Shown: positions 1 through 64,000 of the stretch, piece by piece
How the letters are laid out: each line of letters starts with the position of its first letter
Numbering within the stretch: position 1 is the first letter of the stretch
NCBI GenBank assembly: GCA_017882325.1
Contig: JADGPQ010000001.1
Span: 541-64,540 of the forward strand
Direction: 5' to 3'
Length of the DNA stretch: 64,000 bases
From: Thermoleophilia bacterium
Lineage (GTDB): Bacteria > Actinomycetota > Thermoleophilia > UBA2241
Position numbers and translations under genes: made by a program
Notes under the pieces: generated by a model
Told to the model about the DNA's origin: nothing
What the model saw: the letters and a program-made list of their open reading frames with translations, nothing else
Databases searched by the model: none

Positions 1-272
1 CCACCGGTCCGGGCGCCTCTCGAGAATACTTGACCTGTCTTGGACCACCTGCAATCATGTTCGCATCATGGATGGGCTGTTCCGCATCGCGGGCACTCTC
101 GCAGCGGGCGACCTTGCTGCCGGGGGAGTCACGAGCGCGCACGGCCGGAGCGACAAAGCGTTGCCGGGAGCTAGACGCCACCGTCGCCGGGCTCTGTCAC
201 TCGAGCTCGACCAGCCGACGGCGACCCCCGCTTTGACGAGCGGATTCGACTTCATGCGAGAGGAGAGCTGCG

Positions 273-1067
273 ATGGAACGTGAGATCTGGAGCCTCGAGA
301 GGATGCGCGGTCTGTTCGATCTGGCCGGCAAGGTCGCGATCGTCACCGGCGGATCCGGCGCCTTTGGCCACGCCGCCGCCAAGGGCCTCGCCGCCTTCGG
401 CGCTGACGTCGTCATCACGAGTCGCCGCCTTGAGAAACTCGAGACGGCGGCGGCCGACATCGGCGCGGCGGGGACCAAGGTGCTGCCGATCTCGTGCGAC
501 GCCACCGACGCCGACAGCGTCGAAGCCATGGTGCAGAAGACCGTCGACGAGTTCGGAAAGGTCGACATCCTCGTGTCGGCCGCCGGCCAGGCGAACCGCT
601 TCGCCGCCGAGGAGTTCCCGATCGACGAGTGGCAGAAGGTCATGGATTCGCTGGTCAAGGGCACCTACATCGCCTGCCAGGCCGCCGGCAAGCGGATGAT
701 CGCCCAGGGCGGCGGCAAGATCATCACCGTCGGGTCGGTGCGCGGCGAGCTCGGCCACCCCGGCGGCTACTCCGCCTATGGCACCGCCAAGGGCGCCGTG
801 CACCTGCTCACCAAGCAGCTGGCGACCGAGTGGGCCAAGTACCACATCAACGTCAATTCCATCGCCCCCTGCATCTTCTGGACCCCTCTCACGCAGCAGG
901 TCCTCGACGATCCGGAGCTCTACAAGATCTTCATGCAGCGCATCCCGTGGGGCCGCGCCGCCGATCCGCAGGACTTCATCGGCGCGGCCGTCTATCTCGC
1001 TTCGGCGGCATCCGACTTTGTCACCGGCGACATCCTCATGGTCGACGGCGGCAGCACGGCCGGCTGA
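273..1067 (+). CDS. short-chain dehydrogenase/reductase (SDR) family oxidoreductase
   Basis: N-terminal Rossmann motif VTGGSGAFG and SDR-like catalytic region (YSAYGTAKGAV); GAGAGGAGAG RBS 6 nt upstream of ATG 273. Confidence 0.85.
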   Translation: MEREIWSLERMRGLFDLAGKVAIVTGGSGAFGHAAAKGLAAFGADVVITSRRLEKLETAAADIGAAGTKVLPISCDATDADSVEAMVQKTVDEFGKVDILVSAAGQANRFAAEEFPIDEWQKVMDSLVKGTYIACQAAGKRMIAQGGGKIITVGSVRGELGHPGGYSAYGTAKGAVHLLTKQLATEWAKYHINVNSIAPCIFWTPLTQQVLDDPELYKIFMQRIPWGRAADPQDFIGAAVYLASAASDFVTGDILMVDGGSTAG

Positions 1068-1092
1068 TCGCCGCCGACACGGGGGGGCCCAC

Positions 1093-2043
1093 GTGGACAG
1101 TGAACGCGCAGAGCGCGTCGCCGTTATCGGCGGCGGCATGATGGGCACCGGCATCGCCCAGGTCTTCTCTGCCGCCGGCCACCGGGTCGCGCTCCAGGAT
1201 CTCTACGCGGAGGCCCTCGAACGGGCGCCGGGGGCGATCCGCGGCAACCTGAGCCTACTGGCCGAGCGCGGGCTGTTCTCGGCCGACGCCGTCGAGGCGG
1301 CGGTCGGCCGCGTCCGCACGGCCACCGACCTCGCCGACGCGGCGGACGGCGCTGACTTCGTCGTCGAATGCGTCTTCGAAGACCTTGCTCTGAAGCAGGA
1401 CGTCTTCGAGCAGCTGGACGGCGTCTGTCCGCCCGAAACGGTACTGTGCACCAACACCTCGGTGATGAGCATCGCCGAGATCGGCGCCCACACCAGGCAC
1501 AAGGAGCGGGTCGTCGGCACGCACTTCTGGAACCCGCCGTACCTGATACCTCTGGTCGAGGTCGTGCGCACTGAGGACGTCGATGATGCGGTCGTCGAAC
1601 GCACGATGGATCTGCTGCGGAGGGCCGGCAAGCACCCGATCGACTGCAAGAAGGACGTGCCGGGATTCGTTGCCAATCGCCTGCAGCACGCCCTGTGGCG
1701 GGAGGCCATCTCCATCGTGGAGCACGGCATCGCCGACGCCGCGACCGTGGACGAGAGCATCCGCTTCGGCCCGGGTCTTCGCCTGCCCGTCCTGGCGCCC
1801 ATGGAGAACGCGGACATGGTGGGTCTCGACCTGACGCTGGCGATACACGACTACATCTTGCCGCACCTGGAAGCCTCCGGCGAAGCGTCTCCGCTCCTGA
1901 AGCGGAAGGTCGCGGCCGGCGATCTGGGCTTCAAGTCGGGGCGCGGCTTCCAGGAGTGGAGTGAGGGGGCGGCGGACGCCTCGCGGCGCCGGCTGGTGGA
2001 CTATCTGGTGCACGTGCTGGGCGACCCCGCCCGCGGTCTCTGA
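1093..2043 (+). CDS. 3-hydroxyacyl-CoA dehydrogenase family protein (L-carnitine-dehydrogenase-like clade)
   Basis: VAVIGGGMMGTG NAD motif, HFWNPPYLIPLVEV and GFVANRLQHALWREA motifs typical of HBD/LcdH family; ~316 aa; GTG start 1093 (alt ATG 1138). Confidence 0.8.
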   Translation: MDSERAERVAVIGGGMMGTGIAQVFSAAGHRVALQDLYAEALERAPGAIRGNLSLLAERGLFSADAVEAAVGRVRTATDLADAADGADFVVECVFEDLALKQDVFEQLDGVCPPETVLCTNTSVMSIAEIGAHTRHKERVVGTHFWNPPYLIPLVEVVRTEDVDDAVVERTMDLLRRAGKHPIDCKKDVPGFVANRLQHALWREAISIVEHGIADAATVDESIRFGPGLRLPVLAPMENADMVGLDLTLAIHDYILPHLEASGEASPLLKRKVAAGDLGFKSGRGFQEWSEGAADASRRRLVDYLVHVLGDPARGL

Positions 2044-2062
2044 CGCCGGGACGTGCCGGGCA

Positions 2063-2830
2063 GTGACGGAGAAGAGGGCAGTGGCAGAGCGGCGTGACGG
2101 GGTACAGGTGTTGTCACGCGCCGCTCAGATGCTGCGCCGTCTGGCGGCCGAACCGGACGGCCTGACGTCGATCGAACTCGCCGATCGCGTGGGACTGCCA
2201 CGGTCCACAGCCTATCGCATCGTCGGCACCTTGTGCCAGGAGGGCCTGATGCGCGTCCTGCCCTCCGGCAAGCTGCGCATCGGGGCCGGCCTCATGGGCA
2301 TCGCGGCTGCCGGCCGGCGCGACCTGCGTCACGAGGCGGCCCCGTACCTCGAGCGTCTCTCTCACGAGCTCGACGAGACCGTCGAGCTCGTCGTCCTCGA
2401 CGGTGACGAGGCGCTCTTCACGAACCAGTTCGTGTCGTCGCGCTCGCTGCGCGTTGTTGCCGAGGTCGGTGACAGGTTTCCCCTGCACTGCACCGCGTGC
2501 GGCAAGGCGTTGCTCTCGGAGCTTCCGCACGCCGAGGCCGAACGGCTGGTGCCCGCGAAGCTCGAGCCCTTCACGCCGCACACCAACGTCAATCGCGGGG
2601 AGCTCCTCAGGGAACTGGACCTGGTCCGTGCGACCGGAGTGGCGTACGACCATCAGGAGCACAGCCTGGGGATCTCGGCCGTCGGGGCCGCGATCCGCGA
2701 CGCGGCAGGCGCAAGTGCGGCCGTCACCGTGGTCATGCCGGCGGCGCGCCTCGAAGGCAACGAGGCGCACGTGGCGGCCGCCCTCCTGCGTGTCCGCGAC
2801 GATATCCAACGCGCTCTCAACGGCGACTGA
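2063..2830 (+). CDS. IclR family transcriptional regulator
   Basis: N-terminal wHTH (VQVLSRAAQMLRRL...LTSIELADRVGLPRSTAYRIV) plus C-terminal IclR effector domain; start uncertain (GTG 2063). Confidence 0.8.
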   Translation: MTEKRAVAERRDGVQVLSRAAQMLRRLAAEPDGLTSIELADRVGLPRSTAYRIVGTLCQEGLMRVLPSGKLRIGAGLMGIAAAGRRDLRHEAAPYLERLSHELDETVELVVLDGDEALFTNQFVSSRSLRVVAEVGDRFPLHCTACGKALLSELPHAEAERLVPAKLEPFTPHTNVNRGELLRELDLVRATGVAYDHQEHSLGISAVGAAIRDAAGASAAVTVVMPAARLEGNEAHVAAALLRVRDDIQRALNGD

Positions 2831-2961
2831 CGTTGTCGCCTCGTCAACGGCGGCAAGTCTTGACAGCGGCTTCTCGGGGCGAGTAGCGTATCCACGATAC
2901 GGCAAGTCAGTTCCACAATACGGACAGTGCGCCGACCGATCGACTACCCTCTGGAGGAGCT

Positions 2962-3777
2962 ATGGATCAACAGCCAAACGATCCGGGGAACGGCCTCGAG
3001 TTCTACGACCTGAGCGCGACCTTCGGCCACAACGCGCCTCTGTGGCCGTACTTCGAGGACGTCAAGATCGAGCGCATGCATTACCACGCCAAGTCCGGCG
3101 TGCTCTCTCAGAAGATCACCACCGTGATGCACTGCACCACGCATGCCGATGCGCCGGCGCATGTCATCGAGGGCACTGAGTTCACCGACCAGGTGCCCCT
3201 CTACAAGTACTTCGGCCCGGCCGTCGTCGTTTCGATCCCCAAGACCGAGAACTGGGCGCCTATCACGCGTGAGGATCTCGAGAAGGCCACACCCAAGATC
3301 CAGCCCGGCGACCTCGTGATCATCAACTGCGGCTGGCACAAGTACTACAGCGACTCGCAGAAGTACTTCGCCTACTCGCCCGGCCTTGTGCCGAGCGCCG
3401 TCGAGTACCTGCTCGAAGTGGGCGCCAAGGGCGTCGGCGTCGATCAGCAGGCGCTTGACCACCCGCTGGCCACCGCCATCGGCATGCACGGCCCCGGGCC
3501 GCTGCTCCCCGCCGTGGTCAAAGAGTACGAGGCGCTGAAGGGCCACCCCATCCAGGATGACTTCCCCGACTGGGAGCCCTGCCACCGTCTGATCCTCGGC
3601 AACGGCATGGTGGGCTTCGAGAACGTGTGCGGCGCCGACATCGACAAGGTCACCGGCAAGCGCGTCACGATCGCCGCCTTCCCGATCCGCTGGGAAAAGG
3701 GCGACGGTTCGATCGTACGCGTGGTCGCCATCGTCGATCCCAAGGGCGAGTTCCGCATCCCGACCGGGAAGGAGTGA
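2962..3777 (+). CDS. cyclase family protein (kynurenine formamidase-like fold)
   Basis: HxGTHxDxPxH-like motif (MHCTTHADAPAHV) characteristic of PF04199 cyclases. Confidence 0.7.
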   Translation: MDQQPNDPGNGLEFYDLSATFGHNAPLWPYFEDVKIERMHYHAKSGVLSQKITTVMHCTTHADAPAHVIEGTEFTDQVPLYKYFGPAVVVSIPKTENWAPITREDLEKATPKIQPGDLVIINCGWHKYYSDSQKYFAYSPGLVPSAVEYLLEVGAKGVGVDQQALDHPLATAIGMHGPGPLLPAVVKEYEALKGHPIQDDFPDWEPCHRLILGNGMVGFENVCGADIDKVTGKRVTIAAFPIRWEKGDGSIVRVVAIVDPKGEFRIPTGKE

Positions 3778-3779
3778 CC

Positions 3780-4130
3780 ATGGAAGTCACGCGCTACGAC
3801 GAGGCCCCGCCGTACGAGGCCCCCAAGCACCACGAGTGTTTCGGCCTGCGTCTCCAGGGCTTCGAGGTCAGCAAGACGCGCAACTTCTGGATGGGCCTCT
3901 CGCACTTCCTGCCCGGCGGCGGCGCCTTCGAGGACGCGACGCCGGTCGAGAAGGTATACCTGGTGCTCGAGGGCGAAGTCACGGTCATCACTCCCGAGGG
4001 CGAGGTCACCCTGAAGCGCATGGACTCTTGCTACCTCGCCCCCAACGAGTCCCGCTCGATCGAGAACCGCACCAACTCACCCGCCTCGATGCTCGTCGCC
4101 ATCCCCTACCCGGAGCCCCGCGAGGGCTGA
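3780..4130 (+). CDS. cupin domain protein
   Basis: small beta-barrel cupin-like sequence (VYLVLEGEVTVITPEGEVTLKRMDSCYL); ATG 3780 two nt after upstream stop. Confidence 0.6.
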   Translation: MEVTRYDEAPPYEAPKHHECFGLRLQGFEVSKTRNFWMGLSHFLPGGGAFEDATPVEKVYLVLEGEVTVITPEGEVTLKRMDSCYLAPNESRSIENRTNSPASMLVAIPYPEPREG

Positions 4131-4295
4131 TGCGGGTCTCCAGGACCTCCGTCCTGGCCCCCACGGCGATGGCGCATCCACAGGCGCTAGACGGTCGCGA
4201 TAGGGACGCGCGGCGGCTCAAGAGCCGCCGCGCGTCCCGCCGCGGCCCGCAGCCTCCCAGCGGTCTCGCGACTTGCGCGAGCCCCCGGTCGTCCG

Positions 4296-5240
4296 GTGGC
4301 GATGGCGTCGCCTGAACGCATATGCGTCGTCGGGGCAGGTCTCATGGGTCACGGCATCGCGCAGGTCTTCGCCTGCGCTGGTCACCCCGTGGCCGTGCAC
4401 GACCCCGTCCCAGAGGCGCTGGCGACGGTCCACTCGCGTGTGGCCGCGAATCTCGCGCGCCTCGGCCTGCGTGACGATGCGCTCGGGCGCATCAGCGTGC
4501 ACGAGGATCTCGCCGACGCGCTGGAGGGCGCCGCGTTCGCCTTCGAGGCGGCGCCCGAGGACGTGACCCTGAAAGTGCGGCTCGTGGAGGAGATCACCTC
4601 CATCGCGCCTCCCGGCGTCGTCGTGGCCAGCAACACGTCGTCGATGCCGGTGGCCGTGTACACGCCGAGGGCGGTGGGCGCCGACCGCGTGATCGGCACG
4701 CACTTCTGGAACCCGCCGTATCTCATCCCGCTCGTCGAGGTGGTGCAGGGCGAGCAGACGTCCACCGGGACGGTGGCGAGGACGATGGACGTCCTCCGCG
4801 CTGCCGGGAAGCTTCCCGTGCACGTCCGCAAGGATGTCCCCGGCTTCGTCGCCAACCGCCTGCAGCACGCCCTGTGGCGCGAGGCCATGTCGATCGTCCA
4901 GCACGGTGTCGCCGACGCCGAGACAGTGGACCTGTGCGTCAAGAACAGCTTCGGACTGAGGCTCGCGGTGATGGGCCCCCTCGAGACCGCCGACCTCGGC
5001 GGCCTCGACCTCGCCCTGAACATCCACGAGCAGATCCTGCCGTTCATCGATCGCACACCCGGTCCGCTGCAGATCCTGCGCGACAAAGTCGCCGCCGGCG
5101 AGCTCGGCATGAAGACAGGGCAGGGTTTCCTGCCTTGGACCGAGGAGACGGCCGCGGCCGCCCACGCGCGGCTCGCCGACCACCTGATCGCCGTGCTTGC
5201 GGCCGGGAACGCTCCGCCCGAAGCGCCAACCACGACCTAA
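4296..5240 (+). CDS. 3-hydroxyacyl-CoA dehydrogenase family protein (second paralogue)
   Basis: ICVVGAGLMGHGIAQ NAD motif, HFWNPPYLIPLVEVV, GFVANRLQHALWREA; paralogue of 1093-2043. Confidence 0.8.
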   Translation: MAMASPERICVVGAGLMGHGIAQVFACAGHPVAVHDPVPEALATVHSRVAANLARLGLRDDALGRISVHEDLADALEGAAFAFEAAPEDVTLKVRLVEEITSIAPPGVVVASNTSSMPVAVYTPRAVGADRVIGTHFWNPPYLIPLVEVVQGEQTSTGTVARTMDVLRAAGKLPVHVRKDVPGFVANRLQHALWREAMSIVQHGVADAETVDLCVKNSFGLRLAVMGPLETADLGGLDLALNIHEQILPFIDRTPGPLQILRDKVAAGELGMKTGQGFLPWTEETAAAAHARLADHLIAVLAAGNAPPEAPTTT

Positions 5241-5262
5241 ACGACCCCCGAGGAGCCGCCCA

Positions 5263-6087
5263 ATGCCGAATCCCATCATCACCGCCGCGCTCACCGGCCC
5301 CGTGGCGACGAAGGCCGACAACCCCGGGATGCCCGGCACCGTGGCAGAGATCGCCGCGGACGCCAAAGCCGCCTACGACGCCGGCGCGGCCGTCATCCAC
5401 ATCCACCTGCGCGACGACGAAGGCAGCATGACCGTCGACCTGGACGTGGCGCGGCGCACCGTCGAGGCGGTGCGCGCCGTGTGCCCCGGCATCGTGCAGC
5501 TCTCCACCGGCGGTCTGGCCTTCACGTACGAAGACCGCATGAGGATGGTCGAGGCCAAGCCGGCCATGGCGACGCTCAACCCCTGTACGATGACGTTCGG
5601 CGCGGCCGAGTTCCGCAACCCGCCCAAACAGATGATGGAGCTGGCGGCCCGCATGATCGAGCTCGGGGTCAAACCCGAGGTCGAGGTCTACGACACCGGT
5701 CATCTCGAGATGATGCTGTACCTCGTGCACAAGGGGCTGCTCGTCGAGCCACTGCAGGTCTCGTTCGTGATGGGCGTGCGCGGCGGCATGAAGGGTGACC
5801 CGACCCTGCTCGCCTACCTCGTGCGCGAGCTCCCGGAGGGCACGAGCTGGCAGGTCATCGCCGTCGCCAAGGCCAACCTGCCGATGACCACCATTGGCCT
5901 GGCCATGGGGGGCAATGCGCGCACCGGCATGGAAGACACGCTGACCCTGGAGAAAGGCGTGCCGGCTGCGTCCAACGCCCAGCTTGTCGAGCGCCTCGTG
6001 AGGATCGCGCGCTCGCTGCAGCAGGAACCCGCGGGGGTGGCCGAGGTCGTCGAGCGGCTCAAGCTGTCAGCGGAGCTTGTCGGCTAA
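5263..6087 (+). CDS. beta-keto acid cleavage enzyme (BKACE / 3-keto-5-aminohexanoate cleavage enzyme family, DUF849)
   Basis: MPNPIITAALTGP...IHIHLRDDEG...LSTGG typical Kce/BKACE N-terminus and TIM-barrel core; AGGAG RBS 8 nt upstream. Confidence 0.8.
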   Translation: MPNPIITAALTGPVATKADNPGMPGTVAEIAADAKAAYDAGAAVIHIHLRDDEGSMTVDLDVARRTVEAVRAVCPGIVQLSTGGLAFTYEDRMRMVEAKPAMATLNPCTMTFGAAEFRNPPKQMMELAARMIELGVKPEVEVYDTGHLEMMLYLVHKGLLVEPLQVSFVMGVRGGMKGDPTLLAYLVRELPEGTSWQVIAVAKANLPMTTIGLAMGGNARTGMEDTLTLEKGVPAASNAQLVERLVRIARSLQQEPAGVAEVVERLKLSAELVG

Positions 6088-6420
6088 GCATGAGCGTCGG
6101 TGCTGCCCTCCTGCGTTGTTCGAGGGCGTCTGCGCGAGTCTTGCGCGCGGGACAAGAAGGCTTGACAGCGATGCTGGCGGCTATATGATGCCCGTATCGT
6201 GGGAGGGAATGTCCGCATGGTGGATAGCACCGGAGGTGCGAAGGCGCCGTGACGACAGGACCTGACCGGGCTGGGAAGCCCGCGTCGTCAGTGCGATCTC
6301 CATCGCGCACTCCGGCGCGTCGGACCCGCTCCGGCAAGGAGCCCAAGGGCGAGTTCTCGTTGGTCTGTGCGGCTCGCAGCTGAGCCGCTGGTGACCGCGG
6401 GACCAAAGCAAGGAGGCGGC

Positions 6421-7824
6421 ATGAGTTCGGACGACCGCAAGTCAAGCGAGGCGTCGGAAGGCGCCGGGATCGTCAAGACCCCGGTCACGCGACGCGATTT
6501 CCTCAAGGTTGCCGGCGTGGCGGGCGCGGCGCTCGGCATCGGCGGCGCCGGCAGCGTGCTGGCCGCCTGCGGCAGCGGCAGCAGCGGTGGCGGCAGCAGC
6601 AGTAGCGCTACCGGCCGCACCATCAAGGTCGGTTTCGTCTCGCCGCTCACCGGCCCGCTGGCCACGTTCGGCGAGACCGACCAGTGGATCGTCGACCAGT
6701 GGAAGGCGGCGGTCAAGGACGGCGTCAAGTGCGGCGACGGCCAGGTGCACCCGATCGAGATCATCGTGAAGGACTCGCAGTCCGACACGAACCGTGCCGC
6801 CACCGTGGCCGGCGACCTGGTCACCAACGACGGCATCGACGTCATGATGGTCGCCTCTACGCCCGACACCGTGAACCCCGTCGCCGACCAGGCGGAAGCC
6901 CTGCAGGTCCCCTGCGTCTCCAACGACTGTCCGTGGCAGCCCTACTACTTCGGCCGCGGCGCCACGCCCGACAAGCCCTTCAAGTGGACCTACCACGCGT
7001 TCTGGGGCCTCGAGGACGTGACGACGGTCTTCACGGGGATGTGGAACCAGCTCAACACGAACAAGCTCGTCGGCGCGATGTGGCCGAACGACGCCGACGG
7101 TCTGGGCTGGGCCGACCCCAAGACGGGCCAGCCGCCCCTGCTCAAGCAGGCGGGCTACAAGTTCGTCGACGGCGGCCGTTTCCCGGACGGCACCGAGGAC
7201 TACAGCTCGCAGATCGGCAAGTTCAAGGCCGCCGGCTGTCAGATCCTCAGCGGCGTCTTCATCCCGCCGGACTTCGTGAACTTCTGGAAGCAGTCGTACC
7301 AGCAGGGGTTCAAGCCCGTGGCCGCGACGGTCGGCAAGGCACTCCTCTTCCCGGCAGAGCTTGAGGCGATCGGGTCCATCGGCTACGGCCTCACCACCGA
7401 GTGCTGGTGGTCGCCGTGGCACCCGTTCAAGTCATCGCTCAGCGGCCAGACCTGTCAGCAGCTGGCGGATGCCTGGACCGCGGACACCAAGAAGGAGTGG
7501 ACGCAGCCGCTGCTGCACTACGCCGTGTTCGAGGTCGTGGTCGACGCCCTCAAGCGCACGACCAACGTCGACGACAAGCAGGTCATCCTGGACGCCATCA
7601 AGGCCACGACCCTCGACACGATCCAGGGCAAGATCACGTGGACTGCCGGGGCGCCGCTGAACCCGGTCCCCAACGTCTGCCGCACCGTGCTCGTCGGCGG
7701 CATGTGGACCAAGGGCTCGACGTACCCCTTCGAGCTCCTGCTCGTCGACACGGCCCACGCCAAGGAGGCGCCGTTCGACGTCACGATCCCGACCAACGGC
7801 AAGCTCGCCCCGATGAAGTACTGA
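6421..7824 (+). CDS. ABC transporter substrate-binding lipoprotein (branched-chain amino acid/amide LivK-like family) with Tat signal
   Basis: RRDFLKVAGVAGAALGIGGAGSVLAAC twin-arginine signal plus lipobox; periplasmic binding protein type I fold; AAGGAGG RBS. Confidence 0.8.
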   Translation: MSSDDRKSSEASEGAGIVKTPVTRRDFLKVAGVAGAALGIGGAGSVLAACGSGSSGGGSSSSATGRTIKVGFVSPLTGPLATFGETDQWIVDQWKAAVKDGVKCGDGQVHPIEIIVKDSQSDTNRAATVAGDLVTNDGIDVMMVASTPDTVNPVADQAEALQVPCVSNDCPWQPYYFGRGATPDKPFKWTYHAFWGLEDVTTVFTGMWNQLNTNKLVGAMWPNDADGLGWADPKTGQPPLLKQAGYKFVDGGRFPDGTEDYSSQIGKFKAAGCQILSGVFIPPDFVNFWKQSYQQGFKPVAATVGKALLFPAELEAIGSIGYGLTTECWWSPWHPFKSSLSGQTCQQLADAWTADTKKEWTQPLLHYAVFEVVVDALKRTTNVDDKQVILDAIKATTLDTIQGKITWTAGAPLNPVPNVCRTVLVGGMWTKGSTYPFELLLVDTAHAKEAPFDVTIPTNGKLAPMKY

Positions 7825-7901
7825 GAGAGGAAACCGGACCCTTTGCCCAGCAATGTCAGATCACTCGAGGAGGTCTCGGTGACGCAAGGCGGTGAAGACT
7901 C

Positions 7902-8627
7902 ATGACCGTAGTGCTCGAGACCACGGGCCTGATGAAATCCTTCGGCGGCGTGCAGGTCATCGACGACCTGAGCGTGCAGCTGAACGATGGCGAAGCTCTG
8001 GGCATCGTCGGGCCGAACGGCGCCGGCAAGACCACGTTGTTCAACCTCATCACCGGCGTGTATCGGCCCGACGCGGGTCGGGTCACGTTCAAGGAGAAGG
8101 ACATCACCCATCTCGCGCGGCAGGACCGCTGCCGCGAGGGCATCGGCCGCACGTTCCAGATCCCCAAGCCGTTCGCCGACATGAGCGTCTTCGAGAACGT
8201 GCTGGTCTGCGCGGCCTACGGGCGGAGCATGAGCGAGCGCGCCAGCTACGCGCGCTGCGTGGAGACGATGGAGCTCACCAAGCTCTCCACCAAAGCCAAC
8301 AAGCAGGCAGGCGCTTTGCCACTACTCGACCGCAAACGCCTGGAGCTGGCCCGGGCGCTGGCCGGCGACCCCAGTGTGCTCTTGCTGGACGAGGTCGCCG
8401 GCGGGCTCACGGAGAGCGAGGTCGAGGAGCTTATCGAGACGATCAAAGACCTGCACCGCGAGGGCATCTCGATCATCTGGATCGAGCACATCGTCCACGC
8501 CCTGCTGGCAGTGGTCGGTCGCATCGTGGCGATCAGCTTCGGCCGCAATCTCATCGAAGGCGACCCCAACGAAGTCATGTGCAGCGACGAGGTCCAGGCC
8601 TGCTACATGGGGGGGACACCGGTATGA
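7902..8627 (+). CDS. livG: ABC transporter ATP-binding protein (LivG-like)
   Basis: Walker A GPNGAGKTT, LSGGQ-like signature, Walker B LLLDEVAGGL. Confidence 0.85.
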   Translation: MTVVLETTGLMKSFGGVQVIDDLSVQLNDGEALGIVGPNGAGKTTLFNLITGVYRPDAGRVTFKEKDITHLARQDRCREGIGRTFQIPKPFADMSVFENVLVCAAYGRSMSERASYARCVETMELTKLSTKANKQAGALPLLDRKRLELARALAGDPSVLLLDEVAGGLTESEVEELIETIKDLHREGISIIWIEHIVHALLAVVGRIVAISFGRNLIEGDPNEVMCSDEVQACYMGGTPV

Positions 8628-9322
8628 GCGTGCTCGAGCTCCAGGAGGTCGACGTCTTCTACGGCGACTTCCAGGCCCTCTTCAAAGTCTCGTTCAAGGT
8701 CGAAGAGGGACAGACCTTCGCCTGCATCGGCGCCAACGGTGGCGGCAAGTCCACGCTCCTGAGAACGATCGCCGGGCTCCAGCGTCCCTCGTCGGGCCAG
8801 ATCTTCTTCCACGGTGAGCCGGTCGACAAGCACCCCGCACACGACCGCGTCGGCATGGGCATCGCGCTCGTGCCCGAGGGGCGCCGCGTCTTCCCGAGCC
8901 TAACCGTCTTTGAGAACCTGCAGATCGGCGCCTACGGCGGTCGCAAGGGCGACTGGAACACCGACTCGGTCATGGAGCTCTTCCCGCTCCTGAAGCCGCT
9001 TGTCAAGCGCCAGGCGTCGAGCCTCTCCGGCGGCGAGCAGCAGGCCCTGGCCATCGGGCGCGCCTTGATGGCCAACCCGCACCTCCTGCTGCTCGACGAA
9101 GTCTCTCTGGGCCTCGCGCCCGTGGTCATCAAGCGCATCTACGAGGCCATGGTGCACCTCGTCGACACGGGCACCACGATCCTGGTCGTCGAACAGGACG
9201 TGCAGCACGTCCTCACCGTCGCCGATCACGTCGCCTGCTTCCTCGAAGGCCGCATCAGCCTCGAGGGCAAGCCAAGCGATCTGAGCTCTGAAGCGATCAC
9301 TGCAGCCTACTTCGGGATGTGA
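8624..9322 (+). CDS. livF: ABC transporter ATP-binding protein (LivF-like)
   Basis: Walker A GANGGGKST, signature LSGGEQQ, LLLDEVSLGLAP; ATGA overlap with upstream gene. Confidence 0.85.
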   Translation: MSVLELQEVDVFYGDFQALFKVSFKVEEGQTFACIGANGGGKSTLLRTIAGLQRPSSGQIFFHGEPVDKHPAHDRVGMGIALVPEGRRVFPSLTVFENLQIGAYGGRKGDWNTDSVMELFPLLKPLVKRQASSLSGGEQQALAIGRALMANPHLLLLDEVSLGLAPVVIKRIYEAMVHLVDTGTTILVVEQDVQHVLTVADHVACFLEGRISLEGKPSDLSSEAITAAYFGM

Positions 9323-9326
9323 CGGT

Positions 9327-10199
9327 ATGGATTGGGCCAACGTAGCGATTCAAGGCATTCTCCTGGGCGGGCTGTACGCGCTGTTCGCGACCGGTCTTGC
9401 CCTCGTGTTCGGCGTCATGCGCATGGTCAACTTGGCGCACGGCGACCTCGGCATCCTGGCGGCGTTCGTCGCCCTGTTCCTCGTCCAGTCGTTCCACATC
9501 GGTGTCTTGTGGTCGGGACTCCTGACCATCGTCATCATGTTCGTCGTGGGTTATCTCCTGCAGCGCGGGTTGCTCAACTTCACCTTGGGCAGCGACGACA
9601 CGCGTCCCATCGTGGTCACGTTCGGCCTCTCCATCATCATCCAGAATGGCCTCATCATGTGGTTCTCGGCCGACTCGCAGGGCCTGGACGCCGGCAAGAT
9701 CGAGAACATCAGCATCCGCATCAGCGACAAGCTGTCGATCGGGTGGTTCCCGCTGCTCGTCTTCATCACATCTATCGTGGTCATCGCCTTGCTGCAGACC
9801 TTCCTCAACCGGACCAAACTGGGGCGCGCCTTCAGGGCCACATCGGATGACCGTGAAGCGGCCGAGCTGATGGGCATCAACAACCGTCACATCTACGGCC
9901 TGGCCATGGCCATCGCCTTGGCCATCGTCGCCCTGGCCGGCATCCTGCTCGCGGTGCGCACGACCTTCGACCCCACGCAGGGTCCGTTCCGGCTCATCTA
10001 TGCCTTCGAGGCTGTGATCATGGGCGGCATGGGGTCCATCTGGGGGACGCTCATCGGTGGCATCGTCCTCGGCCTGTCCCAGACGCTCGGGTCCCAGGCC
10101 TTCGGCTCCGGCTGGGGCCTCCTGGTGGGCCACCTGGTCTTCCTCACCGTGCTGGCGGTCCGGCCGAGCGGCTTCTTCGCGAAGACGGTGACGGCATGA
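9327..10199 (+). CDS. livH: branched-chain amino acid ABC transporter permease (LivH-like)
   Basis: multi-TM permease typical of LivH family (GLALVFGVMRMVNLAHGDL). Confidence 0.8.
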   Translation: MDWANVAIQGILLGGLYALFATGLALVFGVMRMVNLAHGDLGILAAFVALFLVQSFHIGVLWSGLLTIVIMFVVGYLLQRGLLNFTLGSDDTRPIVVTFGLSIIIQNGLIMWFSADSQGLDAGKIENISIRISDKLSIGWFPLLVFITSIVVIALLQTFLNRTKLGRAFRATSDDREAAELMGINNRHIYGLAMAIALAIVALAGILLAVRTTFDPTQGPFRLIYAFEAVIMGGMGSIWGTLIGGIVLGLSQTLGSQAFGSGWGLLVGHLVFLTVLAVRPSGFFAKTVTA

Positions 10200-11254
10200 G
10201 CGCGCAGGACTTCAGCGTCGCGCGCTCCACGCGCATGCACCGCTACGTGCTCATCATGGGAGTGCTCATCGTGGCCGCGCTCGCCAGCTTCCCGTTCTGG
10301 GCCCAGGTCAGCTTCCTACGTACCATGGTCACGTTCTTCACGCTGGTCGCGCTGGCCCAGATGTGGAACCTGCTCGGTGGGTACGCCGGCATGATCTCCG
10401 TCGGCCAGCAGGCATACCTCGGCCTCGGAGCGTACGGCCTCTGGCTCATGGGTGACGTCTTCCACATCCATCCGTTCGTGTCCGTGATCTTGGCCGGCGG
10501 TCTCGCGCTGCTTGTGGCGCTGCCGGTCGCGCCGCTGATCTTCCGCCTGCGCGGCGGCTACTTCGCCATCGGCACCTGGGTCGTGGCCGAGGTGGTCCGC
10601 CTCGTCGTGGCCAATATCCAGGCGACGGGCGGCGGGTCCGGCAAGACCGTCATCTCCGCCGCCCGCCTACCGATCGACACGCGCATCAACGGCACATACC
10701 TGCTCGCGCTGTTCGTCGCCGTGGGCTCGATCCTGCTGGTCTACTTCCTGCTGCGTTCGCGCCTCGGGCTCGCCCTCACGGCGATCCGCGACAACGAGCT
10801 GGCGGCGCAGAGCTCCGGCGTCAACATCTTCCGTTCGAAGCTGTACGTCTATCTCATCTCCGCGTTCGGTTGCGGCGTTGTGGGCGCGGTAGTCGCCATG
10901 AACCTCCTGCGCATCCAACCCGCCGCGGCATTCAGCATCAACTGGACGGCCTATGCTCTTTTCATCGTGGTGATCGGCGGGTTCGGCTCGATCGAAGGCC
11001 CGATCATCGGCGCGGTGATCTACTTCACCCTGCTGCAGAGTCTCAGCCAGTACGGTACGACGTACATGTTGCTGCTCGGCGTGATCGCCGTCGCCATGGC
11101 GACGAAGGCGCCTCGCGGCATCTGGGGCATCGTGACCAAGCGCTGGAACGTCCACCTGTTCCCGGTGCGCCGCCGGCTCGTCCTGGAAGAGCCGCCGGAG
11201 CCGCAGGGTACGACTGGCGCAGGCGCGGCCGGGCCGGTCGCCGAGGCGAGCTGA
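10196..11254 (+). CDS. livM: branched-chain amino acid ABC transporter permease (LivM-like)
   Basis: hydrophobic multi-TM protein, 4-nt overlap with livH-like gene. Confidence 0.8.
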   Translation: MSAQDFSVARSTRMHRYVLIMGVLIVAALASFPFWAQVSFLRTMVTFFTLVALAQMWNLLGGYAGMISVGQQAYLGLGAYGLWLMGDVFHIHPFVSVILAGGLALLVALPVAPLIFRLRGGYFAIGTWVVAEVVRLVVANIQATGGGSGKTVISAARLPIDTRINGTYLLALFVAVGSILLVYFLLRSRLGLALTAIRDNELAAQSSGVNIFRSKLYVYLISAFGCGVVGAVVAMNLLRIQPAAAFSINWTAYALFIVVIGGFGSIEGPIIGAVIYFTLLQSLSQYGTTYMLLLGVIAVAMATKAPRGIWGIVTKRWNVHLFPVRRRLVLEEPPEPQGTTGAGAAGPVAEAS

Positions 11255-11261
11255 GCGGTCC

Positions 11262-12101
11262 GTGCCGGACATGGCAGAAGAGGCTCCGCGATCCGGCGGC
11301 AACGGCGATGGTGCGACGGTGACCGAACCAGGCCGGGAGGCAGAGCAGGAGCAGCGAAGCGGCGTCCAGGTTCTCGCCAGGGCCGCGACGATCCTGCGGC
11401 TGCTCGCGGCTGATTCATCCGGCGGTCTCACCTTCAGCGAGCTGGTCGCACGCGCAGGCCTGCCACGCACGACGGTACATCGCATCCGGTACGCGCTGGA
11501 GGAAGAGGGATTCGTCTGCGCCGACGAGGCCACCGGCCGCCTTCACCTGGGGCCGGGTCTTCTCCAGCTGGCGGTGGCGAGCCGGCGCGACCTGCCGACG
11601 GTCGTGAGCCCGTACCTCGAGCGCCTGTCGAGGGAGCTCAACGAGACCGTCGACCTCGGCGTGCTCGACGGCATGCACGTGCTCTTCATCGCCCAGCATC
11701 CCGCGCCGCAGCGCTCGCTCATGGTAGTCTCTCGCGTCGGCGCCCGCTTCCCGGCCTTCTGCACGTCCAACGGCAAGGTCCTTCTGGCGCAGCTGCCCCC
11801 TGACGAGCTCAAGCGGCGTCTGCCCAAGAGGCTCGAGACGCCCTCTCAGCACACGCCGGTCTCGCGCGACGATCTGCTGCGCGAGCTCGAGGAAGTCCGC
11901 CGCACGGGCCTCGCCTTCGATCGGGAAGAGCATCACGCCGGCATCTGTGGGGCCGGCGTGGCCATCACCGACCTCGACGGAAGCGTGGCGGCGATCTCCG
12001 TGCCGATGCCCGCCGCCCGCTTCTACGCGGATGCGGATGCCATCTCCGCGACTCTCCTCCGCGTGCGCGACGAGATCCAGATCGCCCTGCAGGGTGCCTG
12101 A
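11262..12101 (+). CDS. IclR family transcriptional regulator
   Basis: VQVLARAATILRLLAA...LTFSELVARAGLPRTTVHRI HTH and IclR C-terminal domain. Confidence 0.8.
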   Translation: MPDMAEEAPRSGGNGDGATVTEPGREAEQEQRSGVQVLARAATILRLLAADSSGGLTFSELVARAGLPRTTVHRIRYALEEEGFVCADEATGRLHLGPGLLQLAVASRRDLPTVVSPYLERLSRELNETVDLGVLDGMHVLFIAQHPAPQRSLMVVSRVGARFPAFCTSNGKVLLAQLPPDELKRRLPKRLETPSQHTPVSRDDLLRELEEVRRTGLAFDREEHHAGICGAGVAITDLDGSVAAISVPMPAARFYADADAISATLLRVRDEIQIALQGA

Positions 12102-12117
12102 GCCAGGACGACCGCTG

Positions 12118-12669
12118 GTGGTCGCCGTTGTCGGCAGCCCCCGGCCGCACGGCAACACCGCGCTGCTCGTCGATGTCGCGCACGAGGAGCTGGGCCGTCG
12201 CGGCATCCGTGTCGACAAGATCGTGCTGAGCGAGCGCCGCATGGCCGGCTGTCTGGGCCACGACGACTGCGCCGACCGGCGCGCGTGCCCGCACGGCGAC
12301 GATGCCGCCGACATCCTCGACGCGGTGTATGCGGCCGACGGGCTGATCCTCGCGACGCCGGTGTACTACGAAAACGTCTCCGCGCAGATGAAAGCCTTCA
12401 TGGATCGCAACGTCTTTCGGTACGCGCACGACGAGTGGTTGCGGGCGAAGGTGGTGGGCCTCGTGGCGATCACTGCGGAGACGGGCCTGGACGAGACACT
12501 GGCGGCGCTGCGCCGCTACGTCGCGCTCTCCACCGACGGGGAGGTGCCGATCTTCAGCGTGAGAGGGTACGCCGACGCGGCGGGGTCCGCGGCGAAGCAG
12601 CCGGAGCTCCTCGCCGCCGCCCGTCGGCTTGCGAGCGATCTGGCCGCGGCGCTGCTGTCCGGCGCCTGA
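12118..12669 (+). CDS. flavodoxin-like fold NAD(P)H-dependent FMN reductase-type protein with Cys-rich insert
   Basis: VVAVVGSPRPHGNT...LILATPVYYENVSAQMKAFMDR typical NADPH-dependent FMN reductase/iron-sulfur flavoprotein-like; CxxxxxCxxxxxC cluster; start codon uncertain (GTG 12118). Confidence 0.6.
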   Translation: MVAVVGSPRPHGNTALLVDVAHEELGRRGIRVDKIVLSERRMAGCLGHDDCADRRACPHGDDAADILDAVYAADGLILATPVYYENVSAQMKAFMDRNVFRYAHDEWLRAKVVGLVAITAETGLDETLAALRRYVALSTDGEVPIFSVRGYADAAGSAAKQPELLAAARRLASDLAAALLSGA

Positions 12670-12676
12670 GGCTCGC

Positions 12677-13288
12677 CTAACGTGTCCGGATGACTCGCGC
12701 CTCGGTGACCACGGAGCCCACCGCGAGGTCGTGCGGTTCGCAGGGGAGCTCGTCCACGAGCTGGGCCTCGAACGCAAGCGCCACCCACGGGATGCCCGGA
12801 CGCGTGCGCGGCAGATAGGAATCGTAGAAGCCGCCGCCGTAGCCGCAGCGCCCTCCAGCGGCGTCGAACGCCGCACCCGGTACGACGACCACGTCCATAC
12901 GCTCCGGAGGCACCTCCTCGAGACCCTCGCGCGGCTCTGGGACGCCCCAGGCGCTGGGCACCAGGTCAGCCGCCGGGTCGGCTATCCGATACGCGGCCAT
13001 GTGACGGGGTCTCAGCACGCGCGGCAAGCAGACGGTCTTGCCCTGCTCGAGGGCCCACGACACGAGGGGCTCCGTGTCGACCTCGCTGCGGAACGCGGCG
13101 AAGAGCATGACGGTGCCGGCCTTGTCCAGCTCGGGGAGAGCGGCGGCGCGGGCGCAGACGGCGACGCTGAGCAGGGCGCGTTCCGCGCCCGGCAGGGCGT
13201 CGCGCGCCGCGAGCGCGCGCCGCCGGAACTCCACCTTGGCGCGGGGAATCGCCGGCCGGGATCCCGCATCGCCGCGTCCGTCGGCCAT
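12677..13288 (-). CDS. 5-formyltetrahydrofolate cyclo-ligase
   Basis: MTHFS family motifs (GGRCGYGGGFYD); ends with TAG. Confidence 0.8.
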   Translation of the reverse strand: MADGRGDAGSRPAIPRAKVEFRRRALAARDALPGAERALLSVAVCARAAALPELDKAGTVMLFAAFRSEVDTEPLVSWALEQGKTVCLPRVLRPRHMAAYRIADPAADLVPSAWGVPEPREGLEEVPPERMDVVVVPGAAFDAAGGRCGYGGGFYDSYLPRTRPGIPWVALAFEAQLVDELPCEPHDLAVGSVVTEARVIRTR

Positions 13289-13473
13289 CGATTCGCCCTC
13301 CTCGCGTGAACTGTCTTGACAACGCTTCGGGGGAGGTAACGCAGAGTGCGACCCCCCAGAAGCCTCTCCTTCCTCTATAGTATAAGTGCGCAGACGCCCG
13401 GCGGGCTTCCGGGTCGCGCGCTGAGACGAGAGGGGACCGCTGGCCCAGGGGCCGCGCGGGCGGGAGGACAGGC

Positions 13474-14643
13474 ATGACGCTTCGTTCCCAGGAAGAGATG
13501 ACTCTGGCGACGGTGTTCGCGCGCACCCTCGGCAACGTGATCGCGCTCACGACGGCCGAGGAGAAGCGTGCCTGGCCGACCCCTGCGCAGGTGTTCGAAC
13601 ACACCCCGGACGGCGCCGCAGCACCCGTGGCCCTGCTTCGCCTGCTGCAATTCTCCGTCCTGCCCGAGATCCTCGGGGCCAGCGCCGGCCCCGCCATCTA
13701 CCTGGCGAGCAAACGGTTCAGCGGCGAGCTCGGCATCCACTCCATCCAGGGCCTCAAAGACTGGTTCCGGCACATGAGCCTCGGAGACCTTGAGGTGGAG
13801 CTCGACGAAGAGCGGGTGCTGGTCAAGCTGGGTCATTGCCTGAGCTGCCAGCGGCTGCCGGCCGGCGGCACCCCCGTCTGCGACTTCGAACGGGGCCTCG
13901 TCGACGGCGTGCTGGAGGGCATCACCGGCAGGGAGGTCGTCACCAAGGAGACGCTCTGCTGGGGCCTCGGTGACACGGTGTGCCAGTTCGAGGGCTACAA
14001 CGGCGAGCACGCGGGCTATCTCTATCGCGAGAACGGGTTCCACCCCGACGCGCAGCGACGCCTGCTGACGCAGCTCGCGGACCAGTCCGAAGTGGCGCTG
14101 GACAACCTGCGCCTCATCAGCGAACGCCGCGAGCACGAGACGCACGATCCTCTCACCGGGCTCGTGAACTTCCGCCAGCTCCGCGAGCGCGCGGCCTTTG
14201 AGCTGGCGCGCGCCGGGCGTCACGGCCACACGGTGGCGTTCGCCATGCTCGACCTCGACGATTTCCGCGCGGTCAATGAAGAGGCCGGGCGCGAGGGCGG
14301 AGACGAGGTCCTGTGCCACTGGGCCGCCGCCCTCACCGCGCAGCTGCGGAACTGCGACCTGGTGTGCCGCTATGGCGCCGACGAGTTCCTGCTGGTGCTG
14401 CCGGAGACAGCCGAACAGCAGGCCGACGCGGCTCTGGAGCGCGTGCTGGGCACGATGCAGCAGCTGGCCGTCGAGACCGGCGGCCGCACGTTCGCGCTCA
14501 CTGCTTCGGCCGGCGTCGCGAGCTTCCCCGGCGATGGCCGGACGGTCGAAGATCTGGTCGCCAAGGCCGCCACCACCATGTACACGGCCCGGGCCGCAGG
14601 CGCGGGCCGTGTCGCCTTCTACTCTCGCCCGCCCCGGCGCTGA
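13474..14643 (+). CDS. diguanylate cyclase with N-terminal V4R (4-vinyl reductase) sensor domain; GGDEF variant GADEF
   Basis: C-terminal GGDEF domain (RYGADEFLLVL, preceding LTGLVNFRQL); N-terminal Cys-containing V4R-like domain (CLSCQRL...CDFERGLVDG). Confidence 0.75.
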   Translation: MTLRSQEEMTLATVFARTLGNVIALTTAEEKRAWPTPAQVFEHTPDGAAAPVALLRLLQFSVLPEILGASAGPAIYLASKRFSGELGIHSIQGLKDWFRHMSLGDLEVELDEERVLVKLGHCLSCQRLPAGGTPVCDFERGLVDGVLEGITGREVVTKETLCWGLGDTVCQFEGYNGEHAGYLYRENGFHPDAQRRLLTQLADQSEVALDNLRLISERREHETHDPLTGLVNFRQLRERAAFELARAGRHGHTVAFAMLDLDDFRAVNEEAGREGGDEVLCHWAAALTAQLRNCDLVCRYGADEFLLVLPETAEQQADAALERVLGTMQQLAVETGGRTFALTASAGVASFPGDGRTVEDLVAKAATTMYTARAAGAGRVAFYSRPPRR

Positions 14644-14654
14644 GCGTCGCCACG

Positions 14655-15119
14655 GTGGCGGCACGCGTCGAGATCCTCGCCGTGGGGTCGCTGCACCGCG
14701 ACCTCGAGCCCGCGGCGCACCACTTCATGGACCTTCTGCGACCGCACGCCACGGTCTCCGTGCGCGAGGTCAAGGAGGTGTCGCTGCGCGGTCGCAGCGA
14801 AGCCGAAGTGCTGCGTGAAGAGGGCCGTCGCCTGCTCGCGGCATGGCCGCAGGCGCCTGTCGTCGGCGCGCTCGCCGTGGACGGGCGCGTTGTCGACACT
14901 CAGGCATTCGCCGCATGGCTGCAGAGGGCGTTCGAGCGCGGCGGCGCGGGCTTCGTGATCGGCGGCTCGCTGGGACTCGCCGGCGACGTGCAGGGACGCG
15001 CCGCGGAGCGGCTCTCCCTCTCGGCGCTCACCTTGCCGCACCAGCTGGCGAGGGTCGTCCTGCTGGAGCAGCTCTTCCGCGCCGGCAAGATCCTGCGCGG
15101 CGAGCCGTACCACCACTGA
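14655..15119 (+). CDS. rlmH: 23S rRNA (pseudouridine1915-N3)-methyltransferase RlmH
   Basis: SPOUT RlmH family sequence (VEILAVGSL...FVIGGSLGL); start codon uncertain. Confidence 0.7.
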   Translation: MAARVEILAVGSLHRDLEPAAHHFMDLLRPHATVSVREVKEVSLRGRSEAEVLREEGRRLLAAWPQAPVVGALAVDGRVVDTQAFAAWLQRAFERGGAGFVIGGSLGLAGDVQGRAAERLSLSALTLPHQLARVVLLEQLFRAGKILRGEPYHH

Positions 15120-15228
15120 GCCCGCGGGCGGGTGCCGGGCGGCAATCGCACCGCCCGGCCGGGGCCGCTAGAATGGGCTTCCGCGCCGGCGCCCCCGTCG
15201 GCGCGCCCACTACGACGGGCGGTGAGCC

Positions 15229-16974
15229 ATGACCGACGACCTCTACGATCTGGACGGCCTCGCGACTTCGCTGGCTGCGACGCTGCGAGAGCTGCTCACC
15301 GAGGCCGGCGTGGCCGACGCTGACGTGCCGGCCGTCGAGCTGGCGCTGCCCGCCCGCCCCGAACACGGCGACCTCACCACCAACGCCGCCATGGTGAGCG
15401 CCAAGCGTGCCGGCCGCCCGCCGCGCGAGCTGGCCCAGGCACTTGGCGAGCGCTGGCAGGCCGGCCCGGGAGCCGCGCTCTGCGAGCGCGCCTCAGTGGC
15501 CGGCCCGGGCTTCCTCAACCTGTTCCTCAACGCGGCCTGGTACCGCGGCGCCGTGCAGCGCATGCGCGCCGCGGGCACCGACTTCGGACGCGGCGCGCTG
15601 CCCCTCGGCGAGCGCCTCAAGATGAACGTCGAGTTCGTGAGCGTGAACCCCACGGGCCCGCTCCACGTCGGGCACGCGCGGTACGCTTCGTACGGCGACG
15701 CGCTCTGCCGCATCTTCACGTTCGTCGGTCACGACGTCACCCGCGAGTTCTACGTGAACGACTACGGCACGCAGATGCTGCGCTTCGGGCAGTCGCTCGC
15801 GGCGCGCTACGGCGAGCGGCTCGGCCTGGACACGCCGGTACCGGAAGAGGGCTACCAGGGGGAGTACCTTCTGGGCCTCGCGGATGACCTCATCGCGGCG
15901 GTGGGCGACCGCTACCGCGCAGCCGTTGCCGCGGCCGCCCCCGATGTGACCGCGCTCGCCACCGACGCGCTCGCGGCGATCAAAGAATGGGGCCGCGACG
16001 CCATCCTGGCCCAGTTCCGCCTCACGCTCGAGCGCCTGCGCGTGCCGTTCGACGTGTGGGCGCAGGAGAGCTCGCTGTACGCCGGCGAAGTCGAGCATCG
16101 GAGCTTCGCCGGCGAGGTCGGCAAGACGCTTGCCGATCTGGACGGCGAAGCCCTCCTCTACGACGAGGGCGGCGCCGTTTGGCTCAAGACCACGCGGTAC
16201 GGCGACGACAAGGACCGCGTGCTCATCCGCTCCAGCGGCGATCCCACCTACTTCCTCAGCGACATCGCCTACCATCGCGACAAGATGGACCGCGGGTTCG
16301 CGCACATGATCGACGTCTGGGGAGCCGATCACCACGGCTACGTGCCGCGCATGAAGGCCGCCTTCACGGCCCTGCCGCCACACGATCCCGACCGCCTCGA
16401 GCTCATCATCGGGCAGCTCGTGAATCTCCTGGAGAGCGGCGAAGCCAAGCGCATGAGCAAGCGCAAGGGCGACATCGTGACGGTCGACGACCTCCTTGAC
16501 GCCATCGGCGTGGACGCCGCGCGCTTCCTGCTCGTCGGGCGTTCGCACGACACGACGCTCGAGCTCGACATCGACCTCGCGTGCGAGCAGTCGAACAAGA
16601 ACCCCGTCTACTACGTGCAGTACGCGCACGCGCGCATCTGCAGCATCCTCCGCAACCTCGAGGGCGTAGGGGAGGGGTCGGCCGACGAAGCCCTGCCGGC
16701 CGTCGCCGTGGACGGCCACGAGAGGTCACTGGTGCGCGCGCTGGCCAGGTACGCCGACGTGCTGCTCGCGGCCGCCGATCAGCGCGCACCGCACCGCGTG
16801 CACACCTATCTCGGGGAGCTGGCGGCGGAGTTCCACGTGTTCTATCGCCACTGCCGGGTGCTGAGCGACGACCCCGATACCACCAGGTTCCGGGCCGCGC
16901 TCTGCGGGGCCACCAGAGACACGCTGGCGAGCGGGCTGGCGCTCCTCGGGGTGAGCGCGCCGGAGGCGATGTAA
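15229..16974 (+). CDS. argS: arginine--tRNA ligase
   Basis: class I aaRS HIGH-type motif (PTGPLHVGHAR) and KMSK motif (MSKRKG); 581 aa. Confidence 0.95.
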   Translation: MTDDLYDLDGLATSLAATLRELLTEAGVADADVPAVELALPARPEHGDLTTNAAMVSAKRAGRPPRELAQALGERWQAGPGAALCERASVAGPGFLNLFLNAAWYRGAVQRMRAAGTDFGRGALPLGERLKMNVEFVSVNPTGPLHVGHARYASYGDALCRIFTFVGHDVTREFYVNDYGTQMLRFGQSLAARYGERLGLDTPVPEEGYQGEYLLGLADDLIAAVGDRYRAAVAAAAPDVTALATDALAAIKEWGRDAILAQFRLTLERLRVPFDVWAQESSLYAGEVEHRSFAGEVGKTLADLDGEALLYDEGGAVWLKTTRYGDDKDRVLIRSSGDPTYFLSDIAYHRDKMDRGFAHMIDVWGADHHGYVPRMKAAFTALPPHDPDRLELIIGQLVNLLESGEAKRMSKRKGDIVTVDDLLDAIGVDAARFLLVGRSHDTTLELDIDLACEQSNKNPVYYVQYAHARICSILRNLEGVGEGSADEALPAVAVDGHERSLVRALARYADVLLAAADQRAPHRVHTYLGELAAEFHVFYRHCRVLSDDPDTTRFRAALCGATRDTLASGLALLGVSAPEAM

Positions 16975-16980
16975 GGGGCT

Positions 16981-17403
16981 CTACGCGCCGAAGCGCTCGC
17001 GCGCCCAGACGCGGAGCTCTTCGGTCTGCTCCGGCGTGAGTTCCTTGTCGAGCTTGAGCAGCTGCGATACCGCGACGTTGTACTGCCCTGTCAAGAGGCG
17101 GTCGACGACGCTCTCGAGGACGGTCTGGGCTACCTCGCGTCCGGGGATCGCCGGCGTGTACACGTAGGCGATGCGCGTCCTGTCCTGGACGAGGAGATGC
17201 TTCTTGACGAGGTTGTTCATCACCGTCATCACGGTGGTGTAGGCGATCTGCCGGCGCTCGCGCAGCGTCTCGTAGACTTGCCGGACTGTGGTCTGATCGT
17301 GTTGCCAGACCACTGCCAGGATGTCGGCCTCCAGGGAGCCGATGCCGGTGAAGGGCGCTCCTTTCGTGCTGCGTAGCCAACTGGGCCGGCCGGATTCTTC
17401 CAT
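16981..17403 (-). CDS. BlaI/MecI/CopY family transcriptional repressor (orphan, no BlaR1/CopZ partner adjacent)
   Basis: winged-helix penicillinase-repressor family sequence (ADILAVVWQHDQTTVRQVYETL...AYTTVMTVMNNLVKKHLL); ends with TAG; longer start at 17451 possible. Confidence 0.75.
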   Translation of the reverse strand: MEESGRPSWLRSTKGAPFTGIGSLEADILAVVWQHDQTTVRQVYETLRERRQIAYTTVMTVMNNLVKKHLLVQDRTRIAYVYTPAIPGREVAQTVLESVVDRLLTGQYNVAVSQLLKLDKELTPEQTEELRVWARERFGA

Positions 17404-17445
17404 CACGACCCCTTTCGCCAGATAATCTCGGGATGTGTCCGCACT

Positions 17446-17476
17446 CTGCATGCAGTACGTATGTAGTGCTACGTAT
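17446..17476. promoter_or_regulatory. dyad-symmetric operator candidate in divergent blaI-like / M42 peptidase promoter region
   Basis: perfect 10-bp palindrome CTGCATGCAG followed by TACGTA-N8-TACGTA inverted repeat; TACGTATGTA resembles CopY/BlaI TACAnnTGTA box. Confidence 0.35.
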
Positions 17477-17546
17477 TCCCGCTGTCTCCAAACTCACGCC
17501 CCGCATATTGTAGAATCGTGCCTCAGTGCCTGAAGGAGGTGTGCCC

Positions 17547-18614
17547 GTGTCCGCCGACGCCGCACTGTTGAAGTCGCTGTGCCTCGCCCCGGGCCCGACG
17601 GGGTTCGAGGCGCCGGCCCAAGAAGTTGTACGCCGGCGCCTGGCGCCCCTCGGAGAGGTCCAGGTCGACCCGCTGGGCAACGTCTGGCTCGACGTCGGTC
17701 CCGCCGGCGACCAGCAGGTCGTCGTGACCGCGCACGCCGACCAGATCGGCCTGATCGTCACCTATGTTGACGATCACGGCTACGCTTCCGTCGAGAAGAT
17801 CGGCGGCGTCGCGCCCCTGCTCGTCCCCGGCCGCCATTTCGTGATCCATGGCGCCGGCGGCCCGGTGCACGCGGTCGGCGGCAAAAAGCCCACGCACCTC
17901 ATCCCCGCCGACGAGCGCGACAAGGCGCCGGCTCTCGCCGAGCAGTTCCTCGACATCGGCGCCTCGAGCCGGGAGGCTGCGCTCGAGCGCGTCGCGGTCG
18001 GCGACCCCATCACGTTCACGCCCGAGTTCATCGAACTGTCGCCAGGCGTCTTCGGTACCCAGGCGCTTGACGACCGCGCCGGTGTGTACTGCCTTGTGCG
18101 CGCCCTCGAGCTCTACGCCGCCGAGCCGGGCGCGGCGCGGCTCAGCGGCGTCTCCACCGTGCACGAAGAGACCACGTTCATGGGCGCCAAGGCGCAGGCG
18201 AAGCGGCTTACGCCGGCCGTCATGATCGTCGTCGACGCCGATTTCTGCAGCGACACACCCGCCGCCGACGCCAAGAAGCTCGCCGGCGAGGTCAAGCTCG
18301 GCGCCGGCCCGGTGCTCGGCCGCGGCGCCGGCAGCAACCAACGCCTCCTGGCGATCGCTCGCGAAGTAGCGGCTGCGGAAGGCATCCCGGTGCAGCTCAA
18401 GGCCGCTCCCGAGGCGATGTCCACCGATGCCGACGAGCTCATGGCGGCCGGCGCCGCCGCGACGCTCTCGCTGAGCCTCCCGGTCCGCTACATGCACTCT
18501 CCGCTCGAGGTCGCGCACGGCGACGATCTGGAGGCCGCGGCGCATCTCATCGCCGCCCTCGCGCGGCGGGTGGGCCAGGACGGCGCGCCCGAATCCTTCG
18601 TCCCACGCATCTGA
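17547..18614 (+). CDS. M42 family metallopeptidase (FrvX/YsdC-like aminopeptidase)
   Basis: M42 family sequence; GAAGGAGG RBS 7 nt upstream of GTG 17547 (alt GTG 17526); TAGAAT -10-like box at 17511-17516. Confidence 0.8.
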   Translation: MSADAALLKSLCLAPGPTGFEAPAQEVVRRRLAPLGEVQVDPLGNVWLDVGPAGDQQVVVTAHADQIGLIVTYVDDHGYASVEKIGGVAPLLVPGRHFVIHGAGGPVHAVGGKKPTHLIPADERDKAPALAEQFLDIGASSREAALERVAVGDPITFTPEFIELSPGVFGTQALDDRAGVYCLVRALELYAAEPGAARLSGVSTVHEETTFMGAKAQAKRLTPAVMIVVDADFCSDTPAADAKKLAGEVKLGAGPVLGRGAGSNQRLLAIAREVAAAEGIPVQLKAAPEAMSTDADELMAAGAAATLSLSLPVRYMHSPLEVAHGDDLEAAAHLIAALARRVGQDGAPESFVPRI

Positions 18615-18645
18615 GGCGGCCCGCCGCCACGTCCCCGGAGGCTCC

Positions 18646-19461
18646 TTGAAGCTGTTCATCGCCATCGATCTGGAAGGCATCACGGGCGTGGTGTCCGAAC
18701 GTGACACGGACCGTGAAGGACCAGCCGCGAAGGCCGCCCGCGAGCACATGCGCGCCGATCTCGACGCGGTGCTCGAGGGCTGTGTCGCGGCGGGCGCCGA
18801 CGAGGTCGTCGTCTGTGACGCGCACGCGGACGGCCGCAACCTTGACGTTGCCGACCTGCCCCCGCGCGCCGTCCTCGTAGGCGGCTCCCCGACACCGTAC
18901 AGCATGCTTCAAGGCATCGCACGCGGCTACGACGGCGCACTGTTCGTGGGCTATCACGCGCGCGCCGGCACCGCCGCGGCCGTTCTCGAGCACACTTGGA
19001 ACTACAAGGTCTTCGCCGCCACGCTCGGTGATCTGGAGGTCGGCGAGTTCGGCCTCGGCGCCCTGCTGGCCGGGCACTTCGGCGTGCCCGCCGTCTATCT
19101 CTCCGGCGACGACAAGGCCGCCGCCGAGGCCGAGGCGCTGGTGCCGGGCATCGTCACCACCGTTGTCAAGACCGGGATCACGCGGCTCGCCGCCGTCTTG
19201 CTCTCGCCGGACGACGCCCGCGTACGCATTCGCGACGACGTCGAGCGCGCACTGCGCGCCGACGACAAGCCGGCCCCGCTCGCCTGGAACGGCAAGGCCC
19301 TGCGGCTGACCTTCACGCGTGTCGAGTTCTGCGACGTCGCCGAAGGCTGCCCGGGCGTGCGGCGCCTGGACGGGCGCACTCTGGAGATCCCCGGGGTGGA
19401 CTTCGAAGAGGTCTACCGCGGCTTCCTCGCCTGCGTGCGGTTGTCCGAGCTCAAGGATTGA
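18646..19461 (+). CDS. M55 family D-aminopeptidase (DppA-like)
   Basis: MKLFIAIDLEGITGV N-terminus characteristic of DppA/M55; TTG start with GGAGG RBS. Confidence 0.8.
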   Translation: MKLFIAIDLEGITGVVSERDTDREGPAAKAAREHMRADLDAVLEGCVAAGADEVVVCDAHADGRNLDVADLPPRAVLVGGSPTPYSMLQGIARGYDGALFVGYHARAGTAAAVLEHTWNYKVFAATLGDLEVGEFGLGALLAGHFGVPAVYLSGDDKAAAEAEALVPGIVTTVVKTGITRLAAVLLSPDDARVRIRDDVERALRADDKPAPLAWNGKALRLTFTRVEFCDVAEGCPGVRRLDGRTLEIPGVDFEEVYRGFLACVRLSELKD

Positions 19462-19509
19462 CCGGCGCAGTTGCGGGGGCGCGGCCGGTGTGGTGAACTA
19501 CTGCTGCGG

Positions 19510-19585
19510 GCGGATGTAGTGTAGTTGGCAACACGTCAGCTTCCCAAGCTGAAGATCGCGGGTTCGACTCCCGTCATCCGCTCCA
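19510..19585 (+). tRNA. tRNA-Gly (anticodon CCC), CCA encoded
   Basis: manual cloverleaf: 7-bp acceptor GCGGATG/CATCCGC, D stem GTGT/ACAC, anticodon stem TCAGC/GCTGA with loop TTCCCAA, T arm GCGGG-TTCGACT-CCCGT, discriminator T, CCA. Confidence 0.85.
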
Positions 19586-19612
19586 AGTGTTTCCGGGGAT
19601 TCTGTGGGAATC

Positions 19613-19637
19613 GCGGCCCGCTCTTCGGGGCCGTTTT
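19613..19637 (+). terminator. rho-independent terminator-like hairpin plus TTTT after tRNA-Gly
   Basis: GGCCCG-loop-CGGGGCC stem followed by TTTTCGTT. Confidence 0.5.
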
Positions 19638-19653
19638 CGTTCGATGCGACCCT

Positions 19654-20184
19654 CTAACGGGCGCTGTGGCGCTCCATCAGGCCCAAGCCTCGCAGGCGCG
19701 TCTGCATGGCCTTGCGGCTGACCTCGAAGCGATCTGCGAGGCGAGCGACATCGAGGCCCTGCTCGCGCACCGCGTCGCGCACCAGATGTTCGGGCATGAG
19801 CAGCTCGGCGGCGAACGTGTCGGCCTCGCGCTCCTCCATGCGCCCCGCCTCGTTGACGCCGCCGCCGCGCTCGGGACGGCAGCGCTCCGGGTGCAGCACG
19901 AAGTGGCCGATCTCGTGGGCGATCGTGAAGCGTCGGCGGCCAGAGTCGCCGGAGCCGTTGAGCACGATGGCGCGCCCGTCACCCAGGGGCTCCAGGGCGG
20001 CTTCGCTGGTAAAGGGCTCGCGAGTCTTGCTGACCAGCTCGAGATTGAGCGCGCTGACGACATCGCGCAGCGACACCGGCTCGTGCGAGATGCCGGCCGC
20101 ATCGAGCAGGCGCGTAGCCTGATTGCGGATGTCTGACGCGGGATGGTTCACGAGGTTGGCCCCCTCCGGCCCGCATTCTACCAC
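19654..20184 (-). CDS. ImmA/IrrE family zinc metallo-endopeptidase (DUF955), peptidase domain only
   Basis: HExxH motif IAHEIGHFVLH and downstream EREADTFAAELLMP signature; ends TAG; no adjacent XRE partner. Confidence 0.75.
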   Translation of the reverse strand: MVECGPEGANLVNHPASDIRNQATRLLDAAGISHEPVSLRDVVSALNLELVSKTREPFTSEAALEPLGDGRAIVLNGSGDSGRRRFTIAHEIGHFVLHPERCRPERGGGVNEAGRMEEREADTFAAELLMPEHLVRDAVREQGLDVARLADRFEVSRKAMQTRLRGLGLMERHSAR

Positions 20185-20232
20185 CCGGCGCGGAGCACTC
20201 GCGACCGGTCGCCGCGCGACGTGGAGTGGCGG

Positions 20233-22191
20233 TCAGGCGCCGATGAGCGGCAGCAGGCGGGCGACGACCCCGCCGACGGCAAGAGCCAGCACGATGGTGC
20301 CGGCTGAGATCGTCGCCGTCCACTTCCAGCCCAGCTCTCGCCGCAGAACGGCGATTGTGGCAAGACAGGGGATGTAGATCGTGTTCACGATCGCGTACGT
20401 GATGATCTGCGGCTTGGTCATGATGCTCGAGATGTTGGCCACCGCGCCGCCGGCGCTCACCGCGGCGAACACCAGCAGAAGCTGCAGGGCCAGCTCCTTG
20501 CGCAGCACGGCGAAGACCAGCGTGAGCCCGGCGACGGCGGGAAGCATGAGCCAGCCCTCCACCACGGGCGACAGGGGAGCGGTGAGCTTCCACACAAGCC
20601 CGGTCTCGTAGAGGGCGCCCAGCACCATGCTGCCGATGAGGATGATGGGCGCGGCGTCCCACACGAACTCGCGAAAGCGCCGCCACGTCTTGGCGGCCAC
20701 CTGGCGGATCACCGGACGACGGAAGGGGAACATCTCCATGACAAAGGCGCCCTTCTGCCCGGGCAGGAGCCGGTTGAGGCCGAGCCCGGCCGAGACGCCG
20801 ATGACGAAGACCACGAAGTAGGTGAACAGGGCCCACTGCCAGCCGGCGAACGCCGCCACCGCGCCGATGATCACGGCGGTGCGGGCGCTGCAGGGTGTGA
20901 GCGTGGCGAGCGCCGAGGCGATCACGCGCTCGCGCTTGGTCGGCAGCGAACGTGTGGCGATGATCGCCGGCACGTTGCAGCCACCGGCCGCGATCAGGGG
21001 GATCACGGCGCGCCCGTGCAGGCCGAAGCGGTGCATCACGCGGTCGCTGAGGAAGGCGGCGGCGTTCATGTAGCCGGTGTCCTCGATGAACGCCAGCAGG
21101 AAGTAGAACGTGAGGATGTACGGGATGCCGACAGCGATCGTGGCGAGGATGCCGCCGTCGACTCCCCACAAGAGGGTACGGCCTAGTACGCCGTTACCGA
21201 AGATATCGGTGACGGCCGAGGTGACGGCCGGTGACACCCAGGCCGCCCAGGCGCCGGTGAGCAGGCGCGAGAGTACGTCGCCGACCACGAAGAGCGTGGC
21301 GAACATCGCGGCGATGACCCCAATGAGGATGGGGATGCCGGTGCGCGACGAGGTGGTGAGGCGCCACCAGGTGTCGGCGGCGGCTCGCGGCGGGGGCGCC
21401 TGCGCCGCCACCGCGAGCCGCCGCGCCTCCGCATGACGCGCCTGGGCGATGGCCAGCGCGAGGCCGTCGTCGTCGGACGTGAGCACCCCGGCCGTGTCGA
21501 GCTGGAGCGCCTCGACGACCTCGGCGTCGCCCTCGAGCACGGTGATGGCCGCGGCGCGGGGCGCCAGCCCGAAGGGCGGGCGTCCGGCTTCCGCGGCCCG
21601 CGCGGAGATCTCGGCGGCGAGCGTCGCGACGCGGTCGGCGACGCCCTCGGGAAGGGGCGTGCCCGCGGCCCGCCCGAGGCCGTTGACTGAAGCTGCGACT
21701 CGCAACATCTCGGCCTCCAGTCGCGGCAGACCTTCACCCCGAGGCGCCACCGTTGCGACCACCGGTACGCCGAGCTCACGGGCGAGCGCCTCGGCGTCCA
21801 CGTCGCGGTCGCGGCGGCGCGCCTCATCGGACAGGTTGACCGCGACGACCACGCGGAAGCCGAGGTCGAGAAGCTGCAGGGGCAGGTACAGACTGCGGCC
21901 CAGATTCGTGGCGTCGACGACCGCGACGACCACGTCCGGCTCGCGGGTGAGCAGGGCGACCCGTGCGGCGCGCTGATCGCCCCCTTGGCCGTCCAAAGAG
22001 TAGGTGCCGGGTAGATCGACGACTTCGACGTGCCGGCCGCCCCACTGCGTGCACACCGTGCACGCCTCCGTCGTCACACCGGCGCAGTTGGCGGTCTCGC
22101 AGCCGGCGCCGGTGAGGGCGTTGAACAGCGAGCTCTTGCCGACGTTGGGGTTTCCGGCCAGACAGGCGACGAGCGGACGCTCGCCGCGCAT
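20233..22191 (-). CDS. feoB: ferrous iron transporter FeoB
   Basis: N-terminal G domain (GNPNVGKSSLFNALTG) plus large polytopic membrane domain; start at ATG 22191 (MRGERPLVACLAGNPN). Confidence 0.9.
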   Translation of the reverse strand: MRGERPLVACLAGNPNVGKSSLFNALTGAGCETANCAGVTTEACTVCTQWGGRHVEVVDLPGTYSLDGQGGDQRAARVALLTREPDVVVAVVDATNLGRSLYLPLQLLDLGFRVVVAVNLSDEARRRDRDVDAEALARELGVPVVATVAPRGEGLPRLEAEMLRVAASVNGLGRAAGTPLPEGVADRVATLAAEISARAAEAGRPPFGLAPRAAAITVLEGDAEVVEALQLDTAGVLTSDDDGLALAIAQARHAEARRLAVAAQAPPPRAAADTWWRLTTSSRTGIPILIGVIAAMFATLFVVGDVLSRLLTGAWAAWVSPAVTSAVTDIFGNGVLGRTLLWGVDGGILATIAVGIPYILTFYFLLAFIEDTGYMNAAAFLSDRVMHRFGLHGRAVIPLIAAGGCNVPAIIATRSLPTKRERVIASALATLTPCSARTAVIIGAVAAFAGWQWALFTYFVVFVIGVSAGLGLNRLLPGQKGAFVMEMFPFRRPVIRQVAAKTWRRFREFVWDAAPIILIGSMVLGALYETGLVWKLTAPLSPVVEGWLMLPAVAGLTLVFAVLRKELALQLLLVFAAVSAGGAVANISSIMTKPQIITYAIVNTIYIPCLATIAVLRRELGWKWTATISAGTIVLALAVGGVVARLLPLIGA

Positions 22192-22238
22192 CGGGCCGGT
22201 CTTCTCGCGGCGCCGTGTGAAAACCGTCGCCACGGCGG

Positions 22239-22895
22239 TCAGGCGCGCACCAGGATCTTGCCCGCGACCTCGCGCCCGAGGGCGTACTGCGAGCCGGCCA
22301 CGCGGACGAGGAGAGGGCCGCCGAATGGCGCCACGCTCTCGACCGCGACGGGCGTCTCGGGCAGCAGGCCGAGGGAACCGAGGTACCTCAGCAGCTCGCC
22401 GTCCTCCTCGGTGATACAGCCGATCACGCCGTGCTCCCCGGCGCCGAACTCGACGAGCGGCCGCATGGCGTCGTCGGGAAGCGTCCCGTCTTCGCCGGGG
22501 ATGGCGTGCCCGTGCGGGCACGTCGTGGGGTTGCCGAGCTGCTCCGCGAGCCGCGCCTCGACCTCCCGGCTGAGCACGTGCTCGAGCTTGCAGGCCTCAT
22601 CGTGCACGGCATCCCAGGGCATGTCGAGGTAGTCGACGAGAAAGCGTTCGCTGAGACGGTGACGGCGCACGAGCGCCGCGCCCTCGTGTTCGCCGTTGGG
22701 AGTAAGCTTGATGCCGACCTCGCCCTGCGGCGTCACCAGACCCGCGGCGCGGAGCCGGGCCAGCATCTCGGAGACCGATGGAGGAGCCACTCCGAGTTCC
22801 GCGGCCAGGCGCTTGACGGTGACGGGGGAGCCGCCGCGCTGCAGCTTGAACACGGCCTCGAGATACTCCTCGGTGCTCTGCGTGAGCTTGTTCAC
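22239..22895 (-). CDS. DtxR/MntR family metal-dependent transcriptional regulator fused to C-terminal FeoA domain
   Basis: N-terminal DtxR HTH and metal-binding/dimerisation region (TVKRLAAELGVAPPSVSEMLARL...RRHRLSERFLVD), C-terminal SH3-like FeoA domain; directly upstream of feoB. Confidence 0.8.
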   Translation of the reverse strand: MNKLTQSTEEYLEAVFKLQRGGSPVTVKRLAAELGVAPPSVSEMLARLRAAGLVTPQGEVGIKLTPNGEHEGAALVRRHRLSERFLVDYLDMPWDAVHDEACKLEHVLSREVEARLAEQLGNPTTCPHGHAIPGEDGTLPDDAMRPLVEFGAGEHGVIGCITEEDGELLRYLGSLGLLPETPVAVESVAPFGGPLLVRVAGSQYALGREVAGKILVRA

Positions 22896-22965
22896 GGTCT
22901 CCTCCGGCGCCTCGGCACACTCCCCATCACAGACGCACCTCCGTGAGATGCGATGTGTTTGGGCT

Positions 22966-22984
22966 CCTTGTAAGGATAACCTAA
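22966..22984. promoter_or_regulatory. candidate DtxR/IdeR-type iron box upstream of dtxR-feoA-feoB
   Basis: CCTTGTAAGGATAACCTAA matches the TTAGGTTAGGCTAACCTAA consensus at 13/19 positions (right half 8/9); lies in an AT-richer stretch about 70 bp upstream of the start codon. Confidence 0.3.
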
Positions 22985-23296
22985 CTATCGGCAGCAGGGA
23001 AGCCTGACATTAGTCAAGAGGAGCGGATGCCTCGCGCGGTGAGGTGGGCCGAACGCGCCCAAAGGATCATGTGCAGGGCCTGCCAAGAACGGTAGTGTTG
23101 TCTCGCACTCCACGAGAGCGGGACGCAGTCCGCGTCACACCATCACGCGTGATCGAAATGACCGCTCACGCACAAAAGAGCAGGGTACCGCCGAGATCCA
23201 CTCAGACTGCATGGTCCTTGTTGCGCGGAGCAGAGCAGGTCACGTGGTTCGTCGGGGGGTCGCACGGATAGCCGCCTGAACGATCGTCACCGTGCG

Positions 23297-24097
23297 GTGG
23301 GTCAGCACTACGACGACGTCGCGTGCGAGTACGAGGTCACGCGGCTCGAGCAGCACAGTGCCGTAGAGCGCGAGATGACCGAGCGCTACCTGGAGCGCTT
23401 CGTCCCATCCGGCAGCACCGTGGCCGACGTCGGCGTCGGGCACTATGACGAGTTACTGGCCCGGCGCCGATGTAGGCTCCACCTCGTCGATGTGTCCGCC
23501 CGACTGCTCGAGACAGCGCTCGGCCGCCTTGAGTCGTGCGGTCTGTCTGGGCACGTCCTCGACGCCCAGGTTGCCTCGGCCACCGATCTCGCCCACCTCT
23601 CCGACGCCAGCTGGGACGCCGTGCTCCTCCTGGGGCCACTCTGCCATCTGCTCACGCTGGCCGAGCGTCAGAGGGCTGTGCGTGAAGCGCGTCGCGTTCT
23701 GCGCGGCGACGGCTTACTCGCCGCGTCGGGCTGCAATCGGATCGTGGGGGTCGGCGGCGGGTACTACCTCGAACCGGAGCGGTGCATCGAGCCGCTCGAG
23801 GACTATCGGCAGTTCGTCGCCGATGGCATCGTCGAGCCCGACCTCGCCCCCACCATCGGCCACGCACACTTCACCGGCGCAGCCGAGTTCCGGGCCCTGT
23901 TCGAGGGTGTGTTCGAGGAGGCGATGTTCGTCGGAATCGAGTCGTTCACCGGGAGCCGGCAGAAGATCTTCAGCGAGATCAGTCCCGATGCTCAGCAGGC
24001 CTGGCTCGACCTCGTTGAGGCGACGGCTGCCACAGCGGAGGGGATTGGCCTCTCGGAGCACTTCCTCTTCATCGGCAGACCGCAATCCGACTGGTGA
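23297..24097 (+). CDS. class I SAM-dependent methyltransferase
   Basis: motif I VADVGVGHY and typical small-molecule MTase fold length. Confidence 0.65.
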   Translation: MGQHYDDVACEYEVTRLEQHSAVEREMTERYLERFVPSGSTVADVGVGHYDELLARRRCRLHLVDVSARLLETALGRLESCGLSGHVLDAQVASATDLAHLSDASWDAVLLLGPLCHLLTLAERQRAVREARRVLRGDGLLAASGCNRIVGVGGGYYLEPERCIEPLEDYRQFVADGIVEPDLAPTIGHAHFTGAAEFRALFEGVFEEAMFVGIESFTGSRQKIFSEISPDAQQAWLDLVEATAATAEGIGLSEHFLFIGRPQSDW

Positions 24098-24315
24098 CAT
24101 GACATGAGGAATGGGAGCCTACGACGGGACCGGACGGTGGTGCGCGCGTGACTTCAACATTGAGGCGCAACGCTTGCGCTCTCGTCTGGTCGGTCGTGAG
24201 CTGACGCCCGCCTGAGAGGCGGGCACCGAGATTTGCGAGTTGCCGCGGTGCCTCACCTTGGCCGCGCGGCCGGGGACCGGTCCGCGCCTCCCCTGCGCGT
24301 GTCGCGCTGGCCCGC

Positions 24316-25056
24316 TCACCCACCGTTCGTCACGACCCAGTCGAGCGTCGCCCGCGCGACCTCGGGCGAGCGTCCGGGACCGTGGTGGCCGCCCTCTTCC
24401 AGAGCGATGAAACGCGTCGGGTCAGCCAGAACGGCCGCCAGACGCTCGCTGTGCGAGAACGGCACCGCCTCGTCGTCCCGGGCGTGCGCGAGGAGCACGC
24501 GCGGCACGCCGCGCGCGGCCGCGACGAGGTCGAGCCGCCGCAGATACGGCCGCAAGGTGGTGGCGTCGAAACGGCCGTAGTACTCCCGGTCGGGGTCGTC
24601 GTCGCGCTTGAGCTGTTCGAGGTCGTCGAGGCCGGCGAGCAATGACGGTCCGTCCGCCGGGCAGAGGAGCACCAGCGAGCGGTAAAGCCGTGGGTGGGCG
24701 CGCGTCGCCAGCAGCAGGAAGCACCCTCCCATGCTGGCCCCGCGCGCCGCCAGCCACGGTGCGTCGCTCGCGGCCAGCAGCGCCTCACCGGCCGCGACGG
24801 CGTCGTGCCAGCCCTCCGGGCCCATGACGCCCTCGCTCTCGCCGTGGCCGCGGAAGTCGAAGGTCAGCGCGGCCAGCCCCGCGTCCGCCGCCTGCTCGCC
24901 CATGACGCCGTGGTTCTCCTTGCGGCTGCCGGCGCCGTGGCACACCAGCAGGGCGCCGCGTGGCGGGCCGGCCGGCCGGAAGAGCAGGCCGGCGAGCTCG
25001 AGCTCATCGGAGGCGATGACGAGCGTCTCCGGCGGCGGTGTGGACGAGGTGCGCAC
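24316..25056 (-). CDS. alpha/beta hydrolase (dienelactone hydrolase-like)
   Basis: LLVCHGAGSRKENH, nucleophile elbow GASMGG, C-terminal His. Confidence 0.7.
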   Translation of the reverse strand: MRTSSTPPPETLVIASDELELAGLLFRPAGPPRGALLVCHGAGSRKENHGVMGEQAADAGLAALTFDFRGHGESEGVMGPEGWHDAVAAGEALLAASDAPWLAARGASMGGCFLLLATRAHPRLYRSLVLLCPADGPSLLAGLDDLEQLKRDDDPDREYYGRFDATTLRPYLRRLDLVAAARGVPRVLLAHARDDEAVPFSHSERLAAVLADPTRFIALEEGGHHGPGRSPEVARATLDWVVTNGG

Positions 25057-25181
25057 GGCCCGAGTTTAGCCGACGCCTCCGTTGTGGTGTACTACTCGGA
25101 CCGCGAGGCGACTGCGCCGCCGCGGCCGTACCGTCACTGCGACATCCGGCGGGCTGCGACGCCCGCCGTCACGGAGGTACC

Positions 25182-26435
25182 ATGCACGAGGTCAACGTCG
25201 GCCACAAGGCCCTGGCCGACTACCGCTCCATCGTCCCCAGGGAGCTCATGGCCGAGATCGACGAGCTGTCCGCGGAGCTCCGCGGGAAGCGCGTGCTGCA
25301 CGTGAACGCCACCGCCTTCGGCGGCGGCGTGGCCGAGATCCTCTACGCCCTGGTGCCGCTCATCTCCGACGCCGGACTGCCGGCCGAGTGGCAGGTGATC
25401 ACGGCGCCGCCCGAGTTCTACAACGTGACGAAGAGCTTCCACAATGGCCTGCAGGGCCATGCTGTGGACTTCCCGGCCGAGGCGCGGGAGCTCTACGAAA
25501 GCGTCTGCCGCGCCAACGCCGCCGATCTCACGCGCGCCTACGACTTCGTCATGGTCCACGATCCGCAGCCGTTGGCCATGCGCGACTACGTCACCATGAG
25601 CCAGGACCGGTCGACCCGGTGGATCTGGCGCTGCCACATCGACACGTCCACGCCGGACCAGGGGCTGTACGACTACCTGCTCCCGTCGATCAACGGCTAC
25701 GACGCGGCCGTTTACACCCTGCGTGACTACGTGCCGCAGGGCCTCACCGTGCCGGTGCGCGAGATCGCCCCGACCATCGACCCTCTGGCGCCCAAGAACA
25801 TGAAGCTCTCCGCCGAGGATGCCACCTACATCGTGCGCCAGTTCGGCATCGACGTGGAACGCCCGCTTCTCCTGCAGGTCTCGCGCTTCGACCCCTGGAA
25901 GGACCCGCTGGGCGTCGTCGACGTCTACCGCGCCGTCAAGGCGAACTACCCGGCGATGCAGCTCGCTCTCGTGGGGTCGATGGCGAGCGACGATCCGGAG
26001 GGCTGGGAGTACCTGGAGAAGGTGATCGAATATGTGGCCGCCGACCCCGACGTGTTCCTTCTGTCCAATCTCGACAACGTGGGCTCGGTGGAGATCAACG
26101 CCTTCCAGAGCCACGCCGACGTGATCGTGCAGAAGTCAACGCGCGAGGGCTTCGGCCTCACCGTCACCGAGGGGTTGTGGAAGGCGCGGCCGACCATCGG
26201 CGGCGACGTCGGGGGGATCCCGCTGCAGATCGAGGACGGCGTCACCGGGTATCTCGTCAAGTCCGCGGCCCAGTGTGCTGAGCGGTGCCTCCAGGTCCTG
26301 GCGAAGCCCGAGAAGCACCGGCGCATGGCTCTGCTGGGCAAGGAGCACGTGCGCCGCGAGTTCCTCACGCCGCGGCTGCTGCGCGACGACCTCAGGCTCT
26401 TCTCGGACCTTCAGGCGGGTAAGATAGGGCGGTAG
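25182..26435 (+). CDS. treT: trehalose synthase TreT (trehalose glycosyltransferring synthase, GT4)
   Basis: strong similarity to archaeal/Rubrobacter TreT: HVNATAFGGGVAEILYALVPL, WRCHIDTS, VSRFDPWKDP, DDPEGW, REGFGLTVTEGLWK; GGAGG RBS. Confidence 0.85.
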   Translation: MHEVNVGHKALADYRSIVPRELMAEIDELSAELRGKRVLHVNATAFGGGVAEILYALVPLISDAGLPAEWQVITAPPEFYNVTKSFHNGLQGHAVDFPAEARELYESVCRANAADLTRAYDFVMVHDPQPLAMRDYVTMSQDRSTRWIWRCHIDTSTPDQGLYDYLLPSINGYDAAVYTLRDYVPQGLTVPVREIAPTIDPLAPKNMKLSAEDATYIVRQFGIDVERPLLLQVSRFDPWKDPLGVVDVYRAVKANYPAMQLALVGSMASDDPEGWEYLEKVIEYVAADPDVFLLSNLDNVGSVEINAFQSHADVIVQKSTREGFGLTVTEGLWKARPTIGGDVGGIPLQIEDGVTGYLVKSAAQCAERCLQVLAKPEKHRRMALLGKEHVRREFLTPRLLRDDLRLFSDLQAGKIGR

Positions 26436-26497
26436 GCCCCGGCCGGCGACGCTTCGCCGGTCCGGCCGGACCCGAACAGCGACGCAGGGGGCGCGGC

Positions 26498-28009
26498 GTG
26501 CACGCGGCCGATCTCGCAGGACGCCGTCTCGTGGTGGCCGCCAATCGTGGCCCCGTCTCGTTCCACAACGACCCCTCCGGGGAGCCGGTGGTGACGCGCG
26601 GTCCCGGCGGCCTCGTGACTGTCCTCACCGAGCTCCTGCGCAAACACCCCGGCACCTGGGTCGCGACCGCGGTGGGCGACGAAGAAGAGCGCCTTGCCGC
26701 CGAGGGACGGGCCGTCGAGGTCGAGCTCGACGGCGACGCGTACCGCGTGCGCTACGTCGCCATCGACCACGACGTCTACGACAAGTACTACAACATCATC
26801 GCCAACCCGATCCTCTGGTTCATCCAGCACTACCTCTGGGACCTCGGGCGCCATCCGGACATCTCGCCGAACGAGGTCGACGCTTGGGAGAACGGCTACC
26901 TGCCGGTGCAGCGGCTCTTCGCGGAGGCGATCGCCGGCGAACTGGGCGCTCTCGCGGCGGGCGCCGGAGAAGCGGCCGTGCCGCCCGCCCGCCCCGGCGC
27001 TCTCGTCATGCTCCACGACTACCACCTCTACGGCGTCGCGCCGCTTGTGCGCGCCGCCGTCCCGGGCGCCTTCATCCATCAGTTCGTGCACATCCCCTGG
27101 GCACAGAGCGACGCCTGGCTGGTCCTTCCCGAGGAGATGCGCCGGGCGGTCTTCACCGGCCTGCTCGGCAACGACGTGGTGGCCTTCCACACGCGCCACT
27201 ATGCCGTGAACTTCCTGCAAGGCTGCCGCGACCTGCTCGACCTGGAGGTCGATGAGCGCCACCTCGCGGTCGCCTACGGCGACCGCGAGGTGTGGGTGCG
27301 CGCCTACCCGGTGTCGATCGACCCGGAAGAGCTGCGCAAGGCCGCCACGGCGCAGCGGGTGGCGGCCGAGGAACGCAGCCTCCTGCAGCGACGCAGGGAG
27401 TTCCTCGTGCTCCGCGTCGATCGCCTCGACCTCAGCAAGAACGTGATCCGCGGGTTCGTCGCCTTCGACCGCTTCCTCGACCTGCACCCCGAATTCAAGG
27501 ACCGCATCACCTTCCTCGCGTTGCTGCAGGCGTCGCGCGAGGACGTAGAGGAATACGTGGTCTACCGTGAGCGCGTGACGCGCATCGTGGAACAGATCAA
27601 CACCAAACACGGCAACACCGACTGGATGCCGATCGACCTGCGCGTCCAGGACAATTTTCCGCAGACGCTGGCCGCCTACCGGCACTACGACGCCCTGATG
27701 GTCAACGCCATCTTCGACGGCATGAACCTGGTGGCCAAAGAGGGGCCGGTGGTCAACACGCGCGACGGCGTGCTCATCCTCAGCGAGAACACGGGGGCCT
27801 TCGAGGAGATCGGCATGTTCGCCGTGGCCGTCAACCCATTCGACATCGAGCAGCAGGCCGCGGCGATCCACGAGGCCCTGACGATGCCGGCCGCCGAGAA
27901 GCGCGCCCGCGGCGAGGCCATCCGCGGCGTCGTCGACGGCAACAGCATCGAGAAGTGGGTGCGCGCGCAGTTCGACGACATCGCCGCGAAGCTCTCCGGC
28001 GGCGGCTGA
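26498..28009 (+). CDS. otsA: alpha,alpha-trehalose-phosphate synthase OtsA (GT20)
   Basis: GT20 hallmarks (VVAANRGPVSF, HDYHLYGV, FHTRHY, LLQASRED). Confidence 0.85.
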   Translation: MHAADLAGRRLVVAANRGPVSFHNDPSGEPVVTRGPGGLVTVLTELLRKHPGTWVATAVGDEEERLAAEGRAVEVELDGDAYRVRYVAIDHDVYDKYYNIIANPILWFIQHYLWDLGRHPDISPNEVDAWENGYLPVQRLFAEAIAGELGALAAGAGEAAVPPARPGALVMLHDYHLYGVAPLVRAAVPGAFIHQFVHIPWAQSDAWLVLPEEMRRAVFTGLLGNDVVAFHTRHYAVNFLQGCRDLLDLEVDERHLAVAYGDREVWVRAYPVSIDPEELRKAATAQRVAAEERSLLQRRREFLVLRVDRLDLSKNVIRGFVAFDRFLDLHPEFKDRITFLALLQASREDVEEYVVYRERVTRIVEQINTKHGNTDWMPIDLRVQDNFPQTLAAYRHYDALMVNAIFDGMNLVAKEGPVVNTRDGVLILSENTGAFEEIGMFAVAVNPFDIEQQAAAIHEALTMPAAEKRARGEAIRGVVDGNSIEKWVRAQFDDIAAKLSGGG

Positions 28010-28066
28010 CGCCTCGGGCGCTCGCGGGTCGCCGGCCCGCGCCGGCGCGGCCGCCCCCGCTGCGCC

Positions 28067-28762
28067 TCAGGCGTGCGGGTAGCTGATCAGCAGGACGATG
28101 CAGTACACGAGGAACGCGCCGGCGACTCCGGACACCGTCAAGCGCACGCCCCTGACGCGAAAGCGCTGCCCGATGGCGAGCAGGAACAGCACCGCTGCCA
28201 GGATGACGGTGACTCTCACGTAGTCCTCGCCGATGCCCCTGTCGTGTACGCCCTCGTTGAACGCCTCGGTGGCCTGGTCGCCCAGGCTCTGCGCTTTCTC
28301 CGCCAACGGGTCCTTGTACTGGGGCATGTACCGGGGCCCGGGCGGCGCGCCGGGCTTGTTCAGCGGATCGAGCTTCAGCCAGGCGTCGAAGGCCAGCTTG
28401 TACTCTGGGGTGAACCGGCGGGCGAGGATGCCCGCGAGCTTCGCATCGTTTGCCGTGTAGGCCTGCAACCATGCGGTGAACGTGCCGGTGTCGTAGAGGA
28501 GCGTCTGATTGCCGGTGAGCTGGATGTCGGTGCTCTGCACGCGCAGCCGGGACGAGGTCGCGTAGGCCTTGGCGCTCTCGCCGTCCCACTTGGCCGCCTG
28601 GTAGCCGCTGAGTGCGGTCGAGAGGGCGACGATCGCGAGGAGGATCGCCTCGAGGATCTCGATGGTCTCGATGCGCCTTTGGCGGGGCTCGCCGTGAGTC
28701 TCGTGCCCGCCGTGCTCTCTCAAGTGTTGCGCGATCTCCGTGTTGATGTTGCCTTCGGGCAT
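28067..28762 (-). CDS. DUF4337-like membrane protein
   Basis: N-terminal HGGHETHGE His-rich stretch, two predicted TM helices; hypothetical. Confidence 0.5.
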   Translation of the reverse strand: MPEGNINTEIAQHLREHGGHETHGEPRQRRIETIEILEAILLAIVALSTALSGYQAAKWDGESAKAYATSSRLRVQSTDIQLTGNQTLLYDTGTFTAWLQAYTANDAKLAGILARRFTPEYKLAFDAWLKLDPLNKPGAPPGPRYMPQYKDPLAEKAQSLGDQATEAFNEGVHDRGIGEDYVRVTVILAAVLFLLAIGQRFRVRGVRLTVSGVAGAFLVYCIVLLISYPHA

Positions 28763-28864
28763 GCGCGCTCCGCTCTGTGGTCGTCACCTCAGTTTCGGCC
28801 CTGCACGGCGCCGTGTGCGGGACATCGTAGTACAGGCGAGTGCGCGGCGAAACGCTCCTTCGGG

Positions 28865-29932
28865 TCAGGCGTGCCGGGCGCAGCGCTCGCGCGCCAAGAC
28901 GAGGTACTCTTCTGCTACGTCGATACCGATGGAGCGGCGCCCCAGCGCCATCGCCACGCACATCGCGGTCCCGGTGCCGCAGAAGGGGTCGAGCAGCACG
29001 CCTCCGGGCGGGCACGTGGCGAGGATGGGGATGCGGCAGAGATCGGCCGGGAACGGCGCGAAGTGCGCCGAGCGGCCCTGCGTGTCCTCGGGCATGATGT
29101 CCCAGACGTCGCCGGGCTTGGCGCCGCCGGGATGGTAGCGGAGAAAGTAGAAGCCGCGCTCCTGCAACTCCCTGGCGCGGCCCGACACGGCCGTCTCGTT
29201 GGAGTGCGTCGTGCGCTGCTGGCCGCGTACGACCATGCGAAAGTCGGCGAGGCGGCCGGCACCGACCTCAGCCAGCATCCCGTCGAGGGCGGCTTCCGCC
29301 GCCGCTTTCTCCGCCGCGCTCAGCGCCGTTGAAAGCTCGATCTGCCGCCGGTAGCGCACGCCGCGCACGCCGGTGGCCGAGACCACGGCGCCGCCGACCA
29401 CGCGCGCGGCGCGCGGCGCGCGGCGCACGGCGTCGGCGTCGTAGTAGTACCCCTTGGGCTGCGCGACGAAGTGGAACAGCAGCTCGTGCACGTTGCGCAG
29501 CCGGTCGCGGCTGTTGTCCGGGCCGCCCTTGACCTTGTGCCACACCACGCTGTTGCGAAGCGTCCAGTGCTGCTCGTCGGTGAGGTGGAAGGCGACCCGC
29601 CACGGGATGCCCAGCTGGCGCTTGCCGCGGTAGGTGTCTCCGAGGTTGAGCCAGAGCGAGCCGGTCGGTCGCAGCACGCGCCGGAGCTCGGCGGTGACGG
29701 CGCCGAGTGCCGCCAAGTAGTCCTGCCAGCGGCCCTCGGCGCCGAGGCCGCCGCCGGCGTAGCGCCGGTGGCCGAAGTACGGCGGGCTCGTGAGGCAGCA
29801 ATCCACGGAGCCGGTGGGGAAGAGGCGCAGTGTCTCGAGGCCGTCTCCGCAGAGAAAGAGCGGCTGCGAGTCGCGGCCCGCCAGATACTCCGCCAGGCCG
29901 CCGTGCCCCGCGTCGCTGTGCGCCCGGCTCAC
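28865..29932 (-). CDS. DNA methyltransferase, N-4/N-6 family (beta class; SPPY motif suggests N4-cytosine)
   Basis: motif IV TSPPY early, motif I FCGTGT near C-terminus (beta-class order); GTG start overlaps GT4 stop (GTGA). Confidence 0.8.
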   Translation of the reverse strand: MSRAHSDAGHGGLAEYLAGRDSQPLFLCGDGLETLRLFPTGSVDCCLTSPPYFGHRRYAGGGLGAEGRWQDYLAALGAVTAELRRVLRPTGSLWLNLGDTYRGKRQLGIPWRVAFHLTDEQHWTLRNSVVWHKVKGGPDNSRDRLRNVHELLFHFVAQPKGYYYDADAVRRAPRAARVVGGAVVSATGVRGVRYRRQIELSTALSAAEKAAAEAALDGMLAEVGAGRLADFRMVVRGQQRTTHSNETAVSGRARELQERGFYFLRYHPGGAKPGDVWDIMPEDTQGRSAHFAPFPADLCRIPILATCPPGGVLLDPFCGTGTAMCVAMALGRRSIGIDVAEEYLVLARERCARHA

Positions 29933-30954
29933 GCTCCGAGCACGCGCCGGTAGATCGCCTCGTAGTCGGCGACCATGCGCTCCACGGTGAAACGCTCCTC
30001 CACCGTGCGTCGGCAGACGGCGGGGTCGATCTCGCCGACGCGGCCCAGCGCGGCGACGAACTCCTCGAAGGTGTCGCAGACGAAGCCGGTCTTGCCGTCG
30101 TCGAGCACCTCGGGCACCGAGCCCTGCCGCAGCGCGACGACCGGAGTCCCGGTGGCCATGGCCTCGATCATCACGAGGCCGAAGGGCTCGGGCCAGGTGA
30201 TGGGGAAGACGAACGCCTTGGCGTGCGCGAACAGCTCGCGCTTGCGCGCGTCGCTCACCTCGCCCTCATAGACGATCTGTTCGCCGTCGACGAGCGGCTC
30301 GACCTTCTCTTCGAAGTAGTCTCGGTAGGGCTCCTGGAGCACGCCGGCCATGATGAGCTTGTGACCCGTGCGCTTGGCGGCCGCGATCGCCAGGTGGAAA
30401 CCCTTGGCTTCGCACACCCTGCCGAAGGCGAGCAGGTAGTCGCCTTTCTGCGGCGTGTACGGCCACTGCTCGACGGCGATGGCGTTGTAGGCGAGGCCGG
30501 CCCAGTTCATGCCGGCCGGCCCCATGGACTGCTGGTACTCGCTGATGCCGATGTAGGCGACCTCGTTCTGGAACTGCTCGTAGAAGCCGTACGCCTGGTC
30601 GTCGAAGGCGCAGTGGACCGTGTGCACCATGGGAGCCGCGAGGTAGCGGCTGAAGGCGATGCCGAGGAAGCCGGAGTGGTCGTGGATGAGGTCGAAGTCG
30701 CCCTGCTCGATGTCGGCGAAAGCGAACGATACGTGGCGCGCGTCATAGCTCGTCTGGCCCAGCACCTCGGGCATCTGCCGCGGGAAGAGGGCGCAGAGCT
30801 CGGCGGCCGTGTGGGAATCGCCGGTAGCGTACAGCACGACCTCGTGCCCTCGCGCGACGAGGCCGTCGCAGAGCTGCTGCACGACCCACTCCGTGCCGCC
30901 GTAGCCGGCGGGCGGGACGGTGATCCACGGTGGGGCGATCTGGGCGATGCGCAT
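29929..30954 (-). CDS. glycosyltransferase family 4 protein
   Basis: GT4 EX7E-type C-terminal region (WPEPFGLVMIEAMATGTPVVA), N-terminal GYGGTEWVV; ATG 30954. Confidence 0.75.
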   Translation of the reverse strand: MRIAQIAPPWITVPPAGYGGTEWVVQQLCDGLVARGHEVVLYATGDSHTAAELCALFPRQMPEVLGQTSYDARHVSFAFADIEQGDFDLIHDHSGFLGIAFSRYLAAPMVHTVHCAFDDQAYGFYEQFQNEVAYIGISEYQQSMGPAGMNWAGLAYNAIAVEQWPYTPQKGDYLLAFGRVCEAKGFHLAIAAAKRTGHKLIMAGVLQEPYRDYFEEKVEPLVDGEQIVYEGEVSDARKRELFAHAKAFVFPITWPEPFGLVMIEAMATGTPVVALRQGSVPEVLDDGKTGFVCDTFEEFVAALGRVGEIDPAVCRRTVEERFTVERMVADYEAIYRRVLGA

Positions 30955-31045
30955 GCCGGCATTGTATAGGACGCCGCCCGGACTGCCGACGTTCTTGCGC
31001 TCGCGGTCTGTCCAACTCCGGCGTCGGAAGGGTAGAGTGTCGGGG

Positions 31046-32311
31046 ATGATCCTGTACCTCGACTGCGCGAACGGCATCAGCGGCGACATGCTCGTGGCCG
31101 CGCTGCTCGCCGTGTCCGGCGCGCGGCCTGACGACCCCGGCCCGCTGGACGACGTCGTGCGGCCGGCGCTGGCGGCTGCCGGCATCGACCCACGGCTGGT
31201 CGCCCTCCAGGAGGTGCGCCGCGGCGGCTTCGCGGCGCTGTCGTTCCGGGTCTCGGACGGCCCGGGCTTCGCCACCTTCGACGAGCTGATCATGTCGATG
31301 TACGCGTCGGACCTGGAGCAGCCCGTGACCGACGCCGTCGCCTCGATCGCGGAGCGCATGGCGGCCGCCGAGGCCGAGATCCACGGCCGCGACGAGGAGC
31401 ACCTGCACGAGCTCGGCGGCATCGACACGGCCGTCGACCTGATCAGCGCCGTGTCGCTGCTCCACCGCCTTGCGCCGGAGCGCGTCGTGGCCTCGCCGCC
31501 GGCGCTGGGCGACGGGTCGATCGAGACGGCGCACGGCGTGCTGCCGGTGCCGGCGCCGGCCGTGCTGTCCTTGCTCGCAGGCCTGCCTACGGCCGGCGGA
31601 CCCGCGGCGCCCGGCGGGCAGCCGCTGGGCGAGCTCACGACGCCCACGGGCGCCGCGCTGCTCGCTCATTTCGCGGAGGAGTTCACGGGCCTGCCGGCGG
31701 GCCGTATCGAGCTCACCGGCTACGGCGCCGGGACGCGTGACGTCCCCGGCCGGCCGAACGTGCTGCGCGCCGTGTGCGTCGAGCCGCCGGCCGCCGGAGA
31801 GGCGAGCGCGGATGCCGGAGCCGCGGAGGCCGGGGCGGATGCCGCCTTCGGCGGCCATGGCCCCGGCGGCCACGTGCTGCTCGAGACCAGCATCGACGAC
31901 TTGAGCCCGGAGCTGCTGGCGCACGCCGCCGACACGCTGCGCGAAGCCGGTGCCGTCGATGTGTGGATGAGCCAGGCGCTCATGAAGAAGGGCCGCCCGG
32001 GCGTGGTGCTGCACGTGCTGACCGCCGCCGCGGACCGCGATCGACTGGCCGGTCTCATCCTCGCCGAGACCTCGACCTTCGGGCTGCGCGTGGTGCCGTG
32101 CGGGCGCCTGTACGCTGAGGAGCGGCACGAGACGATCAAGATCGGCAAGCTCGAGGTGGCGGTGCGATTGGGCTTCGTGGACGGAAAGCTCGCCACCGTC
32201 TCGCCTGAGTTCGAGGATGTGCGTCGCGTGGCGGCCGCCGTCGGGCGGCCGGCCAAGGTCGTGTACGAGGCCGCCCAGTCGGCGGCGCGCACGCGGTTCA
32301 GCGGCGCCTGA
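31046..32311 (+). CDS. larC: LarC family nickel-insertion protein (nickel-pincer nucleotide cofactor biosynthesis, DUF111)
   Basis: MILYLDCANGISGDM N-terminus diagnostic of LarC; TAGAGT -10-like box upstream. Confidence 0.75.
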   Translation: MILYLDCANGISGDMLVAALLAVSGARPDDPGPLDDVVRPALAAAGIDPRLVALQEVRRGGFAALSFRVSDGPGFATFDELIMSMYASDLEQPVTDAVASIAERMAAAEAEIHGRDEEHLHELGGIDTAVDLISAVSLLHRLAPERVVASPPALGDGSIETAHGVLPVPAPAVLSLLAGLPTAGGPAAPGGQPLGELTTPTGAALLAHFAEEFTGLPAGRIELTGYGAGTRDVPGRPNVLRAVCVEPPAAGEASADAGAAEAGADAAFGGHGPGGHVLLETSIDDLSPELLAHAADTLREAGAVDVWMSQALMKKGRPGVVLHVLTAAADRDRLAGLILAETSTFGLRVVPCGRLYAEERHETIKIGKLEVAVRLGFVDGKLATVSPEFEDVRRVAAAVGRPAKVVYEAAQSAARTRFSGA

Positions 32312-32492
32312 GGCCGGAGCTTGTGCGCCGTCCCGGCGCCGTCGTCCGTCCGGCCCTTTCCGCCCCTTGACCAAATTGACCCTCTCGAATACGCACCTGT
32401 AGAATCCATCACAAAGCTCCGCTTCGTCGTGCCACCCGGCACAGGCTCCCCCCAGTGAGACGCGCGGAAGAGTGGAAACAAAGGAGGACGCG

Positions 32493-34211
32493 TTGACATC
32501 GTCTGCGAAGCCCGTTCGCAAATCCCCGGTGCCGAGCGATATCGAGATCGCCCAGGCCGCCACCATGCAGCCCATCCAGGCGATCGCCAAGAATGCGGGC
32601 ATCCTGGAGGACGAGCTCGAGCTGTACGGTCGCTACAAGGCCAAGATCGACTACATGGCCCTGCTCGAGCGCCTCAAGGACAAGCCCGACGGCAAGATCA
32701 TCAACGTCACCGCCATCACCCCGACGCCGCTGGGCGAGGGCAAGACCGTTACCGCCATCGGGCTTACCGAGTCGATGAACGCCATCGGCATCGATACGAT
32801 GCTCGCCCTGCGCGAGCCGTCGCTCGGCCCGGTCTTCGGCATCAAGGGCGGCGCTGCCGGCGGCGGGTACTCGCAGGTCGTCCCGATGGAGGACATCAAC
32901 CTCCACTTCACCGGCGACATCCATGCAGTCGGCGTAGCCAACAACCTGCTCGCCGCCATGGTCGACACCCATCTCATGCACGGCAATGCTCTCGCGATCG
33001 ACCCTCTGAGCATCTCCTGGCGCCGCGTCGTCGATCTCAACGATCGCGCCATGCGCGAGATCGTCAACGGCCTGGGCGGCACGCTCAACGGGATCCCGCG
33101 CCAAACGGGCTATGACATCACAGTCGCCAGCGAGGTCATGGCTATCCTCGGCCTCGCCACCTCACTGAAGGACCTGCGCGAGCGCCTCGGTCGCATCACC
33201 TTCGGCTACAGTACTGCGGGAAAGCCGCTGACCGCCGACGACATCGGTGCCGGCGGCGCCATGGCGGTGCTGCTCAAGGACGCCATCAAGCCCAACCTCG
33301 TGCAGACGCTCGAGGGCAATGCCTGCCTCGTCCACGCCGGTCCGTTCGCCAATATCGCCCAGGGCAACAACTCGATCATCGCCGACAAGGTCGCCATGAA
33401 GCTGGCCGACTACGTCGTCACCGAGTCGGGCTTCGGCGCCGATCTGGGCTCCGAGAAGTTCATGGACATCATCTGCCGCTACGGCGGGTTCGAGCCGAGC
33501 TGTGTGGTCATCACCTGCACCATGCGGGCCCTGAAGATGCACGGCGGCCTGCCGGTCGACCCCGAGCTGCTCAAGGCCGAGAACAACGCCGCCCTCGAAA
33601 AGGGCTGCGAGAACCTCGCCAAGCAGGTCGAGAACATGAAGCTTTTCGGCATCCCCGTGGTGGTCACGATCAACCGCTTCGCCTTCGACCGCGACAGCGA
33701 GGTCGAGATCGTGCGCAGGGAGGCCATCGCGGCCGGCGCCGAAGACGCCGTGCCGATCGACGTCCACGCCCTGGGCGGCGACGGCGCCCAGGAGGCCGCC
33801 GAGATCGTCAAGGCGGCCGCCGACAAGGGCGGCGACTTCAAGTTCCTCTACTCGCTCGACGCCTCCATCAAGGAGAAGATAGAGACCATCGCCACCAAGG
33901 TCTACGGCGCCGACGGCGTGGACTACCTGCCGGATGCCGAGGCCAAGATCAAGCAGTTCACCGAGCAGGGCCTGGACAAGCTGCCGCTGTGCATGGCCAA
34001 GACGCACCTCTCGCTCAGTCACGACCCTGCGCTCAAGGGCCGGCCGCGCGGCTTCCGCGTGCCGATCCGCGACATCAGGCCGGCCACCGGCGCCGGGTAC
34101 TTGTACCCGCTGCTCGGCGAGATGCGCACGATGCCGGGCCTGGCCAAGCGGCCGGCCGCCGTCGACGTCGACATCGACGTCGAGACCGGCCGCATCATCG
34201 GCCTGTTCTAG
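32493..34211 (+). CDS. fhs: formate--tetrahydrofolate ligase
   Basis: SDIEIAQ N-terminus and PTPLGEGKTVTAIGL P-loop; AAGGAGG RBS 5 nt before TTG 32493 (alt GTG 32472); ends TAG. Confidence 0.9.
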   Translation: MTSSAKPVRKSPVPSDIEIAQAATMQPIQAIAKNAGILEDELELYGRYKAKIDYMALLERLKDKPDGKIINVTAITPTPLGEGKTVTAIGLTESMNAIGIDTMLALREPSLGPVFGIKGGAAGGGYSQVVPMEDINLHFTGDIHAVGVANNLLAAMVDTHLMHGNALAIDPLSISWRRVVDLNDRAMREIVNGLGGTLNGIPRQTGYDITVASEVMAILGLATSLKDLRERLGRITFGYSTAGKPLTADDIGAGGAMAVLLKDAIKPNLVQTLEGNACLVHAGPFANIAQGNNSIIADKVAMKLADYVVTESGFGADLGSEKFMDIICRYGGFEPSCVVITCTMRALKMHGGLPVDPELLKAENNAALEKGCENLAKQVENMKLFGIPVVVTINRFAFDRDSEVEIVRREAIAAGAEDAVPIDVHALGGDGAQEAAEIVKAAADKGGDFKFLYSLDASIKEKIETIATKVYGADGVDYLPDAEAKIKQFTEQGLDKLPLCMAKTHLSLSHDPALKGRPRGFRVPIRDIRPATGAGYLYPLLGEMRTMPGLAKRPAAVDVDIDVETGRIIGLF

Positions 34212-34339
34212 AACCTGACCTGCGGGTGATGCCCGGGGCGGGCCGGCGCTGCCGGCCCGCCCCGCGGCGCCGCCCAAAGGGCCGCGGCACGCGGCCCTCG
34301 GGCGGCGCCGGCCATCCCTGCCGTACTCGGAGGTACACG

Positions 34340-34981
34340 TTGAGCGACGCTCCCACCATGTATTGCATCGAACCGCTGCAGGTCTACCTTGACGACGCTG
34401 CCGCCAACAAGCCGGCGCCCGGCGGCGGCAGCGTGTCCGCCTGCGCCGGCGCTCTCGGCGCCGCCCTTGTCTCGATGGTCTGCAATCTCACCCGCGGGCG
34501 CGAGAAGTTCGCCGGCGTCGAGGCCCAGATGATCACGCTGGTCGCGGCGTCCGAGGCCGCGCGCGGTCGCCTCGAGCAACTCCTACAGGAAGACACCACC
34601 GCCTACAACGGCGTCATCGCCGCCTACAAGATGCCCAAGGAGACGGCCGAGGAGCAGGCGGCGCGCAGCCAGGCCATCCAGGATGGCCTGATCATCGCCG
34701 CCGACGTGCCGCTCGAGATCTGCGGCGTCGCGGTGGAGGTGTGCCGCCTCTCCAAGGTCGCGGCCGGCCTCGGCAATCCGCAGGCGGTCACCGACGCCGG
34801 CATCGGCGCTATCCTCGGCGAGGCCGCCGTGGTGGGCGCCGCGCTCAACGTCAGGATCAACCTCGGCTCCATCAAGGATCAGGCGTACGTGCAGTCGGCC
34901 GCCGCCCGGATCGACGAGATCCAGGCCGAGGCCGCGGCGCTGCGCGCAGAGGTCCTGGCCATCACGCTCTCCAAGCTCTAG
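34340..34981 (+). CDS. cyclodeaminase/cyclohydrolase family protein (FtcD C-terminal domain-like; methenyl-THF cyclohydrolase candidate)
   Basis: helical FTCD_C-like sequence; GGAGG RBS 6 nt before TTG 34340 (alt ATG 34358); ends TAG. Confidence 0.65.
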   Translation: MSDAPTMYCIEPLQVYLDDAAANKPAPGGGSVSACAGALGAALVSMVCNLTRGREKFAGVEAQMITLVAASEAARGRLEQLLQEDTTAYNGVIAAYKMPKETAEEQAARSQAIQDGLIIAADVPLEICGVAVEVCRLSKVAAGLGNPQAVTDAGIGAILGEAAVVGAALNVRINLGSIKDQAYVQSAAARIDEIQAEAAALRAEVLAITLSKL

Positions 34982-35013
34982 ACCAACCTCCGACGACACA
35001 CGGAAGGGATGCC

Positions 35014-35871
35014 ATGGCAGCTCAGATCATCGACGGCAAGGCGATCGCCGCACAGGTACGCGAAGAGATCAAGGCCGAGGTCGCCGCGCTCGCGACGTGC
35101 GGAGTGAAGCCCGGCGTCGCCACCATCCTGGTGGGCGACGACGGCGGCGCGCAGTTCTACCGCGGCCAGATCGAGAAGAACACCGGCACGGTCGGCTTCA
35201 ACTACTACAACAGCACCTTGCCCGACGGCACCAGCGAAGAAGAAGTCCTCGCCCTCATCGACAAGCTCAACAACGACGCCCACGTGCACGGCATCCTGGC
35301 GCTGATGCCTATGGCCGGTGGCATCGACCAGAACAAGGTCTTCAACGCCATCTCGCCGGTCAAGGACCTCGACTGCGTCAACCCGGCCAACATCGGCCAC
35401 GTACTGCTCGGCGACCAGCTGTTCGCGCCGGCGACGCCCTCGGCCTGCATGGAGATCCTCGACCGTGAGGGCGTGGAGCTGCAGGGCCTCGACGTCACTA
35501 TCGTCAACCACTCCAACATCGTCGGAAAGCCAGTCGCGCTGCTGTGCCTCAACCGCAATGCCTCGGTCCACGTCGTGCACGTGTTCAGCAAGGACGTGCC
35601 CGCCGCCTGCCGCGAGGCCGACGTCCTCATCAGCGCAGCGCCGGTGCGCAACCTCATCAAGAGGGACATGGTGAAGCCGGGCGCCGTGGTGATCGACGTC
35701 ACCACCATGCGTGGTGACGATGGCAAGCAGGTCGGCAGCCTGGAGTGGGAAGGCGTCCTCGAGGTCGCCGGCAGCGCCACGCCGGTGCCCGGCGGCGTGG
35801 GCCCCGTGACCAACGTGATGCTGCTGAAGAACGCGCTTGCGGCCTGCAAGGCGCAGAGCGCGTGCGCCTAG
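35014..35871 (+). CDS. folD: bifunctional methylene-THF dehydrogenase / methenyl-THF cyclohydrolase
   Basis: MAAQIIDGKAIA...ATILVGDDG... FolD hallmark N-terminus and NAD(P) domain; ends TAG. Confidence 0.9.
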   Translation: MAAQIIDGKAIAAQVREEIKAEVAALATCGVKPGVATILVGDDGGAQFYRGQIEKNTGTVGFNYYNSTLPDGTSEEEVLALIDKLNNDAHVHGILALMPMAGGIDQNKVFNAISPVKDLDCVNPANIGHVLLGDQLFAPATPSACMEILDREGVELQGLDVTIVNHSNIVGKPVALLCLNRNASVHVVHVFSKDVPAACREADVLISAAPVRNLIKRDMVKPGAVVIDVTTMRGDDGKQVGSLEWEGVLEVAGSATPVPGGVGPVTNVMLLKNALAACKAQSACA

Positions 35872-36055
35872 CAGCCAAGAGGAGCAACGCTGCGAGGTGC
35901 ACGCACATTGATGTATTCTTTTCCTTACTACTGATGGTGGTTAAGCTCATAACCTTCACGCCTCGCGTGGGTCCTGGCTCCATCGGTCCCGCGCGTGCCA
36001 GGCCAAGCCTGCCATCTCGTGCGCGAGATGGGCGTCTTCGAACCGGAGGATCATC

Positions 36056-36598
36056 ATGCCGCGTCGCGTGCTGACCCCCGAGCGCGAGCTCGAGGGCCGG
36101 GAGGGAGCGGGCTCCTCGCTCGATCTCACACCGCTCGCGGAGATCGTCGCCGAGCACTACGCGTCGTCGGGCGACCTGATCCCCGTCCTCCAAAGAGCCC
36201 AGCGCCACTTCGGCTACTTGCCCGATGAGGTCGTCACCGAGATCGCACGTCTCACGCGCTTGCCCGCCTCCCGCGCTTACGGCGTGATCACGTTCTACGC
36301 TCAGTTCTCGACGGTGCCCAGCGGGCGGCACAAGATCTGCGTCTGTCAAGGGACCGCATGCCACGTTCGCGGAGGTCACGGCGTCCTACGCGCGGTCGAA
36401 AGCGAGCTCGGCATCAAAGCCGGCACGACGAGCGACGACCTGGAGCACACGCTCGTGACCGCGGCCTGTCTGGGGGCTTGCTCGCTCGCTCCTGTGATGA
36501 CCGTCGACAGTCAGTACTTCGGCAAGCTGACAGGCGCCAAGGCGGCGGCGGCGCTGGAACGGATCGGCGGTGACGGCGGTGAGCTCGATGACGACTGA
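36056..36598 (+). CDS. NuoE/HoxE-family [2Fe-2S] thioredoxin-like subunit
   Basis: CxxxxC...CxxxC pattern (ICVCQGTACHVRGG ... CLGACSLAPV) of NADH dehydrogenase 24 kDa family. Confidence 0.8.
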   Translation: MPRRVLTPERELEGREGAGSSLDLTPLAEIVAEHYASSGDLIPVLQRAQRHFGYLPDEVVTEIARLTRLPASRAYGVITFYAQFSTVPSGRHKICVCQGTACHVRGGHGVLRAVESELGIKAGTTSDDLEHTLVTAACLGACSLAPVMTVDSQYFGKLTGAKAAAALERIGGDGGELDDD

Positions 36599-39500
36599 CA
36601 CCGATGCGCTCCCCCTGCCGTCGCGCCGGTTGACCTCGGTCGTCGCGCTGCAGGAATATCGTGACGTGGTGCGTGCTCGCCCGGAGGCCGAAAAGACCGT
36701 GCGTGTGTGCATGGACACCGGCTGTCGCGCGGGTGGCGGGGAGAACATCATGCGCGCCTTTGAGCGTGAACTCGAGCACCGCGGCCTCACAGGTTCGGTG
36801 GCCGTTCGGGCGACGGGCTGTCACGGATTCTGCGCCCGCGGTCCGGTCGTGGTCGTCGACCCGGAGGATGTCTTCTACCAGATGGTCGAGCCCGGCGACG
36901 TCCCCGACATCGTCGCCCAGACCATCGTCCGCGGTGAGGTCGTCTCGCGTCTGACCTATCACAGCGCCGACGGTTGCCCGACCGCGCGCCAGCCGGAAAT
37001 CCCTTTCTTCTCCGGGCAGAAGCGCGTGGTGCTGCGCAACTGTGGCACGATCGACCCGACGGACATCGACGCCTACATCGCGCGGGGCGGGTACGAGGCC
37101 TTGGCAAGGGCTCTCGAAGCGATGCCACCCGCTGATGTAGTCGAGACGGTCAAGGCGAGCGGGCTGCGCGGCCGCGGCGGTGGCGGCTTCCCTACGGGGC
37201 GCAAGTGGGAGCTCGCGGCCGCACAGCAGAGCGACAAGAAATACGTGATCTGCAACGCCGACGAAGGCGACCCTGGGGCGTTCATGGACCGCGGGCTCCT
37301 GGAGGGCGACACTCACGCCGTCATCGAGGGCATGTTGATCGGCGCCTATGCGATGGGCGCCGACGAGGGGTACGTCTACTGCCGCGCGGAGTACCCCGGC
37401 GCGATCAAGCATCTTCGCATCGCTCTGGACCAGGCCGAGGAGCGGGGGCTGCTGGGCAACGATATTCTCGGCAGTGGAGTCAACTTCCATCTCAAGGTCA
37501 AGGAAGGGGCCGGCGCTTTCGTCTGCGGGGAAGAGACGGCTTTGATCGCCAGCATAGAGGGCAAGCGCGGGATGCCACGCACGCGCCCGCCGTTCCCGGC
37601 GGTCAGCGGCCTGTGGGGCCGGCCCACGAACATCAACAACGTCGAGACGTGGGCCAACGTCCCTGCGATCATCGATCGCGGCGCCGAATGGTACCGGTCG
37701 ATGGGCACCGAGAACAGCCCGGGCACCAAGGTCTTCTCGCTGGCCGGCAAGCTCAACAACACGGGTCTCGTCGAGGTCCCCATGGGGGTCACCCTCCGTG
37801 AGCTCATCTTCGATATCGGCGGCGGGATCACGCGCAATCGGCATTTCAAGGCCGTCCAGATGGGTGGTCCGTCCGGAGGCTGCCTGAGCGAGCAGCATCT
37901 CGACTTACCGATCGACTACGACTCGCTCCGCAACGCCGGCGCGATCATGGGCTCCGGCGGGGTCATCGTCATGGACGAGACGACGTGCATGGTCGACCTG
38001 GCCCGGTTCTTCGTCAACTTCACGCAGGCCGAGTCGTGCGGCAAGTGCGTGCCGTGCCGGCTGGGCACCAAACGCATGCTTGAGATCCTCACCCGCATCA
38101 CGAACGGTGAGGGCACTATGGACGATCTCGGCCGCCTTGAGAAGCTGGCGCAAACGATCAAGGCTACGAGTCTGTGTGGGCTCGGCCAGACGGCCCCCAA
38201 CCCGGTGCTGTCGACGCTCAAGTACTTCCGCCACGAGTACGAAGCCCACATCCTCGACAAGCACTGTGCGGCTTGTCAGTGTGAGGGCCTGGTCAAGGCT
38301 CCCTGCAGTCACACCTGCCCGGCGGGGGTCGACACGGCGAGCTACCTCGCTCTGGTGGCCGCCGGGCAGTTCAAGGAGGCCATGGCGGTGCACATGGAGC
38401 GCAATCCGCTGCCCAGCATCTGCGGCCGCGTGTGCCATCATCCCTGTGAGTCCATGTGTAAGCGCGCCGAGCTCGATGATGCTGTGTCGGTGGCGGCTGT
38501 CAAGCGCTTCATGGGGGACATCGCTCCCTCGACCGAGATCGTGCGTCCTCGGCCGCTCGATCAGGGCAAACGTGTAGCGGTGGTGGGCTCTGGCCCGGCG
38601 GGGCTTTCGTGCGCCTATCAGCTCGCCTTGGCCGGCTTTCCCGTCACCATGTTCGAGGCTCTGTCCGTGGCCGGAGGGATGCTTGCCGTCGGTCTGCCCG
38701 CGTTCCGCATGCCCAAGGATGTCGTGGCGCGCGAGATCGAAGCCATCGCCGAGCTCGGGGTGGAGATACGCCTCGGCGAGGCGCTCGGACGCGACTTCTC
38801 GCTGGACTCGCTTCTCAGCGACGGCTACGAGGCGGTGTTCCTGGCTTTGGGCACGCACGTTTCCAATCCCCTCGACATCGAGAACGAGAACTCCCCGGGC
38901 GTCCTGGTCGGCTTGGAGTTCCTCCGAGACGTCAATCTCGACAACGGGGCCTCGGTGGGCGACTCGGTGGTGGTCGTCGGTGGCGGTTCAGTCGCCATGG
39001 ACGCGGCTCGTTGCGCGCTTCGCCTGCAGGCTATCGACGGTAGGGAGCGCGATGTCACGCTTGTGTACCGGCGCTCCCGCCACGAGATGCCGGCCTACGA
39101 GTGGGAGATCGTGGAGGGAGACGAGGAAGGTCTGAGGTTCGAGTATCTGGCGGCTCCAGCCCGCGTCTTGCTCGGCCAGGACGGCCGGGTGTCCGGGCTC
39201 GAGTGTGTGCGCATGGAGCTGGGCGAGCCCGACGAGAGCGGGCGCCGCCGTCCCCGCGCGGTGCCAGGCTCGGAGTTCGTCATCCCCTGCGACACGATCA
39301 TCCCGGCCGTCGGCCTGTCGGTCGATCTGAGCTGGCTGTCCGGCGAGCTCGCGGTCACTCCGCGGGGGACGATAGCGGCGGACAGGTTCGAGTTCCGGAC
39401 GTCCCATCCCAAAGTGTTTGCCGGTGGAGATTCGGTGCGGGGCCCATCGACCCTGATCGAGGCGATCGGGGATGGCCAGCGCGCGGCCTTCGCGATCGAG

Positions 39501-39737
39501 CGCCTGCTCACCGGCACCGGCATGAGGGAGGAGTACCTGAGCACCATCCAGGAGGCCCGGAGGGTGCCGCGCTACGTGCCGCTCGACCGCCTCGAGGAGG
39601 AGGTCCCGCGCGTGGCGGCTGAGCACGTTCCCGCCGACTCACGCGTGAGGAGCTTCGCCGAGGTCGTGCAGACGATCACTGCCGAGGAAGCCTGCTGCGA
39701 GGCTGGTCGCTGTCTGCGCTGCGATCTCGAACACTGA
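36570..39737 (+). CDS. multidomain flavoprotein: N-terminal Trx-like [2Fe-2S] + NuoF-like (FMN/NADH, 4Fe-4S) fused to GltD/NfnB-like FAD/NAD(P)H oxidoreductase
   Basis: NuoF motifs (GRGGGGFPTG, SLAGKLNNTGLVEVP, ESCGKCVPCR) followed by ferredoxin-like Cys clusters and GltD-like VAVVGSGPAGLSCAYQLA dinucleotide fold; 1055 aa; start GTG 36570 or ATG 36588. Confidence 0.8.
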   Translation: MTAVSSMTTDTDALPLPSRRLTSVVALQEYRDVVRARPEAEKTVRVCMDTGCRAGGGENIMRAFERELEHRGLTGSVAVRATGCHGFCARGPVVVVDPEDVFYQMVEPGDVPDIVAQTIVRGEVVSRLTYHSADGCPTARQPEIPFFSGQKRVVLRNCGTIDPTDIDAYIARGGYEALARALEAMPPADVVETVKASGLRGRGGGGFPTGRKWELAAAQQSDKKYVICNADEGDPGAFMDRGLLEGDTHAVIEGMLIGAYAMGADEGYVYCRAEYPGAIKHLRIALDQAEERGLLGNDILGSGVNFHLKVKEGAGAFVCGEETALIASIEGKRGMPRTRPPFPAVSGLWGRPTNINNVETWANVPAIIDRGAEWYRSMGTENSPGTKVFSLAGKLNNTGLVEVPMGVTLRELIFDIGGGITRNRHFKAVQMGGPSGGCLSEQHLDLPIDYDSLRNAGAIMGSGGVIVMDETTCMVDLARFFVNFTQAESCGKCVPCRLGTKRMLEILTRITNGEGTMDDLGRLEKLAQTIKATSLCGLGQTAPNPVLSTLKYFRHEYEAHILDKHCAACQCEGLVKAPCSHTCPAGVDTASYLALVAAGQFKEAMAVHMERNPLPSICGRVCHHPCESMCKRAELDDAVSVAAVKRFMGDIAPSTEIVRPRPLDQGKRVAVVGSGPAGLSCAYQLALAGFPVTMFEALSVAGGMLAVGLPAFRMPKDVVAREIEAIAELGVEIRLGEALGRDFSLDSLLSDGYEAVFLALGTHVSNPLDIENENSPGVLVGLEFLRDVNLDNGASVGDSVVVVGGGSVAMDAARCALRLQAIDGRERDVTLVYRRSRHEMPAYEWEIVEGDEEGLRFEYLAAPARVLLGQDGRVSGLECVRMELGEPDESGRRRPRAVPGSEFVIPCDTIIPAVGLSVDLSWLSGELAVTPRGTIAADRFEFRTSHPKVFAGGDSVRGPSTLIEAIGDGQRAAFAIERLLTGTGMREEYLSTIQEARRVPRYVPLDRLEEEVPRVAAEHVPADSRVRSFAEVVQTITAEEACCEAGRCLRCDLEH

Positions 39738-39789
39738 CGCCTCGGGGCCCAGGATGGTCGGGCGAGCCGGCACGTGAGGCCAACCGTGG

Positions 39790-39830
39790 CGGCGCCCCCG
39801 GGGACCGGCGCCGTCGCGGCCCTTCTTGTT
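39790..39830 (+). terminator. candidate terminator hairpin after the flavoprotein gene
   Basis: CGGCGCC-N10-GGCGCCG 7-bp stem followed by T-rich CCTTCTTGTTCC. Confidence 0.3.
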
Positions 39831-40194
39831 CCCGGTTCATCCGGTGGTGGCCACTCTGGCGGTTGCCGTAACATTCCCTATGCCCTGCGCGACGTGGGCG
39901 TCATCGACTCGGAGAGTCTGGGCGAGCATCTGGCGCACGGCGGCTCGCGCTGTATCACGGCCTACTCGGTGACCACTACGGCGGCGCGCCATCCTCTGGG
40001 CCCCCGGGACGTCTTGCGGCGGGCGCCCACGTCGCGTTCTCGCTCGCATCAAGGCTGACGAGGGGCTGTCTGATTCGGCAACCTTCGAAGACGGCGCATT
40101 GCCGAAACCTACGAAAGTCTTCCGGCTCTTGACATTTTCCGACGCCGGGTATCGAAATAGCCTCACAGAATCGACGCGGACCAGGGGGGTCGAC

Positions 40195-40686
40195 TTGCCG
40201 TTCAGTCTCGACGCGATCGATCGCCAGATCATATCGCTCCTGTTGGAAGACGGCCGCATTTCGTCGGCCGAGATCACACGGCGTATCGGGCACGTTTCCG
40301 AGCGCGCCGTGCGCTACCGCATCGAGCGGCTGGTCCGCACGGGCGTGATCCGCATCAGCGCCATCGTCAATCCTCAGGCGGTGGGGTTCACAGTGATTGG
40401 AGACGTCCTCATCGACGTCGCTCCCGGCAAGCTGCAGGACGTGGCCGCGCAGCTCGTCGAGTTCCCGACTGTCAGCTACGTGGCCGGATCCGTCGGCGAA
40501 GGCGATCTCAGCGTGCAGGTCTACGCTCGCGACACCGAGGAGCTGCTGCGCTTCGTCAATGAAGTCATCGGCAAGGTCCCTGGGGTCACCCGCACCAAGC
40601 TCGCGATGGTGCCGTGGAAGCTCAAGGATGTCTATCAGTGGCATGTGCCTGTGGAGGCCGCCGAAGAAGGGAGGGCGATCGGCTGA
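40195..40686 (+). CDS. Lrp/AsnC family transcriptional regulator
   Basis: AsnC HTH (LDAIDRQIISLLLEDGRISSAEITRRIG) and RAM domain; TTG 40195 start inferred. Confidence 0.75.
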   Translation: MPFSLDAIDRQIISLLLEDGRISSAEITRRIGHVSERAVRYRIERLVRTGVIRISAIVNPQAVGFTVIGDVLIDVAPGKLQDVAAQLVEFPTVSYVAGSVGEGDLSVQVYARDTEELLRFVNEVIGKVPGVTRTKLAMVPWKLKDVYQWHVPVEAAEEGRAIG

Positions 40687-40777
40687 GTCGCTGCCGTTCT
40701 CGTTTGTCGTCTACCATCAACTACGGAACCGCTGGCAGGGGCAGCTCAGCGATACGTTGTGCCAGCAAGGGGGGAAT

Positions 40778-42007
40778 GTGGCTGAAGAACTAGCCTTTGC
40801 TCGTAAGGCCAGCGGCTTGGTCCGCGGCCTTTCTATGTGGGACGCTTTCGCCGTCGGCTTCATGTTCGTCGTGTTCGGCATCAGGATCTTCGCCAAGGTC
40901 CAGAAGGTCGTCATGGTCTTCGGCATCGGCGGGTGCGCCATCATCGGCATCGCGCTCACCGTCACCTCCAGGGCGTCTTTCATGGTGAAGTGGGATGCGT
41001 GGGTCACGGCCAACCACTCGGCCGACCTCATCTACAGCAAGTTCCCCGCCGTCGTCGCCAAGGCTGCCAGCGTGCCGATCATCCCTATCACCTGGAACTG
41101 GGCCGACACCCTCGGCGTGATGGTCGCCATGTCGTGGCTCTTTGCCTACGCGTACTCGATCTCGTTCATCGCCGGCGAGGTCAAGCGCCCCGACAAGACC
41201 ATCATCATGTCCAACCTGTTCGCGATCCTGGTGCCGGCCGCGTTCATGCTCTGGATCGGCGCCGCGATGTACCACTCGATCGGCTTCCAGTTCTTGTCCG
41301 CGTCAGGCTACGCGGACAACAACGGCATCGACGCCATCGCCAACCTGCCGTGGTCCACGCACTTCGTCGGCCTCGCGGCCGTCATGGCGGGCGGCAGCGC
41401 TTTCGGCAAGTTCATCAGCGCGATCATGGGCCTTTCGTACGTGGCCTTCACCCTGTGGTGGATCGCCCTTTCGTACCTGGCCTTCCCGCGCATCCTTTTC
41501 GCCTGGGGCATGGACCGTATGGGCCCGAAGTGGTTCACGGACATCAATCCCCGCTTCGCATCGCCCGTGAAGAACCACCTTCTGTGCTTCGTCCTCGGCG
41601 AGGCTCTCCTGGCCCTGTACTTCTTCAAGTTCAACAGCACCATGCAGAACATCACCGTGACGGGCATGCAGATCACCTCCGTGTTCGCGGTCACGGCTCT
41701 CGCTGCGGTCCTGTTCCCGTATATGAAGCGCTCCAAGGGTGTGTGGGACTCCTCGCCCTACAAGACGTGGAGGTTCCTGGGGCTGCCGATGGTCGTCTGG
41801 GGCGGTGCCGTCAACCTCGTCTATCTTGCCCTGCTCATGTACGAGTTCGTCTTCAAGAAGGCGGCCGGCGCCTTCACGACGGGCTCCACGATCCTCTTTG
41901 GGTTGGTGTGGGTGTTGGGCATCATCTGGTACTTCTTCTGGAAACAGCGCAGCAGGAGCGTGGGCGTCGACGTGTCGATGACCTACGGCGAGTTGCCGCC
42001 TGAATAA
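40778..42007 (+). CDS. APC-superfamily amino acid permease
   Basis: RGLSMWDAFAVGFMFV TM1-like motif, about 11 TM segments; GTG 40778 with AAGGGGGG RBS; GC lower than flanks. Confidence 0.6.
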   Translation: MAEELAFARKASGLVRGLSMWDAFAVGFMFVVFGIRIFAKVQKVVMVFGIGGCAIIGIALTVTSRASFMVKWDAWVTANHSADLIYSKFPAVVAKAASVPIIPITWNWADTLGVMVAMSWLFAYAYSISFIAGEVKRPDKTIIMSNLFAILVPAAFMLWIGAAMYHSIGFQFLSASGYADNNGIDAIANLPWSTHFVGLAAVMAGGSAFGKFISAIMGLSYVAFTLWWIALSYLAFPRILFAWGMDRMGPKWFTDINPRFASPVKNHLLCFVLGEALLALYFFKFNSTMQNITVTGMQITSVFAVTALAAVLFPYMKRSKGVWDSSPYKTWRFLGLPMVVWGGAVNLVYLALLMYEFVFKKAAGAFTTGSTILFGLVWVLGIIWYFFWKQRSRSVGVDVSMTYGELPPE

Positions 42008-42071
42008 TGTAGCAGTACCGTAAGGGGCGGGAGCTCCCGCTCCCGCCCCTTCCTGTCCCTGGAGTGTGCAG

Positions 42072-43004
42072 ATGAGCAAGCTATTCTTCGTCACAGACAT
42101 TCATGGCTCCAATGTGTGCTACCGCAAGTTCCTCAACGCGCTCCCGATCTACGGCGCCGACGTCGCAGTCCTCATGGGTGACCTCACCGGCAAGGTCCTC
42201 GTGCCCCTCGTCGAGAAGGGTAACGACACCTGGGAGTGCACCCTCATGGGGCAGCACCGTGACGTGACCACCAAGGACGAGCTCGCCGACATCAAGAAGA
42301 TCATCGAGAACGCCGGCTATTACTGGGTCCACCAGACGCGCGAGGAGTTCGAGGACACGCGCAGCGACCCCGCGAAGATCGATGCGCTGTTCAAGAGCCT
42401 CGTCTTTACGCGCGTGCAGGAGTGGCTCGACCTCGCCGACGAGCGCCTCGAGGGCAAGCCGTTCCAGATGTACATGTGCCCGGGCAACGACGACTGGTTC
42501 GTCATCGATGACATGATCGACAACGCCAAGCTCGTGCACCCCTGCGACAAGCGCGTCGTGCAGATCGACAACCACGAGATGGTGACGTCGTCGGCTTCAA
42601 ACCCCACCCCATGGGATACGCCTCGAGAGATGAGCGAGGAGGACCTCGAGACGCACTACCGCGGCCTCGTCTCGCAGATCAAGAACCAGGAGACGGCGAT
42701 CTACAATTTCCACGTGCCGCCGCACGGCTACTCGCTGGACCTATGCCCCAAGCTCGACGAGAACCTCACGATGGCTGCCGAAGAGAAGATCCACGCCGGC
42801 AGCATCGGCGCCAAGAAGGTCATCGAGGAGTATCAGCCGCTGCTTGGCACCTTCGGCCACATCCACGAGTCGCGCGGCGCTCAGAAGGCCGGTCGCACGC
42901 TGCTCATCAACCCGGGCAGCGAGTACTCCGAAGGCATCCTCAAGGGCGTGATCATCATTCTCGACAAGAAGAAGGTGAAGGACTACGTCTTCACGTCCGG
43001 TTGA
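42072..43004 (+). CDS. metallophosphoesterase (calcineurin-like phosphoesterase)
   Basis: FFVTDIHGS motif I and MGDLTGK motif II of MPP superfamily; about 60% GC. Confidence 0.7.
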   Translation: MSKLFFVTDIHGSNVCYRKFLNALPIYGADVAVLMGDLTGKVLVPLVEKGNDTWECTLMGQHRDVTTKDELADIKKIIENAGYYWVHQTREEFEDTRSDPAKIDALFKSLVFTRVQEWLDLADERLEGKPFQMYMCPGNDDWFVIDDMIDNAKLVHPCDKRVVQIDNHEMVTSSASNPTPWDTPREMSEEDLETHYRGLVSQIKNQETAIYNFHVPPHGYSLDLCPKLDENLTMAAEEKIHAGSIGAKKVIEEYQPLLGTFGHIHESRGAQKAGRTLLINPGSEYSEGILKGVIIILDKKKVKDYVFTSG

Positions 43005-43059
43005 TCGGCGCGTAGACTACGGGCTTCATCGAGACGCCGATCCCGAAAGGGGGCGATAG

Positions 43060-43866
43060 ATGGGTCAGTTCATCCTGCCCAAGGATATCCCGCTCGACCG
43101 CTATCCCAAGCCCGAGGTCTTTCTGAGCGAGGGCAAGCGGATCGCCGAGGCGGCACAGCAGCAGGGCATCGTCATGCGCGTCATGGGTCCGCTGGCGCTG
43201 CACTATTACTTCCCCGACCAGATCGACCTGTACGCCAGGCTCGAGCGCCTCGGAGACCGCTACTTCACCGATATCGACTATGCGACCTACGGCAAGACGC
43301 GCAAGCATCTGGTGAAGTTCATGGAGTCGGTCGGCTACGAGTGCGACCTGCAGACCATGGCCATGACCGGCACGACCCGCCACATCTACTTCGGCGGGGC
43401 GGTGCCCATGATCGACGTCTTCATCGACAAGCTCGACTACTGCCACGAGGTCAACTACGATGGCCGGCTCGAGTCTGACCCGTGGAGCGTTTCGCTGGCC
43501 GACATCCTGCTGCAGAAGCTGCAGATCTGGGAGATCAACGATAAGGACCTCAAGGACATCGAGTACCTGTTCACGGTCGCCGACTTCGGCGAGGACGACG
43601 CCAAGAAGGTCAACGAGGGCTACATCGCCCGGCGCTTCGCCGACGACTGGGGCTTCTGGTACACCGGTACCACGAACCTCGATCGCGTGAAGGAGCATGT
43701 GGGCAACGTCGACGCCCTCAGCGACGACCAGAAGGCCAAGATCAGGCAGGTCGCCGACGAGGTGCGGGCGCGCATCGATCGGGAGCCCAAGACCAAGAAG
43801 TGGGAGAAGCGCGCCAAGAAGGGCACCAAGAAGATCTGGTACAACACCGGCTTCTCCGACTGGTGA
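43060..43866 (+). CDS. hypothetical protein (Lys-rich C-terminus; function unknown)
   Basis: 268-aa ORF with good coding periodicity and start context; no family recognised; about 60% GC. Confidence 0.45.
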   Translation: MGQFILPKDIPLDRYPKPEVFLSEGKRIAEAAQQQGIVMRVMGPLALHYYFPDQIDLYARLERLGDRYFTDIDYATYGKTRKHLVKFMESVGYECDLQTMAMTGTTRHIYFGGAVPMIDVFIDKLDYCHEVNYDGRLESDPWSVSLADILLQKLQIWEINDKDLKDIEYLFTVADFGEDDAKKVNEGYIARRFADDWGFWYTGTTNLDRVKEHVGNVDALSDDQKAKIRQVADEVRARIDREPKTKKWEKRAKKGTKKIWYNTGFSDW

Positions 43867-43922
43867 TCCCGCCGGCGCGGCGCCGCGGGACGCGGCCGCC
43901 GTCGCCGCCACGCAGCAACGAA

Positions 43923-43961
43923 CGCGAGGGCCGGGGCGCCATGGGCTCCCCGGCCCTCGCG
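43923..43961. terminator. perfect 14-bp GC-rich hairpin between convergent genes (bidirectional terminator candidate, no U-tract)
   Basis: CGCGAGGGCCGGGG-cgccatgggct-CCCCGGCCCTCGCG. Confidence 0.5.
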
Positions 43962-44020
43962 TCGCGTACGGCGCGTGCCCGGCGGCCACCGCAAACGGCG
44001 CCGCCGGGAGGGTGCGCGGT

Positions 44021-45412
44021 TCAGTGCGCGACCAGCTCTCCCTGACTGGCGAGCGCACGCACGCCGGCGAGCGTCGCGTCGAGACGTTCGAGTACCTGGT
44101 CCATTTGCTTCTGAGTGATCACGGCCGGCGGCTGCATGCGCAGGGTGAGGGAGTTGAACAGCGTCCCCCCGATGAGCACCCCGCGGCTGAAGAGGCCCCG
44201 GCTCACGGCGTAGCCGATGTCGGAGTTCCTGAACTGCATGCCGATGAGCACGCCGACGCCGCGGACCTCCTCGAGAAGGTCGTCGTAGACGCCGGCGAGC
44301 TCGGAGAGCTTGCTCTTGAGGTACGCGCCCTTCACGGCCGCCTGGCCGGGGATGTCTTCTTCCAGGGTGGCGTGAAGGGCGCCGATGGCGGCCGCGGTCG
44401 CCATGGGGTTGCCGCCGAAGGTGGTGGTGTGGATGTACGGGTTCTCGTACATCGTCGAGAACACCTCTTCGGTGGCGATGAAGTTGCCGATCGGGATGAC
44501 CGCGCCGCCGAGGGCCTTGCCCATCGTCATGATGTCCGGGGCCACGCCCGAGTGCTCCATGCCCCAGAGCTTGCCCGTGCGACCCATGCCCGTCTGCACT
44601 TCGTCGGCGATGAGGAGGATGCCCCACCTGTCACAGATCTCGCGCACCTTGGGGAAGTAGTCGTCGGGCGGGACGATGGCGCCCGCCTCGCCCTGCACGG
44701 GCTCGACGATGAAGGCGGCGATGTCGAAGCCCACGGCGTCGCAGATGCCGAGCTGCTTGTCGAGGGCCTCGGCGTCGCCGTACGGGACGAAACGGACTCC
44801 GGACATGAGCGGGTAGAAGGGTTCGCGAAACTCGCCCTTGCCGCTCACGCTCAGGGAGCCGAACGACTTGCCGTGGAAGCCGCGCGTCGTGGCGATCATG
44901 CCGAGCGTGTGGTTCGCCTTCTTGCGGCGCGCCCAGAGCTTGGCGAGCTTCATCGCGCCTTCGTTGGCCTCGGTGCCCGAGTTGCAGAAGAACGAGTATT
45001 GCAGATCGCCGGGTGTGACCATGGCGAGCAGGTGGCTAAGGTAGCCGCGCATGGGATCCAGCAGCTCCTGCGAGTGCAGCGCCTGGTGCTCGAGCTGATC
45101 GCGCACAGCCTTGACCACGGTGGGGTGCCGGTGCCCCAGCATGTAGATGCCGAAGCCTCCGAGGCAATCGATGAATTTCTTGCCGTGGATGTCGTAGCAC
45201 ACGGAACCTTCGTCGCGCCATTCGACCGACGTGTAGTCGCTCGACACCGACTTGCGGTACTCGAGGATTCCGGGGTTGACGTAGCGATCGAAGTTCGTCA
45301 CGCAGTCGTCGACGACAGCTTGCTGTTCGGTCGCCGTGAGCACGGATTTCGCCATGAGATCGAGCGCCTTGCGCGATTCTCGTAACGCCTCATCCTTGAG
45401 CTTGTCCTGCAT
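44021..45412 (-). CDS. patA: putrescine aminotransferase-like class III PLP aminotransferase (YgjG/PatA-like)
   Basis: very close to E. coli YgjG over full length (FIDCLGGFGI, HSQELLDP, FFCNSGTE, DEVQTGMGRTGK, HTTTFGGNP); ATG 45412. Confidence 0.8.
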   Translation of the reverse strand: MQDKLKDEALRESRKALDLMAKSVLTATEQQAVVDDCVTNFDRYVNPGILEYRKSVSSDYTSVEWRDEGSVCYDIHGKKFIDCLGGFGIYMLGHRHPTVVKAVRDQLEHQALHSQELLDPMRGYLSHLLAMVTPGDLQYSFFCNSGTEANEGAMKLAKLWARRKKANHTLGMIATTRGFHGKSFGSLSVSGKGEFREPFYPLMSGVRFVPYGDAEALDKQLGICDAVGFDIAAFIVEPVQGEAGAIVPPDDYFPKVREICDRWGILLIADEVQTGMGRTGKLWGMEHSGVAPDIMTMGKALGGAVIPIGNFIATEEVFSTMYENPYIHTTTFGGNPMATAAAIGALHATLEEDIPGQAAVKGAYLKSKLSELAGVYDDLLEEVRGVGVLIGMQFRNSDIGYAVSRGLFSRGVLIGGTLFNSLTLRMQPPAVITQKQMDQVLERLDATLAGVRALASQGELVAH

Positions 45413-45599
45413 CCGTTCCCCCAGTCCTGTGCCTCGCACGACGAGCTTTTGTTCTGATTTGCGGTATAGTTCGTACAGCCGACCGAATCACGAGATCACT
45501 CTACCGCGAGATCCGCAACCGCGCAATGCCTCCGCGAGGCGGTCGCCGTCCCGAGCCGGCGGCCACTGCGGTGGTAGTGCGGGACAGGGAGAGGACGAG

Positions 45600-46217
45600 A
45601 TGTCGCCGGACCAGGACAGAATGACCGTCGACCCTACGGCGCAGCTGTCGCCGACGGCGCGGCGCCTCGTGGCGGCTGCGCGCACGCTTCTGGCGCGCGG
45701 CGGCTTCGAGGCGCTCACGGTCGAGGGCGTCGCCGCGGAGGCAGGCGCCTATCGCGACTCCGTGCGCTACTACTTCGGCAGCAAGGCGGCGTTCATCGCC
45801 GCCGTGGTCGACTCTCTGGCGCACGACCAGAGCATGGCCACCGTGGCGGAGACTCTGGCGCACCCGGCGGGGGAGGAGCGCGTGCACGCCTTGGTCGCCG
45901 GCGACCGGCAGCTCGTGGAAGACCGCGACTCCTTTCGCGATTTCTTCGCGATCTTCCCGCATGTGCTTCTCGACGAAGAGCTGCGTTCGCGGGTCGCCGC
46001 ACTCTACGACTGGTATCGCGACCTTTACGCGGCCAGTATGGGAGGGGCCGGGGCCGAAGACGACGCGCGCTTGCGCGGTCTCGCCTCCCTGATGGTCGCC
46101 ATGGCCGACGGGCTCGCCGTCCAGAAGCTCCTTGACCCCGACGGCGTGGCGCTCGAGTTCCTGTTTGGCCTGTGGGAGGAGATCCTGCGTCGCGCGTTCC
46201 CGGGGACGGCCGAGTGA
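45600..46217 (+). CDS. TetR/AcrR family transcriptional regulator
   Basis: N-terminal TetR HTH (FEALTVEGVAAEAGAYRDSVRYYFGSKAA); divergent from patA. Confidence 0.75.
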   Translation: MSPDQDRMTVDPTAQLSPTARRLVAAARTLLARGGFEALTVEGVAAEAGAYRDSVRYYFGSKAAFIAAVVDSLAHDQSMATVAETLAHPAGEERVHALVAGDRQLVEDRDSFRDFFAIFPHVLLDEELRSRVAALYDWYRDLYAASMGGAGAEDDARLRGLASLMVAMADGLAVQKLLDPDGVALEFLFGLWEEILRRAFPGTAE

Positions 46218-46282
46218 AGACGCTCATTTACAGCACCTGAAGCGTGATGTACGCTCGCCGCGCGTGTGCGGCGCCGCATGGG

Positions 46283-46319
46283 GGGCTCCGCCGGCCGCAA
46301 GGCCAGCACGAGGTTTTTT
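46283..46319 (+). terminator. GC-rich stem followed by TTTTTT (terminator of tetR or attenuator in cspA leader)
   Basis: GGCCGCAAGGCC-containing stem region then GGTTTTTTCG; T6 tract is rare at this GC. Confidence 0.3.
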
Positions 46320-46336
46320 CGTAGGAGGGTGTCGCC

Positions 46337-46540
46337 GTGGCGCAAGGGTCTGTGAAGTGGTTCAGCAACGAGAAGGGGTACGGTTTCATCGAACGGGAGG
46401 ATGGTGACGACCTGTTCGTGCACTACTCCGAGATCACCATGGACGGCTACAAGACGCTGGTCCAGGGGCAGAGGGTGGAGTTCGAGATCACTGAGGGCGA
46501 CAAAGGGCTCCAGGCTTCTACGGTACGGCCCGTCGCCTGA
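46337..46540 (+). CDS. cspA: cold-shock protein (CspA family)
   Basis: [18 protein letters not shown]1 and VHYSEI RNP2 motifs; GTG start, AGGAGGG RBS. Confidence 0.95.
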
Positions 46541-46668
46541 CGCGCGCGTGCGCTGAGAAGGGGCCCGCCGGCTGGCGCAGCCGGCGGGCCCCTTTTCTTG
46601 TCCCTCCTGTATGGCAGGAGTAATATAGCCGTCCCGCTTTTTGCGGCCCGTCGCAGGAGGAACACACC

Positions 46669-46950
46669 ATGATCGGTGAAGACGACGTCCGCTACGTCGC
46701 GAAACTCGCCCGCCTGCGTCTCGACCCGGACGAGGTCGCCCGCATGGCCGCCGAGTTGGCCAAGATCCTCGCTCACATCGGCAAAATGAGCGAGCTCGAC
46801 ATGACCGGCGTACCGCCCACCGCCCACGTTCTCGACGTGGTGAACGTGACGCGCCCCGACAAACCGCGGCCGAGCCTCTCGCGCGCGGACGCCCTCCGCA
46901 ACGCGCCGGCCGTGAGTGACGACTGCTTCCGCGTGCCGAGGATGGGCTGA
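46669..46950 (+). CDS. gatC: Asp-tRNA(Asn)/Glu-tRNA(Gln) amidotransferase subunit C
   Basis: VRYVAKLARLRLDPDEVARMAAELAKIL GatC hallmark. Confidence 0.9.
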   Translation: MIGEDDVRYVAKLARLRLDPDEVARMAAELAKILAHIGKMSELDMTGVPPTAHVLDVVNVTRPDKPRPSLSRADALRNAPAVSDDCFRVPRMG

Positions 46951-46952
46951 CG

Positions 46953-48467
46953 GTGCCTGCGCTGGACCCGCTGCGGCTGACCGCCCGTGTCGCCAAGCGC
47001 CTGCTCGTCGACGGCGAGATCTCGTCGGCCGAACTGACCAAGGTCTACCTCGACCAGATCGCCGCTGTTGAGGGTCACGTGCGCGCCTACATCCGCGTGA
47101 CCTACGACAACGCCGCCAAGTACTCGACCAAGGTCGACCGCGAGATGCAGGCCATGCGCGGCCCACTCGCCGGCCTGCCCATCGCCATCAAGGACAACAT
47201 GGTCACGGAAGGCGTCACGACAACCTGTGCCTCCCGGATCCTGCACGACTACATGCCCGTGTACACGGCGACCGCCGTCCGCCAGGTGTGGGACGACCAC
47301 GTCGTGATGCTCGGCAAGACCAACCTCGACGAGTTTGCCATGGGCTCTTCCACAGAGAACTCGTCGTACCAGACGACGCGCAACCCCTGGGACCTGGCCA
47401 CAGTGCCCGGCGGCTCCAGCGGTGGCTCCGCTGCCGCCGTCGCCGCCGGCGAAGCGCTGTGGGCCCTCGGTAGCGACACCGGCGGATCCATCCGCCAGCC
47501 GGCGGCGCTCTGCGGCACCGTCGGCATGAAGCCCACCTATGGCGCCGTGAGCCGCTATGGGCTTGTGGCGTTCGCCAGCTCGCTCGACCAGATCGGGCCT
47601 CTCACTCGCTCGGTGTACGATTGCGCCCTCCTGCTGCAGCACATCGTCGGCTATGACCCCAACGACGCCACCAGCGTCGCGCTCCCCGAGCCCGTCGCGC
47701 TTCCGGACGCGGAGCGGCTTGACGGCCTGCGCGTGGGCATCCCCGCGGAGTACCTTGCTGTCGGCATCGAGCCGGGCGTGCGCGCCCGCTTCGACGAGAC
47801 GATCGCGCGCGTCGAAGAGCTGGGCGGCAACTGCGTCGAGATCAGCCTGCCCCACACGGAGTATGCGCTGCCCGCCTACTACATCATCGCTCCGGCCGAG
47901 GCGAGCGCGAATCTCGCGCGCTTCGATGGCGTCCGCTACGGCTACCGCTGCGCCGACCCGGTCGACCTGCTCGACATGTACGAGCGCACACGCGGCGAGG
48001 GCTTCGGACCCGAGGTCAAACGGCGCATCGTGATCGGCACGTACGCGCTTTCGGCCGGCTACTACGATGCCTACTACGGTCGCGCCCAGAAGGTGCGCAC
48101 GCTCGTGCGCCGCGACTTCGAGCGGGCTTTCGCCGACGTCGACCTCATCGCCTCGCCGACGTCGCCTTCGGTGGCGTTCAAGGCCGGTTCACGCACGGCC
48201 GACCCGCTCTCGATGTATATGTGCGACATCTGCACCATCCCAGTGAACCTCGCGGGCCTGCCCGCCATCAGCATCCCCTGCGGGCTCAGCGACGGGCTCC
48301 CGGTGGGCTTCCAGCTCATCGGACCCGCGTTCAGCGAGAACCGCATCCTGCAGGCCGCACACGCGCTGGAGGGCGCCATCGGCTTCGCACCGGCGCCCAC
48401 CTTCTGCGACTCGGGCGCCGACGCAGCCTGCCTCGGCGCGCACGCCGGGACGGAGGCGCAGGAATGA
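46953..48467 (+). CDS. gatA: Asp-tRNA(Asn)/Glu-tRNA(Gln) amidotransferase subunit A
   Basis: amidase signature (GGSSGGSAAAVAAG) and full-length GatA similarity. Confidence 0.95.
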   Translation: MPALDPLRLTARVAKRLLVDGEISSAELTKVYLDQIAAVEGHVRAYIRVTYDNAAKYSTKVDREMQAMRGPLAGLPIAIKDNMVTEGVTTTCASRILHDYMPVYTATAVRQVWDDHVVMLGKTNLDEFAMGSSTENSSYQTTRNPWDLATVPGGSSGGSAAAVAAGEALWALGSDTGGSIRQPAALCGTVGMKPTYGAVSRYGLVAFASSLDQIGPLTRSVYDCALLLQHIVGYDPNDATSVALPEPVALPDAERLDGLRVGIPAEYLAVGIEPGVRARFDETIARVEELGGNCVEISLPHTEYALPAYYIIAPAEASANLARFDGVRYGYRCADPVDLLDMYERTRGEGFGPEVKRRIVIGTYALSAGYYDAYYGRAQKVRTLVRRDFERAFADVDLIASPTSPSVAFKAGSRTADPLSMYMCDICTIPVNLAGLPAISIPCGLSDGLPVGFQLIGPAFSENRILQAAHALEGAIGFAPAPTFCDSGADAACLGAHAGTEAQE

Positions 48468-49918
48468 GCGCTTGGGAACCGGTCATCGGCCTCGAGATGC
48501 ACGTGGAGCTCGACACGCGCACCAAGATGTTCTGCGCCTGCGAGGTCACCAAGGGCGACGAGCCCAACCTGCACACGTGCCCCAAGTGCCTCGCGCACCC
48601 GGGCGCGCTGCCCGTGGTCAACGAGCGCGCCGTCGAGTACGCCGCGCGCATCGCCCTGGCGCTCAACTGCAGCGTGCAGCCGCGCAACATCTTCCACCGC
48701 AAGAACTACTTCTATCCCGACCTGCCCAAGGCGTATCAGATCAGCCAGTACGATGAGCCGCTCGCCGTCGACGGCTGGTTCGAGTACTGGGTCGACGATG
48801 AGAAGCTCGGCTGTCGCATCAACCGCGTGCACATGGAGGAGGACGCCGCCAAGCTGGTGCACGCGGGCGGAGACGCCGGGCGCATCGCCGGCTCCGATTT
48901 CTCCATGGTCGACTTCAACCGCGGCGGCACGCCGCTCATCGAGATCGTCAGCGAGCCCGACATCCCCTCGCCGGAGGCGGCTCGCGAGTTCCTCCAGCAG
49001 CTCCGCAATCTCGTCATTGAGCTGGGCGTGAGCGAATGCAACATGGAGGAAGGGCAGATCCGCTGGGACGCCAACATCAGCGTGCGGCCCGAAGGGAGCG
49101 CCGAGCTGGGGACCCGTACCGAGCTCAAGAACATGAACAGCTTCCGCTATCTGCAACAGGCGCTCGAAGCCGAGATCCCGCGCCAGGTCGAGATCATCGA
49201 GGCCGGCGGACGGATCGACCTCGAGACCCTGCACTTCGACCCGGACACCGGCAGCACGACGCCGCTGCGCTCGAAAGAGGAGGCTCACGACTACCGCTAC
49301 TTCCCCGAGCCCGACCTGGTGCCGCTGGTCATCGACCCGGATTGGGTCGAGGGTCTGCGCGCGACGCAGCCGGAGCTGCCGGCGGCGCGCGCCGAACGGT
49401 TCATGTCGCAGTACAGCCTCTCGCGCGCGGACGCCCTCGTGCTCGGCAGCTCGCACGCGCTGGCCGCGTTCTACGAGGAGGTCGTGGCGCTGGGGGCCGG
49501 CGCCAAGCCGGTGGCCAACTGGACGATGGGCGAGTACCTCGCCCATCTCAACGCCGCCGGCCTCGAGGCCGGCCACGGCCACGTCACCGCCGAACGCCTC
49601 GCTAAGCTGGTCAAGCTCGTCGAGGACGGCACCGTGTCGACGAGCTCCGGCAAGGACGTCTTCGCCAGGATGATCGCCGAGAGGGCCGAGCCCGAGGAGA
49701 TCGTCGAGAGACACGGCCTCGGCCAGATCAGCGACATGTCGAAGCTCAAGGCCGCCGTCGCTCGGGTGGTCGCCGACAATCCGGCGCAGGTCGAGCAGTA
49801 CCGCGGCGGCAAGCAGCAGGTGCTGGGCTTCTTCGTCGGGCAGATCATGAAGGCCACCGGGGGGCGCGCCAACCCGCAGCTTGTCAACGAGCTGCTGCGC
49901 AAAGCGCTGGACGGCTGA
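48464..49918 (+). CDS. gatB: Asp-tRNA(Asn)/Glu-tRNA(Gln) amidotransferase subunit B
   Basis: WEPVIGLEMHVEL...KMFCAC N-terminus and full-length GatB similarity; ATGA overlap with gatA. Confidence 0.95.
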   Translation: MSAWEPVIGLEMHVELDTRTKMFCACEVTKGDEPNLHTCPKCLAHPGALPVVNERAVEYAARIALALNCSVQPRNIFHRKNYFYPDLPKAYQISQYDEPLAVDGWFEYWVDDEKLGCRINRVHMEEDAAKLVHAGGDAGRIAGSDFSMVDFNRGGTPLIEIVSEPDIPSPEAAREFLQQLRNLVIELGVSECNMEEGQIRWDANISVRPEGSAELGTRTELKNMNSFRYLQQALEAEIPRQVEIIEAGGRIDLETLHFDPDTGSTTPLRSKEEAHDYRYFPEPDLVPLVIDPDWVEGLRATQPELPAARAERFMSQYSLSRADALVLGSSHALAAFYEEVVALGAGAKPVANWTMGEYLAHLNAAGLEAGHGHVTAERLAKLVKLVEDGTVSTSSGKDVFARMIAERAEPEEIVERHGLGQISDMSKLKAAVARVVADNPAQVEQYRGGKQQVLGFFVGQIMKATGGRANPQLVNELLRKALDG

Positions 49919-50089
49919 GCCTTCTTGCCTGCCCTCGCTGGCCTGTGGGACAATGAACGTGTCTTGGAGCCGCGCGCTGCCGCCCAGCATCGCGAGTCGC
50001 CTTTCTCTCACACCGCAGGCTCATCCCACGGTAGCGCCGTCCTCGGGGCCGGGGCGCGTGGCGGTACCCGCGTCGACAGGTAGGTGCGC

Positions 50090-51331
50090 ATGACCAGCGA
50101 CCTCTCGAGTTTCGTCATCGCCAGGGCCCGGCCGGCCGAGCCGGCGGTGCGCATCGACGACACGACGCTGCGCGACGGGGAGCAGACGGCCGGCGTCGTC
50201 TTCTCCAACCACGAGAAGATCCGCATCGCCAAGCTTCTCGACGAGGTCGGCGTCCACCAGATCGAGGTGGGCATCCCCGCCATGGGCGGCGACGAGAAGG
50301 CGACGATCAGGGAGATCGTCGACCTCGGGCTCGACGCCTCCATCCTCGCCTGGAACCGGGCCGTCATCGAGGACGTCAGGCACTCGCTCGACTGCGGAGT
50401 CGACGCCGTGGCCATCTCGATGTCGGCCAGCGACATCCACATCGAGCACAAGCTGGCCAAGTCGCGGCAGTGGGTCCTCGACCAGATTCGCGAGTGCGTG
50501 GCCTTCGCCAAGGATAAGAACCTCTACGTCTCGGTCAACGCCGAGGACGCCTCACGCGCCGATCTCGAGTTTCTGCTGCGCTTCAGCCAGGCCGCCAAGG
50601 AGGAGGGCGCCGACCGCCTGCGTTTCTGCGACACGCTCGGCATCCTCGACCCGTTCGATACCTTCAACGTCATCACGTTCCTCAAGAAACAGGGCGGGCT
50701 CGACATCGAGATGCACACCCACGACGACTTCGGCATGGCGACGGCCAACGCGCTCGCCGGCATCAAGGCCGGAGCCACCTACGTCAACACCACCGTCAAC
50801 GGTCTCGGGGAGCGCGCCGGCAACGCCGCCCTCGAGGAGGTCGTCATGGCGCTCAAGTACCTCGGCAAGGTGGATGTGGGCCTGCACACGAGCCGCTTCC
50901 GCGAGCTCAGCGAATACGTGGCCGCCGCCTCGGCGCGCACCATCCCGGCCTGGAAGAGTATCGTCGGCACCAACGTCTTCGCCCACGAAAGCGGCATCCA
51001 CGCCGACGGGGTCATCAAGAACCCGCTCAACTACGAAGCGTTCGCCCCCGAGGACGTCGGCCTCGAACGCCAGATCGTGGTGGGCAAGCACTCCGGGTCG
51101 CGCACCATCTACCGCAAGTTCCAGGAGTTCGGCCTGGAGCTCACGCAGGCCGACTGCGACGGCGTCCTCGCCCTGGTGCGCAAGACGGCCGTGGAGCTCA
51201 AGCGAGCCCTCTTCGACAAGGAGCTCATGTACATCTATCAGGACTATCTGGCGCGCCTCGGCGACGCCGTGCCCATGGGCAAGCGGGCGGACGGCGCAGC
51301 CGCGGCCGAGACCGCCGGAGCGTCTTCGTGA
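50090..51331 (+). CDS. homocitrate synthase / (R)-citramalate synthase / 2-isopropylmalate synthase family enzyme, short form (no LeuA regulatory domain)
   Basis: HMGL-like TIM barrel (IDDTTLRDGEQ...HTHDDFGMATANALAGIKAGATYV), about 413 aa. Confidence 0.75.
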   Translation: MTSDLSSFVIARARPAEPAVRIDDTTLRDGEQTAGVVFSNHEKIRIAKLLDEVGVHQIEVGIPAMGGDEKATIREIVDLGLDASILAWNRAVIEDVRHSLDCGVDAVAISMSASDIHIEHKLAKSRQWVLDQIRECVAFAKDKNLYVSVNAEDASRADLEFLLRFSQAAKEEGADRLRFCDTLGILDPFDTFNVITFLKKQGGLDIEMHTHDDFGMATANALAGIKAGATYVNTTVNGLGERAGNAALEEVVMALKYLGKVDVGLHTSRFRELSEYVAAASARTIPAWKSIVGTNVFAHESGIHADGVIKNPLNYEAFAPEDVGLERQIVVGKHSGSRTIYRKFQEFGLELTQADCDGVLALVRKTAVELKRALFDKELMYIYQDYLARLGDAVPMGKRADGAAAAETAGASS

Positions 51332-52584
51332 CCGCGCTCACCCTCGCCGAGAAGATCCTCGCGGCGCGCGCCGGCCTCGGCACGGTCGTGCCCGGGCAGA
51401 TCGTCGTGGCCGCCGTCGACGTGGCCATCGCCCAGGACGGCACGGGGCCGCTCGCCATCGAGCAGCTCGAGGCGCTCGGCGCCGCCACCGTCAAGGCGCC
51501 GACCTGCGTGTTCTTCATCGACCACGCCGCCCCGGCGCCGCGCAGCGAGCTGGCCAATGCGCAGAAGACGATCAGGGCGTTCTGCGCGTCCTCCGGCGCC
51601 ACGCTCAGCGACGTCGAGATGGGCGTCTGCCACCAGAGGGTCGCCGAGAGCTACGCACGGCCCGGCGACCTGGTCATCGGCGCCGACTCGCACACCTGCA
51701 TGGCGGGCGCCCTCGGAGCATTTGCGACGGGCATGGGCAGCACCGACGTCGCCGTCGGCATGGCCAGCGGCCAGACCTGGCTGCGCGTGCCCGAGACGTT
51801 TCGTATCGAGGTCGCCGGCGTGCTGCGCGACGGCGTCGAAGCCAAGGATCTGATGCTCACGCTGATCGGCGCCATTGGCGCCGACGGCGCCACGTACAAG
51901 GCGCTCGAGTTCGGCGGGACGGGCATCGACGTTCTGCCAATGCCCGGCCGCTTCACGCTCAGCAACATGGCGGTGGAGGCCGGCGCGAAGGCGGGCCTCA
52001 TGCCCAGCGACGACACGACGCGCGAGTTCCTCATCGGTCAGGGCCGCGAGGAGGTCTGGCGGCCGCTCGCCGCCGACCCCGGCGCCGCCTACGAGAGCGT
52101 CGTCGAGTCCGACGCCCGTGCCATCGTCCCGATGGTGGCCCGTCCGCACACGGTAGACAACACGGCGCCGGTCGCGGAGCTCAAGGGCACCAGGGTCGAC
52201 CAGGTGCTCATCGGCACGTGCACCAACGGGCGGCTTGCCGACCTGCGCTCGGCGGCGCGCCTGCTGCGCGGGCGCCGCCGAGCCTCCCACACGCGTCTCA
52301 TCGTCACGCCGGCCTCTCAGGCCGTGGCGCGAGCCGCGGCTGCGGAGGGCCTGTTCGACGTGTTCTGGGATGCCGGAGCCGTGGTCACCAACCCCGGCTG
52401 CGGCGCCTGCGTCGGCATCCACGAGGGCATCCTCGCCGACGGCGAGGTCTGCCTCAGCACCGCCAATCGCAACTTCCACGGGCGCATGGGCAACCCCGAG
52501 GCGTCCATCTATTTGGCCTCGCCGGCCACCGCGGCCGCCACGGCCGTGGCCGGCGAGATCACCGATCCCCGTGAACTGCTCTAG
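51328..52584 (+). CDS. 3-isopropylmalate dehydratase / homoaconitase large subunit (archaeal-type aconitase family)
   Basis: aconitase family Cys ligands ([26 protein letters not shown]); GTGA overlap upstream; ends TAG. Confidence 0.8.
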
Positions 52585-52597
52585 GAAGGAGGACGCC

Positions 52598-53119
52598 GTG
52601 GCCAAGCAATACGACGCGCCGCCGCCGTTGGTCATCGACCCCGCCAAGCGCTTCACCGCCACCATCAGCACCGACCAGGGCGACATCGTCATCGAGCTCT
52701 ACGCGGACAAGGCGCTCGCGACGGTCAACAACTTCGTGTTCCTGGCTCGCGAGGGCTTTTACGACGGCGTCACGTTTCATCGCGTCATCAAGGGGTTCAT
52801 GGCGCAGGGCGGCGACCCAACCGGCAGTGGCAGCGGCGGCCCCGGCTACCGCTTCGCCGACGAGTTCCACCCGGCGCTCAAGCACGACCAGCCCGGCATC
52901 CTGTCGATGGCCAACGCCGGCCCGAACACGAACGGGTCGCAGTTCTTCATCACGTACCGCGACGCGCCCCATCTCGACGGCAAACACGCCGTGTTCGGGC
53001 GCGTCATCGAAGGCATGGACGTCCTCGAGGCCATCCCCGAGCGAGACCCTACGCGCGCGCGTGAGCCCGGCCTCGCGATGAACAGCATCACGGTCCATGA
53101 GGAGGAATGGATCACGTGA
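52598..53119 (+). CDS. cyclophilin-type peptidyl-prolyl cis-trans isomerase
   Basis: [31 protein letters not shown] cyclophilin motifs; GGAAGGAGG RBS before GTG. Confidence 0.85.
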
Positions 53120-53631
53120 GCGAGGAGCTGCTACGCGGCAAGGCTTGGCTTTTCGGCGACGACATCTCCACCGACCACATCGCCCCGGGCCGCCTGTTCC
53201 ACCTACGCACCGACCTCCCCGAGCTGGCCAAGCACGTCCTCGAGGACGCACGTCCGGAGTTTGCCGCGTCTCTGGCGCCCGGCGACTTCGTCGTGGGCAG
53301 GCGCAACTTCGGCCTCGGATCCAGCCGGGAGCACGCGCCGCGTATCATCAAGCTCGCCGGCGCGGGTGCGGTGATTGCTCAGAGCTTCGCTCGTATCTTC
53401 TTCCGCAACGCCATCAACGTCGGCTTGCCCGTGCTGCAGTGCGACACGAGCGGCATCGGCGAGCAGGACGACCTCGAGGTCGTCTTGATCGCCGGCGAGG
53501 TGCGCGATCTCACGAGCGGAGCCGTCATCCCGTTCGTGCCCCTGCCGCCGGTGATGGTGACGATCTTGAACGACGGCGGCCTGGTGGCGCACGTCAAGAA
53601 GCACGGCGGCTTTGCATTGCCTCAGGGCTGA
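53107..53631 (+). CDS. 3-isopropylmalate dehydratase / homoaconitase small subunit (short archaeal type)
   Basis: aconitase swivel domain ([11 protein letters not shown]...[12 protein letters not shown]). Confidence 0.8.
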
Positions 53632-53684
53632 CCGGCCCCGCGAGGCGCCATCAGCCCGTTGAGATCCGAGACCACAGGAGCTAC

Positions 53685-54689
53685 ATGACCTTTACAGTCA
53701 CCCTGATCCCGGGCGACGGCACCGGCCCCGAGCTCGCCGCCGCCCTCGAGACCGTGATCGCCGCGACCGGCGTACCGATCCTGTGGGAAGTGCACGACGC
53801 CGGCGTGGATGTGATGAAGGAGTATGGCACGCCGCTGCCCGAGCACGTCCTCGACTCCATCCGTCGCACCAGAGTGGCGATCAAGGGACCCATCACGACA
53901 CCGGTCGGCCACGGATTTCGGAGTGTGAACGTGGCCCTGCGCAAAGAGCTCGATCTCTACGCCTGCCTGCGCCCCTCCAAGTCGATGAAGGGCGTGCGCA
54001 GCCGCTTTGAGGATATCGACCTCGTCGTCGTCCGCGAGAACACGGAAGACCTCTACGCAGGCATCGAGCACATGGTCGGCGAGGACGCGGCGGAGAGCAT
54101 CAAGATCATCACCCGCAAAGGCAGCGAACGTATCGTGCGGTTTGCCTTCGAGTACGCGCGCCGGCGCGGCCGCCGCAAGGTCACCGCCGTGCACAAGGCC
54201 AACATCATGAAGTGCACCGACGGGCTCTTTCTGCGCGTCGCCGGCGAAGTGGCCGCGCGGTACCCGGACATCGAGTTCGAGGATCGCATCGTCGACAACA
54301 TGTGCATGCAGCTCGTCCAGAAGCCGGAGCTCTACGACGTGCTGGTGCTGCCCAATCTGTACGGCGACATCGTCAGCGACCTGTGCGCCGGTCTCATCGG
54401 CGGCCTCGGCGTGGCGCCGGGCGCCAACTTCGGCGACGACATCGCCGTGTTCGAGCCCGTGCACGGCAGCGCCCCCAAGTACGCCGGCCGGGACAAGGTC
54501 AACCCCATGGCGCTGCTGCGCTCGGGCGTTCTGCTGCTCGAGCATCTCGGCGAGGACGCCGCGGCGCGCCGCATGGAGGACGCCATCGCGGCCGTCGTCG
54601 CCGAGGGCAAGGACGTGACCTACGACCTGGGCGGCACGGCCGGCACCAGCAGCATGGCCGCCGCCATCGCACGCCGCATCCAAAGTTAG
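53685..54689 (+). CDS. homoisocitrate/isocitrate/3-isopropylmalate dehydrogenase family (Thermus HICDH-like NAD enzyme)
   Basis: [52 protein letters not shown]; ends TAG. Confidence 0.8.
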
Positions 54690-54730
54690 CGCGCCGCCCG
54701 CCCGCCGGGCGCGCCCGCAAAGGAGGCTTC

Positions 54731-55021
54731 ATGGAGGAGCAAGAGAAGCACATCAACCTGCACGCCACCCCTGAGATGATGGCGGGCGTCTACGCCAACT
54801 TCGCCAACGTCAGCCACTCGGACTACGAGTTCTCGATCACGTTCGTGCGCCTCGACCATGAGAGTGAGGAGCCGGGCGAGATGCAAGGCGTTGTCGTCAG
54901 CCGCGTCAACCTCTCGGCGCGCTTCCTCAAGGAACTGCTCGACGCCATGGCCGACAATTACAGCAAGTGGCAGGCCGCCGAGAACATCAGAGACCTGCCG
55001 GAGGCGCCGGGCCGCGATTAG
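54731..55021 (+). CDS. DUF3467-like small protein
   Basis: GVYANFANVSHSDYEFSITF signature; AAAGGAGG RBS. Confidence 0.6.
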   Translation: MEEQEKHINLHATPEMMAGVYANFANVSHSDYEFSITFVRLDHESEEPGEMQGVVVSRVNLSARFLKELLDAMADNYSKWQAAENIRDLPEAPGRD

Positions 55022-55040
55022 CCGCCGTAGGCGCGCTAAG

Positions 55041-55068
55041 GTCGGGTGCGCCGAAAGGCTCACCCGAC
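55041..55068 (+). repeat. perfect 8-bp stem hairpin GTCGGGTG-N12-CACCCGAC inside a repeat-containing aor leader
   Basis: inverted repeat seen directly; part of imperfect direct repeat TAAGGT..GTGCGCCGA (55035-55057 / 55093-55107) and GAATGGCSAAGC (55160-55173 / 55249-55262). Confidence 0.4.
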
Positions 55069-55246
55069 ACTGACCAGCGCAGCCGGGTCAACGTAAGGTG
55101 CGCCGACAGGCCAACCGAACACAAGCGCGGCGACGCCGACGCGGCCGACGCGCCTGCCGGAATGGCCAAGCGAAGCCCCTTTTCGGCTCCGTTTTGCCCT
55201 GCAAGATGGCGGTTTCTCCGCTGTTGCTCCGCCTCCGGCCGTTGGC

Positions 55247-55252
55247 TAGAAT
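55247..55252 (+). promoter_or_regulatory. -10-like hexamer TAGAAT upstream of aor (same GCTAGAATGG context as upstream of argS at 15169-15174)
   Basis: sequence motif only; implies about 90-nt 5' UTR before TTG 55344. Confidence 0.3.
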
Positions 55253-55343
55253 GGCGAAGCCGGTAAGCCCACCGTTTCCCGCCCCGATGGCTAGTTCGCG
55301 ACGCCCGCGGAGCGGGGAAGGAGTACGTCGTCAGGAGGACGCA

Positions 55344-57122
55344 TTGGATTTCTACCAAGGCAAAGTGCTCAAGATCGACCTGAGCGCGGGCACTGCCATC
55401 GTCGAGCCGCTCAACATGGAGTGGGCGGAGTTGTACATCGGCGGCAAGGGCCTCATGCTGCGCTACCTGTGGGAGCTCACCGAGCCTGGCCTCGACCCAT
55501 GGTCACCTGACAACCCCTTCATCGTGGCCACCGGCCCCTTCGCCGGCACAAACGTCAGCACGTGTTCGCGCGTCGTCATCGGCGGCAAGAGCCCGGCCTC
55601 GGGCACCATGCTCGACAGCTACATGGGCGGCTCGTTTGGTTCCATCCTCAAGTTCGCCGGCTACGACATGGTCATCGTCCAGGGCCTGGCGCCGCAGCTC
55701 AGCACCATCCTCATCAAGGACGACGTCGTCACCCTCGCCCCCTGCCCCGCGTACACGGGCATGAAGACGTCCGAGATCGAAGCGGCTCTGCGCGCCGACT
55801 TCGACGCGAAGATGACCGCCATCAGCATCGGCCCGGCCGGCGAGAGCAAGCTGCCGTGGGCCTGCATCTCCAACGACCAGTATCACAAGGCCGGGCGAGG
55901 CGGCACGGGCGCGCTGCTGGGCTCCAAGAACGTGAAGGCCATCGCCGTTGCCGGCACCGGCAAGGTCACCGTCGGCGACGCCAAGGCGTTCCTCGACGAC
56001 ATCGAGCGCATGGACGCCGACTACATCCTCACGGACGACAACTACTGGGTTCACGAAGAAGGCACGCCCATCCTCGTCGGCATCACCAGTGGCGCGGGGT
56101 GCCAGCCGGTGCGCAACTTCTCGGAGGGTACCAATCCGGACGTCGAGAACATCGACTCCGAGGCCTTCCAGAAGATCCGCGTCAAGAAGCGCGCCTGTTA
56201 CCAGTGCACGCTCGCCTGTCGCAACTTCCACCGCGTCGAGGGCGCCGAAGGCGAAGGCCCGGAGTACGAGACCATCGCGCTCTGCGGCGCCAACGTCGGC
56301 GTCGGTGACATCGACGCGCTGATGAAGTTCAACATCGAATGCGACGAATGGGGCCTCGACACGATCTCCACCGGCAACGTTCTCGGCCTCGCGATGGACA
56401 TGACCGAGAAGGGCATCCACGACTTTGGCGTGCGCTTCGGCGATCTCGATGCCTACCTCAAGGTGCCCGAGCAGCTCGCGACTCGCAGCGGTATCGGCGC
56501 CGAGCTGGCGATGGGTGCCAAGGCCCTTGCCGAGAAGCACGGGTGCCCCGAGCTCGCCATGCATTCCAAGAACCTCGAGATGCCCGGCTACGACCCGCGC
56601 GGCTCGTTCGGGATGAGCATCGCTTACGCGAGCTCGGATCGCGGCGGCTGCCACATGCGCTCGTTCCCCATCGGCGTCGAGGTCGTCGAGGGCAGCATGC
56701 CGGCCGATACGCTGGACTCGAGCAAGGTCGTGTGGAACATCGACTTCCAGAATCACTACGCCTTCAAGTTCTGCGGCATCTGGTGCGACTTCTGGGCCAT
56801 CGACTACGACCAGATGACGCAGCTCATGAAGCACCTCTGGAAACGCGACGTGACCGAGGACGAGCTCAAGGTCGTCGGCGAGCGGGTCTGGAACCTGGGG
56901 CGCCTGTACAATCTGCGCGAAGGCACCGAGAAGAAAGACGATTTCGTGCCCAAGGCGATGCTCGAAAAGCCCTTCACCACCGGCGTCTCCGCCGGCAAGG
57001 TCATCGGCAGCGAGCGCTTCGCCAAGGTAATGGACGAGTACTACGCGACGCGTGGCTGGGACGAGAACGCAGTGCCCACCGAAGACAAGCTCCGGCAACT
57101 CGGCATCGACGTGCGGCTCTGA
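55344..57122 (+). CDS. aor: tungsten-containing aldehyde:ferredoxin oxidoreductase (AOR family)
   Basis: N-terminal FYQGKVLKIDLSAGT...IGGKGL AOR domain 1, C-terminal AOR domains with Cys ligands (CYQCTLACRNFH); AGGAGGA RBS 4 nt before TTG 55344. Confidence 0.85.
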   Translation: MDFYQGKVLKIDLSAGTAIVEPLNMEWAELYIGGKGLMLRYLWELTEPGLDPWSPDNPFIVATGPFAGTNVSTCSRVVIGGKSPASGTMLDSYMGGSFGSILKFAGYDMVIVQGLAPQLSTILIKDDVVTLAPCPAYTGMKTSEIEAALRADFDAKMTAISIGPAGESKLPWACISNDQYHKAGRGGTGALLGSKNVKAIAVAGTGKVTVGDAKAFLDDIERMDADYILTDDNYWVHEEGTPILVGITSGAGCQPVRNFSEGTNPDVENIDSEAFQKIRVKKRACYQCTLACRNFHRVEGAEGEGPEYETIALCGANVGVGDIDALMKFNIECDEWGLDTISTGNVLGLAMDMTEKGIHDFGVRFGDLDAYLKVPEQLATRSGIGAELAMGAKALAEKHGCPELAMHSKNLEMPGYDPRGSFGMSIAYASSDRGGCHMRSFPIGVEVVEGSMPADTLDSSKVVWNIDFQNHYAFKFCGIWCDFWAIDYDQMTQLMKHLWKRDVTEDELKVVGERVWNLGRLYNLREGTEKKDDFVPKAMLEKPFTTGVSAGKVIGSERFAKVMDEYYATRGWDENAVPTEDKLRQLGIDVRL

Positions 57123-57152
57123 CAGCCGGCTCGCGGAAGGAAGGGATCGCAG

Positions 57153-57650
57153 ATGCCCCACGTCATGATCAGCAACAAGAAGTGCACCGGCTGCCACATG
57201 TGCGAGCTGGGCTGCTCGGCATTTCACGAGGGCGGGTTTCAACCCTCGCTGGCTCGGCTCTTCACGGATGTCAACCCCACGACGGCCGTGATCAAGGGTC
57301 ATTCGTGCCTGCAGACCGCCTGCGCCAAGTGCCAGGAGGCCTGTCCGGAGGACGCCATTGTGACCAGGCAGATCACCGTGAAGCCGGCGGGCGAGTTCAG
57401 CAGCAGGGAGAAGAACGGCGATACGGTCACCGGCTTCGTCCTGATCGTGGACGAGTCCAAGTGCACGAACTGCGGCGATTGCTACGAGGTCTGCCCGTAC
57501 GACGTCATCCATGAGCACCCCGCCCGCGAAGTCGCGTTCAAGTGCGATCTGTGCGATGGCGACCCGCAGTGCATCGCCTTCTGCCAGAACAAGTACGTCC
57601 TCGCCGTCGATCTCAAGCTCGACAAGAAAGATAAGGAACTGCGGGCCTGA
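57153..57650 (+). CDS. 4Fe-4S ferredoxin-domain electron-transfer subunit (AorA-like)
   Basis: four CxxCxxCxxxCP-type clusters (CTGCHMC, CAKCQEACP, CTNCGDCYEVCP, CDLCDGDPQC). Confidence 0.8.
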   Translation: MPHVMISNKKCTGCHMCELGCSAFHEGGFQPSLARLFTDVNPTTAVIKGHSCLQTACAKCQEACPEDAIVTRQITVKPAGEFSSREKNGDTVTGFVLIVDESKCTNCGDCYEVCPYDVIHEHPAREVAFKCDLCDGDPQCIAFCQNKYVLAVDLKLDKKDKELRA

Positions 57651-57652
57651 CG

Positions 57653-57922
57653 ATGGCCACGGCTTACGTCAAGCTCCCGGTCGGCATGACCACCGCGGCC
57701 GGTGAACGCGCGGTCCAGTGCCAAGCCGCTACTGTGGCCGAAGCGCTCGAGCAGGCCGTCGCCGTCGAACCGCGGCTCAAGCCGCGCATCTTTCGCGATG
57801 ACGGGCGCATGTGGGCCGGCGTGTTCCTCAATGCCCGCAACATCAACGCGCTCCAGGGTCTCGAGACGCCGCTCAGCGACGGCGACAAGCTCGCCGTGGT
57901 GCCGCCCATCTCGGGTGGCTGA
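57653..57922 (+). CDS. MoaD/ThiS family sulfur-carrier protein (AorD-like)
   Basis: 89 aa, beta-grasp, C-terminal GG. Confidence 0.75.
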   Translation: MATAYVKLPVGMTTAAGERAVQCQAATVAEALEQAVAVEPRLKPRIFRDDGRMWAGVFLNARNINALQGLETPLSDGDKLAVVPPISGG

Positions 57923-57958
57923 AGCGAGTTTCCGACGCCGGCGCAGATGACCGACCAC

Positions 57959-57986
57959 GGGGCGGGCGCCGTACGGCGCCCGCCCC
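57959..57986 (+). terminator. perfect 12-bp hairpin GGGGCGGGCGCC-GTAC-GGCGCCCGCCCC after aor operon
   Basis: seen directly; no U tract (typical for high-GC). Confidence 0.5.
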
Positions 57987-58017
57987 GTCGCTGTCGCGTT
58001 CTGGTACCATCTCGCGC

Positions 58018-58680
58018 ATGAACATCGACGCCGCCAGACGACAGCTTGCCGAAGCGGGGCTCCAGAGCGCCGTCGGCGGCCGCGCCAGCGTTCGCCGTTT
58101 CCTCCCCGACCCCGTCCCACGGGAGGACGTGACGACGATGGTCGAACTGGCGGTGCGTGCGGCCAACGCCGGCAACGCCCAGATGTGGAGGTTCGTTGCC
58201 GTGGACGACGCGGTCACGCAGGTCGCGATGCGTCAGGCCGTCGACGACGCCATCGACGAGATGGCCGCCTGGCCGCAACTCGCCGGCAGCAGCAAAGAGA
58301 TCAAGGCCCTACGGGCCTACGCGACGTTCTTTGTGGACGCGCCGCTGGTGATGGCCGTGTTCGGCCTGCCCTACCTCTCTCGCGCCGACGAGATGCTGCT
58401 CGCCCGCGGTCTCAGCACGGAGGAGCGCGACAGGCTGCGCGCGCGCCCGGACCTGCAGAGCATCGGCGCCGCCGTCCAGCTCTTCTGTTCGGCGGCGCAC
58501 GCCTTGGGCTACGGCTCGTGCTGGATGACGGCCCCCGTACTCGCGGCGCCCGGCATCGAAGGGCTGCTTGGCGTGGAGCCTCCGGCCAGGCTGGTCGCCG
58601 TCGTGCCCGTCGGGCGGCCCGCGGGAGCCGTCAATCCCACGTCACGGCGACCGGTCGGCGAGGTGCTCGAGTTCCGCTGA
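58018..58680 (+). CDS. nitroreductase family protein
   Basis: RSVRRFLPDPVPREDV N-terminus and GYGSCWM motif of NADH oxidase/nitroreductase fold. Confidence 0.7.
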   Translation: MNIDAARRQLAEAGLQSAVGGRASVRRFLPDPVPREDVTTMVELAVRAANAGNAQMWRFVAVDDAVTQVAMRQAVDDAIDEMAAWPQLAGSSKEIKALRAYATFFVDAPLVMAVFGLPYLSRADEMLLARGLSTEERDRLRARPDLQSIGAAVQLFCSAAHALGYGSCWMTAPVLAAPGIEGLLGVEPPARLVAVVPVGRPAGAVNPTSRRPVGEVLEFR

Positions 58681-58689
58681 GCGGCCACG

Positions 58690-59787
58690 GTGAAGGGGAG
58701 GAACTCCTTGATCCACGCAGCAAATGACGTCCGCGACCTCTGTCGCCGCGCGCTCGCCGGTGGCCTGCTCGAAGAGGCCGACCTCGTGACGCTCCTCTCT
58801 GCCCGCGGCGATGCCGCCGAGGTCCTGTTCGCCGCGGCGCGCGAGGTTCGCGCCCGGCGTTTCGGCGCCGTGGTCTTTCTCTACGGTTTCGTGTACTTCT
58901 CGACCTACTGCCGCAACGAGTGCGCCTTCTGCTTCTACCGCGTCGACAACGACGAGAGCCCGCGCTATCGCAAGTCCCTGGACGAGGTCGTCTCCATCTG
59001 CCGCGACCTCGCGGGCTCCGGGGTCGTCCTGCTCGACCTCACCATGGGCGAAGACCCGGTCATCCACGACGACCCCGGCTACGCCGGACTTCTCGAGCTC
59101 GTCGCGGCCGTGTGCGACGGTGGCGGGCTACCGGTCATGGTCTCGCCGGGCGTTGTGCCCGACGAGGTGCTCGCAGGTCTCCGTGCCTGCGGCGCGGACT
59201 GGTACGCGTTGTACCAGGAGACGCACAGTCCGGAGCTGTACGAGCGCCTGCGGACCGGGCAGTCGTTCGCGGCGCGGATCGCCGCGCGCCGCGCGGCTCG
59301 GCGCGCCGGTCTGCTCGTCGAGGACGGCATCCTCACGGGTATCGGCGACACGGAGGCAGACCGCGCCCGTTCCATCGCGGCGATGCGCGAGGCCGCCTGG
59401 GAGCAGGTCCGGGTCATGACGTTCGTGCCGCAGGTGGGCACGCCGCTGGCCGATGTGCGGCCGGCCGCAGACGAGGCCGAGCTGCTCGCCATCGCGGCGA
59501 TGCGTCTGGCCATGCCCCGTTCTCTGATCCCGGCGTCTCTCGACGTCGACGGCATCCGCGGTCTCGAGCGGCGCCTGAACGCGGGCGCCAACGTGGTGAC
59601 CTCCATCGTGCCACCGATCGTCGGCCTGGCCGGCGTGTCGCAGGCCGAGCTCGACATCGACGAGGGGCGCCGGACGGTGGCGGAAGTGCTGCCGCACCTC
59701 GCACGGCTGGGGCTCCGCTCGGGGACGGTCACCGAGTATCGCGCCTGGCTCGCTGCGGCGCACGAGGGCGTCGAGGTCCCGGCGTGA
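58690..59787 (+). CDS. pylB: radical SAM enzyme PylB-like (3-methylornithine synthase, lysine mutase)
   Basis: near-collinear match to Methanosarcina PylB: FVYFSTYCRNECAFCFY, LDLTMGEDP, ALYQETHSPELYERLRTGQSF, VEDGILTGIGDT, VRVMTFVPQVGTPL, LIPASLDVDGIRGLERRLNAGANVVTSIVPP; start GTG 58690 or TTG 58708 (GGGGAGG RBS). Confidence 0.85.
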   Translation: MKGRNSLIHAANDVRDLCRRALAGGLLEEADLVTLLSARGDAAEVLFAAAREVRARRFGAVVFLYGFVYFSTYCRNECAFCFYRVDNDESPRYRKSLDEVVSICRDLAGSGVVLLDLTMGEDPVIHDDPGYAGLLELVAAVCDGGGLPVMVSPGVVPDEVLAGLRACGADWYALYQETHSPELYERLRTGQSFAARIAARRAARRAGLLVEDGILTGIGDTEADRARSIAAMREAAWEQVRVMTFVPQVGTPLADVRPAADEAELLAIAAMRLAMPRSLIPASLDVDGIRGLERRLNAGANVVTSIVPPIVGLAGVSQAELDIDEGRRTVAEVLPHLARLGLRSGTVTEYRAWLAAAHEGVEVPA

Positions 59788-61028
59788 GACTCCTGGTCGT
59801 CGGCGGCAAGCTGCAGGGTACCGAGGCCGTCTACCTGGCGGCGAAGGCCGGCTGGGAGACCGTTCTCGTCGACCGCCGGGAGGCTGCTCCGGCAGCGGGG
59901 CTCGCCGACCGACACGTGGTAGCGGACATCGTCGCCCACGACTCCCTCGCGAAGACATTGGTCAGCGCCTGCGACGCCGTGTTGCCGGCCTGCGAAGACC
60001 TGGGGACGCTGGAGTGGCTCGCTGAACGCGTGCCAGCCTGGGGCGTCCCCCTTCTCTTCGACCTCGACGCATACCGCGTCAGCGAGTCCAAGCTGGCCTC
60101 GCTGAGGCTGTTCGAGGCACTCGATGTGTCGCGGCCCGTCCCGTGGCCGGCCTGCGGCTTTCCGGCGGTCGTGAAGCCCGACTCGGCGAGCGGCAGTGAG
60201 GGCGTGTCAGTGGTCGAGGACGAAGCCGAGCTCTCGGCCGCGCTCGCGTGCCTCGCGGCCGGAGGGCACCGGCCGGTGGTCGAGGAATACGTCGCCGGGC
60301 CGTCCCTATCGCTCGAGGTGCTGGCCTGGGACGGCAACGCCGTCCCGCTGCAGATCACCGGCTTGGAGTTCGACGCCCTCTACGACTGCAAGCGCGTCGT
60401 GGCGCCGGTCGGCGAGGCCGAGGCCGGAGGGCCTTCGGCCGCCGGCCCCGCCGGCCCGGGCGCGTGGGCTCACGCCGTCGCGCCTGGCACGCTTGCGGGC
60501 TTCGCCGACGCGGCCGCGCGTCTCGCGGCCGGCCTGGGCCTGAACGGGCTGATGGACGTGGAGGTGATGGTGCGCGGTCTCGAGCCCAAGGTGCTCGAGA
60601 TCGACGCTCGCCTCCCGAGCCAGACGCCGACCGCGGTGTACTGGTCCAGCGGGCTCAACATCGTCGAGCTGCTACTCGAGACGGTTCGCTGCGGCGCCCT
60701 CCCACTGGTCGACCGCAGGTCGCGCCGCGCTTGTGTCTACCAGCACGTCCATGCTCACGATGGTTTGCTGGAGGTCGCCGGCGAGCATGTGATGGGGAGC
60801 GCAGCACCTCTGCAGCTGGTGGAAGGCTTCTTCGGCGTGGACGAAGCACTCACCGACTATCGTCCCGGAGCGCGCGCTTGGGCGGCCACGTTGATCGCCA
60901 CGGGCGCGGACGTCGAAGGGGCCCAGGCGGTGGCCGACGAGGCCACGAGGGAGCTGTCGCGCTGCGAGAGGCTCGACCTGATCCTCGAGTCTGAGAGACT
61001 GGCGCGTACAGAGGCGACGAGGCCGTGA
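59784..61028 (+). CDS. pylC: ATP-grasp ligase PylC-like (3-methylornithine--L-lysine ligase)
   Basis: LVVGGKLQGTEAVYLAAKAG, FDLDAYRVSESK, SLEV, and LKVLEIDARLPSQTPTAVYWSSGLNIVELL match PylC; GTGA overlap with pylB. Confidence 0.85.
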   Translation: MRLLVVGGKLQGTEAVYLAAKAGWETVLVDRREAAPAAGLADRHVVADIVAHDSLAKTLVSACDAVLPACEDLGTLEWLAERVPAWGVPLLFDLDAYRVSESKLASLRLFEALDVSRPVPWPACGFPAVVKPDSASGSEGVSVVEDEAELSAALACLAAGGHRPVVEEYVAGPSLSLEVLAWDGNAVPLQITGLEFDALYDCKRVVAPVGEAEAGGPSAAGPAGPGAWAHAVAPGTLAGFADAAARLAAGLGLNGLMDVEVMVRGLEPKVLEIDARLPSQTPTAVYWSSGLNIVELLLETVRCGALPLVDRRSRRACVYQHVHAHDGLLEVAGEHVMGSAAPLQLVEGFFGVDEALTDYRPGARAWAATLIATGADVEGAQAVADEATRELSRCERLDLILESERLARTEATRP

Positions 61029-61831
61029 CAAGACTCACCGCAGAAGAAGTGACAACGCTCACCGACCGGTTGGGCGAGTTCGAGGCCGGGCTCAGGGAGA
61101 TCACCGGCCTCGGGCTGCGCGAGCTCGCCATGAGGACGGTCGCGCATCCGCCGGTCTGCGTGCCCCTCTACGGCGCGCGCGTGGCGGCGGTGCCGGTTAC
61201 CAGTGGAGAGGGCGTCATCCGTGGTTTCAGCGACTGCGTGGGGGCGATCCTCCGCCATCTCGGCTGCGACGCCTGGGTGACGGCGCAGCCCGACCTACGC
61301 GGCGTACAGGAGGCGTACGACGGGGCGGCGGAGGTGGTCTTCCTCGCCGATGACTTTCGTTTCGTCGCCCTGAACACTGGTGAGCGTCGCTGCGTGGACA
61401 ACGACCCGGCCACGGCCGACGGCTACGCGACCGCGCTCGAGGCGGCGGCCGGCAGCCTCCTCAGCCGGCACGTCCTTCTTCTCGGGCTCGGTCCAGTCGG
61501 CCGCGGGGCCGCGCGGCGTCTGGTGAGCCGCGGCGCCGCGGTCGAGGTCGTGGAGCCCGACCGGGCGCGACTTCGCGCCGCGCTCGACGTCGGGCTCAAG
61601 CTGCAGCCGGTGACGCTTGCCGACGGTCTCGAGCGCTGCGACCTCATCTTCGACGCCACTCCTTCCGGAGGCTTCATCGATGCCGGCGACGTGACCCCCT
61701 TCACCGTCGCGGCCGTCCCGGGCCTTCCGTCCGCCTTCACTCCGGCTGCCCAGGCCGCGCTCGGCGCGCGTCATATCCACGAGCCGCTGGCCGTCGGCGT
61801 CGCCGTCATGGTGGCACGGGCCCTCGTCTGA
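61025..61831 (+). CDS. pylD: PylD-like dehydrogenase (3-methylornithyl-N6-lysine dehydrogenase, pyrrolysine synthase)
   Basis: AAVPVTSGEGVI, VVFLADDFRFVALN, LLLGLGPVG, IFDATPSGG, AAVPGLPSAF, IHEPLAVGVAVM match PylD; GTGA overlap with pylC. Confidence 0.85.
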   Translation: MTRLTAEEVTTLTDRLGEFEAGLREITGLGLRELAMRTVAHPPVCVPLYGARVAAVPVTSGEGVIRGFSDCVGAILRHLGCDAWVTAQPDLRGVQEAYDGAAEVVFLADDFRFVALNTGERRCVDNDPATADGYATALEAAAGSLLSRHVLLLGLGPVGRGAARRLVSRGAAVEVVEPDRARLRAALDVGLKLQPVTLADGLERCDLIFDATPSGGFIDAGDVTPFTVAAVPGLPSAFTPAAQAALGARHIHEPLAVGVAVMVARALV

Positions 61832-61873
61832 GAGGTCCCACGTCTCTGCCGCGCGGCTGCCGGCGCGCCGTTG

Positions 61874-61879
61874 TAGAAT
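61874..61879 (+). promoter_or_regulatory. -10-like TAGAAT (TTGTAGAATC) 10 nt upstream of tRNA-Pyl 5' end
   Basis: same 10-mer TTGTAGAATC occurs at 17507-17516 upstream of M42 peptidase gene. Confidence 0.35.
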
Positions 61880-61889
61880 CATGGCGTGC

Positions 61890-61962
61890 GGGGGGTCGAT
61901 CGGAAGGATCAGCGTGGGCTCTAAACCCACGTAGGCGGGTGTGACTCCCGCACTCCCCGCCA
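61890..61962 (+). tRNA. pylT: tRNA-Pyl (amber suppressor, anticodon CUA), CCA encoded
   Basis: manual fold: acceptor GGGGGGT/ACTCCCC (one G-U), single nt before D arm, D stem GATC/GATC with 5-nt loop, 6-bp anticodon stem CGTGGG/CCCACG, loop CTCTAAA, 3-nt variable loop TAG, T arm GCGGG-TGTGACT-CCCGC, discriminator G; all atypical features match known tRNA-Pyl. Confidence 0.85.
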
Positions 61963-62037
61963 CTCACGTCTCCGGCGCGGACGGGCGTGGCGCGGCGAGC
62001 GGCCGGAGCTGTGCACGGGCGCCACGCGGGAGGGGAC

Positions 62038-62489
62038 ATGGTCGAGGACCGCAAGGAGCGCGTCGACCGCGAGCTCATCGAGCTGCTCAACGAGATCCGC
62101 GTCGTCCTGCCTGGGGCCCAGGTGCTGTTCGCCTTCCTGCTCAGCCTCCCGTTCCTGGCCCGTTTCGATCTGCTCACGCGGATCGATCGTGATGCTTACT
62201 ACGCCGCCTTCCTCTGCACAGCGGTGGGACGATCATATCGATGGCGCCTTCCGCGAATCATCGGCTGCGCTTTCGCGAATCCGACAAGGAACCGATGCTC
62301 CTCTGGTTCAACAGGCTGGTCCTGGTCGGCTCGGCATTCCTGGCCGCGGCGATCGCATTGGCCGTCTTCGTGGTGACGGACATGCTCTTCGACCAAAGCG
62401 CGGCGGCACTCCTGGCGGCGCTCATCGCCGCCTGGGTCGTGATCGTGTGGTACTTGGCGCCGCTCTGGCAGCGGCACTCCGCGGAGTAG
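62038..62489 (+). pseudogene. actinobacterial conserved membrane protein (DUF6328-like) disrupted by a 1-nt frameshift
   Basis: two ORFs (61987-62376 and 62241-62489) together reconstruct one family-like protein (ELLNEIRVVLPGAQVLFAFLLSLPF ... APSANHRLRFRESDKE ... VFVVTDMLF); frames switch near 62224-62232 within a GGTGGG run. Confidence 0.5.
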
Positions 62490-62529
62490 CCGCCGCGGAT
62501 CTACGCTGCCACCGACGCGGGCGGCGCCG

Positions 62530-63447
62530 TCAGTCCGACGAGAACGTTACGGGGATGCGGACTTCGTTCTGGCGTGAGCCGTCCTCCATCGACTGGCTGT
62601 AGACGATGAGCGCACCGCTCTGTGCCGTCGTGCTGAACGAGACCGTCGTGCGGAAGCGTCCGCGCCCGGGCGCGCCGGCGAACGCCTGCACCTGCCTGCG
62701 GACGAGGCTGTGGCCGGCGGCGTCGACGAGCCGTGCCGCGAAACTGCCCTCGAAGACGCTGGCCGTCCCGTTGAGCGCGAAGGGGCTGGACAGCACTGCG
62801 CCGACGCCGGGGGTCTCGACGAAGATGGCGGGCTCGAAGGCGCGCCAGTCGGCGCGCGACTGCTTGGCGAGGATCAGACCGAGGTCGCTGCCCGGCGCGA
62901 TCTCGACGAGGCCTCCGGCAAGCGTGATGTCCACGGCCCTGATCGTGGGGAACCGGGTGAGCGTGTAGACGACCTGCGCGACGCGCTCCTGCCACGAGAG
63001 GTCGCTGCCGCCCGCGACGAAGCGCCCAGGGAGGTCGACCCGCGCAGTCGTGCCGTCGATAGAGAGGCCGAGGAGGCGGACCCCGGTCGGCACGGCGCTC
63101 GTCAGGCCGGCGGCCTGCTCGGCTGCCGTGGGGCCGGTGAGCAGGGCCTTCAGCGCCGCCGTCGCCGGCATCGTGGTCTGCGGGACGCGACGCTGCGCTG
63201 AGCCGAGCTTGCCGCCGCGCAGGAAGTACAGGGAAATCGTGGTCGCAGGCTGCGGGGTGGCCGTGGGCGCCGTCGTGGGACTTGGAGATGCCGAGGGTGT
63301 CGGCGTCACGGTCACGGTGGCCGTGGGGGCGGGCGATGAGCCGCCGGAGGAGTCGCCACAGGCGGCCAGCCCGGCGGCCGCCAGCGCGCTCGCAACGGCC
63401 AGCACCAGCGTCGTCCGCGCGAATCTGGATGTGGCACGTCGTCTCAT
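62530..63447 (-). CDS. lipoprotein with GerMN / Gmad2-like domains
   Basis: signal peptide plus lipobox LAAC, low-complexity Pro/Thr/Ser linker, GerMN-like C-terminal region. Confidence 0.6.
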   Translation of the reverse strand: MRRRATSRFARTTLVLAVASALAAAGLAACGDSSGGSSPAPTATVTVTPTPSASPSPTTAPTATPQPATTISLYFLRGGKLGSAQRRVPQTTMPATAALKALLTGPTAAEQAAGLTSAVPTGVRLLGLSIDGTTARVDLPGRFVAGGSDLSWQERVAQVVYTLTRFPTIRAVDITLAGGLVEIAPGSDLGLILAKQSRADWRAFEPAIFVETPGVGAVLSSPFALNGTASVFEGSFAARLVDAAGHSLVRRQVQAFAGAPGRGRFRTTVSFSTTAQSGALIVYSQSMEDGSRQNEVRIPVTFSSD

Positions 63448-63564
63448 GTTCCACCTCGAGTCGTCACGCGTCTGACTTCACCTTTCGCCGCCGCCGATGC
63501 GGCCTCCTGCCGCCGACCTGCGCGGTCCGACGCGCTCCCCGGCCGTGCTACACTCGCACTCCCC

Positions 63565-63891
63565 ATGCCCACCGACCCCAACAAGGCGCGGTACTACCGC
63601 AAACAGGTCCCGCTCTTCCGCCTCGTCGACAAGCTCAAGCTGTGGCCGTCGCGGCGCGGCATCCTCCACGGCATCAAGGAGTTCGACGAGCGCGGCTCCT
63701 ACGCCGTGGTGATCACCCACTGCAACAAGCGCATGGTGGTGCACGACTCCAAGAAGAGCCGCGCCGCACGCTGGCTGCGCAACAAGTGGTACGCGGAAGC
63801 CTGCCCGAAGTGCCGCATTCCCGAGTGGAAACTGCAGAAGTACGCGGCGACGCACTTCAAGCGCGGCTACGGCTCGCATTTGCACGACTGA
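63565..63891 (+). CDS. pylSn: PylSn (N-terminal tRNA-Pyl-binding domain of split pyrrolysyl-tRNA synthetase)
   Basis: LWPSRRGILHGIKEF...HCNKRMVVHDSKKSRAARWLRNKWYAEACPKCRIPE matches PylRS N-domain (LWMSRTGTIHKIKHH...SRTARALRHHKYRKTCKRCRV), Zn-binding Cys/His conserved; 108 aa. Confidence 0.8.
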   Translation: MPTDPNKARYYRKQVPLFRLVDKLKLWPSRRGILHGIKEFDERGSYAVVITHCNKRMVVHDSKKSRAARWLRNKWYAEACPKCRIPEWKLQKYAATHFKRGYGSHLHD

Positions 63892-64000
63892 TCGGCGTCA
63901 AAGCAGCCGCCAGCTTTCGGGCCGCAGCTGGACGGACTCGGGCGCGAGCAGGACCTTGTCGAGCGCGACGAGCAGGGCCTGCTTGTCCTGCGGCAGCCGC

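Follow-up and report, generated by a model that had tools for sequence, protein, structure and literature searches.

Which compound does a gene island of ~12 kb in an uncultured, high-GC soil member of the Thermoleophilia (Actinomycetota) take up and degrade? The original prediction for this island, which lies in a window of 64,000 nucleotides (the whole stretch of DNA that was analysed), was that some hydroxy or amino acid is imported and broken down much as carnitine or 3-keto-5-aminohexanoate would be. Our analysis of gene content, diagnostic residues and synteny points elsewhere: the island very probably serves the uptake and catabolism of phloroglucinol (1,3,5-trihydroxybenzene), a fragment of plant polyphenols, by an oxygen-independent reductive route yielding acetoacetate and acetoacetyl-CoA. 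Most likely, this is not a new pathway but an already described bacterial system, characterised in Clostridium scatologenes, where it comprises PGR (CSCA_1082), DPGC (CSCA_1083), TfD (CSCA_1091) and TAL (CSCA_1088) (Zhou et al., mBio 2023, PMC10470551). All four of these enzyme families—SDR, cyclase, HBD and BKACE, respectively—are contiguous on one strand in the island.

Genes were identified by GC3-guided calling, which placed every island gene on the + strand, and were assigned to families by Pfam and NCBIfam scans (Table 1). The predicted inventory of two HBDs, a BKACE, an SDR, a cyclase, a cupin, two IclR regulators and a Liv-type importer was borne out, and the predicted limits coincide exactly with the first start and the last stop. 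The original prediction was also right in seeing a catabolic island equipped with an importer and regulators of its own, and in proposing a logic that involves an HBD oxidising a free 3-hydroxy acid to a beta-keto acid, which the BKACE cleaves with acetyl-CoA. The start of IclR1 is ambiguous (GTG at 2063 or 2081). The island probably extends leftward past position 1 of the window, since the collinear locus L001 has a further SDR, an IclR and a molybdenum transhydroxylase ahead of these genes.

Table 1. Positions in the window of the island, its genes and its putative control elements.
Feature	Position	Strand	Basis
Whole island	273-12101	+	First start to last stop
SDR	273-1067	+	Pfam adh_short_C2, 190 bits
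HBD1	1093-2043	+	3HCDH_N, 210 bits, and 3HCDH
IclR1	~2081-2830	+	IclR_C, 156 bits, and HTH_IclR
Cyclase	2962-3777	+	PF04199, 115 bits; 271 aa
Small cupin	3780-4130	+	NCBIfam NF050094, 114 bits; 116 aa
HBD2	4296-5240	+	3HCDH_N and 3HCDH
BKACE	5263-6087	+	PF05853, 300 bits
Substrate-binding protein, Liv type	6421-7824	+	Peripla_BP_6, 124 bits, and TAT_signal
Two ABC ATPases	7902-8627, 8624-9322	+	ABC_tran
Two LivH/LivM-type permeases	9327-10199, 10196-11254	+	BPD_transp_2, 115 and 114 bits
IclR2	11262-12101	+	IclR_C, 144 bits
NADPH-dependent FMN reductase-like gene	12094-12669	+	FMN_red, 89.5 bits
Promoter/operator before SDR	30-92	+	Sigma-70-like TTGACC-17-AATCAT (30-58), promoter scan
Promoter/operator before cyclase	2859-2923	+	CTTGAC at 2859
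Promoter/operator before transporter operon	6162-6223	+	TTGACA-16-TATGAT, 11/12 consensus match
17-bp perfect inverted repeat (hairpin), cupin-HBD2 spacer	4203-4238	+	Edge of segment absent from L001

The SDR is a candidate NADPH-dependent phloroglucinol reductase (PGR). It shares 43% identity with the PGR ortholog of the Firmicute locus L081, whose C-terminal GGYWAN matches the CsPGR primer, and it scores 160 bits against the PGR-type SDR in PDB 5g4k, as against 197 bits with the Thermotoga gluconate 5-dehydrogenase. A rough, unbootstrapped NJ tree groups it with other cluster-linked SDRs in a second clade, whose sister clade contains PGR, and leaves gluconate 5-dehydrogenase 1vl8 outside; its placement as PGR-like rests on this tree together with synteny. 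The ITSRR motif after beta-2 suggests that it uses NADPH. The cyclase, in turn, is a candidate Mn-dependent dihydrophloroglucinol cyclohydrolase (DPGC) of the short type. Over 290 alignment columns it shares 38% identity with the characterised CsDPGC, and it retains the H-x3-H-x-D, WEPCH and VGFEN motifs, the metal ligands and W28/Y30 (W20/Y22 in CsDPGC), i.e., Trp and Tyr at the two substrate positions that set DPGC apart from isatin hydrolase (PMC10470551). These substrate residues are invariant throughout the family. Cyclases of Chloroflexota, Desulfobacterota, Actinomycetota and other groups share 65-74% identity with that of the island. The family corresponds to the short DPGCs (261-291 aa) of the UniRef50_A5U375 set, already listed as DPGC by the authors of the C. 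scatologenes study and including the phloroglucinol degrader Rubrivivax gelatinosus (PMC10470551). Rather than the accessories they were taken for at the outset, the SDR and the cyclase would thus correspond to the first two published steps, reduction of phloroglucinol and hydrolytic ring opening of dihydrophloroglucinol (PMC10470551).

Both HBDs are of the TfD type. HBD1, a candidate (S)-3-hydroxy-5-oxohexanoate dehydrogenase (TfD, triacetate-forming), is 53% identical to the characterised CsTfD, a value depressed by OCR noise in the CsTfD sequence, which comes from the paper's supplement; HBD2 is 41% identical to CsTfD and 50% identical to HBD1. The two share the non-CoA features of CsTfD, namely a TfD-specific GLRL insertion in place of the CoA-binding Asn221 and the loss of Lys56, and retain the catalytic Ser/His/Asn, while HBD1 also has in common with CsTfD the FVANRLQHALWREA motif and a C-terminal extension. 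The presence of two paralogous dehydrogenases, emphasised in the original prediction, was confirmed, but they probably do not stand for two separate steps. The segment 4154-5248, which includes HBD2, is missing from the otherwise collinear L001, while L003, L004 and L006 have HBD2 (68-73% identical) and no HBD1; because each close relative carries either one or the other, as opposed to two TfD paralogs in the island, HBD1 and HBD2 are probably redundant isozymes. The cupin-HBD2 spacer, with its hairpin, has a predicted RNA fold of -98 kcal/mol (z = -4.5) and is only ~58 bp long in L003, L004 and L006.

The BKACE is a candidate 3,5-dioxohexanoate (triacetate):acetyl-CoA acetoacetate-lyase (TAL) of an actinobacterial lineage that we call type A, present in 26 actinobacterial loci of the same cluster type. 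Aligned to Kce (2y7d), it retains the HxH, STGG, EVEVY and R-x3-ED motifs, its Zn-binding and catalytic residues being intact, and has Val14 in place of Glu14, which binds the 5-amino group in Kce; CsTAL has Trp there. Its identity to the CsTAL-type BKACE of L081 is 37%, and it scores too low for any of the NCBIfam BKACE equivalogs, including NF053538, the 3,5-dioxohexanoate transferase model (172 bits; cut-off 430).

The neighbourhood comparison proposed with the original prediction revealed strong co-conservation. Of 53 related loci, 48 have a cupin, 50 an SDR and 48 an HBD no more than 4 kb from the cyclase ortholog, so the grouping is not due to chance; the cyclase-cupin-SDR-HBD core occurs together in 44 of the 53 loci with enough flank, across several phyla. 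BKACE (25/44), ABC ATPases (28/44) and IclR (32/44) were counted within 8.5 kb. In L081, where the DPGC is 83% identical to CsDPGC, the genes are in the order cupin-SDR-HBD-cyclase-BKACE, and the window proteins are 47, 43, 51, 37 and 37% identical to these, respectively. Directly upstream of the cluster in L001 are homologs of both subunits of pyrogallol hydroxytransferase, fragments of which score 327 bits (E = 9e-97) against 4v4c_A and 230 bits (E = 4e-67) against 4v4c_B. Among 80 loci, 15, belonging to four phyla, have such homologs no more than 10 kb away from the cluster. None is visible in the 64-kb window, and collinearity with L001 suggests that one lies upstream of it. Pelobacter acidigallici has a pyrogallol/phloroglucinol pathway in which the same kind of Mo transhydroxylase (PDB 4V4C) precedes phloroglucinol reduction and ring hydrolysis; the relatives of the island, with alpha and beta homologs directly beside the PGR-DPGC-TfD-BKACE genes, provide a gene-level counterpart of this classical pathway, from which the island itself differs in that no transhydroxylase lies within the window.

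Taken together, these data suggest the following scheme. Import of the phenol would fall to the Tat-lipoprotein binding protein together with the Liv-type ABC transporter; in the cell, the SDR would reduce phloroglucinol to dihydrophloroglucinol with NADPH. The Mn-dependent cyclase-family enzyme would open the ring by retro-Claisen hydrolysis, giving (S)-3-hydroxy-5-oxohexanoate, which HBD1 and/or HBD2 would oxidise with NAD+ to 3,5-dioxohexanoate (triacetate). The BKACE would then move the acetoacetyl part to acetyl-CoA, and the resulting acetoacetate and acetoacetyl-CoA would enter central metabolism via enzymes encoded outside the island. In close relatives, and probably here too from a gene just left of the window, the transhydroxylase would feed pyrogallol into this route.

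Several observations count against the phloroglucinol reading: the moderate identities of the cyclase (38%), the SDR (43%, to the PGR ortholog) and the BKACE (37%), a BKACE detected near only 25 of 44 clusters and with Val rather than Trp, an SDR nearer by sequence to gluconate 5-dehydrogenase than to PGR 5g4k, no CoA-transferase or thiolase in the island (in contrast to the Firmicute cluster), no transhydroxylase in the window, and a binding protein without a close characterised relative. The same enzyme logic might be applied to a related 1,3-dioxygenated ring—methylated or acylated phloroglucinol, phloroglucinol carboxylate, resorcinol/1,3-cyclohexanedione or hydroxyhydroquinone—with the cupin and the divergent SDR and BKACE adapting the pathway. 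This is unlikely, even if it would accommodate an SDR in a clade apart from proven PGRs, a BKACE of separate lineage with Val for Trp at the specificity position, a short DPGC without the ~40-residue insertion of the characterised CsDPGC and a conserved, unexplained cupin. However, the clade-II SDR and the cupin also occur in clusters with CsTAL-type (Trp) BKACEs, such as Neomoorella L068, which implies that these variants are interchangeable within one cluster type. Moreover, the substrate positions of DPGC do not vary within the family, the adjacent transhydroxylase of relatives produces phloroglucinol itself, and the cupin is also part of the C. scatologenes cluster shown to be active on phloroglucinol.

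The pairing of an HBD-family dehydrogenase with a BKACE is established for the carnitine and lysine-fermentation routes. This hallmark, the Kce model as top NCBIfam match of the BKACE (276 bits) and the classical role of Liv-type transporters in carrying amino acids all speak for the view we started from, namely that an aliphatic beta-hydroxy or amino acid (carnitine-like, beta-lysine-derived or other) is imported and degraded, the SDR, cyclase and cupin being side activities. We nevertheless find it very improbable. The likeness to the carnitine (LcdH plus dehydrocarnitine cleavage enzyme) and Kce modules is confined to the last two steps, NAD-dependent oxidation of a free 3-hydroxy acid and Zn-dependent Claisen-type transfer to acetyl-CoA, while all the equivalog cut-offs are missed (276 against 382 bits for Kce, 131-173 against 414/592 bits for L-carnitine dehydrogenase) and amino- or trimethylammonium-binding features are lacking, with Val where Kce has Glu14. 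Both HBDs are closest to TfD, conservation across phyla is strongest for the cyclase, cupin and SDR genes rather than for the BKACE or transporter, and the Pfam scan of the island found no aminomutase, aminotransferase or betaine-related gene. The hydroxy acid would not be imported but made inside the cell from an aromatic ring by the SDR and the cyclase (PMC10470551). In a deoxyribonate-type route, the SDR would turn a sugar acid (2-deoxy or 3-hydroxy) into a 3-keto acid, and the BKACE would cleave this product with acetyl-CoA. Such a route has a precedent in a BKACE-based deoxyribonate pathway (bioRxiv 10.1101/205583), and the top NCBIfam and PDB matches of the SDR are gluconate 5-dehydrogenase and KduD-like enzymes. 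But the SDR is under the equivalog cut-offs, passing marginally only one subfamily-level glucose 1-dehydrogenase model (218.8 against 215 bits), the Pfam scan found no sugar-acid dehydratase, kinase or lactonase genes, and the DPGC-type cyclase, TfD-type dehydrogenases and transhydroxylase neighbourhood would be left unexplained, making this route extremely unlikely.

Compared as a phloroglucinol system with that of C. scatologenes, the island shares the four enzyme families and their inferred chemistry, the DPGC substrate and metal residues, TfD-type dehydrogenases, a BKACE without the amino-binding Glu, a small Cupin_2 gene and a dedicated transporter and regulator. It differs in having a shorter DPGC (271 against 312 aa), an SDR from the sister clade, a BKACE of another lineage with Val for Trp16, two TfD paralogs, IclR regulators and, in place of the MFS transporter, a Liv-type ABC importer with a Tat lipoprotein, and in lacking CoA-transferase, thiolase and butyrate genes, in a high-GC actinobacterial host. 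Also comparable are the predicted phloroglucinol clusters of Mycobacterium, among them Rv1714-Rv1718 of M. tuberculosis; they share the actinobacterial short DPGC family (UniRef50_A5U375). In M. tuberculosis, we take Rv1714 to be the SDR, Rv1715 FadB3, Rv1716 the cyclase, Rv1718 the BKACE and Rv1719 an IclR. Rv1714-Rv1718 are predicted to form a single operon (PMC2724278). The Mycobacterium clusters have phloretin hydrolase (PMC10470551), where the relatives of the island have pyrogallol transhydroxylase as the linked feeder.

The cupin, which starts 2 nt past the cyclase stop, adjoins the cyclase in 48 of 53 related loci and is near-universal in such clusters. It matches the Rv1717-based NF050094 model below the cut-off (114 against 175 bits). 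A published study assigns Rv1717 a beta-galactosidase role (PMC7873859), which the conserved context does not suggest. The C. scatologenes counterpart, CSCA_1081, is present in the MS data from the C. scatologenes work (PMC10470551), and the L081 cupin is 47% identical to that of the window. Cupin_2 is precomputed for homologs; the Pfam scan, which gave no match at E <= 0.001, covered the frame of an Arg-rich ORF (3836-4315) that we rejected as spurious, the cupin reading in a different frame. Its best PDB match by both sequence and predicted fold is TM1459, whose usual His metal ligands it lacks (HSHPWEH is DATPVEK, and H92 is Arg).

The binding protein, with its TRRDFLK Tat motif and LAAC lipobox, is predicted to be a Tat-exported lipoprotein receptor for phloroglucinol or a trihydroxybenzene; its PDB relatives are only distant, and in many loci the cluster comes with a Liv-type ABC system. 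The two IclR proteins are 52% identical, and the IclR2 type most often adjoins the cyclase in other Actinomycetota, with tblastn matches of 43-55% identity beside the cyclase in many loci. Each of three promoters, two of which were recovered independently by a consensus scan, has the same layout of a -35 element, a box at +31 and a box at +52. The ~12-bp boxes are TTCGCATCATGG (60-71) and TCCGCATCGCGG (81-92), 21 bp apart, before the SDR; TCCACGATACGG (2891-2902) and TCCACAATACGG (2912-2923), with spacing equal to that of the other two promoters, before the cyclase; and CCGTATCGTGGG (6192-6203, matching on the - strand) and TCCGCATGGTGG (6212-6223) before the transporter operon. The SDR boxes have the same sequence and spacing in L001, where the cyclase boxes are also conserved, and the transporter boxes are conserved, spacing included, in L001, L003, L005 and L006. 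The two IclR paralogs probably repress the three promoters, those of SDR-HBD1-IclR1, cyclase-cupin(-HBD2-BKACE) and transporter-IclR2, via these paired boxes just past the -10 element. The FMN reductase-like gene that follows IclR2 is syntenic in L001 (68% identical) and not generally conserved with the cluster; its membership is uncertain, and it is possibly co-transcribed with the island.

The main finding of this analysis is that the gene island at window positions 273-12101 is, as judged from sequence and gene order, most likely a member of the published family of phloroglucinol degradation clusters. A full-text literature search for the BKACE family pointed to a study in which the anaerobic breakdown of phloroglucinol in Clostridium scatologenes was rebuilt from four enzymes (Zhou et al., mBio 2023; PMC10470551): PGR, an SDR; DPGC, a Mn enzyme of the "cyclase" family that is a dihydrophloroglucinol cyclohydrolase; TfD, a 3-hydroxyacyl-CoA-dehydrogenase–like protein with a free-acid substrate that is an (S)-3-hydroxy-5-oxohexanoate dehydrogenase; and TAL, a BKACE that is a triacetate acetoacetate-lyase. 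These four families are exactly those present in the island. Its membership is based on the DPGC and TfD hallmarks of its proteins, and on clustering and conservation in other genomes, while the putative roles of the SDR as PGR and of the BKACE as TAL are supported by synteny. The pathway is already part of annotation tools such as CAMPER, and in peat microcosms MAGs from 13 phyla have been reported to express its genes.

Because the window DNA is high-GC (~68%), reading frames were picked by third-position GC and then scanned with Pfam and NCBIfam. This recovered, all on the + strand, every gene listed in the original prediction, which had read the island as a system for the catabolism of a beta-hydroxy acid. 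An Arg-rich ORF at 3836-4315 was discarded as a spurious product of GC content, the real gene there being the cupin gene in another frame. A scan of positions 1-13400 found no intrinsic terminator with a T-tract. The host organism is known solely from metagenome-assembled genomes.

Genes of the island, the gene that follows it and the pyrrolysine genes (window coordinates)
Feature	Position	Strand	Remarks
SDR (PGR candidate)	273-1067	+	
HBD1 (TfD candidate)	1093-2043	+	3HCDH family
IclR1	~2081-2830	+	
Cyclase (DPGC candidate)	2962-3777	+	PF04199
Cupin	3780-4130	+	116 aa
HBD2 (TfD candidate)	4296-5240	+	
BKACE (TAL candidate)	5263-6087	+	PF05853
Peripla_BP_6 binding protein	6421-7824	+	Tat motif TRRDFLK, lipobox LAAC
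Two ABC ATPases, two LivH/M-type permeases, then IclR2	up to 12101	+	
FMN-reductase–like gene	12094-12669	+	next after IclR2
pylB	58690-59787		TIGR03910, 442 bits (cut-off 348)
pylC	59784-61028		337 bits (cut-off 248)
pylD	61025-61831		190 bits (cut-off 150)
tRNA-Pyl	61890-61962		anticodon CUA
pylSn	63565-63891		TIGR03912, 126 bits (cut-off 51)

The cyclase has the features expected of a DPGC. It is 38% identical to the C. scatologenes enzyme CsDPGC (E = 3e-50), a value that, like the identities to CsTfD given below, is an underestimate because both reference sequences were taken from the supplement of PMC10470551 with OCR noise. Its W28 and Y30 align with W20 and Y22 of CsDPGC, the two residues by which the authors tell DPGC from isatin hydrolase (PMC10470551); the metal ligands of the two enzymes are alike, whereas the substrate residues of isatin hydrolase are Ile/Leu instead of Trp/Tyr. 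The metal-ligand motifs are kept (H57-x3-H61-x-D63, WEPCH208, and E220), and the substrate and metal residues of DPGC are invariant among 16 members of the cyclase family. A kynurenine formamidase or an isatin hydrolase was rejected, since the protein scores only 24-41 bits against solved structures and its substrate residues differ. Relatives at 65-74% identity occur in Chloroflexota, Desulfobacterota, Acidobacteriota, Bacillota, Binatia, and many Actinomycetota. The published list of predicted DPGCs contains the short form to which the window cyclase belongs (261-291 aa), with entries from Ktedonobacteraceae, Mycobacterium, and Rubrivivax gelatinosus, the last a known degrader of phloroglucinol (PMC10470551).

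Both 3HCDH-family paralogs of the island, HBD1 and HBD2, are candidate TfDs, with 53% and 41% identity to CsTfD, respectively. They lack the CoA-contacting Lys56 and Asn221 and keep the catalytic His/Ser/Asn, and—as in CsTfD—a GLRL insertion takes the place of GAN-HP, where true hydroxybutyryl-CoA dehydrogenases have the pantetheine-binding Asn221. The motifs THFWNPPYLIPLVEVV and FVANRLQHALWREA, and a C-terminal extension, are common to all three proteins, and NTS, THFWNPP, and FVANRLQH are present in both HBDs. In each of them strand beta-2 ends in Asp (LQD in one, VHD in the other), which, by the general rule for Rossmann folds that an Asp in this position goes with a preference for NAD+, suggests that NAD+ may be their cofactor. 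The two proteins, 50% identical, look like redundant isozymes that may have been united by recombination, because the closest related locus (L001) lacks the segment bearing HBD2 (window 4154-5248), three other related loci (L003, L004, and L006) have HBD2 and no HBD1, and two HBD copies were seen in only 1 other of 44 loci. At the border of the segment missing from L001, in the spacer between the cupin and HBD2 genes, lies a perfect 17-bp inverted repeat (4203-4238; GGGACGCGCGGCGGCTC / GAGCCGCCGCGCGTCCC) specific to this genome. It may represent either a terminator that lacks a T-tract or a scar left by recombination.

The SDR and the BKACE are less direct cases, and we infer that they are isofunctional with PGR and TAL from their place in a conserved cluster, not from orthology. 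The SDR scores 197 bits against the structure of a Thermotoga gluconate 5-dehydrogenase and 160 bits against 5g4k, and its phosphate-binding motif reads T-S-R-R (the pattern of the NADPH-dependent PGRs is T-x-R-S/N). We consider 5g4k itself a putative PGR because it has the peptide SDLTEWMFDPESAVY in common with the mass-spectrometry peptides of CsPGR; it is presumably also the PGR of Conradt et al. 2016. A literature search on PDB 5G4K/5G4L found no paper. In a rough NJ tree, the cluster-linked SDRs form two sister clades with gluconate dehydrogenase outside both. The Firmicute PGR groups with 5g4k in one of them, and the window SDR falls into the second, along with its close relatives and the SDRs from Neomoorella and other loci.

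The BKACE matches PF05853 with 300 bits (cut-off 24.8; profile positions 3-274) and, aligned to the lysine-fermentation enzyme Kce (2y7d), keeps the catalytic motifs HxH, STGG, EVEVY, and R-x3-ED, with the zinc/catalytic residues of HxH and E-D. Across phyla, BKACEs of three distinct lineages, with 31-44% identity between lineages, are found in this one type of phloroglucinol cluster: an actinobacterial one with the motif TAALTGP[IV]ATK (26 loci including the window, where it fills the TAL position), a CsTAL-like one with TGAWP (three loci plus the Firmicute locus L081), and one of ~310 aa (eight loci). The last scores 383-416 bits against NF053538—a model named "3,5-dioxohexanoate:acetyl-CoA acetone transferase"—just below its cut-off of 430, and the window BKACE 172 bits. 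This diversity was seen at L009, L015, L016, L024, L026, L028, L035, L045, L046, L059, and L068. Moreover, ~40% of the clusters have no BKACE within 8.5 kb of the cyclase, a hint that the organisms concerned may finish the pathway by another reaction.

Could the same genes serve one of the pathways with which BKACEs and HBD-type dehydrogenases are usually associated? The original prediction drew analogies with carnitine and 3-keto-5-aminohexanoate systems, and neither held. For carnitine, the LcdH models NF005471 and NF005716 (cut-offs 414 and 592 bits) give HBD1 131 and 149 bits and HBD2 152 and 173 bits. For 3-keto-5-aminohexanoate, the BKACE does align with Kce over its motifs and scores 276 bits, below the equivalog cut-off of 382, and has Val at the position of Kce Glu14. 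Glu14 binds the 5-amino group in Kce; CsTAL has Trp16 at this position, a residue confirmed by the CsTAL peptide TIITVAPTGAWPK. Family cut-offs and the Glu14 position thus lead us to reject a Kce, carnitine, or deoxyribonate system. A 3-oxoadipate transferase fares no better for the BKACE, its score being under the curated cut-off. The top NCBIfam match of HBD2 is the FHMPC dehydrogenase of vitamin B6 catabolism, but with 227 bits it stays under the cut-off of 500, and the context does not suit such an enzyme. Phloroglucinol breakdown is the reading that we retain for the island. No CoA-transferase or thiolase gene that would handle the products of the pathway turned up when the rest of the window was scanned.

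The linkage of these genes was examined by tblastn with all window proteins in 80 loci around cyclase orthologs (L001-L080) from species-representative genomes. Within 4 kb of the cyclase, the SDR is found in 50 of 53 loci and the cupin and an HBD in 48 each, and the neighbourhood comparison that the original prediction had proposed as a check turned out in favour of linkage, with cupin, SDR, and HBD jointly present in 44 of the 53. Within 8.5 kb, the BKACE is present in 25 of 44 loci, the ABC ATPases in 28, and an IclR in 32. A search with CsDPGC yielded the Firmicute locus L081, which has a DPGC 83% identical to CsDPGC, an SDR ending in GGYWAN like that encoded by the CsPGR reverse primer, and the order Cupin_2 - SDR - 3HCDH - Cyclase - BKACE - CoA-transferase A/B - permease - MFS. 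The window proteins are 47% (cupin), 43% (SDR), 51% (HBD1), 37% (cyclase), and 37% (BKACE) identical to their L081 counterparts.

The closest relative of the window is L001, from an uncultured Thermoleophilia MAG, which is collinear at ~80-84% nucleotide identity. Just upstream of its cluster (L001 1-7000), L001 encodes MobA/MobB and has homologs of the two subunits that make up pyrogallol hydroxytransferase, the enzyme that converts pyrogallol to phloroglucinol: a large-subunit fragment matching 4v4c_A (327 bits, E = 9e-97) and a small subunit matching 4v4c_B (230 bits, E = 4e-67). Of the 80 loci, 15 have such transhydroxylase homologs ≤10 kb from the cluster; these 15 belong to Thermoleophilia, Anaerolineales, Desulfobacterota, Acidobacteriota, and Neomoorella. 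The 64-kb window itself has none; because its start equates to L001 position 7001, the corresponding genes would sit just beyond its left edge. The genes of the L001 transhydroxylase region are split between frames, a pattern suggestive of indel errors in a MAG from long reads. In the closest relatives (L001, and the upstream regions of L003, L004, and L006), the stretch directly upstream of the cluster holds the transhydroxylase alpha and beta homologs and MobA/MobB together with a second SDR and a third IclR.

The cupin, whose gene starts 2 nt past the cyclase stop, has no place in the pathway as published. Judging from the cupin genes of 70 related loci (L001-L080, L081), a cupin that lacks the His ligands is conserved in nearly all phloroglucinol clusters; it adjoins DPGC in 48 of 53 loci and is present in the Firmicute L081 cluster. 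The C. scatologenes cupin, CSCA_1081, is a neighbour of PGR and was detected in the MS data set of PMC10470551, the text of which makes no mention of it. Structure prediction and a PDB fold search of the window cupin returned only generic monocupins and no functional lead. The best match in both sequence and fold is the Mn cupin TM1459, whose four His ligands are replaced in the window protein (HSHPWEH becomes DATPVEK, and H92 an Arg invariant in the cupin's family), so that the hallmark of metal-dependent cupins, HxH...E/H in motif 1 and a His in motif 2, is missing. The conserved residues are Tyr12, His17, Glu57, Asp82/Ser83, Glu90, and Arg92. DPGC is the slowest enzyme in vitro, with a kcat of ~1 s-1 versus 22-395 s-1 for the neighbouring steps (PMC10470551). 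Our testable guess is that the cupin may transfer protons without a metal, as a keto-enol tautomerase or epimerase acting via Tyr12, His17, Glu57, Asp82, Glu90, and Arg92, which could deliver diketo dihydrophloroglucinol to DPGC and so aid this slow step. The Mycobacterium tuberculosis homolog Rv1717 has been reported to be a beta-galactosidase on pNP-galactoside, the operon not being considered (PMC7873859), and Rv1714-Rv1718 are predicted to form one operon (PMC2724278). A beta-galactosidase role is not suggested by the genomic context and, if our reading of the cupin is true, this assignment would need revisiting.

The intergenic regions 1-272, 2831-2961, and 6088-6420 have a common layout: CTTGAC is followed 31 nt downstream by a box of ~12 bp and, after another 21 nt, by a second one. 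A consensus promoter scan independently recovers two of these three promoters. The paired-box layout is kept in L001 and, for the transporter promoter, also in L003, L005, and L006. We predict that the paired boxes are IclR operators because of this fixed spacing at three promoters and its conservation in relatives, not because of box counts: the degenerate single box TCCRCRWNNNGG, itself derived from the three promoter sites, is not enriched window-wide (15 matches versus 9.3 expected, with 6 of 100 shuffles reaching 15). IclR1 and IclR2 are paralogs with 52% identity. Just downstream of the island, at 13474-14643, a gene encoding a V4R domain plus a GGDEF diguanylate cyclase was observed; small hydrophobic molecules are the presumed ligands of V4R domains. 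The importer genes form one operon with the full composition of a Liv-type (HAAT) system, that is, a Peripla_BP_6 binding protein plus a pair each of BPD_transp_2 permeases and ABC ATPases. Clostridia have an MFS transporter in its place, whereas Liv-type systems recur alongside the cluster in several phyla. Since a PDB search with the binding protein gave only relatives at E ~1e-5 and no close solved one, a phenolic ligand is our inference from context. It is possible, though less likely than not, that the cupin is a fifth, hitherto overlooked component of phloroglucinol catabolism; alongside it, the actinobacterial BKACE would be a third independent TAL lineage and the Liv system the first ABC importer assigned to a trihydroxybenzene.

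Phloroglucinol is the hub intermediate of the oxygen-independent breakdown of flavonoids and tannins, and which organisms consume it matters for the "enzyme latch" idea of how peat and wet soils store carbon. The window locus and its relatives were found in MAGs from soils, Danish soil and palsa among them, or from groundwater. They would place the predicted complete route, with its link to pyrogallol transhydroxylase, in Thermoleophilia and Solirubrobacterales, actinobacteria that are abundant in soil but uncultured. In practice the gain is modest and consists of improved annotation, a conserved cupin, and, for a phenolic compound, a candidate importer of the ABC type and a candidate IclR operator.

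Several other features of the window were observed. Two neighbouring ORFs of 312 and 268 aa (42066-43866), with strong coding GC3 bias in a stretch of lower GC (62-63%), have no Pfam match at 1e-5, nor at 1e-4 for the one at 42066-43004. Anaerobe-type genes around the island (30920-39737 and 55098-57650) encode a LarC-like nickel insertion protein, a formate-tetrahydrofolate ligase, a NuoE-like protein, a 1055-aa NuoF/GltD-like fusion, and a tungsten-type aldehyde:ferredoxin oxidoreductase with a 4Fe-4S ferredoxin, a set that fits an oxygen-independent lifestyle of the host. Finally, this Thermoleophilia genome has a pyrrolysine system (58690-63891), the catalytic pylSc of which probably lies past the right edge of the window.

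Follow-up and report, generated by a model that had tools for sequence, protein, structure and literature searches.

In Thermoleophilia that encode the machinery for pyrrolysine (Pyl), the TAG codons found at the ends of genes are probably ordinary stops, with UAG being an ambiguous codon whose cost is most likely kept low by a limited supply of Pyl-tRNAPyl. The observed stops are real, TAG is used at baseline frequency, backup stops are absent, and the stops turn over between orthologues. The window, i.e., the whole stretch of 64,000 nucleotides that was analysed, comes from a high-GC soil or sediment actinobacterium of the class Thermoleophilia (Actinomycetota, ~68-70% GC), and the layout of its pyl genes is common to ~40 species-level MAGs of this class.

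Stop codons in the window and in the clade

Genes were called with a simple codon-usage caller trained on the long ORFs of the window, so that starts are approximate but stops are unaffected. The 63 called genes end in TGA (48), TAG (11, i.e., 17%) or TAA (4). The original prediction named eight TAG-ended genes, all of which were recovered, and three further TAG-ended ORFs are added here (marked as new).

12677..13234, - strand: MTHFS (5-formyl-THF cyclo-ligase), TAG 12677-12679; PF01812 matched at 3-186 of 186; next non-TAG in-frame stop 40 codons past TAG
16981..17406, - strand: BlaI/penicillinase-repressor-like, TAG 16981-16983; PF03965; 84-codon extension if TAG is read through
19654..20184, - strand: ImmA/IrrE (Peptidase_M78), TAG 19654-19656; gene call and Pfam
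25182..26435, + strand: TreT-like glycosyltransferase, TAG 26433-26435; PF21269, PF00534; new
32529..34211, + strand: fhs (formate-tetrahydrofolate ligase), TAG 34209-34211; PF01268
34358..34981, + strand: cyclodeaminase (FTCD_C), TAG 34979-34981; gene call and Pfam; 41-codon extension if TAG is read through
35014..35871, + strand: folD, TAG 35869-35871; gene call and Pfam; 20-codon extension if TAG is read through
51328..52584, + strand: LeuC-like aconitase-family large subunit, TAG 52582-52584, at the junction with the downstream PPIase gene and its GGAGG motif; gene call and Pfam
53685..54689, + strand: isocitrate/isopropylmalate dehydrogenase-like, TAG 54687-54689; gene call and Pfam
54731..55021, + strand: DUF3467, TAG 55019-55021; gene call and Pfam; new
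62039..62489, + strand: frameshifted DUF6328, C-terminal piece 62295-62489 TAG-ended; new

Whether the listed TAGs are the true stops was a question raised by the original prediction, and the Pfam profiles answer it: those of all eight genes reach to 0-5 positions from the C-terminal end of the profile, at or just before the TAG, so that the proteins naturally end there. In Fhs, for example, positions 2-556 of 556 of the FTHFS profile PF01268 are matched over residues 3-560 of 560, and read-through would add the tail O-NLTCG (TAG and five sense codons, then TGA), the next in-frame stop lying six codons on, as had been noted. A coding-like signal past the TAG of ImmA/IrrE was rejected, as it is the antisense shadow of a + strand gene (18646-19461).

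The share of TAG among bacterial stops is ~20% at any GC content (PMC3549826), a value from which the 11/63 of the window does not differ (binomial p=0.75), whereas it differs from the median of ~5% (range 1-27%) of Pyl-encoding archaea (PMC12626013; p=2.7e-4). When the window is pooled with 42 clade loci (orthologous neighbourhoods around the pyl cluster), TAG accounts for 165 of 846 non-independent stops (19.5%), which is no different from 20%. TAG was originally described as frequently used; 11 of 63 genes do end with it, but this is no excess and equals the bacterial norm. What stands out is the lack of TAG depletion beside a genuine tRNA-Pyl(CUA), pylB, pylC, pylD and pylSn.

The same pooled sample shows no enrichment of backup stops behind TAG: the next TGA or TAA lies a median of 76.5 codons past TAG versus 59.5 past TGA, and a second stop is found within 5 codons in 4% of the TAG-ended versus 11% of the TGA-ended genes. 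Across the clade loci, orthologues exchange TAG, TGA and TAA freely at the same gene end, e.g., in AOR (12 TGA, 19 TAG, 7 TAA), DUF3467 (18, 12 and 2) and the isocitrate/isopropylmalate dehydrogenase-like gene (27, 5 and 1); the leuC-like gene retains TAG in 29/31 orthologues. The pyl genes of relatives are part of this pattern, since TAG ends PylSc in 14/22 orthologues and PylD in 7/37, as it does the corrinoid protein neighbouring the pyl genes in 7/25.

Pyl machinery and Pyl-dependent genes

The pyl region occupies the end of the window.

57959-57986: hairpin preceding the nitroreductase/BluB-like gene
58002-58010: extended -10 TGGTACCAT, 7 nt before the BluB-like ATG
58018..58680, + strand: nitroreductase/BluB-like gene, directly upstream of pylB and conserved there in ~40 loci
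58708..59787, + strand: pylB (methylornithine synthase), TGA; TIGR03910 442.5 bits, cut-off 348.2
59784..61028, + strand: pylC, TGA; TIGR03909 337 bits, cut-off 248.3
61049..61831, + strand: pylD, TGA; TIGR03911 182.8 bits, cut-off 150.05
61874..61879, + strand: -10-like hexamer TAGAAT, 10 nt upstream of the pylT 5' end
61890..61962, + strand: pylT, tRNA-Pyl with anticodon CUA; ARAGORN; cloverleaf MFE -36.7 kcal/mol
63546-63554: extended -10 TGCTACACT, 10 nt before the pylSn ATG
63565..63891, + strand: pylSn, small tRNA-binding subunit of PylRS, TGA; TIGR03912 125.8 bits, cut-off 51.15

The four protein-coding pyl genes were identified by NCBIfam equivalog scores above cut-off. The presence of a UAG-decoding tRNA, as predicted, is confirmed by ARAGORN, by the cloverleaf fold and by covariation among 12 distinct clade sequences (99.3% of cells paired, six pairs with compensatory changes). 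The pairing of pylT with PylRS holds only in part: the tRNA is there, but of PylRS the window encodes just the small subunit, the catalytic pylSc not being found within it by tblastn. In relatives, pylSc is translationally coupled to a cell-wall amidase gene, whose stop it overlaps. Purifying selection acts on the pyl genes and on pylT, with dN/dS of 0.11-0.26 in the clade for pylB, pylC, pylD, pylSn and pylSc. Nearly all of the ~40 clade loci have one of TACAAT, TAGAAT, TATGAT or TATCAT just 5' of pylT, mostly with the same spacing of ~10 nt, and the sequence farther upstream is variable; a simple sigma-70 scan found no -35/-10 pair before pylT. An extended -10 placed 7 nt from the ATG makes the BluB-like transcript look leaderless. 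The pyl region yielded no regulator or operator, and no operator is recognisable at the strongly conserved pylT -10.

The window contains no Pyl-dependent gene, and none of the 42 loci has a methylamine methyltransferase within 10 kb of pylB. The class has mttB/mtbB genes of the Pyl type. In the Thermoleophilia MAG GCA_054307125.1, mttB contains a TAG followed by the conserved ADSKLGDAQVGHEKT, and mttB/mtbB with an in-frame Pyl-TAG occur on Thermoleophilia and related high-GC contigs, the link of most of these contigs to Thermoleophilia being indirect. On contig L086, a Pyl-type mttB is linked to an AOR-ferredoxin unit whose nucleotide identity with all clade loci is 75-77%. The sequence past the internal TAG is conserved in these genes. 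Among 14 Pyl-type mtbB genes of the related high-GC contigs, five have a terminal TAG in addition to the internal Pyl-TAG, and the genes around mtbB/mttB also use TAG as an ordinary stop (6/18 in L112, 8/16 in L113). TetR-family regulators adjoin the mttB/mtbB operons in related contigs.

An ambiguous UAG and the alternatives

At the codon level, the lineage shows no adjustment to its UAG-decoding tRNA: ~20% of its stops are TAG, these turn over freely and have no backup, and even pyl and Pyl-methyltransferase genes of relatives end in TAG. UAG is therefore genuinely ambiguous, and is so within single operons and mRNAs (the L112 and L113 operons, the five mtbB genes). We propose that Pyl is inserted at the single internal UAG of mttB/mtbB-type genes situated elsewhere in these genomes, and that at normal gene ends RF1 would usually win the competition. 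The low cost would most likely come from a limited, demand-tuned supply of Pyl-tRNAPyl that would require three separately transcribed inputs, i.e., the bluB-like-pylBCD unit, pylT, and the split synthetase (pylSn and pylSc); residual C-terminal extensions would be tolerated.

The original prediction invoked conditional expression of the Pyl machinery, or else asked how suppression is insulated from termination. This poses the right problem, has a published bacterial model and is uncontradicted here, but it is incomplete as insulation. In that model, a carbon-source-dependent code expansion, Acetohalobium arabaticum decodes UAG as Pyl on trimethylamine only (Prat 2012, as described in PMC8211752 and PMC8318568). 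Conditional expression alone cannot account for the present case, as genes expected to be co-expressed with the Pyl machinery also end in TAG. Three consecutive C1-tetrahydrofolate genes of the window (fhs, cyclodeaminase and folD) all do so, and the cell would need them as it processes methyl groups from methylamines. The TAG ends of PylSc, PylD and the corrinoid protein in relatives and of the five mtbB genes, the pylT -10 with no recognisable operator and the coupling of pylSc to the amidase gene point the same way.

A strict temporal insulation, with the machinery fully off except on methylamines and stop-TAGs never meeting charged tRNA-Pyl, is thus unlikely, even if it has a precedent in bacteria with ~20% TAG stops (Prat 2012, via the same two papers) and would fit the TetR regulators and a pylBCD transcribed as a separate unit behind a hairpin. 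The five mtbB genes and their TAG-ended operon neighbours are necessarily co-translated with Pyl proteins, and the TAG ends of PylSc and of the three folate genes, the conserved pylT -10 without visible operator and the overlap of pylSc with the amidase stop also speak against it. Such insulation is the pure A. arabaticum model.

Protection of ordinary stops in cis, by an unrecognised local context such as mRNA structure or neighbouring nucleotides (PYLIS/SECIS-like), seems rather improbable. It would explain how both kinds of UAG share single mtbB mRNAs, and archaeal mtmB reportedly has a PYLIS-like element that improves suppression (PMC12626013); however, an essential cis element for Pyl is known in no organism (PMC12626013, PMC8211752), and the base after ordinary TAG stops in the pooled sample has no strong bias (A 27%, C 37%, G 30%, T 6%).

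That the Pyl system is a non-functional relic, leaving TAG usage simply unaffected, is very improbable. Having pyl genes is in itself no proof that they function, one archaeal system failed in vivo (PMC12626013), and the window lacks both pylSc and a Pyl-dependent gene, but all components are kept in ~40 species-level MAGs, and the low dN/dS, the compensatory changes in pylT, its conserved -10 element and the conservation past TAG in mttB/mtbB are all at odds with decay. Finally, that some listed TAGs are Pyl codons or programmed read-through sites giving functional longer proteins can practically be dismissed: AOR-TAG-ferredoxin and leuC-TAG-PPIase are in-frame in several relatives, but the domain models finish at TAG, neither the tails past TAG nor the frame relation to the neighbour are conserved among orthologues, leuC and the PPIase gene do not share a frame in the window, and the TAG is replaced by TGA or TAA in orthologues.

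Comparison with known Pyl systems

The use of TAG beside pyl genes matches what is known for Pyl-using bacteria. As in the Acetohalobium arabaticum/Desulfitobacterium type (Firmicutes, Deltaproteobacteria; Prat et al. 2012, as described in the papers above), PylRS is split into pylSn and pylSc, tRNA-Pyl(CUA) has the compact bacterial architecture and is accompanied by pylBCD, TAG is kept unpurged as a common stop (~20%), and Pyl is used in mttB/mtbB-type methyltransferases. The Thermoleophilia differ in being actinobacterial hosts of ~68-70% GC (a 2022 survey found PylRS in two Actinobacteria only; PMC9630628), in the lack of a methylamine methyltransferase within 10 kb of pylB at the 42 loci, and in gene order, which is bluB-like-pylB-pylC-pylD-pylT ... 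pylSn ... rSAM/corrinoid ... pylSc (on the opposite strand, behind bacA-amidase) instead of pylTScBCDSn.

In Methanosarcina acetivorans (PNAS 2025; PMC12626013), a single cell likewise uses UAG as a stop and as a Pyl codon, with no known dedicated cis element or elongation factor, and the proposed solution is alike, with pyl expression tuned to demand. That case is experimental, whereas ours is known from sequence alone; Pyl-encoding archaea also have one pylTSBCD cluster with a fused PylRS, and a median of ~5% TAG stops compared with 17-20% in the window and clade. The marine Deltaproteobacteria with Pyl (and Sec) code expansion (Kivenson et al. 2021, PMC8318568) differ in phylum and GC content, and their pyl genes adjoin methyltransferase genes (as in L043, L046 and L049), unlike those of the Thermoleophilia clade. 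Both groups are uncultured and known from MAGs, both have a Pyl-type TMA methyltransferase with a transcriptional regulator nearby, and in both such genes are split at the TAG by standard gene callers.

TAG as a stop codon in the window and its relatives

A codon-usage model built from the 17 longest canonical ORFs of the window (68% GC) gave 63 genes, 48 ending in TGA, 11 in TAG and 4 in TAA. The eight genes that the original prediction listed as TAG-terminated (those of MTHFS, the BlaI-like and ImmA-like proteins, fhs, cyclodeaminase, folD, leuC-like and IDH-like) all end in TAG exactly where it placed the stops, and in each the Pfam profile reaches its own C-terminal end at or shortly before the TAG, e.g., positions 2-556 of 556 of the FTHFS profile correspond to residues 3-560 of 560. 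The TAGs thus withstand re-annotation as true stops. Three further genes end in TAG:

25182-26435, TreT-like glycosyltransferase
54731-55021, DUF3467 protein
62295-62489, C-terminal piece of a frameshifted DUF6328 gene

The DUF6328 gene (62039-62489, + strand) lies just downstream of pylT; its ATG at 62039 is in one frame and the part matching Pfam (62295-62489) in another, with the shift near 62215-62245; it may be a pseudogene, or else the assembly is wrong here. Internal TAGs with coding signal on both sides occur in none of the window's genes. The ImmA-like gene had been flagged as a read-through candidate and was ruled out as the antisense shadow of a + strand gene.

TAG was described as frequently used, which is true as a count (11/63, 17%) but does not amount to an excess: in bacteria TAG makes up about 20% of stops whatever the GC content (PMC3549826; binomial p=0.75). 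The median in archaea encoding pyrrolysine (Pyl) is about 5% (PMC12626013), and the window lies well above it (p=2.7e-4), so that no archaeal-style reduction of TAG is seen. Since the share equals the bacterial norm and far exceeds the archaeal median, the real content of the observation is that TAG is undepleted. The same holds in the relatives, a clade of some 40 species-level Thermoleophilia metagenome-assembled genomes (MAGs) with the same pyl layout: across the window and 42 clade loci, TAG accounts for 165 of 846 stops (19.5%), which are drawn from orthologous neighbourhoods of the pyl cluster and are therefore neither independent nor a genome-wide sample. TAG is thus a frequent stop (about 20%), as the Acetohalobium arabaticum-type (A. 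arabaticum) model requires.

Orthologues swap stop codons freely. The exception is the leuC-like gene, whose TAG is retained in 29 of 31 orthologues and lies within the junction to the next gene and its GGAGG motif. TAG also ends many pyl and corrinoid-protein genes of the relatives, and the lack of conservation downstream of these TAGs identifies them as stops, not Pyl codons.

Stop codons in the relatives (AOR, the gene upstream of the ferredoxin gene)
AOR: TGA 12, TAG 19, TAA 7
DUF3467: TGA 18, TAG 12, TAA 2
IDH-like: TGA 27, TAG 5, TAA 1
PylSc: TAG 14/22
PylD: TAG 7/37
PylSn: TAG 2/31
Corrinoid protein: TAG 7/25

The close backup stop noted behind fhs is there (TAG, five sense codons encoding NLTCG, then TGA). 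As a general device, fail-safe tandem stops find no support, there being no excess of in-frame TGA or TAA after TAG in the window or the clade. In the window, the next non-TAG stop comes after a median of 40 codons for TAG genes vs 52 for the others; the clade values are 76.5 codons after TAG vs 59.5 after TGA, and there a stop follows within five codons in 4% of TAG genes vs 11% of TGA genes. There is no codon-level accommodation to a UAG-decoding tRNA.

In many relatives (L008, L011, L012, L014, L015, L016, L024, L029, L031 and L086), AOR ends in TAG and the next gene, for a 4Fe-4S ferredoxin, is in the same frame, so that read-through would fuse the two; AOR of the window (55344-57122) ends in TGA. 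The internal-TAG candidates found in the window and 42 loci (AOR-ferredoxin and leuC-PPIase) are neighbouring genes in frame by chance, and none is a Pyl gene.

The pyrrolysine genes and their layout

The window carries the following Pyl genes and promoter-like elements:

57959-57986, hairpin preceding the bluB-like-pylBCD unit
58002-58010, extended -10 element TGGTACCAT, 7 nt before the ATG of this unit
58708-59787, pylB, first of the three genes directly upstream of pylT (TIGR03910, above the curated NCBIfam equivalog cut-off)
59784-61028, pylC (TIGR03909, above the curated NCBIfam equivalog cut-off)
61049-61831, pylD (TIGR03911, above the curated NCBIfam equivalog cut-off)
61874-61879, -10-like hexamer TAGAAT, pylT's own
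61890-61962, pylT, tRNA-Pyl(CUA) (ARAGORN)
63546-63554, similar extended -10 element TGCTACACT of pylSn
63565-63891, pylSn (TIGR03912, 125.8 bits)

The tRNA folds into a compact cloverleaf with a 5-nt D-loop, a long anticodon stem and a variable region of 2-3 nt, and was missed by the general Rfam tRNA model. Twelve different pylT sequences from the relatives show pairing in 99.3% of cells and compensatory double changes at six pairs, with an invariant anticodon. The claim that the window encodes both a UAG-decoding tRNA and PylRS is therefore right for the tRNA and only partly so for the synthetase: PylSn is present, but tblastn with the Methanosarcina mazei (M. mazei) catalytic domain found no pylSc anywhere in the window, so that the 'PylRS' of that claim is the small tRNA-binding subunit only. 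At least 22 relatives have pylSc on the opposite strand, 2-3.5 kb beyond pylSn, a distance that would put it past position 64000 in the window genome. Among the window and six relatives, median pairwise dN/dS ranges from 0.11 (pylSn) to 0.26 (pylC). These low values, the covariation of the tRNA and the conserved -10 of pylT argue against a relic.

PylC (414 aa) matches TIGR03909 in two stretches, the best covering profile positions 3-207 of 374, which suggests an insertion relative to known PylC. The nitroreductase-family gene at 58018-58680 has weak similarity to BluB (TIGR02476, 54.6 bits vs a cut-off of 150) and directly precedes pylB as a conserved neighbour in about 40 loci; to our knowledge, it is no part of known pyl clusters.

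A search for PylB among GTDB species representatives yielded 80 loci. The best 40 or so (64-86% identity, 63-76% GC) come almost entirely from MAGs labelled Thermoleophilia or Actinomycetota, many of them from a single long-read survey of soils and sediments. Their shared layout starts with homocitrate-synthase-like, leuC-like, PPIase, leuD-like and IDH-like genes and DUF3467, continues with AOR, ferredoxin and a ThiS-like gene, and then with the nitroreductase/BluB-like gene, pylB, pylC, pylD and pylT. These are followed by gmad2 (-), pylSn, a radical-SAM gene (-) and the corrinoid-protein gene (+), and finally by pylSc, an amidase gene and bacA (all -). The arrangement on record for bacteria is pylTScBCDSn (PMC3941956), from which this order departs. 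In the A. arabaticum-type model that cluster is compact and stands beside methyltransferase genes, whereas in the clade it is broken up and uses both strands. Of the 81 bacteria with PylRS in a 2022 survey, just two were Actinobacteria (PMC9630628), and full-text searches of the literature on pyrrolysine and Thermoleophilia returned nothing relevant. The order (bluB-like-pylBCD-pylT, pylSn, radical SAM/corrinoid protein, pylSc), which the window shares with loci L001-L041 and L077, is undescribed.

Judging from sequence, the pyl genes of the clade appear to be divided among at least five transcription units, some leaderless, whose promoters consist of a -10 alone or an extended -10 element. 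Because its extended -10 element stands just 7 nt before the ATG, the bluB-like-pylBCD transcript looks leaderless. Just upstream of pylT, TACAAT, TAGAAT, TATGAT or TATCAT occurs in nearly all of the approximately 40 loci, in most at the same distance of about 10 nt, and the sequence further upstream is variable. The start of pylSc in relatives overlaps the amidase stop codon (GTGA), so that pylSc probably rides on the bacA-amidase transcript. No operator-like motif shared among the pyl promoter regions was seen. A consensus sigma-70 scan of 57.6-64 kb found no promoter, and the promoter readings thus draw only on -10 elements being conserved between loci. The corrinoid-protein gene, which lies outside the window, is preceded by a region of about 80 nt (…gcacccgccatacctagttgcgcgg…gtcgggaggagtcca) that is strongly conserved (16540-16645 in the clade locus L002, and at the corresponding place in some 25 clade loci). 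Rfam gave no match to this region and no known riboswitch before the gene; the region may act as a leader RNA or as an operator.

Methyltransferase genes with an in-frame TAG

Homologues of mttB, mtbB and mtmB, the client genes that contain an in-frame Pyl-TAG, are absent from the window, and in 42 clade loci the sequence up to 10 kb from pylB contains no methylamine methyltransferase gene. The clade loci thus lack the linkage found in Firmicutes and Deltaproteobacteria, where mtmB, mttB or mtbB flank the pyl genes. With MttB, MtbB and MtmB of those two groups as queries, tblastn found nothing in either the window or the Thermoleophilia loci, and protein searches with deltaproteobacterial MttB and actinobacterial MtmB did not reach the clade. 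High-GC MttB matches carried W or L in place of Pyl and were non-Pyl paralogues, and a high-GC-looking MtmB match (P0145) came from an archaeon-like contig of 56% GC. Comparing the corrinoid protein with MtbC, MttC and MtmC neighbours did not discriminate the substrate.

The search that succeeded used a degenerate DNA pattern biased to high GC, made of TAG and the conserved motif after the Pyl site. It retrieved 27 metagenome contigs (60-74% GC) whose MttB homologue is 48-61% identical to a deltaproteobacterial Pyl-MttB, the alignment running without a break through an in-frame TAG where Pyl is expected. One contig, L086, has an AOR-ferredoxin unit with 75-77% nucleotide identity over 2.3 kb to every clade locus and a ferredoxin 91% identical to that of a Thermoleophilia MAG; another, L111, has the clade's radical-SAM neighbour (68% identity). 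The N-terminal MttB fragment of L086, used as a query, hit more than 120 clusters of fragments of exactly 327 residues, which are genes cut at the TAG. One is attributed by NCBI to Thermoleophilia bacterium GCA_054307125.1 (locus L114), in whose DNA the TAG is followed by ADSKLGDAQVGHEKT. Two more lie on contigs of 1.24 Mb and 0.51 Mb (69-70% GC), in the order TetR, binding protein, mtbB(Pyl), mttB(Pyl), corrinoid protein. Client genes are thus found in L114, in the clade-like L086 and in 26 other high-GC contigs. Their presence in a named MAG and on clade-linked contigs shows that the class has Pyl-dependent trimethylamine and dimethylamine methyltransferase genes. Since standard annotation cuts mttB and mtbB at the TAG, the methylamine metabolism of a common soil class is hidden.

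In high-GC genomes, non-Pyl paralogues of the MttB family (L or W at the Pyl position) share operons with Pyl-type mttB (L112 12137-13591; L113 7608-9077 and 13240-14709; P0103, P0106, P0107 among the protein matches). Some of them end in TAG.

Insulation of UAG decoding from termination

How cells cope with a codon that is both stop and sense is a standing question for pyrrolysine (PMC12626013). For bacteria, the answer in the literature, as relayed from Prat 2012 by PMC8211752 and PMC8318568, is conditional expression of Pyl-tRNA formation, which the original prediction also named as one of two options. For Methanosarcina acetivorans (M. acetivorans), the current view is that decoding is truly dual and that pyl expression follows demand (PMC12626013). 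Around mtbB and mttB, TAG ends 6/18 ordinary genes in L112 and 8/16 in L113, and over the 27 high-GC contigs it makes up 26/111 ordinary stops with read-through candidates left out. Five of 14 high-GC Pyl-type mtbB genes have both an internal Pyl-TAG and a terminal TAG, with the next stop 8 to 54 codons on:

L086, mtbB
L088, mtbB
L110, mtbB
L111, 2450-3844 (+), mtbB
L113, 17923-19140 (-), mtbB

In the window itself, TAG is the stop of fhs, cyclodeaminase and folD alike, three C1-tetrahydrofolate genes in a row, whose place in the pathway would suggest co-expression with methylamine use. With TAG stops in and around client operons, on mtbB and on C1 genes, timing alone cannot protect normal stops, so that conditional expression, although the published answer for bacteria, would not be sufficient insulation. 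The most likely mechanism would combine a limited and probably demand-tuned supply of Pyl-tRNAPyl, competition by RF1 at gene ends, and tolerance of the remaining C-terminal extensions.

A bolder proposal, which we think improbable, is that the clade reads UAG as Pyl and as stop at once, within the same operons and mRNAs, with kinetic or context-based insulation. The candidate examples are mtbB with its internal Pyl-UAG and terminal UAG, and PylSc ending in UAG. In this picture the machinery is scattered over at least five transcription units, the pylT promoter is constitutive-looking and pylSc rides on a cell-wall operon. If such dual reading were true, insulation would not be temporal, and some unknown feature would have to tell Pyl-UAG from stop-UAG in a bacterium where about 20% of stops are TAG.

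The observation of TAG stops beside a UAG-decoding tRNA is correct but ordinary for a Pyl-encoding bacterium, such bacteria being already known to retain about 20% TAG stops. What is new is a large and barely described Pyl-encoding clade of high-GC Actinomycetota from soils and sediments, represented by about 40 species-level Thermoleophilia MAGs, with an unusual dispersed pyl layout; a bacterial lineage free of any codon-level adaptation; and natural mRNAs requiring both meanings of UAG, which provide concrete test objects.

Two other regions of the window deserve mention. A tRNA-Gly(CCC) gene (19510-19585) directly adjoins the ImmA/IrrE-like gene (the two together spanning 19510-20184), a pairing often found at the edges of integrated elements. 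The block at 273-12101 encodes a short-chain dehydrogenase, two 3-hydroxyacyl-CoA dehydrogenases, a BKACE beta-keto-acid cleavage enzyme, a cyclase, a cupin, two IclR regulators and a branched-chain-type ABC transporter, and looks like a catabolic cluster for carnitine- or lysine-derived compounds.

Follow-up and report, generated by a model that had tools for sequence, protein, structure and literature searches.

According to the Bfu definition of Schut et al. 2022 (PMC9304861), subunit BfuC is NuoE-like and carries one [2Fe-2S] cluster (IPR002023), BfuB comprises a NuoF core with FMN/NADH site, an SLBB domain, the B1 cluster, a B5 site and a C-terminal ferredoxin-type 2x[4Fe-4S] domain (B3/B4, IPR017896), and the NuoG-like BfuA, with [2Fe-2S] and [4Fe-4S] clusters, is encoded together with B and C. 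In A. mobile HydB, the Bfu-specific residues near FMN include A202 and M204, which lie in the GAFMD motif, and also F182 (PMC9304861). Li et al. described the B1-FMN-C1 flavobicluster as the minimal Bfu bifurcation site (PMC11829005), and the Csac NfnABC papers treat the B3/B4 domain both as the path by which electrons reach ferredoxin and as the place where it binds. The Stn enzyme is an FDH-derived Bfu complex turned pure transhydrogenase, in which the FdhF-like domain is catalytically dead and a GltD-like domain constitutes the NADPH entry, passing electrons from FAD to its two clusters and on towards FMN (PMC10482914). An NADP port has been described in Moorella FdhB (PMC5736913), and the type III methylene-THF reductase RnfC2-MetV-MetF of Acetobacterium woodii has a NuoF/RnfC-like NADH module encoded in a methyl-branch cluster (PMC8760232).

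The DNA analysed here (the window, a stretch of 64,000 nucleotides) comes from an uncultured soil-type actinobacterium of the Thermoleophilia. It encodes a gene pair in which a NuoE-like subunit is followed by a large flavoprotein. The initial annotation had read the latter as a Trx-[2Fe-2S]/NuoF/GltD fusion; both reading frames are present, and the Pfam and NCBIfam domains agree with that description. The features of the locus are as follows.

32472-34211, + strand: fhs, formate--tetrahydrofolate ligase (PF01268, E 2e-252), opening the conserved C1-folate block
34340-34981, + strand: fchA, methenyl-THF cyclohydrolase (PF04961; NCBIfam FchA, E 2e-59)
35014-35871, + strand: folD, methylene-THF dehydrogenase/cyclohydrolase (PF00763 and PF02882; NCBIfam FolD models)
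35872-36055, + strand: folD-nuoE spacer, its sequence kept in the closest relatives (alignment)
36056-36598, + strand: NuoE/BfuC-like [2Fe-2S] subunit, 180 aa (PF01257, E 4e-46)
36588-39737, + strand: BfuB(NuoF)::GltD fusion flavoprotein, 1049 aa from ATG 36588
36663-36920, + strand: Trx-like [2Fe-2S] domain of the fusion, BfuB 'B5' site (PF01257, E 6e-10)
37149-38249, + strand: NuoF core with FMN/NADH domain, SLBB and [4Fe-4S] 'B1' (PF01512, PF10531, PF10589)
38250-38531, + strand: junction and Fer4_20 dicluster domain (PF14691, E 1.5e-19)
38571-39476, + strand: FAD/NAD(P)H two-Rossmann module, GltD/NfnB-like, with VYRRS motif (PF07992, E 1.7e-24)
39687-39737, + strand: C-terminal tail EAxRCLRCDLEH-stop (StnC alignment)
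39738-40066, no strand assigned: non-coding, variable section of the gap, similar over its first 84-106 nt to the post-fusion spacer of related locus L092 and unique beyond that
40067-40194, + strand: conserved lrp upstream region, 85% identical to L001 and 78% to L002 and L092
40195-40686, + strand: Lrp/AsnC-family regulator, 163 aa (PF13404 and PF01037)

The gene order fhs-fchA-folD-nuoE-fusion is kept in six related loci at 70-90% identity, with intact reading frames at all six, and the position of fhs is identical in L001, L003 and L084. This synteny, together with the fdhA and metVF operons in which homologues occur in other phyla, bears out the link to C1 metabolism that had been suspected. 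In the folD-nuoE spacer a GGAGG (36045-36049) precedes the ATG of nuoE; no Rfam match, consensus promoter or terminator, or covariation support was found there. The first 11 nt of the fusion gene overlap the end of nuoE, its stop codon included. The size first given for the fusion, 1055 aa from GTG 36570, is probably to be corrected: the open reading frame stands, but public gene calls contain the exact 1049-aa product, and ATG 36588, six codons downstream, is preferred for this reason. Elsewhere the window encodes a pyrrolysine system and an AOR with a ferredoxin-like subunit (55074-57650).

The small subunit has the CxxxxC...CxxxC motif and, like BfuC, is a NuoE-like protein with one [2Fe-2S] cluster. 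Its top solved relatives are the BfuC subunits of bifurcating enzymes (7t2r_C with 148 bits, HydC, NfnC and StnA), as against about 95 bits for complex I NDUFV2. In the fusion, Pfam maps the Trx-like 2Fe-2S domain to residues 32-117, Complex1_51K to 194-365, SLBB to 389-446, NADH_4Fe-4S to 476-560, Fer4_20 to 568-654 and Pyr_redox_2 to 668-969 (1055-aa numbering), and the NCBIfam models hit are NuoF (9e-155) and GltD-type models (down to 1e-139). The N-terminal half is about 65-70% identical to bifurcating NiFe-HydB; its NuoF core aligns with A. mobile NiFe-HydB (7t2r_B) at 814 bits with the stretch DEGDPGAFMDR identical, and the Bfu-type GAFMD motif, which covers the positions of A202 and M204, is present. 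All BfuB elements up to the C-terminal ferredoxin-type domain are found, namely NuoF core, FMN/NADH site, SLBB, B1 and B5. Among 119 fused homologues, the B5 ligands Cys41/46/78/82 (1049-aa numbering) are 98-100% conserved and the B1 ligands Cys484/487/490/530 invariant.

The difference from BfuB begins at the junction. In the alignment with StnB, Fer4_20 stands where BfuB has the B3/B4 ferredoxin domain with two CxxCxxCxxxCP motifs; no B3/B4 domain is found in the fusion, nor any Fer4-type Pfam match at E<=0.01. The ligands of this region comprise H554, CxxxxC (C560/C565), PCxxxCP and CGRVCxHPCExxC, with invariant cysteines. The C-terminal half, as predicted, is GltD-like according to Pfam, NCBIfam and solved structures, with Csac NfnA 97-567 (9bov_A, 390 bits) and StnC 96-566 (8oh5_C, 338 bits) as top matches and a YRR(S/T) motif in common with StnC. 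The CxxC of the tail (C1042/C1045), conserved in 100% of the fused homologues, corresponds to the canonical N-terminal 'EAxRCLxC' motif of GltD, moved to the C-terminus as in StnC. The two nucleotide modules are each complete, with ligands that do not vary among the 119 homologues. Purifying selection acts on both proteins: dN/dS is 0.12-0.29 for the NuoE-like subunit and 0.16-0.18 for the fusion as a whole (0.12-0.29 across every domain), comparable to folD.

The gap of 39738-40194 between the fusion and lrp is ordinary non-coding spacer DNA, in agreement with its first description as non-coding-looking. Its reading frame 39774-40058 (94 aa) has a flat GC1/2/3 of 0.71/0.66/0.75, as against 0.68/0.48/0.84 in the fusion gene, matches no Pfam or NCBIfam model and has no homologue among 5.8 billion proteins; no conserved small protein and no Rfam match was found in the gap. 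The suggestion that the gap is a remnant of NuoG or HydA did not hold up: at relaxed thresholds no similarity to NuoG, HydA, FdhA or MetVF was detected, and in relatives the site holds an amino-acid permease paralogue, present in one, a pseudogene in another and absent elsewhere. The last ~100-125 bp are the conserved upstream region of lrp, with a TGCCG box (40100-40104) and a CTTGACA (40128-40134) invariant in five relatives. The lrp gene itself starts at TTG 40195, preceded by a Shine-Dalgarno-like AGGGGGG, and its product is 91% identical to the L001 orthologue.

The fusion is a member of a large family, seemingly uncharacterised, whose proteins carry a GltD module in place of the BfuB ferredoxin-binding dicluster domain; no characterised member was found in the literature searched. 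Outside the Thermoleophilia clade, every fused homologue with readable flanks adjoins FdhA (L004, L006, L009, L086/87, L088, L089, L090, L091, L097-99), metV-metF (L004, L089, L093-96) or [FeFe]-HydA (L007), and the family is normally a module of a larger enzyme, since its members elsewhere adjoin a BfuA-type or MetVF partner. The six loci of the Thermoleophilia clade are alone among the lineages sampled in having no partner nearby. As the initial annotation had noted, no NuoG/HydA-like third subunit follows the pair: in the whole 64-kb window, tblastn queries with FdhA, NuoG-N, HydA, MetV and MetF gave no match at E<=1e-3. None of FdhA, NuoG, HydA or MetVF is encoded in the flanks of the six related loci, for which 7-10 kb were sought, several contigs ending after ~1.7-5.6 kb on one side. 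A NuoG-like BfuA encoded with B and C is absent from the window and the clade flanks alike, and the arrangement is stable over ~30% protein divergence.

The reading favoured here, to which a probability of roughly 45% is given, takes the pair for a stand-alone NADH/NADPH transhydrogenase in the service of the folate C1 pathway. It would be a soluble iron-sulfur flavoenzyme of two subunits that arose from the BfuBC core of Bfu-type (HydABC/Stn/NfnABC) enzymes; because no BfuA-type partner gene lies nearby, it most likely works alone. The small subunit would carry the mobile [2Fe-2S] cluster C1, and the large subunit the N-terminal [2Fe-2S] (B5), FMN with the NADH site and the [4Fe-4S] B1, with the NfnB/GltD-type module (two [4Fe-4S], FAD, NADPH site) at the position of the BfuB ferredoxin domain. 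Motif homology to StnC and HydB suggests the respective NADPH and NADH specificities. NADPH would be oxidised at FAD, and electrons would move singly through the two clusters of the GltD module and reach the FMN flavobicluster, with C1 as the probable relay given that the module holds the sequence position of B3/B4; NAD+ would be reduced at FMN, or the reverse. That electrons pass between the GltD clusters and FMN with no NuoG-like bridge is conjectural. The enzyme would presumably be independent of ferredoxin, and its physiological job may be to balance the NADP(H) turnover of FolD, whose cofactor is itself predicted, against the NAD(H) pool.

Several observations speak against a stand-alone enzyme: fused homologues outside the clade adjoin a BfuA-type or MetVF partner, the B1 cluster that serves as port to BfuA is still invariant in the pair, and the lack of a partner covers 64 kb of genome, so one may be encoded elsewhere. 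The main alternative, and quite a possible one, is that the pair is the NAD(P)H module of a larger C1 enzyme, a methylene-THF reductase (MetVF) and/or a formate dehydrogenase with an FdhA-type BfuA, whose catalytic subunits would be encoded in another part of the genome. Its conserved B1 ligands fit such an assembly, as do the neighbours of fused homologues in other lineages (FdhA, metV-metF or [FeFe]-HydA) and the NuoF-core tree, where the branch nearest the Thermoleophilia clade is FdhA/MetVF-associated. The pyrrolysine system in the window points the same way, as it implies methylamine methyltransferases, and with them a methyl-THF-oxidising MTHFR that some part of the genome would have to supply. 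However, no such gene occurs in the window or around the six related loci, the partnerless state has persisted through the divergence of the clade, and in all other lineages sampled the subunits of such complexes are co-operonic.

The kinship with Stn and HydB-NfnB enzymes proposed at the outset is upheld by the best solved-structure matches, but bifurcation with ferredoxin is not established by them, the B3/B4 domain being replaced by GltD. A minimal ferredoxin-coupled transhydrogenase of the Nfn type, resembling StnABC/NfnABC without the A subunit (2 NADPH + NAD+ + Fd_ox <-> 2 NADP+ + NADH + Fd_red), therefore appears rather improbable, even though the B1-FMN-C1 elements, B5 and GAFMD are kept and the organism uses ferredoxin-linked enzymes such as the AOR. 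Apart from the missing dicluster domain, NADPH electrons in Stn/Nfn enter through BfuA and B1, a geometry impossible here. The absent partner genes, and the decay of nearby permease genes in several relatives and the window, would also suit a functionless leftover of an FDH or MTHFR operon that lost its catalytic genes. This explanation is very unlikely and largely refuted by the selection analysis, given frames intact at six loci, dN/dS of 0.12-0.29 in every domain and cofactor ligands that are all retained.

Taken more broadly, and only tentatively, the transhydrogenase reading would make the pair a self-sufficient two-subunit descendant of the Bfu core, a new class of soluble transhydrogenase, alongside an unrecognised 'BfuB::GltD' family serving FDH, MTHFR and [FeFe]-hydrogenase. 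The NADP(H)/FAD module would structurally replace the ferredoxin-reducing branch, and the [B1-FMN-C1] flavobicluster would therefore gate electrons between NADH and NADPH. If this doubtful proposal were true, a large family would connect NAD(H) and NADP(H) jointly to FDH, MetVF-type MTHFR and [FeFe]-hydrogenase, and a fifth type of methylene-THF reductase would be among its members.

As to the known systems, the complex I N-module was rejected: the 515 bits for TIGR01959 fall short of its cut-off (558.65), the scores for the NuoE models are likewise too low, and no nuoG or other nuo gene lies near the pair. Glutamate synthase GltD was rejected as well (TIGR01318 312.7, cut-off 482.95; TIGR01317 207.9, cut-off 447.7; no adjacent gltB). 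The large subunit of NfnSL (NfnAB) belongs to the same GltD-like fold family, with Fer4_20 and a FAD/NADPH module, but no NfnS (PyrK-like FAD and [2Fe-2S]) is adjacent here, the neighbours being folD, the nuoE-like gene and lrp, and NAD(H) would use the FMN/NuoF module; the C-terminal half of the fusion is less similar to NfnL than to the GltD domain of StnC/NfnA, which does not bifurcate (PMC10482914). Likeness to the GltD-like FDH subunits (Moorella thermoacetica FdhAB) and to the NuoEF modules of FdsGBA and HylABC-Fdh comes through fusions beside Sec- or Cys-type FdhA in other phyla, which therefore join the NADP port of Moorella FdhB with a NuoEF-type NAD port, whereas no molybdo/tungstopterin FdhA is encoded in the window or around the loci of the clade's other members. 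Related fused loci that read nuoE-fusion-metV-metF recall RnfC2-MetV-MetF; RnfC2, however, has neither a GltD module nor a NuoE partner, and the window has no metV or metF.

The highest similarity of the N-terminal half of the fusion and of the NuoE-like subunit is to the BfuBC core of A. mobile NiFe-HydABCSL (7t2r) and of HydABC (T. maritima, T. kivui, A. woodii), with B5, B1, the HxxxxxCxxxxC stretch, C1 and GAFMD all present. Unlike the bifurcating hydrogenases, the pair has no hydrogenase or other BfuA and no B3/B4, and an NADPH/FAD module is attached instead. StnABC/NfnABC (Sporomusa ovata 8oh5; Caldicellulosiruptor saccharolyticus 9bov; archaeal 9n5u) also have an A subunit, with its [2Fe-2S], further [4Fe-4S] clusters and FdhF-like tetramerisation domain, and a B3/B4 domain in B, all missing here. 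Their GltD domain is inserted in the NuoG/FdhF-like A subunit, whereas here it is fused to the C-terminus of B; the fusion stops at RCLRCDLEH with no NuoG/FdhF-like sequence after it, and the StnC-type embedding, which wires the domain to B1 and builds the tetramer, has no counterpart. The GltD domain nevertheless aligns with StnC/NfnA, including the RCLxC motif trailing the domain, and three building blocks are shared with these enzymes: the NuoE-like subunit, the BfuB-type NuoF with N-terminal [2Fe-2S] and GAFMD, and the NfnB/GltD-like FAD/NADPH domain with two [4Fe-4S].

The nuoE-like gene and the fusion gene belong to a forward-strand series in the order larC, fhs, fchA, folD, nuoE-like, fusion, spacer, lrp and amino-acid permease. 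The G+C content of the window is about 67%, and GC3 of its real genes is 0.8-0.9. By its ArgS homologues, the organism belongs to uncultured Actinomycetota of the class Thermoleophilia. The two genes were read as follows.

36056-36598, + strand: nuoE-like ORF, 180 aa, thioredoxin-like [2Fe-2S] protein of the NuoE family (PF01257, E 4e-46)
36570-39737, + strand: fusion ORF, 1055 aa in its longest reading (Pfam, NCBIfam domains)

The fusion is likelier to start at ATG 36588 than at 36570, since public gene calls contain an identical 1049-aa product with this start, at which the fusion and nuoE (stop codon included) share 11 nt. Directly 5' of fhs, at 30920-32311, the window encodes a LarC-type nickel-pincer cofactor insertion protein (LarC1 + LarC2); LarC has the same position in the related loci L001, L003 and L084.

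The domains of the fusion comprise, in order, thioredoxin-like [2Fe-2S], NuoF FMN/NADH, SLBB, NuoF [4Fe-4S], Fer4_20, which is the two-cluster domain of the GltD/DPD/NfnB family, and a two-Rossmann FAD/NAD(P)H domain. Among all solved structures, the top matches of the N-terminal half are B subunits of electron-bifurcating Bfu enzymes, namely HydB of the A. mobile NiFe enzyme (814 bits), HydB of T. kivui and A. woodii, C. saccharolyticus NfnB and S. ovata StnB, with the non-bifurcating FdsB (442 bits) and complex I NuoF (~385 bits) far below. The closest solved counterparts of the C-terminal half are the GltD-like domains inside C. saccharolyticus NfnA (97-567) and S. ovata StnC (96-566), and the small subunit is best matched by the NuoE-like BfuC subunits. 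Thus, both the thioredoxin-[2Fe-2S], NuoF and GltD-type make-up proposed in the initial annotation, borne out by Pfam and NCBIfam, and the proposed kinship with Stn/HydB/NfnB-type enzymes, borne out by the structure matches of both halves, were upheld. By homology, the pair derives from the BfuBC core and would work like Stn/NfnABC. Complex I NuoEF, GltD, NfnSL and FDH were ruled out as its identity by curated score cut-offs or gene context.

The fusion retains the Bfu sequence DEGDPGAFMDR, the four Cys of the N-terminal B5 cluster, the four Cys of B1, and the H-x5-C-x4-C stretch C-terminal to the NuoF core of BfuB. The Bfu-specific residues singled out by Schut et al. fall inside DEGDPGAFMDR (PMC9304861). 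The B3/B4 ferredoxin domain is gone: in the alignment with StnB both CxxCxxCxxxCP motifs are absent and Fer4_20 begins there, so that the GltD module directly follows the HxxxxxCxxxxC stretch, in the place of B3/B4. The C-terminus is the invariant EAxRCLRCDLE(H/R), the counterpart of the motif at the start of the cluster domain of canonical GltD such as that of E. coli. In the fusion this motif comes behind the FAD/NADPH module, and the alignment shows precisely the same placement in StnC. The module also has a YRR(S/T) motif in common with StnC, presumably a 2'-phosphate contact. The GltD domain of StnC is NADPH-binding (PMC10482914). Seven kinds of cofactor site are predicted: FMN, FAD, [2Fe-2S] C1, [2Fe-2S] B5, [4Fe-4S] B1, a pair of [4Fe-4S] clusters belonging to the GltD module, and a His/Cys site whose nature is uncertain. 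The pair retains all its cofactor ligands. Both genes, taken whole and domain by domain, have dN/dS values of 0.12-0.29, with folD similar, and are not decaying.

The initial annotation described the spacer downstream of the fusion (39738-40194) as non-coding-looking and its 94-aa ORF (39774-40058) as lacking a recognisable family, and both descriptions hold. Codon-position GC shows no coding signal in any frame of the spacer, Pfam and NCBIfam give no match, and the ORF has no homologue among 5.8 billion proteins, which rules out a protein gene. The ORF is in frame with the fusion gene; a selenocysteine or read-through extension of the fusion is rejected, since 119/119 homologues stop at RCLRCDLE(H/R) and the extension is not coding-like. 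The further suggestion that the ORF is a remnant of a NuoG/HydA-like gene found no support: tblastn and tblastx for NuoG, FdhA, HydA or MetVF remnants gave only noise at E<=10. The variable part of the spacer contains nested inverted repeats spanning 39861-40083 (39888-39900/40024-40036, 13/13 complementary; 39861-39873/40071-40083, 85%). Their stability is not above that of shuffled sequence and the window contains no other copy; a structured RNA is ruled out by this, by the lack of Rfam matches even with permissive filters, and by fold z-scores of -0.76 and +1.10, that is, structure no greater than in shuffled sequence.

Among relatives the fusion-lrp spacer measures 185, 199, 275, 457, 1435 and about 2320 bp. 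In L092 the 2.3-kb spacer contains a further, intact amino-acid permease gene, and in L001 the 1.4-kb spacer contains the frameshifted remains of that copy (tblastn 1e-70). Compared with the L092 flanks, the window spacer keeps the first 84-106 nt and the last ~124 nt and nothing more. Its last 100-125 bp are conserved and evidently represent the lrp upstream region, with CTTGACA (40128-40134), which is invariant, and a TGCCG box shared by five relatives; the invariant TTGACA 5' of lrp is the sole promoter-like feature of this spacer and the folD-nuoE spacer, neither of which has a consensus promoter or terminator. The window permease after lrp (40778-42007) has an in-frame internal deletion of ~137 residues (about 30-166 of its orthologues), and the downstream copy of L002 is frameshifted (permease coordinates elsewhere: L092 4455-6074, L001 13458-14343, L002 8000-9645). 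The permease genes of this locus turn over fast. Given the lack of any coding, RNA or redox-subunit trace and the variation of spacer length and permease content among relatives, the spacer is ordinary fast-evolving intergenic DNA, a site of permease gain and loss, with no scar of a missing redox subunit.

The folD-nuoE spacer (35872-36055; L001 9285-9468, L002 3383-3556) stands out for its conservation among the closest relatives, e.g. GCACATTGnTGTATnCTT...CTACTGATGGTGA, and is locally AT-rich. Expression of nuoE-fusion may be controlled from here, by a promoter or a regulatory site. A riboswitch, such as a THF riboswitch, is disfavoured by the negative Rfam search and by the absence of covariation among three sequences.

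The fusion is no isolated case: searching the 5.8 billion proteins gave at least 8000 matches, and the best 120 of these, which were examined, have the NuoF-plus-Fer4_20/Pyr_redox_2 architecture in common; almost all are ~1000-1058 aa long, two shorter ones being partial sequences, and their labels are generic ('NuoF', 'FAD-dependent oxidoreductase', 'hydrogenase'). Every fused locus from other phyla with readable flanks has a partner gene. A NuoG-like/molybdopterin FdhA adjoins the fusion in L004, L006, L009, L086/87, L088, L089, L090, L091 and L097-99, and is frequently split at an in-frame Sec TGA. Where FdhA was called as two ORFs (L086 7057-9756; L090 11129-13819; L091 3248-5941), the context is ...IDHCARL-TGA-HS, and the TGA is a selenocysteine codon, not a frameshift. 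The metV-metF pair adjoins the fusion in L004, L089 and L093-96, where Chloroflexota-like operons (L004 4861-12632; L089 6802-14151; L093-L096) read (fdhA or NuoG-N)-nuoE-fusion-metV-metF; these are candidates for an NAD(P)H-linked MetVF methylene-THF reductase. The [FeFe]-hydrogenase HydA adjoins it in L007. In this Armatimonadia MAG, positions 6640-14495 encode NuoE, fused NuoF::GltD and a 581-aa HydA, and next comes a sensory protein that resembles HydA and has a histidine-kinase and a receiver domain; NuoE, the fusion and HydA would make up a hydrogenase of HydABC type, with an NADPH module replacing the ferredoxin domain of its B subunit. A short NuoG-N-like protein adjoins the fusion in L005, L038 and L089. 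In L038 (Pirellulaceae MAG, 7845-12430), a 1255-aa NuoE+NuoF+GltD triple fusion precedes a 209-aa NuoG-N-like protein with [2Fe-2S] plus 2x[4Fe-4S].

The Thermoleophilia clade (the window, L001, L002, L003, L084/85 and L092; 70-90% identity) has the constant gene order fhs-fchA-folD-nuoE-fusion, then lrp. The initial annotation found no third subunit after the fusion, and this extends to the whole 64-kb window; the flanks in the clade (7-10 kb, less where a contig ends) contain no partner gene either. Rough neighbour joining of NuoF-core sequences puts the clade beside the FdhA/MetVF-associated fused clade, so that loss or relocation of the partner is the simplest history.

Other redox and methyl-group genes begin 15 and 19 kb downstream of the fusion locus.

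55074-57122: tungsten-type aldehyde:ferredoxin oxidoreductase (AOR; AFOR_N + AFOR_C)
57123-57650: 2x[4Fe-4S] protein, 175 aa, next after AOR
57635-57922: ThiS/MoaD-like protein
57802-58680: nitroreductase-family protein
58681-59787: pylB (TIGR03910, 442 bits, cut-off 348)
59784-61028: pylC (337 bits, cut-off 248)
60995-61831: pylD (190 bits, cut-off 150)
61890-61962: tRNA-Pyl (CUA)
63340-63891: PylSn-like ORF

The AOR cluster (55074-58680) indicates ferredoxin-linked anaerobic metabolism. The analogy of WorABCSL would make AOR a candidate for the missing 'third substrate' partner; this reading was set aside, since AOR is 15 kb off, unrelated genes lie between, and BfuA is absent. The pyrrolysine system (58681-63891, 19 kb from the fusion locus) is complete in this Thermoleophilia-like actinobacterial MAG and points to Pyl-dependent methylamine methyltransferases and, through them, to a methyl-THF oxidation route in the organism.

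The specific function of the pair in the Thermoleophilia clade is inferred, and the analysis covered 64 kb of this genome. The preferred reading, with a probability of about 0.45, is a stand-alone NADPH/NAD+ transhydrogenase that keeps NADP(H) from the folate C1 pathway in balance with NAD(H). The pair has two complete sites for pyridine nucleotides, with iron-sulfur clusters linking them, and would on this basis be self-sufficient for NADPH <-> NAD+ hydride exchange. In Stn, the homologous GltD domain accepts NADPH electrons at a non-bifurcating FAD and passes them via two clusters towards the FMN of StnB (PMC10482914). The GltD-module clusters of the fusion may lie within reach of the mobile C1 cluster, and electrons would pass along NADPH-FAD-[4Fe-4S]2-(C1)-FMN-NAD+. 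Such balancing would be a coherent role, given the adjacency of folD and the methyl-group processing that the organism seems to perform, as judged by its pyrrolysine system.

The main rival, which we regard as possible and somewhat less probable, is that a MetVF reductase or an FDH, with its genes elsewhere in the genome, uses the pair as its NAD(P)H module; all other lineages examined have a partner of this kind, and B1, the port to BfuA, is still invariant in the pair. Since the pair lacks the ferredoxin branch, a ferredoxin-coupled, Stn-like bifurcating reaction is improbable. The signs of selection (dN/dS 0.12-0.29) all but exclude a relic without function.

To our knowledge, how Bfu-type bifurcating enzymes achieve catalysis is a matter of continuing debate, and the Bfu structures we know of are all complexes of three or more subunits in which ferredoxin is reduced through the B3/B4 domain. 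An NADPH/FAD module in place of B3/B4, widespread in nature, is a ready-made test case for this mechanism; the two-subunit form without BfuA is especially useful, since it could reveal how B1-FMN-C1 acts without ferredoxin as the low-potential partner. Members of the fused family turn up repeatedly in operons for formate dehydrogenase, methylene-THF reductase and folate C1 metabolism in Chloroflexota, Desulfobacterota, Poribacteria and Actinomycetota. The family therefore bears on how C1 metabolism, in its methyl branch, is coupled to the NADH and NADPH pools, and is also relevant to the electron-donor question of MetVF-type reductases. The architecture and distribution of the fusion are of interest to the bifurcation and C1 fields, and the practical result for the window is improved annotation, the 450 bp being ordinary spacer DNA.

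The searchable literature, incompletely covered, yielded no MetVF reductase carrying a NuoF::GltD-type module and, like PMC9304861, no description of the fusion, an absence that is thus unproven. MTHFR types I-IV of PMC8760232 are without such a module, and the candidate nuoE-fusion-metV-metF reductase is none of these four types. The Bfu census required a ferredoxin-type domain in BfuB (PMC9304861), and the fusion family appears to stand outside it. The architecture of StnC is not that of the fusion, and whereas the published Bfu family combines a ferredoxin-type B3/B4 domain in BfuB with an accompanying BfuA, the pair dispenses with both (PMC9304861).
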